Shown: in pieces, positions 1 through 64,000 of the stretch
How positions within the stretch are numbered: the first letter of the stretch is position 1
How the letters are laid out: the number at the start of each line of letters is the position of its first letter
Origin: Girardia tigrina
Lineage: Eukaryota
Direction of reading: 5' to 3'
NCBI GenBank assembly: GCA_001938485.1
Contig: MQRK01181236.1
Coordinates: forward strand, 16,478 to 80,477
DNA length: 64,000 bases
Notes under the pieces: generated by a model
The model's database searches: none
What the model was told of the DNA's origin: nothing
What the model saw: the letters and a program-made list of their open reading frames with translations, nothing else
Made by a program: the position numbers and the translations under genes

Positions 1-53
<53 letters not shown>
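1..53. repeat. (TA)n microsatellite; resumes at 1982-2011
   Basis: Pure TA dinucleotide run, split by the 54-1981 element. Confidence 0.95.
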
Positions 54-58
<5 letters not shown>

Positions 59-1976
59 GGTGTGATATTATTGGTGTTGTATTTTATATTATTATTTTAA
101 TTTTATTAATGTCAATTTATTTGTATCATGATATGCCTTAGCATCTGAGTTTATTTTGACCCAACATATTATTTAGATATGTCTCTCCTCTAAGTGTCCC
201 TAACTCACACTTATTAGAGATCCATATCGTACCCTATCAACCCCATCTGGTCCTTTATCTCGCCAGTGAAGTTGATGAAGTACCTATTGGGTTCTACATT
301 ATATTTAAATATATTAAGTCTATGAAAGTTGGCTTATACTTATTTTATTTAATTAATGATTATTTTATTTTTTTCAACATGTTTTTTTATTTGATTACTA
401 TATTTCTTATTATAAGTTTATCATTTTCATATAAGAGATGAACAAATTATATGTTGACATTGTTTTATTAAAATATAACAAAAGAAAATGCTAATCAAAG
501 GCAATTCACCCATCGTCCCTAATCATCCAAATCTGATAGATTGACAAACTCTTCACCTTGACCAGTTGTGATAGATCGGAACTGTAGGCGGTCACGAATC
601 TCCTTCTGAATTTCAAGTTTTGACTTAAAGTCCAGCCATTCTTGTTGTTCTATAGTCTCTTGAAAATTATTTGTTGGAAAAAGTAGCGAAATTTGATGCG
701 AGGAATCAAAATCAGGAGACTCTCTTTGACTGGTGTCATTTCTGATTACCGTCTTTCCATATTGGACGTCAACCTCAATACGACTGGGTTTAAAAACAGC
801 TTGCAGCTCATTCTTGGCCTGTTGAAACATTTGAGCATTTCGCTTCCTCTGCTCCCGCCGTTTCTGGGATCTGCTGAGCACCCCAGAGGAAGATGATGCC
901 ATATCCTCTTTCACAATTGACCCATAAATGTTCGGGTTTGTCACCAGAGGCTTCTTTTCTGTATTTGATCCAATCTTGTTTGCTGTTTTTATAATTATTT
1001 CCGGTTGCTCTTCTGAAACCTTTTCGATCTGCTGAATTCTTATCTCGGTGACCTCGTTTTGCAAGGACTTTATTTTTTGTTGTCCTAGCAAATATTTGTC
1101 CACAACCGGTTTGTGAATTGATAGAGGAACGGAATTCTTTCTGTAGTCTTAAAATTCGGTTGTCCTCTTCGTAAATTCGTCATTCAGCTTGTCCCATTCG
1201 CCTTTCCATTTCTGCAACTCCAGCAGCAGTTCTCTTTGTTGTTCTTTGCTTTTATATTTTCTATCCATGCTGAATAAGGACGATGAGTGGATTAAAAAAA
1301 ATTAAAAAAAATAAAAAAATAGAAGAACAAAAGAATAATTGATGGAGGCTGAGAGAAACTAATTCTCTTCTAGAAATGAAACTTGGCAAGGACTTTCTCA
1401 AACTTCCAGATCGTCAATAGTCTCGGCAGGAACTATAAGCCCCTACCGTTATCTATCAACAGATCGGCAGCCTTGAGGTGCTCCCCAACCTCCATCAACT
1501 TCAAAAAAAGGAAATAAAATCCAAAAATTACCCAAGTTCAAAACCAAAATCCTTTTTCTCTAATAAAATTTATTCAAAAAAAAGTCTGATCAAGTGCACA
1601 AATTCGGATGAATTTATATCAATCTTTCGTCACAAAAACTCACAGAACCAGCAAGCAGACAATTCTCACAGTCAATCTTCAATCATCCTTCAATAAGTCA
1701 ACAGTCCTCAGATAGAAACAACCCGGAGATGGCCAAAATTCCGATCAAACCCACGTCAACAAATCAGGCCATCAAATTCTCACAAGAAAATATTCAAATC
1801 GACAGGATCCAAGGGTCAAAACCAATTAAAAGTTTCTATTTTTTAATTAATTAATTATAAATTATAATATTTTTTATTTTTTGTTTTTTAGATTTAGGGA
1901 TTTTTTCCATCACCTGCCTCGGTGCCGGTGCAATGAATAGGCCCGAGGCTGACGCGAAGGAAAAACTCACTAATCC

Positions 1977-1981
<5 letters not shown>
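54..1981. mobile_element. 1.93-kb TG...CA element (large solo-LTR-like) inserted in (TA)n
   Basis: Starts TGTTGGG (54) and ends CCCAACA (1981), a 7-bp inverted terminus, with (TA)n on both sides. Confidence 0.6.
519..1268 (-). pseudogene. About 250-codon charged/coiled-coil ORF of unknown function with one internal TAA
   Basis: ATG at 1268 (MDRKYKSKEQQRELLLELQKWKGEW...) is in frame with the 519-1103 ORF; a single TAA near 1150 interrupts it. Confidence 0.5.
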
Positions 1982-2012
<31 letters not shown>

Positions 2013-4148
2013 TGGTTTAAATTCTTATTATTTGTGATGTCGTGAAATGTGGAGTCAAATCAAATTTTAGAAACCCGAATTTTCTCCTAAAATTATTCAA
2101 ATAAATTTTGAAGTAGCTTCTAAAAGTGCCATAATAGAGAAATTTTCAGAGACAAATTAATGATAGCTACTTCCATTTTATACATTCGTTTTGGAGACAA
2201 ATATAGGACAAAAGATGAGAAATGCCATAAGTATAAAACAAAAATATAAAATGGACTTCACTAGACAAAAAGGGTGATTTTCTCTCACATACAATCAACT
2301 TGAAAGCTTGTGTAATGCTTTTTAAGGGTCAATAAAAAGTTGTAATTTCTTATTTAGAGATTTATTGATGCGTTAAAACAAGAAAAAAAACAATTAAATA
2401 ATATTCAATTTTTTCAAGATAGAGATGATAAAATATCCACCCATAAATAGAAGAATTACTGGAAAACAACGAAATCAAAATCGATACAATTAACAAGAGG
2501 TCTTCAACGCCACTGCCTAGAACATTGAAATAAATGTTTCTTAAATCTTCAGTTTTTTATTTTATTTTCATATTTTTAATTGTCACTATTTTATTAAGTC
2601 AATATTTTGATGAACGAGTATTTTGTTATACCTTTTGGTCGATATCCATTCTACCCATTCTTTTTAAATCTATTTTTGATATCTTCTATCCCATCATTAG
2701 CATTTTCATATAAAGAACATAAGTTTCAAGTTCTATGTATTATTCATTTTACTATATTTCTATTATAGGATATCTAAAGCTTATAGGACTTCTGAATAGA
2801 TTATCGAAACACGAGTGATATTTTTTGTCATTTTTGTTTTTATAAGAACGTTCAAAAAAGAAAAACTGTTTGATTTTTTAATTTTACAAGTTAATTTCAT
2901 ATTTGGATGTATATACGCAGGTACATATACACAGAGATTCTACAAAGAAATGGAAACACCTTGAAAAAAATACAAAACAGCAATTATAGACTCGATTCTG
3001 CGAGATATTGATTCATAAAAATTGTGTATTTTTTGAGCTCAGTCGTCTGTAAAAACACTCCCAGTTCTTTTGAAGACAATGGTAAGAGAAATAAACGTAT
3101 TACTTGAATCTCTTATATCGACCATAAATGCTCAATAATGCTGAGGTCTGATGATTGTGGTAGTCAAATACAATGGTCAATTTCATTATAATATTCATCG
3201 TACCATTTTTTTAATAATTTGAAAGATGAAGGTACCCCTCTAGAAAAACTTTGAACTATAAGATTAACTTGGTAGCCAAAAATTTCTAAATAGTCTTGCT
3301 ATTTATTTTTTATGGAGAGAAATCATTGGCCTTGGAGTTTTTCAAGAAAGAGTAATTCAGATAAAAAAGAATTTTTCTGATGACTCTATCCAAACTGTTA
3401 GGGATTTTTGGTGAACTTAAAATTTTTGAAAATTTTTAAATTGAAAATCATATTTATAGTTACGATAAGTTAAAATAAATTTACACAAGTTTTAGAAAAT
3501 CAATTTAAAAAAGGGAAAGTCTAATTAAAATGAATATGTTTAATTTAAGTTCAAAATCAAAATGGAAATAAATATTTTTACAGAAAATTAATGTACACGG
3601 AAAGCTATATTAAAATGTATTTTTATAATTAATATTTAGTAAAAAAACTAAAATGGAATAAATATTTTTTGAAAATTAATTTTACAACAGATAACAATAG
3701 AATACTTTCTATAAAATTAAATTTTAAAAAAATCAAAATAAAATAACTGTTTTATTGAAATTAATATTCTGAAATCTATTTTAAACAATATTTATAGATA
3801 ATGTTTTACTAATTAAAATTGATTAAATATTTTGATGACATTAATTTTACAATAAAGAATACTTTTTATAAAACGAAGTTTTAAAAAAAATCATAATGAA
3901 AATAAATGTTTTGTTGAAATTAATTTTATACTTGAATTTACATTAAAAAATAATTTATAATTGAATGATTTAAAAAATTAAAGTAGGAATAAAAATTATT
4001 TAGAAAATTAATTTCAACATTAGATTTTCCATTAAATTATTTTTAAAGATCTAAAATCCTATTTAAGTTTAATAAACATTGTAAAAAAAACAAAATATAA
4101 TTTATACAAAACTTAATAAAATAACATTTACGTATATGGATATTTATA

Positions 4149-4341
4149 CAGTACTCATTGAGTTATTTGAACGCTAAGTTATTTAAACTCTTATTTACCT
4201 GAAGAAAATAGTAAAATTTAAAAAATTTTTCAAATGATTTAATGGCATTTATAAATTATGACATAATTTTCATATTTGTGTAATTGAATTATTTGAACCT
4301 TTTACAAATCCCCAAGGATTCAAATAAATCAGCGGTTACTG
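4149..4341. mobile_element. MITE, pogo/Tc1-mariner type
   Basis: Imperfect TIRs CAGTACTCATTGAGTTATTTGAA / CAGTAACCGCTGATTTATTTGAA with TA on both sides. Confidence 0.75.
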
Positions 4342-5619
4342 TATTTAGTATTTTAAAATCTGGTTTATGTAAACTGAAAATATTGTTCCTCATAAATTTG
4401 TTTGTATAATGAAAATTGAAATAGAAAAAAAATTTAGTCATGAACCTTGATCTTAATCACGAACCCAATTCAAACATACACTCAGTTGAAGGTCAAAAAT
4501 AAGTGAAACGAGGATTCATCAGAGATAATCCTATTTTCCACTCCATTACAAACTAATTCATGGGGTTTTTACACAACTCTGAATGCTTTGAAACAAGTTT
4601 TAGAGAGCAGAGGTTTTCTAATTGCAGCATTTTCATAGAATCTAGATTTGTACTGCCTGCTCCGAAAACTGTTTTGTCGAAACAGTGTTCTGTAGGTGTT
4701 CACTAAACCCATCAATGACTTTAGGCATCATAGTCTCTCTCAAACAACTTTGAATTTTGATCATGTCAGTGTTTTGTTGAGGATGATTATAATTGTCTGG
4801 GATTAATTTTGAGATATTAACTCTTGATAAATTTTGTTACACTAGTGACTGCCATACTAGCACTAAGAATATTGCCTCTTTGAAAGTCCAAAACGTATGT
4901 CAGCTTTTCACGATATTTTTAATACTTTTTCATCTTCACTCAACGCAATTTATAGTATAATGCATAAATTTGAAACTGTAGGTATAGTGTATAATGCTCC
5001 AAATCTGAATTTCCAAATACTTCCATAACTGAAGAAAATGAAATGTTGGTTGCTATGATATTTGAGAACCATCAAAGAAGACCACACAACGTGCTTCGCA
5101 AAACCTTTGAACACAAAATCAACTTTATGATGCCTAATAAATAATTAGAAAGTAAAATATCCCTCTCAACTAGTTCATCATCTTTTAGTGGACAATCCAG
5201 AGCAGCGTCTAAAATTCTGCCAATCGATTTGGGATCATATTTCTAATGTAAATAAAATAGTCTGGACTGATGAGGCTTGTTTGCAATTGTCGGAAAATAT
5301 GAACATACATAACTGGGTATACTGAAGTTATGAAAATCCATAATTGATTACTGAGTCCTAACTGAATCAACCTGGTGTTACAACGATGGATGTATCTAAA
5401 CAATTCCCGGACATTAACCCACACGGAAATTTTCCCACAGGACAATTACCCACAGTTGATTTTTATGCCGAATTTGTATAATTTTTGAATTCACGAAATT
5501 GGTAAAAAGAATCCAAGGTTTCTAATCTTGGTGAGGGATGTTGTGAAGCCGGTTCACCGGTGGAGCTTAGGTATGTCAATCTCCACATTGGGGGAGTGCC
5601 TTTTGAAGTCATATGGTTC

Positions 5620-6117
5620 TCAGAACCTCCTAAAAAGCCTCAGGCTTAATATCTTTACAGGATGAGAGGATCACATCGGAGAGACAAATCGTCGTCTCAA
5701 AACCCTGATTAGTGAGCATTCGCAAATGAGTCGATCGAGTAAGGTTTTTGATCATTGGTTGTGTTGTAAGGATAAAACCTTATCCATTTCAAAAGATGAA
5801 TTTTCTGTTCTACAAAAGGGATTCTATTCACATTACGAACTACGGTTTTTGAATCTCTACTAATAAGACACTACAACCCATCAATTAAAATTCAGAATGG
5901 GCAAAGTAAGGTTATTTCAATACTTAAAACTTTTAATTAAGATATTTCTACCATTATTACCCAATAATACTTTAATAAATTATAATATTTATTTAAAATT
6001 TTTCTATTTAAGGTAATACACCTTTTAAAACTGTACTATTAAAACAATTTAATATTCATATACTAAATTTCCCAATATTGCTGAAGATGATGTATGTAAA
6101 CATCGACACATGTCCAA
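5620..6117 (+). mobile_element. Penelope-like element 3' fragment: degenerate GIY-YIG endonuclease plus tail
   Basis: HIGETNRRLKTLISEH...EFSVLQK...ESLLIRHYNPSIKIQ, followed by a hammerhead motif. Confidence 0.75.
6078..6117 (+). ncRNA. Minimal hammerhead ribozyme motif, family 2 (core GAAA mutated to GACA)
   Basis: TTG CTGAAGA T GATG-loop-CATC GACA CATGTC CAA; stem I TTG/CAA; palindromic ACATGT stem III. Confidence 0.6.
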
Positions 6118-7039
6118 AAAATAGATAAANNNNNNNNNNNNNNNNNNNNNNNNNNNNNNNNNNNNNNNNNNNNNNNNNNNNNNNNNNNNNNNNNNNNNNN
6201 NNNNNNNNNNNNNNNNNNNNNNNNNNNNNNNNNNNNNNNNNNNNNNNNNNNNNNNNNNNNNTAGAAAGTAAGCTAATAAAAAGAATGGAAAGAAACATCA
6301 AGGCGTTTTTATGACGGACAAATGGTATGCTGAATGCACAAAAATAATAAAACATAATGGAACGAAAAATTAGATAATTGACCCAACATTTCGGTAATTT
6401 GGGAAAATTACATAAATGAATTAAATAAAATACATACTTTAAAAAAAAATAAATAAAATAAAAAATTAAAAGTAAAATAAAATTAATAACTTTAATAATA
6501 AAATAAAGTAAAGCAAAAATCAAATAATTTCATATAATTAAAACTCTTAAATAAATATATAAATTAATTAAAAAGAACTTTAAAAGAAAATTAAATTAAA
6601 ATTGTTTAAATACATCAAAAAAATTAATAAGTTAGACGTGATTGTTTGGCACCGTTTAAAAGTCGAGTTCAATTGTGTTTAGTTACAGTTTTCTGTAAAA
6701 AATAGGGAAAGAGTTGTGTCATTTTGCGGTGTTTAATAATATTGTTACTGGATAGATTCGTTGGGTTTTGATAATTTGAATAAAACTGCTCTTCAACTTT
6801 TCTATCGATATTTTGAATTTAACTTTTTCAATTCGATTTTGAAAACCAAATCGGACGAGAGTATTACGGAAGCTGGGATAACCAATCGATATTTCGATAG
6901 ATTTTTTGGGGCTACTTATAAAATCGCACGGGTAAACAGAAAGAATCTAAATGAAAAAGACACGGTCTCCGAAACACATAAGACACAAGAGGACAGTCGA
7001 TAAATCTAACACCCCACATGTAACCGATTATTCTGGAAG

Positions 7040-7465
7040 AGAAAATTGATGAGACTAAAGAACTTGTGGGAAAACAATATTATATACAAGTACATTTCTC
7101 CTTGGAATACACCGATGGTATGTGTATGGAAAAATGAAAAAAAATGATGTAAGACTTTGCCTAGATTTTAAGCAGTTGAATCTAATCACAGAGATGCAAG
7201 CGTTCCCAATGCCAAGTCATTAGAACATAATTACAAAATCCTAGACAGAGCACTATATTGAATCGAAAGGCAGGCTTGAGAATCAGGAAATGCCATATTT
7301 TGAAAACAGAGGTCAAATTTTTGGGACATAATTAACGAGAAGGGTATTCAAGCAGACCCATCAAAACAAGAAGCAATAAAGTCATTCAAAAAACCAAAAT
7401 GTGTAATGAATCCAAGAAGCTTCTTAGGTTTTTGTAATTATTACAGAAGATTCATAAACGATTCA
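7040..7465 (+). mobile_element. Degenerate Ty3/gypsy RT fragment with internal deletion
   Basis: SPWNTPMVCVWK, RLCLDFKQLN, AFPMP, KFLGH, RSFLGFCNYYRRFI; the YxDD core is missing. Confidence 0.75.
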
Positions 7466-7695
7466 TAATCATGTGACATAGACGCTACATACACTTATAA
7501 AAGAAAAATGTTTAAGTGTAAACTATAACCCAACAAAATAAATTGAAAATTTTTAAAAGGAATTGTATTGGTAAGTTTATTAAAAACTTCTGATTATTAA
7601 CTACGTGAAAAAAATTCATTGAATAATAAATACATTTTGAACAAGTTTATGCGAAAAAAATTCAATATTAAGTATTTCAATAATAATATTCTCAC

Positions 7696-7796
7696 AATAA
7701 CGACCAAAGGAGTGATAACAGTCCAACATGCAATCCAATATATATTTGGCTTAAATTTCAGCATCATATTTATATCGTTTACAAAATTTTTTATAC
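7696..7796 (-). CDS. SLC6 exon 11 (TM11)
   Basis: ag|[34 protein letters not shown]|gt. Confidence 0.88.
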
Positions 7797-10700
7797 CTAA
7801 GAAATAAGACATTAATATAACACAAAGAAATATAATTAATTTTTTAATTAATTATTTTAAATTAAACTTTTTTCCACAATATTATATTATAGTATGCACA
7901 ATATATAATATAATATTATATTATATTATATTATATATAGTATGCACAAAAACCTTTGATTGTTTTTACAATTCTTAATAAAATATAACATTTTAGCATA
8001 AAAGCTTCGTTTAAAAAAACTTTTTTGAAGAAAATTTTCAAATTTTAAATCATTTTGGTCAGAATTGTGTTTGTTTCAGGCAACCTTTTAGTCGAAGTTT
8101 TTTGTGTATAAAATAAACAACCTTTTAGTCGAAGTTTTTTGTGTATAAAATGAACTTACTCGTTTATTTCTGTATCTTAGATATCAGTATAAAATAATTA
8201 ATTAATAATTGTTAACATCGGTATTAAGAACATTTAAACAAGTCTCGTTTGAATCTTTATTGCAATTACATTAAGAGCCATTACAACTCTCAGAAGGTCT
8301 TTCATCGTTTGTCATCGTTCTAATTGGTTTTATTATTTCTGTTTTTAATCATGATTATTCGAACAATTTTTCTAAAGTATGTTTTAAAATATTTAACCTC
8401 TAAAAAATATTAATTAAAAATAATAATTTTTACCATTTTTCAATAAATCCCAAAATAATAAAAATGACATCAAATTATTAAAAATGCATTTAATTTAAAT
8501 TTTACTAAAAATTATTAAACTTAATTTTAATTCCGAAATTAAAAATATGAACTTATAAAATGATTATTTTAATTATGTTCGAATAGTCAGTCCCTTTAAA
8601 CTTAATTAAAAAATACCAATTTCCATCTGGGTGAGAGAATCACCATTCTAAATTCAACATACTTAAATCAACATACCGCATCAATACATTTACACATTCA
8701 AACAATTGAAAATATTCCTCACATCCTCCTCGGTTTAAATGGCTTTAGCCATTCTACATTTCTGATCAAGATCCTGCCGTCCTCTAGTTGTATCTCATAA
8801 CTTCCTTCGTGTCTTTGCTTTATAATTTTAGCTGGTCCCATATAACGGTCATCATCTTTTGATGGGTTAACTTTCTTTATCAAGACTTTATCTCCGACCT
8901 GAAATATTCGTTTTGTTTCAATTATATTTTTATTTGCTTTTTCTTGATTTTTTCCTTCTGTTGTAGTTTTCCCCAAATGTCTTAGTTTTCTTCCGAAGAT
9001 TATCTCGGCTGAAGATATTCCAGTTGTTGCTTGAATTGTACCCTTTAACATGAATTATATTTCTGCCAACATTTCTACCCAATCTCTGTGCATTTCATTC
9101 TTTAATCGTATATTTATGGCGTCTCTTATTGTTCTGAATTGTCTTTCTATGATCCCGTTAGTGTTATAGTGATAAGGACTTGAATAGACTATCTCCGTCT
9201 TAAATCTTTTCGTCGTTTCTTTAAAGAGTGCTGATTCAAAAGTTTTCTCTCTATCAACGTGTGGTCCGATAGACTTTGGTGGTCCGAATTTCTAAATCCA
9301 TTTATCCAATAGTACCTTCCGTGTAGTCTTCTCGTCTTGGTGTACCACTGCAGTCAAGCTGATGTACCTACTAAATTGATCGATTATTGCTAAAATGTAT
9401 TGGTATCCATTCATAGTCCGTCTGAATGTTCCGCAAAAGTTCATGTAAATTTTCTGAAATGGTTCGTCGGCAGATTGTTTAATGTGTTTCTCTTTCGTTT
9501 TTGCCATCAGTGTCTTCCTTTTCTGGCAGTTTGTGTAACTTTGTACGATGTTCTTTATTTGTTGTCTCATTTCATACATATCGAAGTCATTTTTTATTTA
9601 ATTGTAAACTTTCTTACTTCCTGCGTGGCATAACATTTTATGTACATCTTCTATAAAGTCTGTTCTCTTCTTCAGATGGATCCAATATTTGTTATCTCTT
9701 GTCGTCACGATATTGTTTTTTAGAAGACATTCTTTTGTCTTTCCCATTCTAATATTTTCTTTAATCTGTTCTTTCTTTATCTTTCGTCTGCCAAATGAAC
9801 TCTTCTGAATCTTCAGTTAAGGCAAGGATTCTAGTTTTAACTTTTCCTTTTTTAGCGTCATCGAGCATTGTCTGACATTGCACACATAGTTCACATGTAT
9901 TTCTCGACATTGCGTCTGCATTAGTGTGTTTTTCACCCTTGCGGTATTCCATCCTCATGTCTAGTCCACTAAGGAAGTTTATCCAAGTTTAGAATTGTGG
10001 AGTTATTGGGTTCTTCGTTGTCATCATGAATGTGATGGCCTTATGGTCTGTTCTAAGTAGAAACTTCTTTCCGTATAAGAAATGTTTGAAGTGTTGGGTA
10101 AAGTAATAGATTGCCAATAATTCTGTTCTTGTAATACAGTATCCCAGTTCGTGTTTGTTCATCTTGTGGGATCCATATGCAATTACTCTTTCCCTTCCGT
10201 ATGCATCCTTCTTTGCCAGTACTTCCCCGATTGTATCAAAACTGGCGTATGTATCCAGTATAAACTCCTTTTCGAAATCTGGATATGCTAGGTTCGGTGT
10301 TTTTGTCATTTTATTTTTTAATGTCTGAAATGCTTCGTCACATTCCTTTGTCCATGTCAATTTTTTATCTTTATTTTTTCCACATAGCCCTTCCAGTATT
10401 TTTGAATATTTTGCATAATCCTTGAAAAAATTTCTATAATAGTTCGTTATCTCCAAGAAACTTCTTAATGTTTAATGCATGAATGATTTTATAATTTGTC
10501 GATTGCTTCAATTTTCGTTTTATCCGTCTCTATACCATCTTTGCTCACAACATATCCTAAAAATTTTGTCTTTTCTACCATGAATTGACACTTTTCAGAG
10601 TTTATACGCAGGCACGATTCTTTAATCTTTTGAAATATGTGTTCGACTCGTCTGAAATGTTCTTCTTTGTCTTCGCGAAGATTAGAATATCGTCTAGGTA

Positions 10701-13700
10701 TACAACTGCTTCTTTCCAGTTTAATTCTCCTAACACTTTTATCATTAGTTCTTGAAATGTCGCTGGGGCAGCCGCAATTCCGAATGACATTCTTTTAAAA
10801 CAATATTGGTCGTTCTTTGTCGAAAATGCAGTTTTTAATTTTGAATCGTTCTCCAATTCAACTTGATGATATGCACTCCCTAAGTCGATCGTGCTGACGT
10901 ATTTCGCTCCATTTAATGTATTTAGCATTTCTTCTACATTTGGCATTGGAAATGCTGGTCTGATTGTGACTTTATTTAATTGTCGAAAATCAACACATAC
11001 TCAGATATCCTGTTTGTCTTTTTTCCATAGGCATACTAGCGGAAAATTCCACGGCGAACTGCATTTTTCAATGATATCATTTTCCTCGTAATTCTTGATA
11101 ATATCATCTAGTTTTTCCTCAAAGTGTTTTGGTTGTCGGTATGGTTTTACCAATATTGGTTCTCCTTGCGTTTCAATTTTATGCTTAGTTAGTGTGGTTT
11201 TCCCTATATCCCATTTGCCCGCCATTATTATTATTAATCTATTAGTATTTTCATTAAGGGTTCATCTATCTTATCTGCGTATATTTCCCGTATATTTCTC
11301 CGTATATATATTTTTTTTAAAATTAATTAAATATATTTTTTTAATTATAATTGCTTAAAATACTTTTGATTTTACATATTTCTTTATTTTAGAAATTCTT
11401 TATAAAAATTAATTGTTTCAAAAATTTTAAGAGTGAACCTGTCCTTCACATTTTTATTGACTGAGTTTATCTTTTCATCTTTAACAGTAGTAATAATCTT
11501 TAATATCTGGATTATCTTTAACCAATACTTGCAAATATTATTTATAATTTATTATTTATGATTATGATTACCATATAAGTATGATACAACCGTAACTTCC
11601 ATGAAAGAGACTATAATTAAGGAAAATGTTCCACAATATTGGTCCATTAAATTGAAAAGATATATTCCACCCTTAAAATCAGTAATTTAATATAACAACA
11701 AAACATTTTTACTGTAGTCACACATGGAATGCCCAATAAAAATAATATAATTTGAACTGTCACTTTAAATGATACATCAACAAAATAAGTCTTCTTTAAT
11801 ATTGGAAATTCATCTTGAAGACCAGTAAATACTGCTTCAAGTCCACCAAACTGCGAATCGATTCCTAGAGTGAATAGCATTATAAAAAATAAAATTGACC
11901 ATAACGGTGCCCAATTCATTTTTGATATGCCTTGAGCGTATGCAACAAAGGCTAAACCAGTTCCACTGGTTGTCGTATCTTCGATACTTCTTCCTGTTTG
12001 ATGTGAAATATGACCAACCACAGAAAATATTCCAAAACCAGCAACGAAACTAGTTCCGCAATTAATAATCGACACTAAAACTGCATCTCTATGAATAAAA
12101 TATTTGTTAATATATTCATTATTGAAGAAAATATATATTTTTTAATGAAATCATCTTTTAAATCGTATAGAAGTGGAGAGAACTGCAAATTTTTGTTGTA
12201 AATTTTTAAGAAATACAGTTGAACCTGTCTAATCCGTCCCTCTTTAATCCGGCAGGTTCGAAAATTTCCATTTTTTAATCACGCTATTTGTTCTGACTCT
12301 CTATTCCGGCAAACCGTATATTCCGCAATATTTTGAAATCCCCTGCCATGCCGGAATAGCCAGATTCTACTGCATACATATCAACCAGTGTCGGGTGGTT
12401 GTTTTTGACGTTGGGGTAGCAATAATCCGGCACACAACGTATGATAACACAAAGATATAATAATGTTTTGAATTTTTATTGCACGTATACATAAGTATTT
12501 AATTAAAATTCATTATTACGGCTTAAAATCAGATGTAAGCATATTTTAAATTTCCTCTAGGCTTACTTAAGAACAGGACAGAGATGCAAAACTTTGTACA
12601 ATGTATGTTGAAAGCCAGAATGAACTGAAGAATTGCACAACTCGATGATGTTTTCAGCGCTTCAAAAAGGTAATAATAGTTTTGAATGTAATAACGCTAA
12701 AAGCAGCCATTGGTAATAAATCAGTATGAGCTGCATTCTTGAAGCGTCAGTTTAAGCACCCGCAGAATGTCAAATGTACTTTTGCTCGTTGTCTGCATAA
12801 ACTTAGTTTTGTGTCCAGAAACACTTTTTAAGTTCCCACAATTGATCTAAAAATAAAGTTCAGTTTCGAATAAACATTTGACAAAAACTCCTCCTAAACT
12901 ATCAAGAGCAAATTAAAGTAGTTAATCAAAAGTAGGTCTTATTTCACATTTTATGAGGTGGGACGCAGTGGTTACAACCTTGTCAGTAAACTCAACATGT
13001 AATCTCATATGTTGTACAAGTGGTGAAATTTCAATAGCTTTGTACCTTTAGAGCATTTTTGGATGGTCATTTTAAAAGCCTTAACCTCTACACCAAAAAG
13101 CTGAAGAGCATATTTGGTGTTTTGAGAATTATGTATCCCGCCTTATAGAATCGCTCAATAGAACTTCTTCAACATAACAACACTCTAACTCATATATAAT
13201 GAAAGGTAGAGCAAAATACACAGGAGTTGTCAAGCCTGTCACATCCTTGCTCCTTCTGATTTATACATGTCCCGCTAGTGGTCCCTTTTCCATGTTGGTA
13301 CAACTTTACATATTAGGAAGATTTGTTGCCTGTCATCGCTGATTTCGTTATCTCAACGTTGCCTGTATTACCTTCAAGAATTGAATAAATGGCTCGAAGG
13401 AGGTTTCAACTGATAACGAATGATAAATGACCACTTTTGTTTAAAAGTTATTAGCAATTGAAATTATTGACTAAAAAAATGCTCTTTCCTTCTGGAAAAA
13501 CTTAATATATAAAGAGAAATTAGAAGTGTTTTTAATCATTTTATGCTATGTATATGTAAACCGCGCATCCTCACAAGAAGTTGTTCAATAAATATTTCTT
13601 CATTACGTTTTTTCAAGCTTTTTAAACAATTCTTTTAAAGTTAAAAGACTTTTCTATAATCATCATTTAAAATGACTACAGATTATGAGGAATAAATATT

Positions 13701-16700
13701 TTCAAGAAAAATTCATAAGAATAAAAATTTTTTTGATAACCTCAAACCCACCGGTAACAATTGTTATTGAACTTGTTATAGCTTGCCATTGTCATCAGTC
13801 CGCCAAAACCTACCCCCAGAGAGTAAAATATTTGTGTCGCGGCGTCTCCCCATACCTAAAAATATATTTTTCTAAATATTTCTATTTATTTCTATTTTTT
13901 ATACAAATTGTATATAATTATTTATAATTTGACCTTTTATAATTAAACCAGCAAAAAACCTCTCATATATGACGGGGGAGCTAAATTCCATGTATGTATC
14001 ATCAAAATCGATGTTAATTTAACAATTTAACGACTTGCACGGTTTTCCGTCGATTTCATCGGCTTTTCGGCGTCTTTCGGCAAAGGCACTGCATCGACAG
14101 AACCATCTCGATTCTGGCTATTAAGATTGAACACTTCATTAAGTTGATTTTCTCCGGTTACTCCACAATTTCACATTTTGATCATAGCGTGACCGACAGA
14201 CCAACAAACAAACAAACGAACACTTTAGATAAATATTTTAAATATTCTTTGCTTTCTCTTTATTTTCTTGTTTTAAGTACCTAATTTGTTTAGTCGCCAA
14301 TATAAAAAGGATAAATAGCTTACCTTACCGAAGACGGATTGGAACAAACAATAAATTTTCTTTTGACTCCTGTTATTCTAATCTAATGGATTAAAGCATT
14401 TGTTGTAGATCAAATGTGAAAGTTTTCAAAAATATTTTGTATTAGAAACATGTCAAATAAAATCAACAATGACGAGGGCCAGAAATAAATTGTTAAAAAG
14501 AATAAAGGATTTTCAACGAAAGATATTACAGAAAATTAATAAATATTGAATAAATGATAAATTTAATTTTTTTTTGATATCATTAAATTATAAATCTAGT
14601 AAACCAAAAAATTTAATTTTATATCCACCCATGCAGACAGAACTCTACTTTACCAACAAAGTTATAATTAAAAAAATAATTTCAAAAAAACACAATAAAA
14701 AATTAAAAAAATTAATATAAGCTACTTATAATTTATGAGTAGATCTTTTTCAATTAACCCGTTTACTACCATAGACCTATATATATATGGGTTTACGGTT
14801 TATAACTTTTGAACGAAGAGGAATTTTTAATGCGGTTTTTTTCTAAATATTACTATTAACTTTTCTAGTCCATCTCTCTCGCTCTCTAGTCCAACTCTAT
14901 TCAATTTATTGCATCAGAACAAAACTGGAGGATGTAGAACAGTGAGAAAAAATAATAAAGGATTGCCAAAATTCTCTGGAAAATCACGAAAAGGAGATGT
15001 TCAATGGTTTTCGTCTTCAGCTCTTCTAGCAATGAAATGGAAAGACAAACGAGATGTCTACATGTTATCGATTATAAATAGTACAAATTTCTTGAACACT
15101 GGAAAAATTGATAGAATAAACGGAACAGAAATTATGAAGCCCGCTCTAGTCATGGAATATTCGCAAAAAATGGGAGCTGTTGATGAAACTGACATGTAGA
15201 TATCATTCGTGAGACTGTAGATAAAATAATCGAAATAGAAAAAATCAAAAATGAACAAATTAATAGTTTAAACATTGAAAACTGCTTTACACCTGGGTAT
15301 ACTCTAAGCTTACCTTACTCCGAAGGTTTTAAACACCTCAAGAATTCGATCTTGAAATCAACAAATAANNNNNNNNNNNNNNNNNNNNNNNNNNNNNNNN
15401 NNNNNNNNNNNNNNNNNNTTTAAAGTTGAGAATATGTTTTGCAATAAATCACATACTCCTTTAGGATTGTGTTCGGACATTGTTTATCAATACACATGTA
15501 ATGGGTGCAATGCCACATACATTGGAGAGACTGCCCGCAATCTCTGCAAACGAATCCAAGAACACAGTCAAAAAGGGGGAAAGAGTTATATTGCTGAGCA
15601 TAAAAAAACGTGTAAATGCAATATGAGCATAAATGATTTTAAGATTTTGTGCAAGAATTTTAAAAATTATTGGGAGAGAGTGTCATGTGAAGCATGACAC
15701 TCTCTCCCAATAAGATAAGATCATGTTGGTGCATGATCTTACTTACTTACCTATCGGGGGGCAGCTAGCACTCTTTAGTTTGGGTGGACCCTCTAAAGAG
15801 CCTAGTGGCTCAATACCATTCGAAAGAGATGGGAGGCTCACGTTCGAGACACACCGCCATCACAAAACATGGATTAGTGAACATTCCCGATTCTCGAGAG
15901 ATGAGTTCTCCATTTTACAAAAAAATGTTGATTTACGCTACGAACAGTAAATTTGTGAATCATTGTTTATCAGGCATTATATCTATTGTTATATTAACAA
16001 CATTATTGTTAATGTTATCTATTGATTAACATTCAAAATGAACAAAGTAAAGCTTCAATTTTAAATATTTTTAATAAATTTAAAATTTAAAAATTTTGAC
16101 CAATAATATCTCTGTTAAATGTAATTAATTTGTATTATGTTACCAATTACAGACAATTTTAGAGAACATTTAAAATTCACTGAAGATTATCTGAAAATAC
16201 ATCGAAACATGTCAGGAAAAATAAAAAAAAATAAAAATAATTATTTGTAAACAAAATCAAACTAGCAATCACGAGATTAAATTTATATTTTTTATGAAAA
16301 TTCTAAACAGCTTTGAAAAAATTACTCGATCGAATAATTCATTAAATATTCTCAAGATCGTTTAATTATATAAAAAGAATAAATATGTTTTGTTACAAAG
16401 AATCGTAGAAATATTAAGACAATTATTATTATTATTATTTAAAATTATTTGTAATCCATACTTGTGGCTCTAGTAACTTTCTCCATTTTGGAATTAAATA
16501 ATATTTAATTCCTTTACGAGATCCTTCTAGTAGACTTCCATTAACAATCATTATGACAATTACAAAGTATGGAAAAAGTGCCGTGAAATAAACAACCTAT
16601 AAAAAGCAATTTAACAATTATATTTCCAAAAGATTTATAACTTTTCCTGAAGATTTAACACCTTTTATTAAACAAGCTGCACATATGATCCATGCGAGTA

Positions 16701-19700
16701 GTAAACATAAGCATAAATGCCATTGAACTTTATAAAGTTGAAACTGCATAGGTAGCAAACGTCCAGAATAATCAACAACGCCTAAAACGACTCTTCTGAA
16801 AAATTAAATTACGTTATTGATATTTAATTAAAACAAAATTTTAATATTCTTGTAAATTTGGTTTAGACAAATTTTAATATTTATTTAGATCAGAAAAGCC
16901 TAAATATCCTAAATTGTCTTGGATATGAACAATAGAATACACTTTGAAGGAAAAACCTATTGTAAAAACCTATTGTAAACTTATTGTAAAACATATTGTA
17001 AATTTGGTTAAGACAAATTTTAATATTTATTTAGATCAGAAAAGCCTAAATATCCCAAATTGTCTTGGATATGAACAATAGAATACACTTTGAAGGAAAA
17101 ACCATAAATACAGAAAACAATAAGAAGTTCATATCCTGTCATCCACAGGCATTCGTAACAGGAGAGCCACTTAGTTCCAATAACCAACCAATTACCACAT
17201 TCCGCTGCACAAACCCGGCAGTTTCTCCAAGGAGCAGGAATCAATACGTTGCTATGGCCTGCTTTAAACCATAATTTGAATCCCATTGAAAATAAATGGG
17301 GTTTGATAAAGGTTTTTTTCGTAAGCATGGCAATGTGACTAACTTACACACTCTCCGTCAATCCATCACAAAAACTTAAGACTTGAAATTTTCGCCCCAT
17401 CTATTCATCTATAAAATGGTGTTCGTTAAATTTCTTTAATAAAATTATTTTTTGGATTATTGTGTAATATTGTCGTTATTACTAGATGTTCCTTCTTTAT
17501 GCACTATACTATAGTTGCAAATTACTCTCAATCAAAAGTTGTTTCTAAAAAGTAATGGACGTATCGGAAAATGATCAAAAATGATCATTTCAAAATATCT
17601 TTTTAGAGACAATATATTTTGAAAGATCAACAGTCATCTTCAGGTCACTGGCTAATTATTTGATCTAACTGTATAAAGATACAAAAGTTTATTGAGTTAT
17701 AGATTACATGAAACCATGCTAATCAGAATTTTTAATAAGATCGTTGAGACTGTAATCTGAACAATAACTTTAGATGAGGCAATCTACTTAACAATGCTTC
17801 ACACTACAGTTTCTATCAATAACTATCAAAATACTCAAAGAGAATCTTGAAATTATAAAATTTAATATCATATTTACATTGGTTCTCATATATACCAAAC
17901 GTATTCTTACTCTTTTTTCAAAGATATTCTTGAATTCGTTTACAAAGATAACTGGTAGTGGCTCATAAAAATTTTCCAATGAAGTCTATAAACTGGTATC
18001 AATTTGCATTTACTCTAGTCTCATCATGTAATTAAGAAGGTTTCTTTCAACAAAAAGGTCTAAGAAAAGTAAGATACCATTTGTTTTGTTTTTAACTGTA
18101 AAAACTACATTTGGATGTAACGAATTCTTAAACATTTAAAATAGAAATACATCAGTAAGAACTGTTAAAACTAAAAATATATCATCAACATATCTTTTAG
18201 ATATACTTATACTAAAGTTTAATTACCATCAAATAAATTTATTTTATTTTCAATCTTTGAAAGAACAAATATAAATTAACTGAAGTGCTAACACTGGACC
18301 CATGGCAACCCCAAAAGTTTACTTAAACCACTCAATATTGAAAAGAACATGAACATTTAACGTAATAAAATTTATTAGTTCACGAAACCAAACCTTGTAA
18401 ATTATATCATATTGTGGTTGGTTCATTATCTTTCACCAGATCACAGCAAAATTCAAAATTTTCACTTAAGGAACATTTGTAAAAAAATAGAGATATCATA
18501 AGAAACCGTAAATTCAACTTCACACTGCGTTTTTTAAGTAAAAATGAAGCCAGAAAATTCATAGCTATCATGAACTGTTCCATCCGATCTCCTGGTTGTC
18601 CCGAAGATCAGACGATGGTTACAGAGATATATAGCTCTAGAATTTCTCGCTGGACCAATTTTATATTATTTAGACTGATTACCATGATATTTACTTTATT
18701 TCGTTGTATTTTGATCAAAATCAAATTCAAATTTCAGTTAAAACCAACTCAATTCAAAAAAAGTAAATCACATTTTAAATTTTCAATAACAGCAATTTCG
18801 CTCAGTAAATTTAAGTTGTAAAATGTTCACAAATCTCAAATCCTATAAGTATTCAGCAAATTCATAAGTCGAGAATAAATTTCCATTCAAAATGACTCAA
18901 TATAATTGACAAAATAATTTCGCTCACAAATAGAAATTATCGAAAATCATAATTTGATTCAAAAATAATTCGTTCAGAAACATTCGATTCAAATATTCAT
19001 CGCTCAAAAAAAATTAATAAAAAAGCTCTCGATTAGATCTTTCAAAAATATTATTTTGTTACTAAATGTAAACTGAAAAAAATTAATATATAAAAAACAA
19101 ATTAAAATACTTATTTTATTAAACAAAAAATTGCAATCACAATCAAATTGAAATCAAATTTTCTGACTACTCGCTCTGATTTTTCAGCTAATTAGATCGA
19201 GCTACTTGACTTTTTAACAAATTCGGTCATTTTATCAACAATCGGCACATTCTCGGCAATCGACTAATCGAAACGATAATAATATTGAGTCATTGAAAAA
19301 AAATTTAAATAATCGTTTGATAATAATTATAAATGTTAAGAGAACTCACACATTTGACAGAACATTTATTACATTCACAATTTTGATTATCTCTATGATA
19401 ATCAATAGTATTGCTCTAACTTAAATTCATCACTCAATGTTTAATACATTTATTTAAAATATTTACTTTAAATTTTATTGGTTAAAATAAAATTACTTTT
19501 TTATAATTGTTATCTTCTTTCGGAACGGCCAAATAATCCATAATAAAAAGTCAGAAATAAGTTTTTAGTAAAAATTTATTTTAATACATAATTTTCCACT
19601 TTTTTGAATATTTTTTCCCAAACTCCGAATATTAAAACAATTTTTTTATTTTAATATGATTTAGTTATTTTTTGGAGGAACCAATTTATTTAAATTACCA

Positions 19701-22700
19701 ACCATATATAGTACAAATATTTATATACATAAAAACAGTTTAATTATTTAATTATTTAACTTAATTATTATGATAAAATTTTCTTAAAGAATTTTACATT
19801 ATTATTATTCATTTAAATTAATTTACTATTAGTTCATACCAGAAAGAATGAGACTTTTGAAATGTCAATATCATTTTTAACGAGCAATGTAAAAACACAA
19901 CCCTGTGTAATACATTCATTCATAATCACCATTCTTCTTTATAACATTAGAGAGGCATTGTATCAGTTTTCCCATCTCAGATGACCATCGATCAGCAGAA
20001 ATATTTTTTAGTTGTGATTTAATGAATTGATGTAACTCATCTGCAGATTGAAAATTGGTTTTGTGTCACTGATCTTCCAAGTAAGGGTGAATAAAGCGAT
20101 CTAAGATGTTATAATCAGGGGAATATGATGATTGACGGAGCAAGGTAGCATTCTTGTTTGCGAGAAACATGGACGTCACTTTAGAAACATGAGGCCTCAC
20201 GTTGTCTTGCACGAAAATCATGTTTCTCCAGTTGAGTGGAAACACATGTCGACTAAACTTCTTCTCTATATTAACAAGAAAAGTGACATAACGCTCGCTA
20301 TTCATGCTTTCTCTCTCCTGCAGCAGTTCGCAATGATATTTTCCAGTGAAGGACACTGCGATGACAGACATGATTTTTCTGTCAAACTGGCTACGCTTCA
20401 TGACATGAATGGGTTCACTGTGATCATCATCAGGGGAGACAGTTCTCATGTAAAACCACTTCTCATTCACCATCACAATATGTTCATGTTGGTGTTTGCT
20501 TTTCAAAATTTTCAACCATTCCTTTGCAGCAGTGACATGATTAACCTTTTGATCATTTGACAATGCATGAGGAACTCACTTACAGCCAACAGATCGAAAG
20601 CCCAAATGGTCACTCACAATACGCTGAATGGTTCCATGGCTGAGGGATGTCTCATCTTCAATTTCATCAATGGTCACTGCACCATTGGCGTTAAGAATTC
20701 CAGAGACCAACAGAATGTTTTAAGGGGTTGTTTTTGTTGATTTTCTCCCGCAGTTTTCCCAAGCAAAAGAAGTCTTGCCATTGTCAAATTCAGTTATCCA
20801 CCGATACACTGTAGATTCTCCAACACTGTCATAACCATGAACAGAGATAATTTCCTGATAAATTTCACTTACCGTTATGCCGAGTGAATAACGGGAGAAG
20901 CTATAGAAACGAAGATTTTTTCGATTTTCCACCATCATACAGACAAATAAATCAACCAATATTCAAACAAGTATTCAATAAATATTTTCAGTCAATATTT
21001 TTTTAACTATTACATATTTTTACTCTTTATATGTTACCATATACTGCGCAAGTAATTTCCGCCTTTACAGATCACAAACATGGAAATATAACATTATTCT
21101 CACTCTTTCTGGTACGAACCAATACATCAAAAATTTTAGCTTCAAATTTAAACCCTAACAATAACTATTTAAAAACAATAATTTAATTAAGAACACCGAC
21201 ATGGGTTTCCGAACTTTTATTTTCAATACAATTAGAATTGTCTTTTGGACAACTCTCAGTAAAACTTTCGTAATTCGACATCGTTCTAAATTGATAACTT
21301 TTAGTTAATGTTTGTTAATAAACAATTATTCGTACAAATTTTTCATTATTTTTAGATTTTATTGTTAAAGTTCAAATTTTGTAATTTTAGTAATAATTCT
21401 ATCTACATATTAATTTTATTTAAAAAATGATTTTATGTAAAGAAAGAACATTTATTTAATTTAAAACTTAGTTAAAGCTATTTACTTTATTTAAATTTTT
21501 AATATGAAAATTTGAAACGATTTAATATTTTGAAAGTTTTTTTGAAAGTTCGGCCTGCCACTGGAGACGTTTGCGATGTTTATCGCTAGTGTTGGATTTG
21601 GGTACGTTGCACATGGTTTCATCTGTAAATTTTTATGATTGTTTCTTTTTCAAGGAATATCGCTGCACTACCGTTCTATCGTTATCAACAGGTGATTGTC
21701 GGACAAGGTCAATCGTTTTTCCGAACAATTTTGACAATTGTTTATACAGGATGTCTGCTTCGTTCGCTGGGGACCTACTGCAGAGCTTAGCAGACGGCGG
21801 ATTTCCATGATTCATTCTGAATCATTTTGGTGAGTTAATTATCTTAATTAATTAAGAGTTTTTTAACCAAGTTTTCTTTAAGGGTTCGTTGCTTCCTAAG
21901 TTGTTTGGCTAAAGAAATAAGCTCGGGCTCCGTTCGACTTAAGACCTCTGAGTCTCTGTGGTTCACGGGATTTATTGTTGGACGGAGCCTATTTAAACGT
22001 ACTGGGGAATAGTCAAGTTAGACATTCCCCTATTCTTTGAAGATTGTGCTACACTTTGAAGATCGTGTCGTAACAATTAGTTTCAGATGATAAGAATTAA
22101 AATATTAATCATCCAACTGATTAGGCGAGACACAATCCCAAATCAACACACAACATTGAAATATGCAAACACTACACAAAAACATCCACACACCAAATAT
22201 TCCTCACAATAATAACCGAACAAACACTTTTGTTTGGATTAAAAAATACCGTCCAATTTCAAACTACCTCAATTCAATTATTATTATTTTTGTCATTATT
22301 TAATTTTCTTTAAAAATACGTTTCTATATAACATCAGATTATAAACATAGCAAGCAAAGATGAATCATCATTGAAATAGAAATATGATTCACAGTTTTTC
22401 TAAAAAAAGATAAATTCTAACTACCAGATTGTTTTTTAGCGAAGTTGAGAGGGGTTTTTGGAAGTATAAATTAAAATAATGAATATAGTAGTGATTCAAT
22501 TTAAAAATTTCGAAACATGAACCAAAATACAAACGATAACAGTGGCTTAAATTTTAAATTTAGATATTTTACTTCAATAAATTGAGACGTTCTAATCATC
22601 AAAAAACGGGTCTTTACAGTCAAAATTGGTTTCTTTTTACTCTCATACATTTTTTCGTTCTCTCATAATAGTTAAATATCATAAAATATTATTTTCCAAA

Positions 22701-25700
22701 AATATTTATCATAAATGATTTCATTTACATTGGACATTTATATAGAAGATTTCCAAATAAGATAATTTTAAATTTAATTAAAATAAAACAACATAATCTC
22801 ACTGCCAATACTGCTCAGCAGCCACTTCATATTTGGTACAGTTCTTTACGACGGTTAGAGAGCACGGAAGGTTTGTTGCTAATAAATGAAATTAATAATT
22901 ATGAATAGCGTTTTTAAAATAAAATATTTGAACTAAGTAAAGAAATGTTAGAAAATGTTTTTAAAATTAATAAGAATAAATGAGAAAATTTGAAATATAT
23001 CTAAAATTAAAGTGTTTGGAAAGTTTTTCAGTTGATCATTTAAATATTATTTAGTTGAAATATGGTTATTGTCGTAGTCGCATATACTTATTTATATTAA
23101 ATAAAAAATATTCTTATATATTTTTCCTTTGAAAGTCTTTTATGAAAAAGAATTAAAAAAATATATACAGATATCGATATAGTAGAAAACGATTTAGCAA
23201 CAGGATTCCAGGCTATAAATGTATTCCTGAAGATTCTTTCTCTTATTAATATTATTTGTTGATTCTCGAGGTTCAACTCCACCATGATTGAAGTCGTCAT
23301 CATCAAAATAAATCAGAATCCAAACTAAATCTCAACAACTTCATTCGATTTTGTGTCTGTTAAGAGAACTCACATTTTTATAACATTTATTACAATCACA
23401 ATTTGGATGATCTTTATGACAATCCGTAATAGTGCTTTCGCTCATATTCATAAATCAAAGTTTAATACTTTTCATCCCAAAACCTGAACTAATTTGAACG
23501 TTAATATTATATTAAAAATAATTAATATGAATGTTATTGGTTAAAATAAAATTTCTATAAATCATTTAAAAGTATTAATTTGATTTAATTATTTACAAAT
23601 TTGAAAAAAAATAATAAAATTATTTAAAATTTACAACCTTAATAAATTAAAAATAAATTTGAATAAATCAGTTTCAGATTATAATAATTAAAATATTACT
23701 CAGTCATCTGGATAGGAGAGATACAATACCAAATCAACACTCAATATTCAAACACATAAAATCAACATTTTAAATATTCCTCACATTGTGAAAAATATTT
23801 TTGATTGCTCTCGTTGGTTGTAGAATCCTGAAGCAGATCTAGTCTATACGTCAAGGTAATATGTATTATTGACTTTTTTCGATTCTTATAAATATTTGGT
23901 TTTCGATCCGATTTGATTTAGATTAGTCATTCTTGTATTGTTCAATTGACCGAGTTGTTTATTTATTAACATTCTTTTTACATTTAATTTAAGTATTAGT
24001 TTTTGTTAAGATCGATATTTGATGTGCCCGGGATGTGTTCCGTGCATCTCGTTGAACGAGCCGAGTGGTCGTGTGCTAAAATGTGACACGGGAAGATTTG
24101 CTCACCGATCGATAAAGCTTACCATATTTTGGTGGCGTTCGTACTTTCGAAGGGTTACCACCACACCCGCACGCACCGTGATCTCGACGATAAAAGATTC
24201 TACTGCTTGGTATCTTGGTTGCTATCTTTTAATTCTTGCCTAGCAATTTTATTGATTATCGGCTTTTTTTAATTTTTAATTATTTTATAATTATTATATC
24301 TAATAATGAATGGGGGAAATAATTTACTTTCATTATTCATTTTTTGTTTTCTTGTGTTTTTTGTTTTCTTTTTTCTTTTAAATAAAAAAACTCTTCCGTA
24401 AAAAAATTAAAAAAAACTTTACATGCAATAAGAATAAAGAAAATGATAAAAATACATAATAAACGATTACATTAACTCCCACCAAGAAAAGCGGAGCTTT
24501 GGTTTTTAAGTTTAAGATTATTCTATCCCATACACTTGTACAAAAAATAAAAATGTACTTTTACTCAAAGTACACATGTAGGTCACTACATAAAGATAAT
24601 TGATGTACCTCCAGAAATTGAAACTTAAAAAAACGTATTTATAAATGAGATCCATGTAATTTTTGTGTCTACGGATTTTTTAAAGATTTTGTTTCATCAG
24701 AAAAACAAAGTTTATTTTAGAATAATAAAAAATAGATAGCAGCAGATGTCAAGGTTACATATACATAATATTTGTCTAAAAAGTGTGGTTGTTTGTCGGT
24801 TAAGCTGTTCAATGTGAAATTGCGGACGAACCAGATTGAATTCACTTATGTACATGGTCAATCTGGATAGCCTGTGTCAATACAATTCAGTTGGTGTAGC
24901 GCCTTCGCCGAAAGACGTCCAAAAGGTGATGAAATCGATCGAAAACCGTACAAGTCGTTAAATGGTTAAACTAACACCGATTTCGAATAATGACAATTTG
25001 GATGATTTCTACAAGGATTTTCGTGAAATTTTTTGTGAAAATACAAATAAAATACTATTTTTTTGATAAATGACGATTTCTATCACATATTTACTAATAA
25101 TATTTCTAAAATTCAATTTAGGTTAAATTTGAAAAATTTCGTTATCATCTGATTCACGGTTTGTCGGTAAAGCTCAAATTTTACTATGGTCATATATATA
25201 CTGATAAAATGCGAAATAGTGGAGGAACAGAGATTGAATCCGCTTAAATTTGGATAACTCTGCATAGTCCGCATCAAGACGGTTCTGTCTGTACAACACC
25301 TTTGCCGAAAGGCGCCGGGAGCCGGTTTTATTGACAGACTGTTAAATCAACACAGAATTTGAAATAATAAATTATAATAATTACGATTTAATAATTAAAA
25401 CAGAAACTTTCAAAGTCGAAAATTCAGCTCACCCGTCATATATGATGGGTTTTTTAATAGTAACTAATTATTCTTTAACAATAATAAATATATTCTCTCT
25501 TTCAAAAAAGAAACTTCTTTCAAGAAATTCGAGACAAGTTTCGATATTATTTGACGGTTTTAATAAACAACTGATGATTAATGTAAGGAGATGACAAAAA
25601 TATTTATCTAATTATATCGAAAAAATAATGCTTATGGTTTCTTGTTTTGAATATTAATACATTTTTCATAATTTAATTCTTTTTGTAATCTTTTATCATA

Positions 25701-28700
25701 AAAATGTTTATTAAAAAGTTTATGACTTCATATTAAGACAAAATACTAACCTTGTCAAGGTGTTGGAAGCATGTTGTATAACAGAAAATAACTTTTTTTA
25801 TTAAATGCATAAATTAACAAACTTTCCAAGTGATAATTATCATTATTTATTCGGACAACATGAAAAAACAAATGAGTATAAATTTTAAAAATTATATATA
25901 ATTTTCTGGTTTGTCAAAAACATTAATTACATGTTTTTAACAAAAAAAATCATGTCATACAAATGAATATTTTTGTTATTTTTATTACAAAGATATTTTT
26001 ATATTTGTATTTTTTATTATTTATTTTTTATATTTTATAGTGATAGGTTGAGCGCGGCATCCAGACCTAGAGTTCTTCAACTCGTGTCTTGTTTTTGATT
26101 TCTGTTGATCGAAATTTTTATAACCTGCATTTATTGTCCAATCACCAATTTTGGCCCTAAAGAGAGCCGTATTTCTTTCGTAACTTGCGGCGTTCTTAGC
26201 CAATTCTCCCGGCAGCAGCAGTATCACTCCCGTCTGGATCTCTCTGCTCGTGATCGTCGACTTCTCGTTGTAATGCGCCAATCATCTAGCCTCACTTGCA
26301 ATCTGTTCAGAAACATCGTACACGAAATTTTTCATGTTTGACATGGCTTCGCCGGAGATGCCAGTGTCTGGGTGCATCTTCCGCAGCAAGAATTCGATCA
26401 TTTGTCTTTCATCTTTGGTTATTGATTCGGGAATTGATGGAGGTACTAGAGATTCTCGGATTTTCTTCATTAATTTTGATTTTAATGTCGTTCGAGTCGA
26501 CTTTGCCCACATCAAAGAAGAAGCAGTGCTTCGCGTACTCTGATAATTGACTAATCTCTTGTCGAATATCATTGCAATATTCGTCGGTTTTATTTTTGTG
26601 TTTTTGACGTTAAATTTCTCTAAAATTCTCGGATTACATTTCGGTGGATGACATTCAGTTCTCATTTATTTTATTTTCAATTGCAATAAAAATTCGATAT
26701 TGCTTAGTAATTTTTATTAGCTATAAAACTCTATATTAAATTATGCATTAAAACAATGCCAATAATAATTAAATTTTTTTAATGTAAATTTTTCCAATTA
26801 CAAAAATCCAAATTAACCAATACACAAAATTTCCAAACTCAAAATTTTCTAATTTAATTTTTTTAATAGTCTCAAACAAATATTTTTGATATTTTTATTA
26901 TAAAGATATTTTTCATATTTGTATTTTATTAAATAATTATGTTTTTAGTTATAATGTACATTTGTTATAGCTGAATCGAATGTCCTCGGTAAAAAAAGCA
27001 ATTTAAGATCAACGAAATCTTAATATTATCTTCATACACTTTAACGGACAAACCCTTTGAATCTATTTGGTCAGTAAGAAGGGTATTATCAAAAAGACAA
27101 AAATTATTATAAGTGTAGCGGCAGCAGCGCAGTGGAAGCTTATATCATATCTTGACCTCCTGCGGGTCACCAAGGGGAGAGAAAAGTGTTCGGTCACGTC
27201 ATTGTCATTTTTATTATCATTTATGTTTTGACTAAATTTCCTATTTTTATTATTTTTATTATTTTTATTAATATTTTGATTCTTATTTTTGCTATTATTG
27301 TTATTATTATTTTCAATTTTATCTTTATTATCTTTATTTTTGATAATATTTTTAATTTTATTATTTTTATTATTATTTTTATTATTATTATCATTTATAT
27401 TTGCATAAATAAACACAATAATTATACAAGGACATACATTTATTAATCGTCCGAACGTACCGACCGATTTGGGAATATCTGAACACTTGATCTTTCTTTC
27501 GCAATCATTAGAACCACTTGAGGAGCCACCGATGAAATAATCTGGTTGAAATAATTTCCCAAGAATCGAATTCAGATCGTAATCGAGAGTGATACAATTC
27601 AACTCAACCATGACGCTGATCGGCGCACACTCTCCATGAACTCCCGAAGTAACGTAAACGTCGTATCTCTGCAATCACGAATCACTGTCACTTTTGTGAA
27701 CACCAGTGGTCGGTTTGACACCGTGTTTGTTAGTGATTATTTCCCAAGACTTCGTTCCCATACTGTTTCTACAACTTTGAATTATTCTCATAAATTTATA
27801 CCATTTATCATGAATGTCTTCACAAATTTTGATATACAATCCCCGATCGATAATTTTTACACGATTATTTTCAAACGTCTTTACAAAATAATCAACATTA
27901 AAAATATAGTCGAATGGCATGAATAATTTTCTTAGATAATAATTGAAATCAATCTCTCGTATAAAACTCTTTTATTATTATAACATTCACAAATTAGCGG
28001 AGTTACCGCGAATATTTTCAAAATAAACCAACTAACAACCAAACTAAGCCTTTTAAACAAATTGTTTTTTATATATATCTATATCATACAATATATATAT
28101 ATACAATATATGTATATAATTTTTATCATTAAACAAAATAAAAGTCTTTTTGGCTTTATAAAAATATTTAAGAGATTATTTTTTTCTTTTTAACTTAATT
28201 TACTTTAATTTACGAAAACATAAAAATTTACTTATTTTTAGAATTCCAAATTTTACGAAATTCTAAATTTAACGAAACCGAACAATAAGTAATTATTAAG
28301 TTATATTATTTATCAGCCTTAGACTAATTATTTATGATTAATAATTATTTATTTTAATTTTAAATATTTAAATTATAAAAATCAGAGTAAACCATTTCTC
28401 AAATCCACTAAGCATAATTCATCGTTCCATGGATTGTTGCATTCGGCCCAAGGCAACTTATTTGTAATGGATGCAAATAAATAGTATAAAGCCCATGCAA
28501 TTATCACATTGTAATATATTGATCCAAGTAAAGCCATAATCAACATTGCATATCCGATTCCTGAAATGAAATATTCAAAAAGTAAATTAAAAGCCTTTTA
28601 GAAAACCTTTAAACATAGGTTGTATCTTCCAAACTGATATTGGTCCACAACTGGAAAATTGTCCTAGAGCTAACTCAAAGTAAAACAGTGGAATTCCGGC

Positions 28701-29039
28701 TACTATTAACATTGTAAAATATGGGATTAAAAAGGCTCCTTAAAAAAATTAATAAAATTGAATTTCATATAACAAATACCTCCTCCATTTTTATAACAGA
28801 GATGTGGAAATCGCCAAATATTTCCAAGACCAACAGCGTATCCGACACATGAAAGAAAAAAATCTATTTTTCCTGACCAATTTCCACGATAAACATTTTC
28901 ATCTCCTTCAAATCGAATCTCAGACACCTAATAAAATAACTTAATAAGTATTATAAGGTTATAATTTTTCAACTTCATTATTTGTATGTAGAACATCAAC
29001 CGTAGCCAGGGATTTAAATTTTTTAGTTAGTTTTCTCAT
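7696..29039 (-). CDS. SLC6 (NSS) Na+/Cl- dependent amino-acid transporter, proline/glycine-transporter-like; 11 exons, 3' incomplete
   Basis: Exons 28974-29039, 28780-28927, 28607-28738, 28393-28560, 22803-22878, 16642-16795, 16462-16596, 13752-13855, 11713-12088, 11572-11671 and 7696-7796 join at GT-AG junctions with matching phases (1560 nt, 520 aa). Motifs: [70 protein letters not shown]. Confidence 0.93.
8082..8151. repeat. Tandem duplication, 2 copies of about 38 bp
   Basis: AACCTTTTAGTCGAAGTTTTTTGTGTATAAAAT present twice. Confidence 0.8.
8210..11225 (-). mobile_element. 5'-truncated Ty3/gypsy LTR retrotransposon (RT, RNase H, integrase, PPT, 3' LTR) in SLC6 intron 10, frameshifted
   Basis: RT ([28 protein letters not shown]), RNase H (FILDT, TDHKAI), integrase (AIIDQFSRY) with GPY/F tail; PPT AAACCGAGGAGGA directly before LTR TGTGAGGAATATT (8723 to about 8210). 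Confidence 0.92.
11572..11671 (-). CDS. SLC6 exon 10 (TM10)
   Basis: [34 protein letters not shown], flanked by AG/GT. Confidence 0.9.
11713..12088 (-). CDS. SLC6 exon 9 (TM7-TM9)
   Basis: [19 protein letters not shown]...GLAFVAY...[11 protein letters not shown]...LGIPCVTT. Confidence 0.93.
12216..12372. mobile_element. pogo/Tigger-type MITE
   Basis: TIRs CAGTTGAACCTGTCTAATCCG / CAGTAGAATCTGGCTATTCCG; TA on the left side. Confidence 0.7.
12390..13400 (-). mobile_element. Heavily decayed transposase relic, possibly hAT/Buster-like
   Basis: Higher-complexity broken coding sequence with weak resemblance to hAT C-terminal motifs. Confidence 0.25.
13752..13855 (-). CDS. SLC6 exon 8 (TM6)
   Basis: [35 protein letters not shown]. 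Confidence 0.93.
13948..14229 (-). mobile_element. Non-autonomous Helitron-like element
   Basis: A|TC start, (GTTT)n tract, subterminal hairpin around CATATATG, CTGG|T end; related copies at about 24772-25460. Confidence 0.65.
14758..15199 (+). mobile_element. piggyBac transposon fragment (TIR plus internally deleted transposase)
   Basis: TTAA|CCCGTTTACTACC terminus; [38 protein letters not shown]. Confidence 0.8.
15290..15697 (+). mobile_element. Penelope-like element fragment with GIY-YIG endonuclease (family 1)
   Basis: LPYSEG linker; [29 protein letters not shown]; C-terminus cut by a fold-back. Confidence 0.88.
15785..16216 (+). mobile_element. Second, deleted Penelope-like 3' fragment (family 2) with degenerate hammerhead at 16178-16213
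   Basis: Alignable by eye to 5620-5830 ([12 protein letters not shown]); tail CTGAAGA...CATC GAAA CATGTC. Confidence 0.6.
16462..16596 (-). CDS. SLC6 exon 7 (TM5)
   Basis: [45 protein letters not shown]. Confidence 0.92.
16642..16795 (-). CDS. SLC6 exon 6 (TM4)
   Basis: RVVLG...[29 protein letters not shown]. Confidence 0.92.
16852..17103. repeat. Tandem duplication of about 105 bp, separated by short ACCTATTGTAAA-like repeats
   Basis: Near-identical copies at about 16852-16957 and 16998-17103. Confidence 0.85.
17608..17648 (-). ncRNA. Degenerate minimal hammerhead motif, family 1
   Basis: GTGAC CTGAAGA TGAC...TTC AAAA TATATT GTC (GAAA mutated to AAAA), at the 3' end of a PLE RT relic. 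Confidence 0.55.
17608..18420 (-). mobile_element. Penelope-like element RT relic with hammerhead tail
   Basis: [34 protein letters not shown] across broken frames. Confidence 0.75.
19334..19510 (-). mobile_element. Partial LTR of family A (Ty3/gypsy)
   Basis: TGTTAAGAGAACTCAC... matches the end of the solo LTR at 23358. Confidence 0.65.
19829..21122 (-). mobile_element. Full-length mariner (DD34D) element with inactive transposase
   Basis: 25-bp TIRs TT(A/G)GTTC(A/G)TACCAGAAAGA, TA duplications, 1294 bp; HTH (STVYRW), NEKW (catalytic D to N), [16 protein letters not shown] (34-aa spacing); frameshifts. Confidence 0.92.
21548..22075 (-). mobile_element. LTR of a second family (about 514 bp) followed by a PBS-like sequence
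   Basis: TGTTACG...TCTCCA then G TGGCAGGCCG; abuts a family-A LTR fragment at 22076-22208. Confidence 0.5.
22803..22878 (-). CDS. SLC6 exon 5 (EL2)
   Basis: [26 protein letters not shown]; phases fit both neighbouring exons. Confidence 0.85.
23358..23785 (-). mobile_element. Solo LTR, family A
   Basis: TG...CA termini; same TGTGAGGAATATT start as the LTR at 8723; no clean TSD. Confidence 0.75.
24772..25460 (+). mobile_element. Two tandem or nested copies of the non-autonomous Helitron-like repeat
   Basis: Homologous to 13948-14229 (GCCGAAAG core); ends in hairpin ACCCGTCATATATGATGGGT. Confidence 0.55.
26153..26168 (-). promoter_or_regulatory. Histone mRNA 3' stem-loop
   Basis: GGCTCT CTTT AGGGCC (6-bp stem, 4-nt loop) just 3' of the H2B relic. 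Confidence 0.75.
26185..26392 (-). pseudogene. H2B: Histone H2B pseudogene fragment fused to an unrelated upstream ORF
   Basis: [65 protein letters not shown]; internal TGA; N- and C-termini missing. Confidence 0.88.
27063..27920 (-). pseudogene. Intronless ORF relic of unknown family, one in-frame TGA, running into an (AAT)n-rich tract
   Basis: ORFs 27675-27920 and 27063-27674 are contiguous in one frame. Confidence 0.4.
28393..28560 (-). CDS. SLC6 exon 4 (TM3)
   Basis: [46 protein letters not shown]. Confidence 0.93.
28607..28738 (-). CDS. SLC6 exon 3 (TM2)
   Basis: [45 protein letters not shown]. Confidence 0.93.
28780..28927 (-). CDS. SLC6 exon 2 (TM1)
   Basis: [36 protein letters not shown]. 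Confidence 0.94.
28974..29039 (-). CDS. SLC6 exon 1 (putative start)
   Basis: [22 protein letters not shown] followed by a 46-nt GT-AG intron; in-frame stop upstream. Confidence 0.6.
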
Positions 29040-30460
29040 ACTCTGTTTCAGATGTTTTAATTTTAAAAGAATCGAGTGTATTTAGATGTTGTTATTCCAC
29101 GATAAATACTCGTATTACCATAATGAAATGTAAATAAGATTTATATTTTTCAATAATTACTAATTAAAACGAAGAATTTGACAAATCGCATTCTTAATTC
29201 TCGACTCATTAGCGATGAAAGATCTAGAGAGAACGAATCTTCATTTGGAACATAGTTTTATTGAAATTTATTTATTAATTAATTTATTAATTATTTATTT
29301 ATTTATATATTTATTATTTAATTATTTAATTATTTATTTATTTATTTATTTATCATTTTATCTATTTACTTTATTTCCTTTACTGTCTTTTTGCTGTTCA
29401 TTCTTTTCATGACATAAATAATTGAATGTCTAAATTTTGAAAATGGTTTCATAAAATATAAACTGAGTCAAAATGAGATACATTTCGGCTGAAAAACAGT
29501 AAATTATGATAATAAATATAGCAATAAATCAATGATAATCGTCAAAAGTTATTAAAAAAATGTAGTGATAAAATAAAAATGAAAATAATAATAATAATAA
29601 ATTAAATAAAATAACGAATTTTGAGAACCAAATATAAATCCTTATCAAAGCAAAGTGCCTCATATTTTTAAAATTTAAAATGTAAATGTTTTTTTAAGTT
29701 AATCTAATGAAACAATTTCAAATACTCTCTTTCAAACTATCAAAAATATAAAATAAAACGGTATTAGTTTAACTGATCATGTTTCATAATTATATAGTTG
29801 TTTCTCGTCCATTTATGGAAATATTTTGAACAAAAAGAAGAAGAAAGAAATTTGGCCTGATATAAATATATTGTTAGAAGAGATGGAAAAGCTTCATATA
29901 TAAAAATTCGAGAACCTTACCTTTAAACTTAAAAAGTATTTATCCTCAATTCCGTGAGTGAAAAAATAGGATATAATCGAAGTATATTGCAAAATCAGTA
30001 AAAGGATTTGATTCATTTTAAAAATCAAATTTATTCATTTTGAAACGATAGAAAATCTGATAGCGAGGATAAATTTTCAAACTCATGAGACGTTAACCAA
30101 TGTTAAGATTCCATCATTCAAAGGCATCATACATAAAAAAGTAACCATACATTAAAGAATAATTGTTTGAAAAGAAAACACACTATAAAGAAGAGTTAAA
30201 ATATTATTTGAAACAACCGAGAAAGGAGAGGGAGAATATATTTTTTTAGAGTAAATATGTGGAGAGATAACGAGAATCAAAACCAAATGATTGAATTATT
30301 CAGCAATTGTATTGATAAAGAGAGGTCTGAGAAAATCTGAAACATGAATTTTGTCAAACTTTATTCATAAATGTGCATAGAATATTTTGTTTGTGATTCG
30401 GTTATTGTACTTGATTTGGAATCACGTTGCGTGTTTTATACAAGCGGGATTAATATCTCT

Positions 30461-30484
30461 CTCTGATTGGTTGACCAATCAGAG
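30461..30484. promoter_or_regulatory. Inverted double CCAAT box
   Basis: CTCTGATTGGT TG ACCAATCAGAG, a perfect 11-bp inverted repeat 1.4 kb upstream of the SLC6 ATG. Confidence 0.35.
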
Positions 30485-30807
30485 CAATTTTTTAATATCA
30501 GAATTTTTGAAATTTTGTGATTATTAAGTTGAAAATTCGTTTGAGTTATTTTTATCGGGTACAAAATAAATAAAAAATAAAGAAATTTAATTTGTTTAAC
30601 TTACTTGATATGGCTTGTTTCAACAATATTGATTCTACTCAGTTAAAATATTTGTTGATCAGCACAGGATTTGTTACAAAAGACGATATTATTAATACAC
30701 AACATGCTGATGAAGTATTTGAAAAATTAAAAAAAAGATATATGAGATAAATGGGGAGATGCTTTATGAACAAGTAAGAAGCAATTCTTTCTATAAGCTG
30801 AAATTCT

Positions 30808-31020
30808 TCAATTACTGCTTGAAAATAATTCTTGGTCAAATAATTTTAAAGATCGAGCCAACAAAATCTTTTCAGAGGCTGATTGCCAATTTGTATGATG
30901 ATTAGAAAAGTGAACAGTTTTTGGAAGTGCTATCTGATTGCTTCTGTGTCTCGGAGCATTAGTATTATAATCTCGAAAATTACATTGGATTGCTCGAACA
31001 GCAGTGCAAATGCGCCGCCA
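30808..31020 (-). CDS. Probable terminal exon of an unknown gene, with an IQ-like motif
   Basis: cag| WRRICTAVRAIQCNFRDY...ELFSSSN* (70 aa open after an acceptor); not in the ORF track. Confidence 0.5.
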   Translation of the reverse strand, partial: WRRICTAVRAIQCNFRDYNTNAPRHRSNQIALPKTVHFSNHHTNWQSASEKILLARSLKLFDQELFSSSN

Positions 31021-32348
31021 CTGATAATAATAATCATAATTAAAAAACTAAATTAAGATCAAAATTTTCTTTAAATATAAAATTAATTTACATGTTGAAA
31101 TATGGATTAAAATTAAGATTAAAATATTTTGTTTTATTAAAAGGAAATCCTCGGTAAAAAATGGCATTAAACACTAATTATTTATTTATAACAATATTTT
31201 TTGTAAAAGTAAAATAAAAATCACAAAAACAGATCAAATATTTTTCGTATTTTTAAGTTTTATTCTATTAATAAAATATTTATTTAGTTGAAAATTCACT
31301 GAAATATAGGAATAATGTTTATTTATTTAACTGAAATATATTTTTTCTTTCTCTTGGAAAATATATTTTAGAGATTTAATTTTTAAAACTAAAAATTTAT
31401 TTTAGAGTAAATTTTCAAAACATTTTAAAATTCATATTTTAAAATAAATTGTTATATGAAATATATAAATATATATGCCTCTACTCTTAATTACAATTTT
31501 AAAAAAATATCTGATAATTTATAATTATACATCAATAATTTCAGTAAATGCATCATATGGTTTTTTATGTACAGTATACCCTTCAATAAATTAATTTTAT
31601 GGCATTTACATTTGAAAAAAGCAGTGCGTGAAGGAAAGCTATACAAATGTTTTCAAGTGGAAGAGATCACATGTTAGGATCACATGAATATCGAGAGTGA
31701 TATATTATATTATTAATTATATCTAAATAAAAGAATGAACTAATTACAGGAAAACATTATTTAATTTATTAATACGTATTTATTTGATAAATTACACTTC
31801 TAGTTTTCTTTTGACCTCCAAAGTCTAGAATTATTGTTTTGGAATTTTAAATTGAAGTGTTATTATATTCATAATTTCTATCTATATCTCAAAGTATTTA
31901 CTCTCTGTACTTGCCCAAAAGACAAATATTGTTCAAATTTATCACTGAGAAACTTGCTCTCCTTTATATATATAGTTGTATTTAATTAGAAAGTTATTGT
32001 TTATATAGAAAGATGACCATTACGTCACAGTGTGTTACGTCAAAATACTCTAATATGATTGGACGAATCACTTTGCACATTTAGACTAGGTTTANNNNNN
32101 NNNNNNNNNNNNNNNNNNNNNNNNNNNNNNNNNNNNNNNNNNNNNNNNNNNNNNNNNNNNNNNNNNNNNNNNNNNNNNNNNNNNNNNNNNNNNNNNNNNN
32201 NNNNNNNNNNNNNNNNNNNNNNNNNNNNNNNNNNNNNNNNNNNNNNNNNNNNNNNNNNNNNNNNNNNNNNNNNNNNNNNNNNNNNNNNNNNNNNNNNNNN
32301 NNNNNNNNNNNNNNNNNNNNNNNNNNNNNNNNNNNNNNNNNNNNNNNN

Positions 32349-32620
32349 CCCAATTGTGTTTTAGATTTATTTGAGAAGTAATTAGAAATTTTATTAGTTA
32401 GGAACAATACTTTAATTGTAACACCTACTGGGGCTTGTTTTTCTAAAATTCGTTTAAAATCCCTAGCCCCTTCGGAATATGGAATTTTTAAATAAAATTT
32501 TTTAGAATTAATCACTTCCTCAGTTGTATTCAAATTTTTATTAATTTTGTCTTTTGATTTTAAATAAATTGACTCCATGGTATTTTTAATGATGTTATTT
32601 AAATATTTCTATATTATTTA
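32349..32620 (-). mobile_element. Penelope-like fragment (RT-endonuclease linker) running into a gap
   Basis: FYLKIPYSEG...NKISNYFSNKSKTQL, homologous to the 15300-15460 region. Confidence 0.7.
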
Positions 32621-32632
32621 AATATATATATA

Positions 32633-32865
32633 CTGGAAAACCTCTTGTAATCCTTATTGGGGATTACTATTCCACCATCCTAAATTTAAGAGATTGGGAA
32701 TTACAAGAGGTATTTTTGTTCTTTTTTTACTGGTTCAGATACTACGTTTTTAGCAAAAAAATTATAATATAAATAATTTTATTCATCAATTATTTCAGAT
32801 TTCTTTTTGAAAAAAATGGATGTTGGCATTATAAGAGGGGTGGTGAATTACAAGAAATTTTACAG
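32633..32865. mobile_element. Tc1/mariner-type MITE
   Basis: TIRs CTGGAAAACCTCTTGTAAT / CTGTAAAATTTCTTGTAAT with TA flanks. Confidence 0.7.

Positions 32866-32868
<3 letters not shown>

Positions 32869-32908
<40 letters not shown>
32869..32908. repeat. (TA)n microsatellite
   Basis: Pure TA run. Confidence 0.9.
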
Positions 32909-32912
<4 letters not shown>

Positions 32913-34544
32913 ATAATTATTGATTATAATCAATAGAATCAAATTTAATATGCAGAGTTTGAGAATTCTTGCGGGTAAATGGAATTATATGTCATTTTCC
33001 CATCTTTTCCACAATCAAAATAGATGGAATAATATCATTCGAATTTAAATCTATATTTTATGGCAATGAAAACCGGTTCTTGTAGTATTCGGTTTATAAA
33101 AGTTGTCAATACAGCTTACGAAACTCGATACAAGAATTTGTACTCCAAACTTCTCCGCAATTCGAATATGTTTTCCGGCGACAATTCGGCATTACAAAAT
33201 GAAAACTCTAAACTTTCAAGTTTGGCAAATTTTGAAATCGCTTTTGACACAAAATCAGTACTGAAGTATTCTGGAAAAGTCAATATCCACTGATTTGTGT
33301 CACATACAGAAATTCAACAAGCTGATTTCCACATTGTTTTCTGTGACGCATCCAACCGGATCACTAATCATTGGTCGGGTTTCCTGGATTAGCCGGGACT
33401 GGAAATTCGTTTCATTTAGCACTTTCAGAGGTGAATTTCTACCACACTACTGGCACCTAATCCACTTGCATTGCAAGATCACCCGACGAATGTTTAGTAA
33501 CAGATTAAACAAGGAAATCAGTAGTTGTACAATAAATCTCATGTGATAATTTTGGCTCCCTTATTTGAACTTAGTTAGAACCATAGGTTCTGGAACCGGA
33601 GGGGGTGGGGGCTTCAGCCCCCAACATTTTGACAATACTGGCTAAGGCATATATCAGCCATCCCAGCTGCTATATGAGAATGTGAAATGTATTGTGTTAA
33701 AGAAACACTGGGCATCCGTTTTTGTCAAACTACAAACAGACATGAGGCTTTTTATTATTACAAGAACGTTTATTTCTAAAGTATTTTTAATAAATATAGT
33801 TAAATAGATATAAGTGTTTAAGACACATATTGGTCTCTTATTCTAGGCGGTATACGCATACTACGGATAGTTTTGCATACAGTGAAGGCTGACACTGTTC
33901 TCTACTTGTTGCATAGAAATATTATTTCTAACATCAATTTATTAGAATGGTTCTTTATTTTTTTAATAGAATTTTCTAATTGAATAGTTTAGTAAATTAA
34001 ATTATATTTAAAATGCGGAAACTGGTGTCATATTTATTGTGTTTTAACGTATCGAAATGTGGATTCTATGTGCATCACTTTTTTAAATCAATTTAAACAT
34101 GTCAAATCATTAAAGTTCGTTGTTGCAGTTTCTTACCATGACAGTAAAAAGGACACTCATTAAAAGTATGGGTGACCGGACAATTTGTCACATAGACAAA
34201 TCATCGCAGGACAATTCGTCGCAGCACATTTTGGTCACAGGACAATTCGTCGCAAAACAATGCTTTACATGTATTTGAATTAAAATTATTATTGACTGAT
34301 GTAGATATTTTTTTTACAATCGACGACCTGGTCTCGATATTTCTCTTTCCTCTTCAATTTTTATTTATCTATATATTAGGTTGAGGAATAATTCGTGAGC
34401 GTATTTTCAAGTTAAAAAAATATATTCATAAATGAAACGCTTTTCCAAAATATTTTGTGTCGTTTGGTAGATAATTTTTTGCTCTCATAGATGGAGTGTT
34501 TGATTTTCATATTTCTTATATTTTTGCTTTCATTTTCAGCTCAT

Positions 34545-34770
34545 TAAATAGAATTTCAAGTGGACAAAATCGAGCATTTTCGACACCATCTGCCTTTTGC
34601 ATTTAATAGAGGTGTTAACGCCGCCGAAGCTGCTCGTGAGATCTGTTCTGTGTATGGCAATGGAGCAATACCTGAAAGTACCGCCCGCCGTTGGTTTTCG
34701 CGCTTTAAAAATTGAAATTTTGATCTGAAAGACAGGCCACACACTGGTCGACCAACTGTGTTTGATGAAT
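34545..34770 (+). mobile_element. mariner transposase N-terminal HTH fragment
   Basis: NAAEAAREICSVYGNGAIPESTARRWFSRFK...DRPHTGRP. Confidence 0.85.
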
Positions 34771-34784
34771 ATGTTTGATAATTA

Positions 34785-34825
34785 GTGACCTGAAGATGAC
34801 GGTAGATCCGTCGAAATATATTGTC
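34785..34825 (+). ncRNA. Minimal hammerhead ribozyme, family 1, intact core
   Basis: GAC CTGAAGA T GACGG-TAGAT-CCGTC GAAA TATATT GTC: stem I GAC/GTC, 5-bp stem II, palindromic ATATAT stem III. Confidence 0.8.
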
Positions 34826-35449
34826 TTAAAATATATTTCCAAATTGATTGCATGTATTGCCAATTTGATTGCAATAATTTCTATCTTGATCGAGAAATTC
34901 TCAATTTGATTGAAAAACTTTCCACGTTGGTTCCCAGAATTTCCATATTGATTGAAAAATTTTCAAAAAAAGATTTTGATTGGAAAGATTCCTTATATTA
35001 TAAATAATTATATAAATGTCCAGTGTGGAATCTGCAAGTATCATCATAACCACTATTCAATTCATATGTGACGGCAGGTACTAAAAATAAAGTCCAACGG
35101 TTCTCAGTCGATCATTAGAGAATTTATAACTGATAATTATCTGGGGTCAAACCATCACAAACTTTGATAAAAAATTGAAACTTGAAATTAAAGATGAACA
35201 GTATTACTAACAAAAATTAAAAAATTGATATTTTGATGTAGGTAAATAGACATCTGCTACAACTGATATGTCACAGCCCGATAGAGACATCAAATACTTT
35301 CAATGTACATTATGCAAGTAGTAGCATAAGACGAAATGGTGGCTCTTCATATTCAGTAGAAAAAGTCGGAGAATTAATGGTATCATCAATAAAATCCAAT
35401 GAATATACCAACATTACTGTAGGTGTCACATCCAATCCGAACTTTATTA

Positions 35450-35720
35450 TTTACACAAAAACACCTCAATTCGCATAAGCAGGTTTTTAATATGCACATT
35501 TGAGGGGTTTGAATTAAAACTGCTTCCAATTCTTTCATATAGTCTTGATTTAGCCTTATCGGACTTCTATTGGTTTAATCGTCTAAAAAGAACCTTGTGA
35601 GGTCAGAAATTTACCTCAAAAGAAGATTTGAAAGATACAATAACTCAAATTTTTACTGAAATCTCCCAAAATCATCAAAATCGCTTTCTAAAACCTAATC
35701 ACACAGTGAAAAATGTTTGA
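35450..35720 (+). mobile_element. mariner transposase C-terminal relic
   Basis: YSLDLALSDFYWFNRLK...GQKFTSKEDLK (YSPDLAPSD-like). Confidence 0.65.
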
Positions 35721-35787
35721 ATAGAAAAATGGAATAATGATTTAAGAAATACACTAAATATGACCTTTTTGAAAATACAAAATATAT

Positions 35788-36432
35788 TTTTACCACGTTT
35801 TTCTTAGCTTGGTTTCTTGTCTGTCTGTATGTTTGTCTTTCTGTCTGTTTGTCTGTCTGGAACAAATCTTGCGATTGATTTTTCGACCACTTTCAGTCAT
35901 CCAATTGAGCTGAATTTTTTTATACAGGTTTGCTTCCGATGACAATACAATATTTTAAAACATTTACNNNNNNNNNNNNNNNNNNNNNNNNNNNNNNNNN
36001 NNNNNNNNNNNNNNNNNNNNNNNNNNNNNNNNNNNNNNNNNNNNNNNNNNNNNNNNNNNNNNNNNNNNNNNNNNNNNNNNNNNNNNNNNNNNNNNNNNNN
36101 NNNNNNNNNNNNNNNNNNNNNNNNNNNNNNNNNNNNNNNNNNNNNNNNNNNNNNNNNNNNNNNNNNNNNNNNNNNNNNNNNNNNNNNNNNNNNNNNNNNN
36201 NNNNNNNNNNNNNNNNNNNNNNNNNNNNNNNNNNNNNNNNNNNNNNNNNNNNNNNNNNNNNNNNNNNNNNNNNNNNNNNNNNNNNNNNNNNNNNNNNNNN
36301 NNNNNNNNNNNNNNNNNNNNNNNNNNNNNNNNNNNNNNNNNNNNNNNTTAGGTATAAAATTTCTCACATGTCTAGAAAAAAATTATTTTCCTCTTTTTAG
36401 TGCATTGGTAATGCTTGAAAAACGTGATTGTT
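35788..36432 (+). mobile_element. DINE-1/HINE-like (Helentron-associated) element spanning a gap
   Basis: T-rich insertion site, subterminal inverted CACGTTTT/AAAACGTG, (CTGT)n tract, short hairpin GCATTGGTAATGC near the 3' end. Confidence 0.5.
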
Positions 36433-39200
36433 TTTATAAAAATTTTTTTTATTAATAATATTATTTTTTCTCACTACTTATCGGAAACATTTTTTTTAAT
36501 TTCTAAATTTAAGTTACCCAATTATGCAGTAGAAATATATTATTTTGGTTATTTTACAACTACCTTCATAAAAAAACTTATATTTATATCTTTTCGTTTG
36601 TATTTAACTCAAAAATCTTCCATGTGTTTGGTAAGTGTAAAACGAGTTATTAAATGTACACGATATGTTGATTTAATAACTTGTTTTAACAAACGATATA
36701 TAAATTAATGTTTAAAATAAATTTTAATTTGATAAAACTATATTGAAAAATAATGAACTAACATAAAGTTCACAAATAAGTTCTGCTATATCAAAACAGG
36801 AATAAAGTTGTTTGTAAAATAATTGGAAAAATCGACATAAAATCTTGATAATTAGATTTGTTATTTGAATACATAATATCGGTGTTGGGTTCTTGATCAA
36901 TATTAGAATTCATTAACACCAAAAATTTATTAATAACACAATTAACAATTATTCAAACAATTTTTAGTTAACAAGTTTTGTTGTAATTAAAATTGTTGTT
37001 TTTAATAAAAATTTTTGTAGAGGAACTTTTCTATCGTTTTCTTTATGACCAGATTCTTATATAAAAATATGAAATTATAAATATAAATAAGTGATTTTAA
37101 AATTGAAAATTTTTAATTCTATTTATTTGAAAATTTTTTAATTCTATTTAATAAAAAATTTGTTGACATATTTTTACTAAATTATTCTTAATGATTTTTT
37201 ATTATTTTAGAATTAGTTTAATGTTATTGCTTTTTTTGTGAAACATTTCTAATTAATAAAGATTTTAACGTTTTATTTTTTTTCAATATTTAAGAATTTT
37301 ATTATTAATATTTAAAAGCATTTTTACCTACAATTATTTTAAATACCATACAATTTAAATACCAAAAAATAATTTATAGTATTTTATAGTATTTTACAAA
37401 TTTTATTATTATTACGATACGTTAATGATAAAAGTCTTAATTAAACTTTTTTTTACAAAACTATTTAGAATAATTTTTAAAATTATTACAACCTATTTTA
37501 TCCTTGTATTTATATATATATTTTTTTTAATCAATTATTTAAAAATTCATTATTTCCAAATTAATTTCATTTTAAGTTTTTTTTTACTCTTCAAATAAAA
37601 TTCGATTATTCTCGAAAATAACTTTTTAAAATTAATTACGATATATTTTTAAATTATAAATGTTTAGACAACTTTTGATTTTAAATATTTACCTATTTCA
37701 AATATTATTTATAAAATTATTTATTCAAAAATTTAAAGGAATGAGCTTTTCATATGAGTCCTTCACAAATGGGATAATTGTTCTGATCGACGATAAGATT
37801 GGCGGAAGAAGGGTTATAGCAAATATTGATTGAACTCTAGAGAGATTCTTCGAGTAAGAATCGATTGTTGGGTTTTGTTGAATTATTTTTGTTGTCGTTG
37901 TTTCTATAGACAATGGTCGATGACGACGAGTGAAGATAGAAATGAATAAATTGAAATTGAGATTGAGAAGGAGATTTGTGATAACAATTGTTGTTGGTGA
38001 ATTATTTTCTATTGATTTATTTGCAATTAAACTTTATTCTGTTCTTCGATACATGCGAATAGTTTTTCGGATTTGTTGCAATAAATTGCAGTGAATTAGA
38101 GAATTGTTGCAATAAAAATTTAAGATTTCGTAGTTACGTCTATAAAATTTTTAATATCGATTTTGTGAATTCATTTTTTATTGTTTCTTATTACTATATA
38201 TACATATATATAAATATATTGAATTTTATATAAATAAATGAGTGACTGTAGGTCACTACAGTAAGTATTTCTTGCGATTTTTATTCATTTTAATTTGTTT
38301 CTAGTACAAAATATACAAATTAGAAATGGAATTTTGTATTTAATCAGTATTTAAATTTATAATTACAGTGTAAATTTCAATGATTTGCATTCATTTAAAT
38401 AATTAATTAAATACTTAAATTAGCAATATTTAAATTAGAGTTCACGTTCACATAATAAAATAATATTTTTAGCATTTTGTAAAACTAGTTTATCTATTAC
38501 AAATTAATTTATATTTTCTATTGATACAGGTTAATAAAATATTTAGTTTTAACAAAAATAAATACAAAATATAAATGTTTAATAATAAAATTCAAGATAT
38601 ATTCAATATATAAACTAAATCTCGTTCTTTTATATTATTCTGGAACTTATTTTAATTCCATTGTTCATATATTTAACTTTTTGATATATTTTAGTTCCTT
38701 ATTTATCATATTATTCACATTTTGTATGCCTGTTCATCTTGGTAATTTTATAAATTTAGACAACCTATTTTAGTGCAAATAAGATATTTTCAAGGAAGGT
38801 GTAATATAGATATATTCAAATTATTTAAGGACAAAAATTTAATTTCATTGACAATTAATTAGATCACCAATTGACATTCTTTTTATCCTTCAAAGAATAT
38901 AAATCCTCCATGTTGTCCTCCTTTTTTTATCTTTCTTTAAAAAATAATATATGTTTTTAGTGTGAAGATTTTACTAAAACATCCAATCTTTTCTGTTGGG
39001 GTAGTCGGAGTGTACGATGGTAATTAGTCTGATTTAAAATGACTAGATTTGGTTAGCGAAAATTAAAAGTTAAGTGGTACGAAAAGTGGTAAATTAAAAA
39101 CAAATGACAAATTAAAAAATTGATGGTTTTAAAAATTCTTTTGGTTTGAATCTGCAAATATTGAATCGAATGTCGAATATTTGCAGGTCCCTAATGTATA

Positions 39201-39960
39201 CAGTCGAACCCACTTAACGCCACTATAAGTTAACATAGCCTTAATAAGAAAGATAGGAACGGATTGATAGAAGTATTATCCCGGTTATCATGTCCAAATC
39301 AGAATAATAATAAAATTAAAAAATTAAATAAAGTATCATAATAAAAATAAAATTAACTAATTTAAGTAAAATTAATTAAAAACTAAATTAGATAATTCTG
39401 ATAATTTCAGAAAACTTTTATTGACCTTTTTCCAGCAGAAGGAAACGTAAAGTGGTTAATGAAAAGAAACAGAAATAATTCCTTATCAAAATCACTTCTC
39501 TTTACACCACACCTCCAGTCTTCAAATAGACGATAAGGAGACGTCTGCATGAATTGGGTTTTTATGGAAGAGCTGGAAAGAAAAAATCATAGTGAGAAAA
39601 GCAGAAGAAGGTTATTATCGTGGTAAAAAAGCTTAAGTCTTGGACGCAGTAATAGTGGGTTGACATCGTATGGTCTGACGAGTCACGCTTTACATTATTC
39701 AAATCAGATGGTCAAGTGTATGTTTTGCAACAAAAAGAAAAGTGATACCATCCTGACTCCCAAGTAGGTTCAGAATCCACCACTATCCAGAATAAGTTTT
39801 ACAAAGTTTTTTTCAGGTTGTCAGTGTAATACACAGTGGAGTGTCGAGGATGGCAGAGGCTTGTTTTATTCGAGAGACGATCGGACTGCTGCTTTTGTGT
39901 GCCGAACGAGTCTATAGCCTGGAATATATCAAAATTTTAGAGAATGATACCATTCCCTTT
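39201..39960 (-). mobile_element. pogo-like relic
   Basis: TA|CAGTCGAACCC terminus plus decayed coding sequence. Confidence 0.3.
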
Positions 39961-41177
39961 TGTTGGTGGTGAGAGCGAAGACATTTCAACAAGACATTTC
40001 AACAAGTTTTACTGAATATCTTAATCATTTTTAAAATTTAATTTTTTTATAAAAACATGCTAATTTATTTTAAGAATACCAGGAAATATTAACTATTAAC
40101 TATTATTTGATTTTCGTAAAATTTTAATAATGATTTTATATTTAAGTTTTGATAAAGAATTTTAGTTAATCGATTCAGATATTTAAAAAAAATTTTAATA
40201 GTTTTTTTTTAATTTTTTAAAATTACGGGCCCTAGGTACGTACCTAGACTGCCTAGGCGTTAGTCCGCATGTGCTGTAAAAAAATTATTTTTTTAATATT
40301 TATTTTATTATTGTTTTTGGGACCTCGGCCGTTGGGTCGTGGTTGCACTCAATTATTCACAAGCCTTTTGCATATTTTTGAGTGTTTCATTAGGCGAATA
40401 ACCTGGTGCGCATATCTCTTCTTCGGGTATGGATGACCGATGCCTCAAAGGATCTCATCCACCCTTTACCATGGTTATTGTTTACAAATAGTTATTCACA
40501 GTGTTTAAATTTCATCAGATTAAGAAGAAATATTTTGAAATATTCACTAGAAATTAATTATTCCCTTAAATTTTCATCTGACATATTTCTGGGCTCATGT
40601 GAACTTTTCTTTTAAATTTCTTTTGTTAGAATATTTATGACTGCTGAAAAGCAATGTGTATATAAGAACTTATTATTTCTATTCTGTGTATAAATAATAA
40701 AATCGAACTATAATAACCGTTTTTTCACACTCGGAGTCTCATTAGGTCAATTAAAATAGTCTTCTTTTCATTCCCTGACTTTTAAAAATAGACAAAAAAT
40801 AAAATAATTTAATACATTTTATTATTATTTAATGAATATTCTTTTTTTCAAAAATCTAAAAACTTTAATTTATTTGAACTATATTTATTTAATTGATTTT
40901 AATTTTTAATTTACAAATCCGTTTTTTAATACTGAAATTGAAACAAAATATTTAAGAATTATTTTAATAGAAATGAATAAGAACACCTACATTTTTAAAA
41001 TTAAAACAATTTGTTCAATTTAGGTATTTCTTAACCGCCCACAATAAAATATTCTTTCAAGACAACGTATAACAAGCAATAATTAAATACAATTCTAATT
41101 ACAAAGGAAACAAATAAAAATAAAATTAACTAACCAGATAATAATAATGAATAAAAAGGATTAAAGTTTATAAATTC

Positions 41178-41576
41178 TGTTATGAGAATTCATACATTTA
41201 CTATTATTTTTGTTAATCAAACAATTGTGATCATTCCTGGGACAATCCATAGTTGAGTCTTCAGTCGCTGACACCAACAAGAATAGATTAATAATTGTTT
41301 TCCACTTTTCTGAATATGAAAAACCCTTTAAAATATTTATATCATGAATTTAATTGGTTAAAATTAAAAAACATTAATTATTTTAAAATATTAATTTGAT
41401 TTATTAATTAAATTAAATTAAATTAAAAATACATTTAAATTTTAAGTCTTAATTTGTATCAAATTAGTTTCAGATAAAAAGAATTAAAATATTAATCACC
41501 CATCTGAGTAGGAGAGACACAATCCCAAATCAACACACTACATGTAAACATATCAAATATTTAAATATTCCTCACA
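41178..41576 (-). mobile_element. Solo LTR, family A (diverged)
   Basis: TG...CA; shares CATCTGA.TAGGAGAG.CACAATCCCAAATCAACAC and AATATTCCTCACA with the other copies. Confidence 0.7.
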
Positions 41577-42083
41577 AGTACAATTTAGATAATTGAAAAG
41601 AAATTTTTAATTAAAATTGACATTTAAGAAGGAAAAAAGGAATTCCAAGAATTTATGGCAGTCGACCACCCAGAGAGGAAAAGCTGGAATATATAAATCA
41701 GTTCCAGTAAAAAAGAAAAATTAGAAAAAAAATTTAAAAAAAAATTAGAAAAATTCTAATCTGAACTAACTCGAAGAAAATTATTTAATTTAGATTTTAT
41801 TGGCTAAAATAAAATTACTTTTATAATCATTTTTAAACATAAATTGGATTTTAATTATTTAAAAATCATCAAAATCAGTGATATCTTCAATCAAATCTTC
41901 TTCTTGAATGCATACTGTTTGTCATGTGACTTTTCTCATACTGAGTTTGTGTATTTTATAACAATCTCGAAAATTATGACCTTCGTTTCCCTAAAGTTCT
42001 TCCTTAAACATCTTCCATTTAAAGGACAGATAACTTTCCAATGACCCACTTCTTCGTCATTGTAGAATTCTTTTGTAGAAAAA

Positions 42084-42125
42084 TAACCCTAACCCTAACC
42101 CTAACCCCTAACCCTAACCCTAACC
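42084..42125. repeat. Interstitial telomere-type repeat, about 7 x TAACCC
   Basis: TAACCC units with one TAACCCC variant. Confidence 0.9.
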
Positions 42126-42129
42126 TCTG

Positions 42130-42430
42130 GATGCCTCGTTTGATCCTTATGCAGCCGGAGATGCATAATCCCTCTTAAAGGCAATTGATTTTGAATTCTG
42201 TCTTGGTCTCACAGTGATGAGTGAATTCTTAGAGCTCTGTCATATTCTTTCTAAGGCTCTACAAAGAAAACACAATAATATACCCGCTGCGTCATCCTAA
42301 GTGAACTCACTGATTAGTGCAATCAAAGAGTAACGTTCTGAAAAGGCTTTTGATCAAAAGCCGAACAAATTGCTAACACCATTGACGTTCATAAATGATG
42401 ACCCACGGCAACGAAAAATATCCAATCAAT
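42130..42430 (+). mobile_element. hAT transposase relic
   Basis: FEFCLGL...ILELCHILSKALQRK...RSEKAFD in broken frames. Confidence 0.45.
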
Positions 42431-42919
42431 GTAAATCACAGGTAATGGAATAAATATCAATATTATATTATAGATTCTAAATATTACTCACATCAGATGT
42501 TACTCACTGGTCGAGAAAGATACAGATGTTCCTTTTCTATGGAACTATTGACCTGTTGTAATCAGCAACAGACATTCGTTTGATTGTCTCGTACTCCTCT
42601 GATGTTTCCGTCTTACTGTGGAAAGTAAGCCGTTTACTCGCGATAATATCCATGGGATGTGGGAGTCCAATGTCCAGGATGTCCATACGGATCTTTTCGA
42701 TTTTGTGTTTCTTCCTAACTATGCGCGTGCATATGTTATGAAGAGCATGCAATTTCAAAGGTAGATGTGCTATCACGAAATACAAAAATAAAAATTAATA
42801 AATTGTGCTCTTCACGACTGATATTATAGTATTGTGTCAAATCAGTTCTGCGACAATTCAAAATATTTTAATTAACAGTGAATTCTTTCTAGATCATAAA
42901 CATTTATTAAAAATGTTTT

Positions 42920-43210
42920 AAATTATTTTAAAGATACCTGGATTGTTCGGCCTGATAAAAGAGGAATTAAACAGCCCAAAGTTTGCAATTCATTTGTTGA
43001 ATGTATTTCAATACTACAATGAATAAACCTTGGCGGAGTATATACGCCAAGTTTCACATAATAGGTTTTCTAGTATGATTAATTCAACCCATCCAAATAT
43101 TTCGAAATTTATTAAAGCTTGAAAAAAAGAACAAAGTTTATATCGATTAAAAATTAAAGATATTCTAACGGGACACGAAAAGAAGACTACAAAAAAAGAA
43201 TTCAAAAAGT
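42920..43210 (+). mobile_element. MULE/MuDR transposase C-terminal relic
   Basis: YFKDTWI...PKFAI...HNRFSSMINSTHPNISKFIKA*KKEQ. Confidence 0.6.
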
Positions 43211-43918
43211 TTTTCGAGAATTTAGAAATCGAAAAATGCTGGAATATTTATGAGGTATATCACACAATTTTCAATTGCAAATCTAATTGAAATATTCAGC
43301 ATTTCATATCTTCATACTAATATTGTTGTATTTTTTGTTTGTCTCATTTTTAATATTGATAAATGCTTAAATCGTTTGTTTTTATATTCTATTAGTGATT
43401 GCTTTTTATAATATTTTTTAATTAAGCATTGCATATTATTTGATTAATATTGTCATGATTTTGATTTAAAGTCTTAAAACAAATTGATTAAGTTTATTAT
43501 TTTCATGCATTGAATTATCGTAATACTGAATAGTCTCTGCGTTTTTTTATTTAAAAGGCTTAATATTTGTTGGCCATCTTTTTTTAAGTTTTCGGTTTTT
43601 GTACTAGTAAATTTTGTGTGTGCTCAATTTTAAATATATGGTATTAAATATGTTATTCCAAATTAATTTTAAATTATTTGCAGTATTTTTTCAAAAAAAA
43701 GATTAAATAATATTGTAATATATTAAAATTAAAATATTACACAAATAAAAAATCAATTTTTAAATTAATAATTAATTAATCTATTTATGATAATTTTTTC
43801 TTGATTAAAGAATTTTTTTTGAAGGAAAAAATAATTCGATTTATCTAGGGATTTTTCAAAAATAATTTCCAATTTTTAAATTCATAAAAGCCAATTATTT
43901 ATTTTTCAAAAAAACAGA

Positions 43919-44311
43919 TTACAAAATATTACACATGTTACATTTCCACGAACACATATAAATATTATTATAATTTTTCGTGAGAATTATCGGTAAATCT
44001 GAACCAGGACTTGGAAATTCAATGGAATGAGATAACTTATAAAACTCTTGTAGACTATTATAATAAAACTGATACATTTCACAGTTGACCGGTTGAATAT
44101 ATTTTGGAAATGTTAAAGGATGATTTAATTTTGTAGCTTCAGTACTACAGTTGTCGAACTTTGTTTTTGAATCTAAAAAATCATCTTTTTGAACCTCTTC
44201 AACATTGTCGACGAACTCGGCTTCAAATAAATAGATTTTATTTTGAGTTAAATCAAAATGAATTTGTTTTTTGTTTTCTTCTTTTTCACAATTTTTTTGG
44301 AATTTTGTCAT
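43919..44311 (-). CDS. Orphan 130-aa protein or terminal exon with RVxF-like motif KQIHF
   Basis: Uninterrupted 130-codon ORF in very AT-rich DNA; ATG directly preceded by TTTTATTCAG (possible acceptor). Confidence 0.45.
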   Translation of the reverse strand: MTKFQKNCEKEENKKQIHFDLTQNKIYLFEAEFVDNVEEVQKDDFLDSKTKFDNCSTEATKLNHPLTFPKYIQPVNCEMYQFYYNSLQEFYKLSHSIEFPSPGSDLPIILTKNYNNIYMCSWKCNMCNIL

Positions 44312-44524
44312 CTGAATAAAATCAAATTATTATCAATACGATTTTTACTATAATTATGGACGATAATATAATATATATTAATAATATAATAATAATAATA
44401 ATAAAACAAATTAAATCATATAAATAAATGATAAATAATGTTTTATATTATTTGTGAATAAATTTAAAAAATAATGGCATTTTTTTCAAAAACCCAAAGA
44501 CATGCCATTTCGAAATATATTTTT

Positions 44525-44567
44525 GTAATAATATATTTCGACACTTTTACCGTCATCTTCAGGTCAC
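44525..44567 (-). ncRNA. Minimal hammerhead ribozyme, family 1
   Basis: GTGAC CTGAAGA T GAC-loop-GTC GAAA TATATT ATTAC. Confidence 0.7.
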
Positions 44568-44846
44568 TGTTTTTTAGTTTTTTTACTGTTTATATGTGTG
44601 AAATGGGTGATTATGTACTCTATTAAGTAAAATTAATCGAAAGCTTTTAAGAAATTGGTGAGTGCCGTTTGAAGATTAATTTTAAGATCACAAGTCCTTA
44701 TTAACAATAACTTTTAAAATGCTCGCACAGAATTTGAAATCCGTTATACTCAAATCACATTTACAAGTTTTTTTGTTAGAAATATTTCTCTTAGATTACA
44801 TACTCATCCATTCCACATATATAAACAGTAAAAAAGCTAAAAATCA

Positions 44847-44889
44847 GTGATCTGAAGATGACGGTAAACCCGTCGAAATATATTATGAC
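44847..44889 (+). ncRNA. Minimal hammerhead ribozyme, family 1
   Basis: GTGAT CTGAAGA T GACGG-TAAAC-CCGTC GAAA TATATT ATGAC. Confidence 0.75.
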
Positions 44890-46619
44890 AAAAAAAATTT
44901 TTAAAGTGGATGTTTTTTTGTTTTTTATATTATTTATTGGACATATTTATAAAAAAAATTTTCTGAATTTATTTGTTATAAAAATTGACTAGAAGTATTA
45001 GGGATTATTTCATCTTATTTAGAAAAAAAGAGTTTTTTGTTTTAATTAATACTCAGAATTGCTTGTGAAAAGAAAAATGAGAATGATTATTCTTCAAATT
45101 CCAATGATTGACAAATAACAATTATTAAAAGTTTTCCTTTTCACCTCCCTTTAATCAAATTTCGAAGACAGAAGTATTTAAATTTATTATTGTATATTGG
45201 ATGATATTTTGTAAGTATTAGAAATACGAAAGATATAACAAACTTTTCATTAATGACCCTGCTTTTAAACCTGACCAAAAAGAACTTACTCAAAAAACGA
45301 AAAATTTTATGGAACCATAAATGCTGTTAATAATATATTTAAGAAATATAATTATATGTATTGAATTATCTAACTTTTTATTATTAGTAAATAATAATAA
45401 TAATAATATAATAAACTATCAATTACATTGTAAAAATTTTATTTTCAAATAAGTTTATAATTTTAAAAAATATAATATTAAATAAGATGATATAGAAGTA
45501 AAATAAATGACAAAGAAAATATAGAAAATTATTAATTAATGAAATTTAATATTATAATTATATGAATATTTTCACAATTTTTACAAATATAATAAAACAA
45601 CTCACATGTTTGTAAATCACAAATTATTTTTTTGTTACATAGAAAATGATAATTCTGACGAGTAGGTTTATTTCGCTACAGACTCGTAGGTAAAAGCCTA
45701 CGTTTAATACTCAAAAAATATATTAATTTCAGTAAAGCTCTTTTTTAATAATTTAACACTTAAATATTTTATAAGAATAAAGATGACAAATTGTTGAAAA
45801 AAAATATGTTAATAATTTACATGAAAATTATTAAATTTACTATAAGAAATTGTAATATATTTTAATATTTATAATTCAAGAATAGGATATTTTATTAACA
45901 TTATAAATAAATATAAAAATATTCGTTTTTAATGATTTTAAGAAAATTTTTTGATTTCTGAATTAATTTAAAAAAAGAAACTCTTAATATTTCAAAATTA
46001 AATTTGGATTAATAAATTAAAGCTTTAAATGTCATAGTTTGAATTTATACTTTAAAATTTTATATATTTTACTGCAATCTTTTTTTCCAATAGACTTCAA
46101 ATGCCCCCGGCTACGATATTTGGAAAATAATGAGCACTAAAAACATTAAATTTTGTAGTGCGCTAAAATATTGATTAAAAATAAGCATTACACTATTATA
46201 TCTAAGACTTAATTTAATTGAAAATAAAAATACTAAAACCCAAAATATGAACTTGCTTTGATTCACATATTTTATATCATGTGTCTGAAAGTGTTGACTT
46301 GAAAACCTAACATCTTCGAAGTTCCTTTACAATCAATAAATTTTCTGACCACAAAATTCAAGATCTGATGAATTGATGCAAAAAGGGAATACCCGTAACT
46401 CATTTTCTGTAACATTAAATAGTTATCAATGGTGATTCCCAGTGGAATCGCTAAGTTTGGTGTCACCCCTCCAGATTTCGACCATAGATTTTTTCTTATT
46501 TATTCAGCATGTAATAAGTCTGCTGTATCAAAAGGACAAAAACAAAGAACAATTTAACTGGAGATCAGCGTGCATAAAGAACTGTAAAAACGTTAAGTAA
46601 TAGAAATTTATCCATTCTT

Positions 46620-47150
46620 TAAAATTTACCTTTCCTGGTCTGCAGACCAGAAAGCCTGGACTGTCCCACGGTGGATCATAAATAGTTCTTTATCAGCCTT
46701 TATTTTGAAAAGCTCCACTCACATGAAGCCACAGAAACACAGATCGTGGAAATAATTAAAGGTTTAGAGACAGTGTTGGAAGAGAATCTAAGAAGTTCTA
46801 TTCAGCTATAAATTGCAGAACAACAAACAAAAATTAATCCATGACTAAATATCAATTTCAGCTGCCTTCAGAATCCTTCTAAAGCTTGGTATTTATTTTA
46901 AAAGCTCGTCTTAAGATAAATCATTATAGAAAGAGGTTAATTTGGAAACGGACACCAATAACTCCTCTTGAGTTTTCGATAGAAGACAATTGGGTTGAAG
47001 AGCCGCAAACATATCTGCTACTTCCTTGAATACTTCTGATCTCATCTGGATTTCATAATAAAAGCAGTCAATACACTCCAATATTTCCCTACAATTTTCC
47101 CTACTGCTTTCTTTTCGCAGAAAGAGTGTAACTTCTCTCACTTGTTACCC
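46620..47150 (-). mobile_element. hAT transposase relic including the dimerisation domain
   Basis: TICVSVASCE.SFSK...NYL*STVGQSRL. Confidence 0.65.
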
Positions 47151-48302
47151 TCATTCTCTTCTTCAACCTTAATCTTCTGGCTACCCGGTAGATATTATAA
47201 ATATTATTAGAGTCTACTGTAAAAAATCTTGAATTATTTGGTTTGTCTAGAAAATTGTTGATCTTATAATTCTGTGTCAATTACTTATTTAGATTGTCTG
47301 GTTTTTGAAAAGCTGTTTCCGCACCATAGATTTCTATAAAGCTGATTTTAACACAATAAAATTATAGAGAACCCTAGAATATCTCATATCCAGAAAATCA
47401 ATATTTTTGGAAATTCTTCGTGAAAATGATATAATTAAAAAAAATATAATTAATAAGGAATAAAAAAATGTATTTTATACGAAAAAACCGAAAATTCATA
47501 AAATTATGACAAATATTAAGAAATACAAATTTGAATTTACACTTTCTCCTTTTTCAAACGATTATGGGTTCCTAAAAGTCATCGAGTAAAATGTCAATTT
47601 TGTTCCGCTGTTTGCAAATGTTCGCTTAAAAAAAGACACCAATGCAAATATGTGGCACTTGAAAAATTGGATAATTAAAAAACAATAACTGTTTAAAAAT
47701 AATAACAATTAAAAAAAATAGTTGTGTTTAGCTGAACTGTTAGTGTACAAAATTTTAAATCTTTTATAATTTCGAAGCGGGTGTCTCTATCAAGTAATGT
47801 TTTTCAACGTATCCGCCTTTCAAATCTTATGTCGTCATTTTCGATCCGTATACTTATAAAATCGGTCGGGCCGGACCTAACACCGCCTCACTTGGCGGAT
47901 CGGCACCCGGATGATTCCCCCGGATTCGTCGAGGGAACCATCTAGACACAAAACGATCCACCGATCGTCATCCGACCAGGACCGATCGGGTAACGGATCC
48001 CAGACCAATCCGATTCGAGGCTTTTCGGGACGCGCTTCGGGTGTCAATCAGACCGGGAGATCAAACTCGCGCATATGCTAGTGTGCAACCACTCGGTCGT
48101 GCTGGGTCACTGTAATCAACATTTGCTCCTGCAAACTCTTCTGGTTCATCGTTTCCTGCACGAATAAGAAGTCCATATCGTTGCAGCTCAGACCAGTAGT
48201 CTGCACTTCAAAATAACTTCCATTTTTCAATATTGCACTCCTCAAAATATAAATGATAAAAAAATTCAAGAGGAACAAAAGTTTTGAATTCAAAAGGACC
48301 CT

Positions 48303-49560
48303 ATTCAGGTGTGCGTATTTTTATTAATAACAAAACTTCTGTTTTGATTAATTTCTGTCATCCGAACTAGAAATAATTCTTTGACACTCGCATTGTCGTT
48401 TAAAAATATCGTTTTCACAAATCCAGATAATAGAGAAATAAATTTGCACCAATGACATTCAAAAAAATAATAGTAAAAAATTACCATGATGCTGAATTAT
48501 AAGCTGGCAGTGGTGTTTCAGTTTATCAAATTCATGTCTCATGATCTAACTACTCATACTGTCCTTGGAATCTTCCAAGAAGGTCTCCAAGGAATGAGAA
48601 TCAACGAAGACGATATTTTTGTGACGCATTTCTAGGAGAGGGAATATGAGGCGGTAGCAAATGTTAGTGTCGGGAGAGTATTTGGGTTGGTCAAGACGAT
48701 GGCAACGTTTCGTCTCCAGGAAGGTGTAGTTACCCTGGATACATGGACTGGCGCATTGTCATGAATCAGCGTCACATTTTCCCATTGGATGGCTTTTCTT
48801 GTCTGTTTCAGCTGGTTGGTGTTAAATGAATTGAAGGCGTCTTGTAGGAATTTTAAGTACATCTGTGACGTCACCGTGGTATTATTAAGCATTACGCGAA
48901 AAAAATGAAGACCGTCGAAGTTGACAGCCCAAAGAACCATCCAGTTCTTCGCCATTGGCATTTGCCTGGCGATTTGAGGAACATCACCGTCCGGGGGAAT
49001 CCAAGCTTTCCTGGAAGCTGCGTTCCCAATTCCACGCGCATAAAATTGCTTCTCATCAGTAAAGTCGAGGTTTTTCTGCATGTTTCTTTTGTCCATTGCC
49101 TCCACAATTTTCTGGCAGGAATTCACTCTGCGTTCTTAGGGAGCATCAGTCATATTGTGTGGGATCCACTTGCAATGAACACTGCGAAATCCAAAGTCGT
49201 TGTGGATGATGTCCATAATCATCTGTCTTGACGCATCAAATTTCATAGATAAATCTCTAATAGATATTCGAGAGTCAGCCAATAATTCAGCCTTCACTTC
49301 CCCAACTAAATGCAGTCTTTTCTCGGTTTTTGGACGACCATTTCCTTCAATGCGATCAAATGATGTTCTCATGCCATCTCCAAACTCTTTCATTATTCTT
49401 TGTACTTGTCGAAATCTGATTATATTTTCCTCCATACCGTTGTAAGAAGTTCATGTGTTTTACTTCCCTACTGGGACGTAGCCAGAATTTCATTTCGGGG
49501 GGTATATTGATTATTGTGTAATACTTTAAGCCAAACATACATAATCACACACAAACTGAT
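48303..49560 (-). mobile_element. mariner-family element with frameshifted transposase; one terminus visible
   Basis: RQVQRIMKEF HTH, GRPK, KWIPH, FTDEKQFY, HDNAPVH, QYSPDTN; terminus TA|TTCAGGTGTGCG. Confidence 0.85.
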
Positions 49561-50343
49561 ATCATTAAGCTTTTTGTGGTCCTGCTTACATATTGTTTAC
49601 TGGTTAACAAGAATGACAAATAGACACAGAAATTAATATGTATTCTACAAAAATTGTAAGGAGTAAAGACAAGAAGAGCTAAATTTATATTTAAAAGTTC
49701 AGTCTTCGTTGCGATTGACAAAATTCTTCCAGTACTTAATATTTTTATGAGAGTTTATTACAATCAAAGCTGCCTGATTTCAAACTCCCTAATTTTACAA
49801 GCTGTGTAAATACAGATAAATATTTGGAACAAAAAGTCAACTTTTATATAATAGAATCTCCATAATTTCGCATTTTTCTTATTTAAGATTTTTTTAAAAG
49901 TTAGAAACTAGACTGAATTTAGAGTAAATTAGAAATATTAGTAAATATGAATTTATAAATCATCTGTGTACATTTTTGCACAACTATTAAATAATATAGA
50001 ATGAATCTTAAATTTAGATGTCAAAATTCTATTTTTTGTCCCCTTCAAAAATCAAAAGATTATCAAACATTGACCTAGATAATGTTAGTACCAATTCCAA
50101 ATCAACAGCTAATAACAAGGATAATAATGCTGGCAATTATTTTTAATCAAACGCAGGTTCTATTAGTTAATCGTGTAAAAGAGCTAACTGAAACTTCTGC
50201 TTCAGGGAACTCTTAACGATATATTTAAATAAATAAGATATAAAAAATAAATTTTAACTAAATTATATTTTAAAACGATATAAAAGAATTACAGAAAGAA
50301 AATTCGAGTTGTTGTTCGAATAGTTATTGACGATATAATTGTG

Positions 50344-50931
50344 CTAATCGTCAACAAGATTGGCAGAAGACGCGGTAGTTGAATAATTCATTTTGAAATT
50401 GGAATTATTGGTCCAGCTCGAGAGACATTCTTGGGATAAGAATTGGTTGTTGAGTTTATGGAACTCCGATGGCTTACTTGGACCGAGGACTTGCGTCTTG
50501 AAGTACGCCGCAAATGTTTCCTCAAAAGACGGCTCATGGGCGGCGAGAATGATCCGGCGAAGTTCGTCATACGGCTTCTGATGCTGGTACAAATGATCGC
50601 TGTGCTTGTACACCACTTGCATCAGTTCAGCCAGTAAGATCGCCAGAGTATTGAGGAAGAGAGTTGACTGTGCAGTGATGCGCTGCATCTTGAACCGCAT
50701 GTCGACCACACTCAACCATCCCTTCGGTGATCCATCACTGTCACTGAAATACGCCGGTGGGGGAATATTCGCAGTGATCGCACTGATACTCGGATCTGAA
50801 TCGTCGACGGGAGGTGGATTTATCCCGTATCCAATCCCCCGGGAAGATTCATGTGCACGATGCCACGTGCATGATCTGCGATTCCGTACGCGGCCCAGGT
50901 CAGGTGTGGTAGGAGTGGCTTTGCGGCACAT
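50344..50931 (-). mobile_element. Ty3/gypsy gag fragment
   Basis: PKGWLSVVDMRF...ITAQSTLF...PYDELRRIIL...LGPSKPSEF, a capsid-like pattern. Confidence 0.65.
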
Positions 50932-53139
50932 TCAAGCCAAAAACCGGTACGGAATATTTTAGCAAGTGACGCAATTACATCATTTATTCGCGCCTCAAGG
51001 GCGACCGTCATCGTCGAGCTGCCAAGAGCCCCCTTAAATGTGATTTCGATCATTATTCGACCGAAATGACAGCGAGTTATGTCGTTTGTTGCTTGATAGA
51101 GTCGGTTGGAGTGATGGCACTTTTCTGTGGGTAGTGTTATGGACGACAACAACACAAATCGGGCAGCAGTAGCACCAAAAAAGATTTTATATTGTGTATT
51201 AAATAAAATTATTAAAATATTAACATATAAAATATTATTATTTATTATTATAATTATTTATTATTTATTATTATTTATTATTATTATTATTTAACAAAAA
51301 TGACAAACGGAACGGTTTGTAAATCATTAAAATCGAAATACAAATTATCGAACAGTCGGAGTCTGTGGGCGATACGTTTGAGCGGGGCGAACGCGATAAT
51401 TTATGTGATCGATATCGGCGACACTAGTCACTTCAATTATTAAATCAGAATTAAATATTAAATCTTAATATTATCAAACCAGAATTAATTAAACTTTTAA
51501 ATCAGAACTCACTTGGACTGACATTGACAACGGAACGCCACGGTAATAATATGTTAATCTTTAAAACAACTCTATCATGCACACTAATTCTAATATGTCC
51601 TACTATATACATCTATCCCTAACAACTCATCCTGATCTCACCATCTCCACTTCCCTCGGCTCTACAACACTACCTAACACTGTCTCCTTTCGACTCATTA
51701 CCTTCGCATGACATCGGTCTCTTAACCACTTTGTCGACGTTTCACAAGTCGAACCACGATCGCGAGCTATTAATGTATTCTCCTCGTAGTTTAACAATCG
51801 ATTGGGATAGTAAATAAGAATAACACGAAAGGTATTCATTAAATACATATATTAAATCGAAAATATCATAATATCGCATTGAATAAAAAACTAAACAGAA
51901 TGGGATTTAATGTTATAATCGTCATACGAAGCCTCAATACATAATATGAAATGAATAAAGAAAATAAAACGAATTAGAGCATATCAAAATGATAATTAGA
52001 TATTGTATACCTTCCGTAACTGTGTCGTTTGGAACTGATAATAGATTACGAACAATATTTCAACGTGTAATATTCGTGCAAAACAATCAAAGTTATAATT
52101 CGTCGAAGAACTTGGTATGAGATTTTTTAAGAAAATTGTACTTCAAAGATAGAGTTTTTTAAAAATTGTGAAAATTGTGTGTCTGAAAATATTGGGTGTT
52201 TTGTGTGTTGTGCCGTCAGGATGTGCACGGCATATATATTGGATTGGTTGCACATCCATTCCGACGTTCTTGGGAAGTCTGTAGGTCTTTTAAAAACATT
52301 TTGTCATCATTTGTCTTTATCCTGTTTACATGACAGGAAGGAGGGAAGGGGGGAAAACATGATTGCAAGATTCGCAATCAGTGTAATTCGTCTGAACTGA
52401 TTATTTATCATTCAGCATCTGGTTCTCTGATTATTCCATTTGTTTATCAATGACAGAGAGGATTACGTGTAGCACATCCGTTTCCGTTTAAGCAGTTGCA
52501 GACTGTTAATAATAATCAAGTAGAATTATTCTTCACTGTCATTCACATTTAATCAACCTACACTTCAGGCAACTATGTCGCGAACCTCCGGCCGTCTTCT
52601 CTGTCATGCGGCGGCACTGCATCGTCGTCCGTGTGTATCACACAGGATGTTCGAGGATTCCTTAGATTTACCGGCATTCAGGTAACATGTGTCATTTAAG
52701 TAAACATTTCGTGGAGACATTCTGATTTAATTATCAGGTTTACACTCTTGGGATGTCTGTGGGTTCAACTCGGGTAAAACTCGGCAGTTACATGATTCAC
52801 ACTGAATCATCACTGGTAATTTTTAATTAATCAAGGTTTTTAATTAAATTTTTCTTTCTCTTTAGGGTCTCTGCAAGGTTTCCTGAAGTTGGCCTCGACG
52901 GAACTGTAACGTAACCTACTCCAAGGGACCTTCCTCTTCATCTCAATTTAAAATGAAAGACTCTGTATTTAATATGAAAAAATATGAATTTTATATGAAC
53001 AGATAAATTAAATATGAAAAAAATCTTAATTTATTATGCAAAATAGACTCAAAATGTAAAATTTTTATTCATAGTTATTTAATTTTCTTCTTTGGTGGCA
53101 AGATCAATTGCAAAAGTTTGTATTTATAAACATTTTTCA

Positions 53140-53290
53140 TGATAAATTGATATTTTTTCGAATTAAATACAGATTTTTTGATATCAAATTGATATTTTTT
53201 CGTATTAAATACATAATTTGCTTATTAAATCGATATTTTTTCATACTAAATTGATATTTTTCATATTAAATTGATATTTTTTCATATTAA
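53140..53290. repeat. Minisatellite of about 20 bp (TAAATTGATATTTTTTCATA-like)
   Basis: About 7 diverged tandem units. Confidence 0.7.
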
Positions 53291-53818
53291 ATGTTAATAT
53301 CAATTTTATAATTGTATTAAAATTTTTCAACAAAATTGTCGAGTTCGTGAATTCGGAAATTAGACAGATTCAGCATAACATATGTATTATAAATTATATA
53401 TACGACTGTCCTAGTTTCGGACAAATTAAATTTGACTTTAAATGTTTTGTGGCTGTATATTTGTCAGATTGTCTTTAAAAGCATTATATTGAGGATGACA
53501 ATATGATTTTGCTAGGATATCAATTACTTATCAACTAAATATAACTATATTTAAACGCGATTAATAGAATATGTAAAATATTTAATTTAAACGCACCGCT
53601 TAGGTGAAGTTAAATCAAATTTTAAAATATTCAATACTCCAGCAGCTTTTGTTCCCTTTTGACTATAATAATTAAATAAAATTTAAATTAGTATTTAAAA
53701 ATATTTTTTCAATAAACATCGAACAAAAATTTTAGATAAAATGACCGACAAAGAATCACAATTAAAATATATTTAATCGGGAAAGAACATTAAAATTTAT
53801 TTACAAAGTAACGATAAA

Positions 53819-55375
53819 TCATTGTTTTAAATTTCTTCTTTTAAATCCCGGTATCGTTCTTGCTTTTTCTTTCAAAATGTTCTGTTTATTTTCCTTACGT
53901 TTTTCTCTTTGATTTTCTTTTATTTGTTGCTTTCTCAGCTTTTTCTCTTCTGTAGTTTCATTTAACGGTCGTTTTAAATGGTTATTTGAGTCTTCCGTTT
54001 TTACGATCGTTTCTACATTTTCTATATTTAAATCGTTTTCTTCATCTTCTTCTTTGTTTTCTTCACTCTCGATTTCGTCTTCTTTTAATTTCATTTTCAG
54101 ATTCTTCAAAACCGCTTTATGAGTCTTCATCGATTTCTTAAGTCTCGGTCGAATGTCTCTCAACTCCTCCGTCATTCCAGTGACAGCCGCATACGGACAA
54201 TTCGCAATATAACTCGAATCGCTTCTCAATTTCTTGTAATCCTTCACAAACGCCAACACATCATTCAAGTTCCGTGGAATATGACAATGAAGGAAGAACT
54301 CATCCTCTTCGGCGTTTTGATAATAATCACTTTGCTCGATTAATTTTTTAATGGCAATCGATAATTCTTCTTGATTAGACGTCGAGCAAATCGTCGGATC
54401 GACAACGAAATCGAAAAACTCTCTCAACGACACGGTTTTGATTCCCTTATTCCGGAAAAACGTGTTCATTGTGTGACAATCTTTTCTGAGAAAATTAAGC
54501 GCCTCCGGGTGGAAATGTTCGACACTTTGCGACACATCGATCATCCAAATTTTCCCGTCGTGATAGAGAAGATTATATTCACTCAAATCGGCGTGAATCA
54601 ATCGACAATTTTGGAACAGCACTCTCACATATTTCACGATCTGTTCATATAACTCCACCCACTCTTCCTCGGTCTCAAATTCAACGTCCTTCAATTTAGG
54701 AGCGGCATCTCCCATCGATCCAATCATCGACATCACAAGCACCATGCTTTTCTGTTTAATCGGACGCGGACACGGAATCAAGCCATTAGTTTCTGAGATT
54801 CTAATCAAATTCCGGAACTCTTTCTCCGCCCAATTCGTCACCAATTTTGTGGAGCTGCTCAAATTCGCGTTGCGAAACCGAAAATCGCCATTCATATATC
54901 GATCTCGCTTTCGGAACGGCATAATCGATGTCATGTAGACTTTGATCACGAGATCCTCGCCGGATTCTGTGGGCGCGTGATACACATTCGCCTCTTTGCC
55001 CGCGCTGATGTTCCCGTTTACCGAGGAGAAGATCTTCTGTCTCATCATCTTGAACATAATCGTCTTCGATCTATCATCTAAAACCCGATCGTACGTCGCA
55101 TTATCGGACTTGTCGGTCGACTTCGAGTTCGATTTCACTTTAAGCAAATCCATTTTGTCTGCCCAACTCGAATAATGCAATTGATTGTCGGCTTTGAATT
55201 GCGATTTTCCCGTTTTCAATTCAAACGATTCGATTTGATCTTCGTCGAGTTCGTAATCGGAACTGTCATTGATTTCGAGTTTTTCGATTTGTTCAATTTC
55301 AACGATTTCCGTTTCATCGTTTTCAGCGTTGTCGAATTGACCGGTTTCGGCCAGCTGGTAAATATCATTGTACAT
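53819..55375 (-). CDS. RIOK1: Serine/threonine-protein kinase RIO1, single exon
   Basis: SAGKEANVYHA, RDRYMNGDFRFR, WAEKEFRNL, HADLSEYN, IDVSQSVEHFHPEALNFLRKDC; acidic then basic C-terminal tail. Confidence 0.96.
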   Translation of the reverse strand: MYNDIYQLAETGQFDNAENDETEIVEIEQIEKLEINDSSDYELDEDQIESFELKTGKSQFKADNQLHYSSWADKMDLLKVKSNSKSTDKSDNATYDRVLDDRSKTIMFKMMRQKIFSSVNGNISAGKEANVYHAPTESGEDLVIKVYMTSIMPFRKRDRYMNGDFRFRNANLSSSTKLVTNWAEKEFRNLIRISETNGLIPCPRPIKQKSMVLVMSMIGSMGDAAPKLKDVEFETEEEWVELYEQIVKYVRVLFQNCRLIHADLSEYNLLYHDGKIWMIDVSQSVEHFHPEALNFLRKDCHTMNTFFRNKGIKTVSLREFFDFVVDPTICSTSNQEELSIAIKKLIEQSDYYQNAEEDEFFLHCHIPRNLNDVLAFVKDYKKLRSDSSYIANCPYAAVTGMTEELRDIRPRLKKSMKTHKAVLKNLKMKLKEDEIESEENKEEDEENDLNIENVETIVKTEDSNNHLKRPLNETTEEKKLRKQQIKENQREKRKENKQNILKEKARTIPGFKRRNLKQ

Positions 55376-56956
55376 TTCAAATTGTCGGTTTGTAAAATTG
55401 TGAATATTAAAACAAAATATGACGTTTGATTTTTGTGAAATTGAAAAATATTATTATTTATGTTAATTGGAGAAATTTAATTGTTTGAATGTTTTGTTAA
55501 TAATGAAATTTTTACTTTGTAAAAAATATTTGATTTCGGTAATTTTAAAATATAGAAAAATAATATATTTTGTAAAAGTATTGTAGTTTTAAATATTCAC
55601 ATTTATTTTTCTCTATTATTGCATGAAACACTTCCGTGAAGCAGAAATAGAATATTACATCATGAAATTAATTCTCATTGAATCCATAAATCAAAACATG
55701 ATTAAAATCCCGCACAAAAATCTTCTAATACATGGTAATTATTTTCTAACATGATTCAAAATTTAAAATTAAAGCTGATTGAAAAAAAAGATTAAATTAT
55801 TCCATCTATTTCAAAATATGGCACAAAAAATAATTTCTATATTTTAAAAAATATAATAAAATTATAATTGAAAAAAATAAAGAAAATATTTAATTTTGGT
55901 CAATAGAATATTTTATTAACCAAAATTAGAATTATATTTTATAACTGTTGAGTGTTAGTTGTGTTTTATAAAAATTTAGTAAGAACACAATGATTTTATT
56001 AAAATGTATTTTATATCTACAATTTACAAATAAAAATGTTTTGTAAGAGAGTAATATTTTATTGGTCCCTGGCCGATTTTATATTGAAGAACCGAGAGCC
56101 TTTAGCGACAACTAGGGTTGATTAAATGTTTAGTTGGGTCACACTTTACAGCGTGCTTATATAGAATTATATGATTTTTTAATAGTTATATATATTTTTT
56201 TATAATTACTTTTTCTCTCTCTTGATAATTTTTTGTTTGGACTTTTTCAGCCTTAGTTAATCTCGTTCAAATCCTTTCGATTTGATTGTTGAACTTTTAA
56301 ATTCAATTACTCTGAGTTGTGATCTTTTTCTCGTCTTAATTTATATGAAGCTTTTGACTTGGGGGGTTAATCATTAATTCGATAACTATGTCGGCGTCTA
56401 GTCAAAAATTTAAATAAGTCTTTTCTCTTGACAAAATTTACATGAATCTTCAAAACAATTTCTCTCTCTTGTCCTTAACTCTGACGTTTTTATATATATT
56501 TTTTTAGGTACTTTCTTTGTAAATTAAATTTATTTTTTATTTTTTAATTTTAATTTATTATTTTCCTATATTTAATCTAAATTTGTTTTTTCTTTTATTT
56601 ATTTAAACTTTTCCTATTTGTTGAGGGAATATTTCAAATTTATAATTTTATAATTTATTAAGTATTGTTTAAATCAACAAATAAATATTAATAAACAATT
56701 TTATTTTTTTTCATAGATGGAATATTTATGATAATATATATAAAATTATATTTTTTATATAAATAAATAAAATATTTAAGAGAATTTGAACAAATAGAAA
56801 GAGAAAAGAAAGATAAATAATTGCAAGAAAAGAGTAAATTATTTATTTAAATTAAAAATAAAATTAATTAATTAATAAAAAACCTGTCATTATTAATTAA
56901 CAAGTACAGGAGTTTTAGAATTTTAAAAGTTTTAAGTTTCAAGTTTAAAGAGTTTA

Positions 56957-57040
56957 TTTGAAAGACGAGAAGTCAAGTTAAAAGATTATTTTGAAAGACG
57001 AGAAGTCAAAGAGTTATCTATTTTGAAAGACGAAACGTCT
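56957..57040. repeat. Three tandem TTTGAAAGACGA(GAAGTCAA) units, probably within an LTR relic
   Basis: Direct repeats visible in the sequence. Confidence 0.6.
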
Positions 57041-57233
57041 AAGAACGTCACATAAATTATTTATTTGCCGTATTTAAACGAGCCAGAAAATCAAGAGAGT
57101 TCAGTTGTTAAATCACACCGAAAGAGTGCGAAGTTGAAACTTAACAACAAACATTTAACCCATACTGAAATAGTATGAAGAAATTCTTAAAGTAATTCCT
57201 GAAAATATTTTTTGATTTAAAGATTATTATATC

Positions 57234-57236
<3 letters not shown>

Positions 57237-57273
<37 letters not shown>
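57237..57273. repeat. (TA)n microsatellite at a gap edge
   Basis: Pure TA run. Confidence 0.9.
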
Positions 57274-57526
57274 NNNNNNNNNNNNNNNNNNNNNNNNNNN
57301 NNNNNNNNNNNNNNNNNNNNNNNNNNNNNNNNNNNNNNNNNNNNNNNNNNNNNNNNNNNNNNNNNNNNNNNNNNNNNNNNNNNNNNNNNNNNNNNNNNNN
57401 NNNNNNNNNNNNNNNNNNNNNNNNNNNNNNNNNNNNNNNNNNNNNNNNNNNNNNNNNNNNNNNNNNNNNNNNNNNNNNNNNNNNNNNNNNNNNNNNNNNN
57501 NNNNNNNNNNNNNNNNNNNNNNNNNN

Positions 57527-59052
57527 TATTAATATACAATCATTTCTTTATTGATTATAAAATCATTTCAAAAATTTACCTTACAGCGTTAGTGAGGCAG
57601 TGAGGCAGGCAGTGAGTGACTTGGGCTTTTATAAGATAAAATATTTTAACAAAATAAGATGAGACTTCTTTTCTCAAATTCATAAAAACACAACTAACAC
57701 TCAAAAAATTTGGCGCCCACCGTGGGGCTATACACGTTTCAATATAATCAACGAAATAGATTTTATTGAACTTAAGTCACCTTGTTGAGTTTATCTTGTG
57801 TTTTTTTTCATTAAAAGAATACAGTTTAAAGCCAAATAAAAATACAAAACGGAGTTAAGGAATAGAACAATAAAAATAGAGATTATACCCAACACAATGA
57901 GTAAAAAAAACAGGGCAAATAAGAATACAAAAATCATTAGATTTTCTTCCATTAGATAAATTTTCATGCAAACAAGAAGACTTTGACACATATTTTACAG
58001 AATACAAAAACTATGCCATAGCATGTGGTTGGAAAGAATTAGATATGATTAAAAGACTCCCATTATATTTACAAGGTTACACTTTACAAGTATTTGAAAC
58101 AATAAATAAAGAGTTAACAGAAATTGATAGGGTAATAAAACAGTTTAGAGAAATAGTTATAATAGATTCAGAATTAAATAAAATATATACTAGAGCATTC
58201 AGAAATCGTAAACAGAAATCTAAGGAAACAATAACAGAATATAGCTTCGCACTAAATAAATTAGCAGATAAAGCCTTCGGAGAGAGAGCTAGAGTAGGAT
58301 CAATTGTTCAAGATCAGTTTTTAGAAGGTATACATGAATATATAAGAAATGCATTGGTATTAATTGATTATACAGACTATAATGATTTAGTACAAAAATC
58401 TCGACGTATCGAAGCTCATAATATCGATAGAAATAATATTGAAATTTGTGCCACAGGTTCACAACCTATTTTTAAGAAAGATGTAGATTCGAGGAACAGT
58501 CACCCTTCCGAAAAGAGGGGAGGTGGTGGTTTCTCGAATCGATCTAATAATAATAATGGAAATGTAAGAAATGATGATGGAGAGGAGCGCAATAGTTTTA
58601 ATAGAGGCCGAGTAAATAATTATAGAGGAAATTATAGAGGTCAAAATAATAACAGAAGGGGTAATAATTATAATAATAATAATAGATGCAATAATAATTA
58701 TCGAGGTTCAAGAGGCAATTATCAAGGAAATAACAATAATAATTATCGGAATAATAATACTGGTTTTAATAAAAATAATTACAATAAAAGAGGTCAGGTA
58801 AATCAAGAATGAGAAATGAAATGTTTTACATGTCAAGGATGGGGTCACCTGGCAAGGTCCTGCCCATCAAATAGAAAATATTTTCCTCAAAACATAAAGC
58901 GACCGATACATGGAGTAGAGGTCGAAGATATAGATAAAGGAGAAGATAAGGATGTTTTAAACTATATTCCAGTTGGAATGCTGGAATATATTGAAATAGA
59001 AGAATTACGAGAACAAATTAGAGAACAAAAATTCAAAATCAACGATGTTTAA
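57527..59052 (+). mobile_element. Ty3/gypsy 5' portion: LTR end, tRNA-Lys PBS and gag with CCHC knuckle (inactive, truncated)
   Basis: PBS TGGCGCCCACCGTGGGGC at 57711; LPLYLQG, RKQKSKETITEYSFAL, DQFLEG; CFTCQGWGHLARSC in frame after one TGA. Confidence 0.88.
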
Positions 59053-59403
59053 TACTTCTCATTTCAATCTGAACTAACTTGAAGAAAATTATTTTATTTA
59101 AATGATTTAATTTAAATTTTATTGGCTAAAATAAAATTACTTTTTATAATCATTTTTAAACATTAATTTTTATATTAATTATTTAAAAATTTACAAAAAA
59201 CATCAATAATATTATTTAAAATTTACAATAATAAAAAATAAAAATTTGAATATTAAATCTAAATTTAAATAAATTAGTTTCAGATTATAAGAATTAAAAT
59301 ATTAATCATCCATCTGATTAGGAGAGGCACAATCCCAAATCAACACACAACATTTAAACATAAAAACACTACACAAAAACATCAACACACCAAATATTCC
59401 TCA
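59045..59403 (-). mobile_element. Partial LTR, family A
   Basis: Close match to 22076-22208 and 23460-23785. Confidence 0.7.
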
Positions 59404-60026
59404 ATATTATGAAAGTAAATTTTAAAAAAATATTATTAAATAATAAAATCCAATAATTAAATAAAGTTTTCAAAAAAATTACAATAAATAGGTTACATAA
59501 ATGATTTGCTTTGTTTACCGCCTAATTGCACTATTTTGTTTATTTATTTTTATTAAATTCATTTCAAATTTGTAAATCCGGGAGTAGTATTTACCGTATT
59601 TGAATGAATCACTGATGAATAAAATCTGTGTGTATGTGCGAATATGATTGCGTATGTGAAAAAAATCGTTCAATTGGGGATGGGTGTGTGTGTGTGTTAA
59701 TTGTGTTTGTTTTTTTTAATTGTCCAAAAGAACATTGTAGAAAAATAAAACGATTGTGATTTGATGTGTGTTATTGGTTAAGATCAACAACTGGAATTTG
59801 TCAGTTTTAATTGTAAAAAAATGTGTGCAATTAACAATTTAGTCTTTGTAACAAAAATATGTGTTCAGAAGAAAAAATGTTGTGTTTAAAATAAAACTGT
59901 GGATTATGAAAAATTAAATTTGAATTAAATGACATTTGAATTTGGATCACGACTAAGTCATATATTATATCAAATTAGTTGTTTCTTTCAATTAGTTAAA
60001 TTTAACGACCAAAAAACGATTTCCTA

Positions 60027-60266
60027 ATGAATCAAACGAGTGAAGAGAAAAAACAATGTTACTTTCATTTGGCGAGTAAATTTCCAAATTTGAAAGCTCA
60101 TTTCATAAATGAAGCGGTCGATAAAGTCGAATTCTCTTACGATAAAATCGAGGAAAACCTTCAAATGTGTTCAGAAACTCCATCATCTGCTAAGAAAAAT
60201 TCTTGTGATAGCACATCTTCGGGTAAACTATATTCTTCCGGCTCGTTGAACAGTGATTCTCACTAG
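60027..60266 (+). CDS. Short ORF with CUE/UBA-like N-terminus (possibly a pseudogene)
   Basis: HLASKFPNLKAHFINEAV followed by a Ser-rich tract; frame continues about 25 codons past the TAG. Confidence 0.3.
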   Translation: MNQTSEEKKQCYFHLASKFPNLKAHFINEAVDKVEFSYDKIEENLQMCSETPSSAKKNSCDSTSSGKLYSSGSLNSDSH

Positions 60267-61142
60267 TCCGATCCTAACAGTCCTTCACTTGAAACTCCAT
60301 ACAGAAATTCGAGTGAAGTTCTTTCTCGTTCTCAGTATTAAGTGGAGGCACGGTTTCCGCAACAATCATTATGTATATTGTGTACTACGAATACTTTTAT
60401 GATTTTATCCATCGGCAACTAGTAACCCGTAATTAAAAACATTGATATCGTTGGTTGTCTCCTTGACTTGGTCCACGACACACTTCGGTCTGGTAAATGT
60501 TGTTAAAAACGATCTGGACACGTCTTTGTTATGCAAATATTTTCTCTTTGAATTAAATTCGTTCCATAGTAGACGACAGTCACCTGGTAGGGGACCATCC
60601 ATATATTATGTACGCACTGAAGGGAGAGGGGGGTTTTTAAATTTAAAAGATTTTGCGTATGGGTGCGTATGATAATGGGGGTGGGTAATTATTAAATATG
60701 TACACATGCAATGGTTTTCTTAAAAACATCTTTTTATTTTTCTGCTCTGTGAACACACCATCATTCTATCAACAAAGGTGGAATATAAAATCTAATAAAG
60801 AATTAAATGTTGGTGTAAAAATATAGAGTTGGAATTGTAAGATTCCCTGACATATAGTTGTTGTTCTGTTCCTTTTCGCTTTACTCTAATAATATAGGGG
60901 ATTTTGCATATAATGCACACAGCCAGCATTTGTTATGATACAGTGTTTGTTGGAAGAAATTTAGAACATTGTATAAAAATCTTAAGTGGTTGTCAAATTA
61001 ACTTTGGATGTCCAAATTTTACACTTTAATTTTATGTCCAAGATGCACTAATATGCAAAATTACCGTTTTTACAGCTTTATATGCCTAATTTTTACATTA
61101 TAGTTAATCATTTTTATGTATACACCTATTCTTGTTTTACTA

Positions 61143-62670
61143 TGCCAACAAGGCATTTATATGTCAGATGACTGATGTACTATGTGTTTTCATCCATTTT
61201 TTATCGAATTAATGGAAATTTTAATTTTATAAAGCAAATTTTATGCAAAGTAAGATTATTTTATATAATATTTTTTTATATATCAATTATATAAATTTTT
61301 TAAAGATTTTAAAATTTAAATAATAAGACCTTTTTAAAATAAATAACATTTATTAAATAAAATAACATTTATTCTAAAACATCCTCTTTTAAAAGGGACT
61401 CCGGAAAAAATGTCTTGATGTGCTTAAAATACTTCGATAAATTCGAGTATTCCTCTTTCGCAACCTCAGTTGTACCTCAGGTTGACCAAGCACTCCACTT
61501 TTTGATGCTGAGAAATATCAGAAAATGCCGTTCTTGTGACACTCTTCCGAACGCTTTGTTTGACCTTGCTGAAAACCGCTTCGATCGGATTCAGGAAAGG
61601 GGAGGACGGAGAAAGTTGCATAATTTCCAAGTGATTTGGGGTTGTTATTCCCAGATGTATGGAAGCATTATCGTGGATAATGTAATGCTTACTTTCAGGC
61701 AATTTCATGATGAGTTCGATAATGAAGGTTTGATAAACCTCCCGATTAACGGAACCACTTACCACTTTGTAATGGACGGGTCCTTTCTTCGATGTTGCCA
61801 TGATTAAACTCTGGTTCCTCCCTCTATTAGATGGAACTGTCGCGTAGATCCTGGTTCCCTTTCTTGACCGTCCAGTGGTTTTCCGAGTCCAAAGGTTGAA
61901 GCCCATCTCGTCCACATAAATACATTCTTTCGAAGAAATAGCTTTCTTCAAAAATTGGTGGACATATTGTGACCGTAGGTCCTTCACCCGATCACTATTG
62001 CGCTGCTCCACAATATTTCTCACCTTCTTCACCGTATAAAATCTTCCATCCAAGAATCTGGCGATTGTTGAGGTGGAACAGGAAACTCCAACACTGTCGA
62101 TTAAATATTGCTGAATTTCTTTTAAAGTAACTTCTGCATGCTCTTCTATATAATCCATGATTTTTGTTGCTGCATCCTCCTTGATGATACATTTCTTGTG
62201 GCCACCGATATGCCCAGTTGATATTTGTCCTGTTTTTCGGAACCTGTAAATCATTCCGCGTACGGTGCGCCGTTTTAACCCCAATTGATTACCCAAGAGG
62301 TAATAATCTTCATCCATTTCGAAGGCGTTGATTATTCTTCTTTTATCCACTTCAGATACCCTAATAATTAATTCAAACTTGATCATAATTGAAAAAAAAT
62401 ACATTTTTCGGTCTCTCTTCTTGCTCGGTTCGGTATTCTCCGATGCGGTCGATGTGCTGTAAATAATATATTGATAATTATAATCTACAAAACCTTTTAT
62501 TTACCTTTTTTCGCTACAACTTTCGGTTTCCGAGCTTGCGCTACTTATGTCAGAATAGACTGCATTCATAATTTTACAAATTAATTTTAAAATTTTAAAC
62601 TTTTTAAAATGTATATATAATAATGATTATGAATATATAATAATGCTTATAAAGAAGGTGTTTGTTGGCA
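61143..62670 (-). mobile_element. Tc1/IS630-type element nested in the Harbinger MITE
   Basis: Short TIRs TGCCAACAA / TTGTTGGCA flanking the transposase. Confidence 0.65.
61466..62569 (-). CDS. Tc1/IS630-family DDE transposase, 3 exons (62505-62569, 62403-62456, 61466-62360), probable frameshift near the C-terminus
   Basis: YVDEMGF, HDNASIH, SPFLNPIEAVFS; two GT-AG introns (48 and 42 nt), both phase 2. Confidence 0.8.
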
Positions 62671-63702
62671 TGTATGGTTCTTGTGTGCGTGTATTGAGTT
62701 TGCATGCCACGTTTTTTTGTAACCTACTTATTTATATATATTTTAGACATAGTCACTTGGTCCGAGCCTTATGCAAATGACTGTCAAATCAATTTTGATT
62801 GGTGAGGTTATTTTTATTCAATTATTACATATTAAGTTCTTTACAGGAATATAACCAAATGCTTTCCTGACATTTTCAAACGAGAACAGGTGTAATTGAA
62901 AATAAAAATAGCTAACCAACTAAATATAAACATATTATAAAAATTAGAATCATAATTAATATAGTAGATCTTACATTAACATGTATTGTACAACAACGAA
63001 GCTTTATAATATTTTATAAAAATGGTGGTTCGAGACTCAATTTGTATGGGCTTATGGTAGTTCAAAATGTACAGGGTGCAATGGGGGGTTAAAATATTAA
63101 CTTTTTTGCGTATGTAATAAATGGATGATCCCTAGAAGCATGACAAATGCGAATAATATTTCCAGTTGGTTTAATGAAGTCAAGTTCTTTGTTTCATCCA
63201 TCTGAATCGTTGCGTTATCAATTTTCTATCAGAAAAACGACTCCTTAGGGGCCAGTGCATTTTTGAGCCGCTAGTAGTAATTTCTAATATTTGTGTATCG
63301 GATCGATTGGATGAGATTATTTGGCGGGATGGAGGAAATTACAGCGGAACACTCGCATTTGCATGCCTACGGACATCAAAACAACTTCTCTTTATTCATC
63401 AATATTAAAATATATTTCCATATAAAATTCTGCTCACAAAGCACATTCATATGTACAAAATGCAAATCAATTAAACCGTCATTATCGACGCAACCGAACA
63501 CAAAATAATCGATCAAAGTACATTCGCCCTAACGAAACATCGATCCATTTTAATTTTTGCGTTTAAAGGAAGATCGAAAAGATCAATAAATCAATCGCCA
63601 GTTGTTCTAATTACTAATCGATGAAATAAACACAATTGATCGATCGATAATCAAATAAACAACAGAAATGATCGAAGAAACAATGGAAATAATAAACGAT
63701 CG

Positions 63703-63999
63703 TCAGGGATTCTGAGTCGAATTGCCACTGAAGAGCACGAGTCTCTGGCTCGCGAGTTCCCGGAGCGTTCTGCCGATCTCGGACACGATCTCGTTGTTCC
63801 GCGACTGGATTGTCGCGACATTATCGATCGCCGCCACGAGACTCGCTCGGTCCTCGATTGACTCTGGCGGCTCGATATCCACGTGAACGATTTCCGAAAA
63901 CGATAACTCCGATCTCGGCCGAGTTTCGGTCTCAGTTTCTCGATCGACACGCTCTACCGGATCGATTTCTGTGCCGATCGATCGGTGTTCCCTCGCCGA
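63703..63999 (-). CDS. 3' end of an unknown CpG-rich coding exon (partial)
   Basis: Frame open from the window end: SAREHRSIGTEIDPVERVDRETETETRP...EIGRTLRELASQRLVLFSGNSTQNP*; differs from the ORF-track frame. Confidence 0.65.
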   Translation of the reverse strand, partial: SAREHRSIGTEIDPVERVDRETETETRPRSELSFSEIVHVDIEPPESIEDRASLVAAIDNVATIQSRNNEIVSEIGRTLRELASQRLVLFSGNSTQNP

Positions 64000-64000
64000 C

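Follow-up and report, generated by a model that had tools for sequence, protein, structure and literature searches.

Minimal hammerhead ribozymes (min-HHRs) are known from the pLTRs of metazoan Penelope-like elements (PLEs), where an extra core base, a palindrome, and pairs on opposite strands have been described, along with a motif from Schmidtea (PMC4209133, Cervera and De la Pena 2014). For the lizard element Poseidon of Anolis carolinensis, a tail with two end sites has been traced to two reverse transcription start sites (PMC11167929, Frangieh et al. 2024), and the role of PLE hammerheads is regarded as unsettled (PMC8557442, PMC11167929). Here, we examine hammerhead motifs in a 64,000-nt stretch of the planarian Girardia tigrina genome (the window), of which a preliminary description had been made from the letters alone, and compare them with their relatives elsewhere in the genome. 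What we add is that the ribozyme overlaps the start of the element's own ORF in three planarian subfamilies.

A fuzzy scan of both strands of the window recovered six motifs in both halves, four of family 1 and two of family 2, all where the preliminary description had placed them, and found no seventh two-halved motif. Core position C3 lies at 6081(+), 16180(+), 17643(−), 34790(+), 44562(−), and 44852(+). An extra T directly after CTGAAGA and a palindrome (ATATAT or ACATGT) are present in all six, as had been noticed before. Some details had been misread. The motifs at 44525 and 44847 do not have the GTC end ascribed to them, both belonging to a subfamily (1b) in which stem I is GAT/ATC, and the motif at 6078 reads GACA where GAAA had been given. 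The core (CUGANGA plus GAAA) is intact in four of the six copies and changed at 6078 and 17608, and only the copy at 34785 is undamaged, matching the family form throughout.

This intact family-1a hammerhead (34787..34825, plus strand) runs in the order GAC, CTGAAGA, T, GACGG-TAGAT-CCGTC, GAAA, TATA, TT, GTC, the same form as the exact family-1 matches in the genome. Its predicted fold shows stems I and II, an ATG occupies 34796-34798, and the predicted cut falls after 34822. The remaining five, likewise called from the letters, are damaged to different degrees. At 6077..6118(+), a family-2a motif, its family form taken from genome matches, has its core at 6081-6087, the extra U at 6088, a change of A14 to C at 6107, and an ACATGT palindrome with an ATG at 6110-6112, the predicted cut falling after 6114. 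The family-2b motif at 16176..16217(+) has G10.1 changed to T and stems II and I broken, with stem II missing from its predicted fold. In the family-1a motif at 17608..17648(−), G12 has become A (GAAA to AAAA) and stem II is broken. Stems I and II are both damaged in the family-1b hammerhead at 44567-44527(−), and its family-1b counterpart at 44847-44887(+) retains the core and stem II with a weakened stem I, the third pair being mismatched.

Across the genome, the exact family-1 pattern has 2,882 matches, the CTGAAGA form of family 2 has 44, and a generic hammerhead pattern has 22,294, against 0 for the reversed control in each case. All 22,294 generic matches have U as the extra base, which lies between positions 9 and 10.1; requiring any base but U there gives 474 matches, most of which, among those listed, are single changes of the same families. 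The G10.1-C11.1 pair was built into the generic pattern and is present by design, so it offers no independent evidence. Covariation was read from other pairs in 19 distinct motifs among the generic matches listed, stem I lying outside the search pattern. In a shuffle test that ignores kinship among motifs, stem I pairs 1 to 3 are Watson-Crick in 18, 19, and 16 of the 19 (shuffled means 0.28-0.38; reached by 0 of 5000 shuffles), and stem II pairs 2, 3, and 5 in 17, 18, and 17 (matched by at most 1 of 5000 shuffles); in the same set, neither pair 4 of stem II nor pairs 4 and 5 of stem I rise above the shuffles. Stem I differs on both sides between families (GAC/GTC, GAT/ATC, TTG/CAA, GAA/TTC, CAA/TTG), and stem II occurs as GACGG/CCGTC, GATGT/ACATC, GCCAC/GTGGC, and GGTGG/CCACC. 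Loop 3 is palindromic, its outer bases being complementary in 18 of the 19 motifs under a pattern that allowed mixed forms. The family forms carry the CUGANGA and GAAA core in type-I order with an AUH cleavage triplet. Lack of stem covariation had been named beforehand as one of the results that would speak against a ribozyme; because the stem pairs covary across families, that objection falls away.

These data also bear on whether the motifs could be chance matches in AT-rich DNA, or coding sequence that is ribozyme-like in appearance only. Such a reading could appeal to an Rfam scan that returned no hammerhead match for the window motifs at E≤10, to single-motif folds that are no better than shuffles (z −1.65 to +1.08), and to the fact that the motif is partly coding. 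Folds of this quality are to be expected of 40-nt motifs that lack stem III. The reading is refuted by compensatory changes in both stems and in the palindrome; the reversed control counts also speak against it, the core ahead of the AUG has been conserved without being coding sequence, and the same build has been published for Schmidtea (PMC4209133). We regard it as exceedingly improbable.

To relate the motifs to PLEs, we used as queries two proteins (P0123 and P0126) that combine a reverse transcriptase (RT; RVT_1) with a GIY-YIG endonuclease (PF26215). By tblastn, these locate relics at 5672-5934(+), 15202-15694(+), 18608-17780(−), 44754-44663(−), 32599-32348(−), and 2912-2579(−). The order in the queries, RT followed by a C-terminal GIY-YIG domain, matches that of the window relics, a DKG motif is found in two fetched loci (L216 and L387), and the queries, judged by eye, are devoid of a cysteine (zinc-finger) linker. 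Elsewhere in the genome, we observed an apparent in-frame fusion between a PLE ORF that lacks the RT and a GC-rich coding sequence for ribosomal protein L9 (uL6). Five of the six window motifs lie in or beside PLE relics, as had been proposed, the exception being 34785. Those at 6078, 16178, 17608, and 44525 each lie 3' of an endonuclease relic, the last of them having 44847 as its inverted partner. Among fetched loci, some of which were chosen by PLE query and are biased accordingly, a same-strand PLE match accompanies 42 of the 91 motifs with at least 200 nt upstream and an opposite-strand match 12 more; the other 38 of 129 fetched motifs had too little upstream DNA and were left out.

The individual copies are fragments of differing age. 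A 5'-truncated family-2a relic (5672..6129, plus strand; tblastn) comprises the GIY-YIG end (5672-5934), a 3' UTR, and the hammerhead, then runs into an N stretch, and is 88% identical to a fetched copy (L053) over 459 nt. At 15202..15694(+) lies a linker and GIY-YIG relic (Pfam GIY-YIG E 3.9e-5; 70% to P0123) that may or may not share an insertion with the family-2b 3' end at 15887..16288(+), which carries the 16178 hammerhead and aligns by blastn to four fetched loci (L036, L043, L047, and L052) at 70-83%. The old family-1a relic at 17586..18608(−) (tblastn E 6.7e-19) retains RT (18608-17962) and endonuclease (17959-17780) sequence with many stops, a 3' UTR, and the hammerhead, and is 75% identical to its closest fetched copies. 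The intact hammerhead sits in a lone 83-nt family-1a stub (34766..34848, plus strand), which spans −56 to +26 from the cut site, lies directly behind a mariner HTH relic (34548-34712), and has no PLE ORF relic attached. A young family-3 relic (31990..32608, minus strand), overlooked in the preliminary description, is 98-100% identical to its siblings and stops just short of their hammerhead (GAA/TTC, GCCAC/GTGGC, ACATGT).

The two family-1b copies form an inverted pair. The stub at 44457..44754(−) contains an endonuclease end (44754-44663), a 3' UTR, the damaged hammerhead, and a tail reaching +72, and the shorter inverted copy at 44794..44929(+) is tail-less and ends at +43. Their 135-nt arms are 81% complementary, and 44457-44929 as a whole is predicted to fold into one long hairpin. 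A transcript across it would hold one sense and one antisense motif within a long hairpin, and the pair is therefore not expected to yield a ribozyme dimer. In family 1a, 3' ends relative to the cut fall at +37 to +52 in 14 of 30 copies and at +71 to +84 in 12 of 30, which corresponds to the two-site tail of PMC11167929. Partial tandems, an inverted 5' copy, and a 30-40-nt tail, the marks of EN+ PLEs and their pLTRs, are all present here. Identity as a non-LTR retrozyme was considered and rejected, since the window has no tandem pair and the motif opens a coding ORF. The adjoining PLE relics and covarying stems support the earlier placement of minimal type-I hammerheads at PLE 3' ends. The six motifs are very probably minimal type-I hammerheads of Penelope/Poseidon-type pLTRs, surviving in truncated copies that are likely to be decaying neutrally and not cutting in place.

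Three of the six lie within a host gene for an SLC6 transporter, which tblastn places on the minus strand at 1..28927, running from 28927 to beyond the left edge of the window. Its exons are at 28927-28394, 22864-22802, 16803-16456, 13855-13752, 12088-11712, 11670-11569, and 7793-7669, with one further exon left of the window. SLC6 exon sequence is 75% identical to Schmidtea mediterranea Slc6a-5, and three GT-AG joints occur in contigs of all four sequencing runs examined, whose RNA nature is our guess. The motifs at 6078, 16178, and 17608 were assigned to SLC6 introns by exon order, the introns being unbridged in the contigs used. All three are damaged, and 17608 is the only one in sense orientation, 6078 and 16178 being antisense, in agreement with the preliminary description.

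That description had also hinted that intronic or sense copies were selectively disabled, as might occur if intact ribozymes in the SLC6 introns cut the pre-mRNA and were removed by host selection, most strongly when in sense orientation. Damage to all three intronic copies, with the sole intact copy outside the coding span, would fit such selection, as would a depletion of tandem retrozymes from Xenopus introns, reported with orientation unanalysed in the part of that preprint available to us (bioRxiv 10.64898/2026.07.22.740005). However, the damage is in line with age. Against their closest fetched relatives, the copies at 6078, 16178, and 17608 show 88%, 77-83%, and 75% identity, a divergence of 12-25%, and decay alone would leave a 13-nt core untouched with a probability of about 0.22, 0.08, and 0.02, respectively. 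Moreover, only 17608 among them is in sense orientation, and one such copy is no sample; outside the gene, two of three copies carry damage as well. A lone copy is also predicted to be without stem III, its active monomer lying 6.5 kcal/mol above the best fold. Selection by the host is thus very unlikely as an account of the damage, and the hint finds no support. The high copy number would permit a test of intron orientation given an annotated assembly.

The preliminary description correctly recognized PLE hammerheads but missed that the motif overlaps the start of an ORF. The AUG of families 1a and 1b consists of A9, the extra U, and G10.1, the extra U supplying the middle letter of the start codon. 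In one locus (L216), 190 codons without a stop follow this ATG before an assembly gap interrupts the frame, and the DKG motif stands in the same frame beyond the gap. Among 90 loci examined, at least 19, of both 1a and 1b, have a Met at a distance of exactly 34 codons ahead of the ORF anchor; the other listed loci have a later start or small indels. In family 2a, the ORF's AUG lies instead within the ACATGT palindrome of loop 3, and starting from this ATG, three of the eight loci that continue have open frames of 261 (L390), 146, and 104 codons. The family-2a N terminus is 37% identical to that of 1a (E 6e-27), and the 190 N-terminal residues of 1a have no homolog among longer proteins. The overlap of ribozyme and ORF start is thus observed in 1a, 1b, and 2a, the subfamilies in which the two could be linked; among twenty long family-3 copies none has a same-strand hammerhead joined to the ORF start. 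In family 2, the frame from the extra-U ATG closes after 13 or 2 codons, yet the U is kept. Because family 2 retains the U with its ORF starting elsewhere, the start codon alone does not explain the extra base.

Counted from the A of the AUG, the predicted cut lies 27 nt downstream in family 1 and 5 nt downstream in family 2a. Beyond it, family 1a offers another in-frame Met, at codon 18; the 1b peptides (to codon 34) and 2a (261 codons) offer none. In the active element, one unit finishes and the ORF of the next begins within this same stretch. Two motifs would pair through the palindrome and build a predicted stem III, probably aided by a PLE protein, as the literature on these elements suggests. 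By our folding estimates, the active monomer reaches −1.2 kcal/mol compared with −7.7 kcal/mol for its best fold, and a swapped dimer reaches −15.2 kcal/mol compared with −15.4 kcal/mol for two monomers. These values agree with the published dimer model, in which a single motif would be unable to hold stem III. Cutting would part the start codon from the ORF and so likely switch the element's protein off.

Whether the cut RNA also serves as the template for new copies can be judged from where copies end. We surveyed 5' ends in 79 of 90 loci of a first set (11 dropped as duplicates, contig ends, or without an anchor) and 29 of 34 loci of a second (5 dropped), in all 108 independent ORF-bearing copies; we set aside three loci from another subfamily, among them one starting 4 nt and one starting 8 nt ahead of the cut. 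The cut site is reached by 47 of the 108 copies, of which 42 continue past it and 5 start within 2 nt, one of these (in the second set) probably being an allele of an earlier copy. Starts within a preset window of 3 nt on each side of the cut are not in significant excess (P 0.16). A narrower window of −2 to 0, picked after seeing the data, holds four against 0.9 expected (P 0.013), and the second set gave no independent replication of an excess; neither set shows a clear pile at the cut. Truncation rates on either side are 0.0090 and 0.0074 per nt (P 0.51). A search for copies piling up at the cut in one 1a variant returned five matches with a non-U at position 17 (four point variants and one true junction) against two for the control (one of each); one of the five and one of the two start at the cut or 2 nt ahead of it, numbers too small to weigh either way. 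A large number of contigs start close to the motif, which we read as an assembly effect and did not use. Because 42 of the 47 copies reaching the cut run past it, linear cut RNA is rarely the template. At the level of DNA, it is at most a minor one, with uncut RNA and religated circles both fitting the data. Reverse transcription would mostly read through the ribozyme, as seen in the DNA, and copy ends suggest that it would start about 41 or 76 nt past the cut.

Circles are central to the model of Cervera and De la Pena, in which tandem transcripts are cut to unit length, ligated, and copied round, the AUG overlap then being a by-product of compactness. This model would yield the partial tandems that read through an intact ribozyme in the 42 copies; the four or five copies that begin at the cut, the junction-search matches at or just before it, and the covarying palindromes and stems fit it as well. 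The similar truncation rates on either side of the cut count against it. For Poseidon of Anolis, according to the portion of PMC11167929 at hand, core mutants insert normally in vitro, and there are no RNA reads beginning or ending at the cut. The 3' ends 41 and 76 nt beyond the cut would need internal priming under either model. We consider processing through circles a real possibility, though short of probable. Of the uses that a ribozyme at this site could have, damping of the element's own translation seems to us the most likely, a view we hold tentatively. Its extension across Penelope/Poseidon elements is more doubtful: the hammerhead would be a translation off-switch and not a replication tool, a protein-assisted cut would strip the cap and AUG from the mRNA as soon as sufficient PLE protein had bound, and the planarian AUG would have moved between two sites while always staying upstream of the cut. 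Beside silencing and circles, it is also possible that the cut has no needed role.

Much of this architecture has close counterparts in described systems. The extra U, the palindrome, and the opposite-strand pairs are already known, for Schmidtea as well (PMC4209133), and the planarian families are added here to a described hammerhead class. Like the motifs in the window, the min-HHRs of PMC4209133 are type I, with an extra base between 9 and 10.1, a G10.1-C11.1 pair, and a palindromic loop 3, and they form many families per genome, mostly as single dispersed copies, with opposite-strand pairs 100-700 bp apart. In the Schmidtea mediterranea entry, CUGAAGA is followed by U, stem II has 5 bp, and the loop is UAUA. 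The motifs here differ in their stem sequences, with a stem I of 3-4 bp and a stem II of 5 bp compared with 7-8 bp in Schistosoma, and in copy number, 22,294 against about 2,000-9,000, counts obtained with different descriptors. In what we could consult of PMC4209133, we found no mention of a start codon within the motif. Among the openly readable texts that our literature search covered, we found no general rule that an AUG lies within the ribozyme beyond the consulted part of PMC11167929.

Animal non-LTR retrozymes also carry type-I hammerheads of PLE origin (bioRxiv 10.64898/2026.07.22.740005), but they are non-coding tandem repeats, whereas the motifs here are dispersed ends of coding elements, none in tandem. 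The unit at 44457-44929 has the layout of a canonical EN+ PLE insertion, in which a 5'-truncated copy stands inverted and one end bears a tail (PMC8557442, Craig et al. 2021); it differs from that layout in nothing of substance, being a stub only. The closest parallel is the Anolis carolinensis Poseidon element PAc (PMC11167929), in which RT likewise precedes GIY-YIG, the ORF starts at stem II, the start codon precedes the cut by 26-27 nt, two alternative 3' ends are spaced about 35 nt apart (the tail), targets are AT-rich, and uncut RNA is the main template. In PAc, reverse transcription starts 111-118 nt into the ORF, the corresponding distances from the AUG in family 1a being about 68 and 103 nt, and family 2a, unlike PAc, places its AUG in the loop-3 palindrome; the planarian side of this comparison consists of sequence. 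An overlap between ribozyme and start codon occurs in one lizard element and, with the AUG at either of two sites, in three planarian subfamilies, which makes control of the element's protein output by the ribozyme worth considering.

Among the Penelope-like element (PLE) sequences fetched from the searched genome, one group of ORFs is joined to a ribosomal protein coding sequence. On the plus strand of locus L404 (contig C45977), from positions 1395 to 1925 and on, PDB matches identify 177 codons of ribosomal protein L9/uL6 (E = 2.5e-59) that join a PLE ORF in frame. This partner lacks the reverse transcriptase (RT), its N-terminal domain running directly into GIY-YIG. The ribosomal sequence has a GC content of 62%, rising to 92% at third positions, against 29% for the window. 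The fusion occurs in three of the six contigs fetched (L404, L403 on C27166, and L405 on C169216), and its left flanks in these are of two different kinds. The ribosomal sequence is possibly a foreign mRNA caught through template switching; contamination or misassembly may also account for the fusion.

In family 2 (e.g., L034 and L033), the ATG formed with the extra U of the hammerhead opens a short upstream frame, 13 codons long in 2a and Met-Met-stop in most 2b copies, that precedes or overlaps the true start and could damp translation. Family-2a copies (L325–L374) very frequently end at (TA)n microsatellites, a frequency biased by a query that carried such a flank.

The window also holds a young copy of the third PLE family (31990–32608, minus strand; 98–100% identity to its siblings), for which a first look gave 15,477 candidates. 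This copy ends immediately ahead of the hammerhead found in its siblings, in which both ATGs share one frame.

Two further relics lie in sense orientation within SLC6 introns on the minus strand: a weak protein-versus-DNA match to a PLE RT thumb (2579–2912), downstream of which the motif scan of the window found no hammerhead, and a broken LTR retrotransposon with RT, RNase H, and integrase domain matches (8722–11261). DNA transposon relics matching DDE_Tnp_1_7, DDE_3, and mariner HTH_48 lie at 14831–15196 (+), 17159–17335 (+), 20069–20962 (−), and 34548–34712 (+). Frames at 48632–49450 (−) and 61466–62500 (−), the latter open for 344 codons, we take to be Tc1/mariner-like transposases.

Of the other minus-strand frames, that of 127 codons at 26282–26665 has no Pfam match in the domain scan of the window, and its end is, we assume, similar to histone H2B. 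The frame at 53819–55450 runs for 543 codons without interruption, is present in 13 sequencing runs among the matches listed, and presumably resembles RIO1 kinase.
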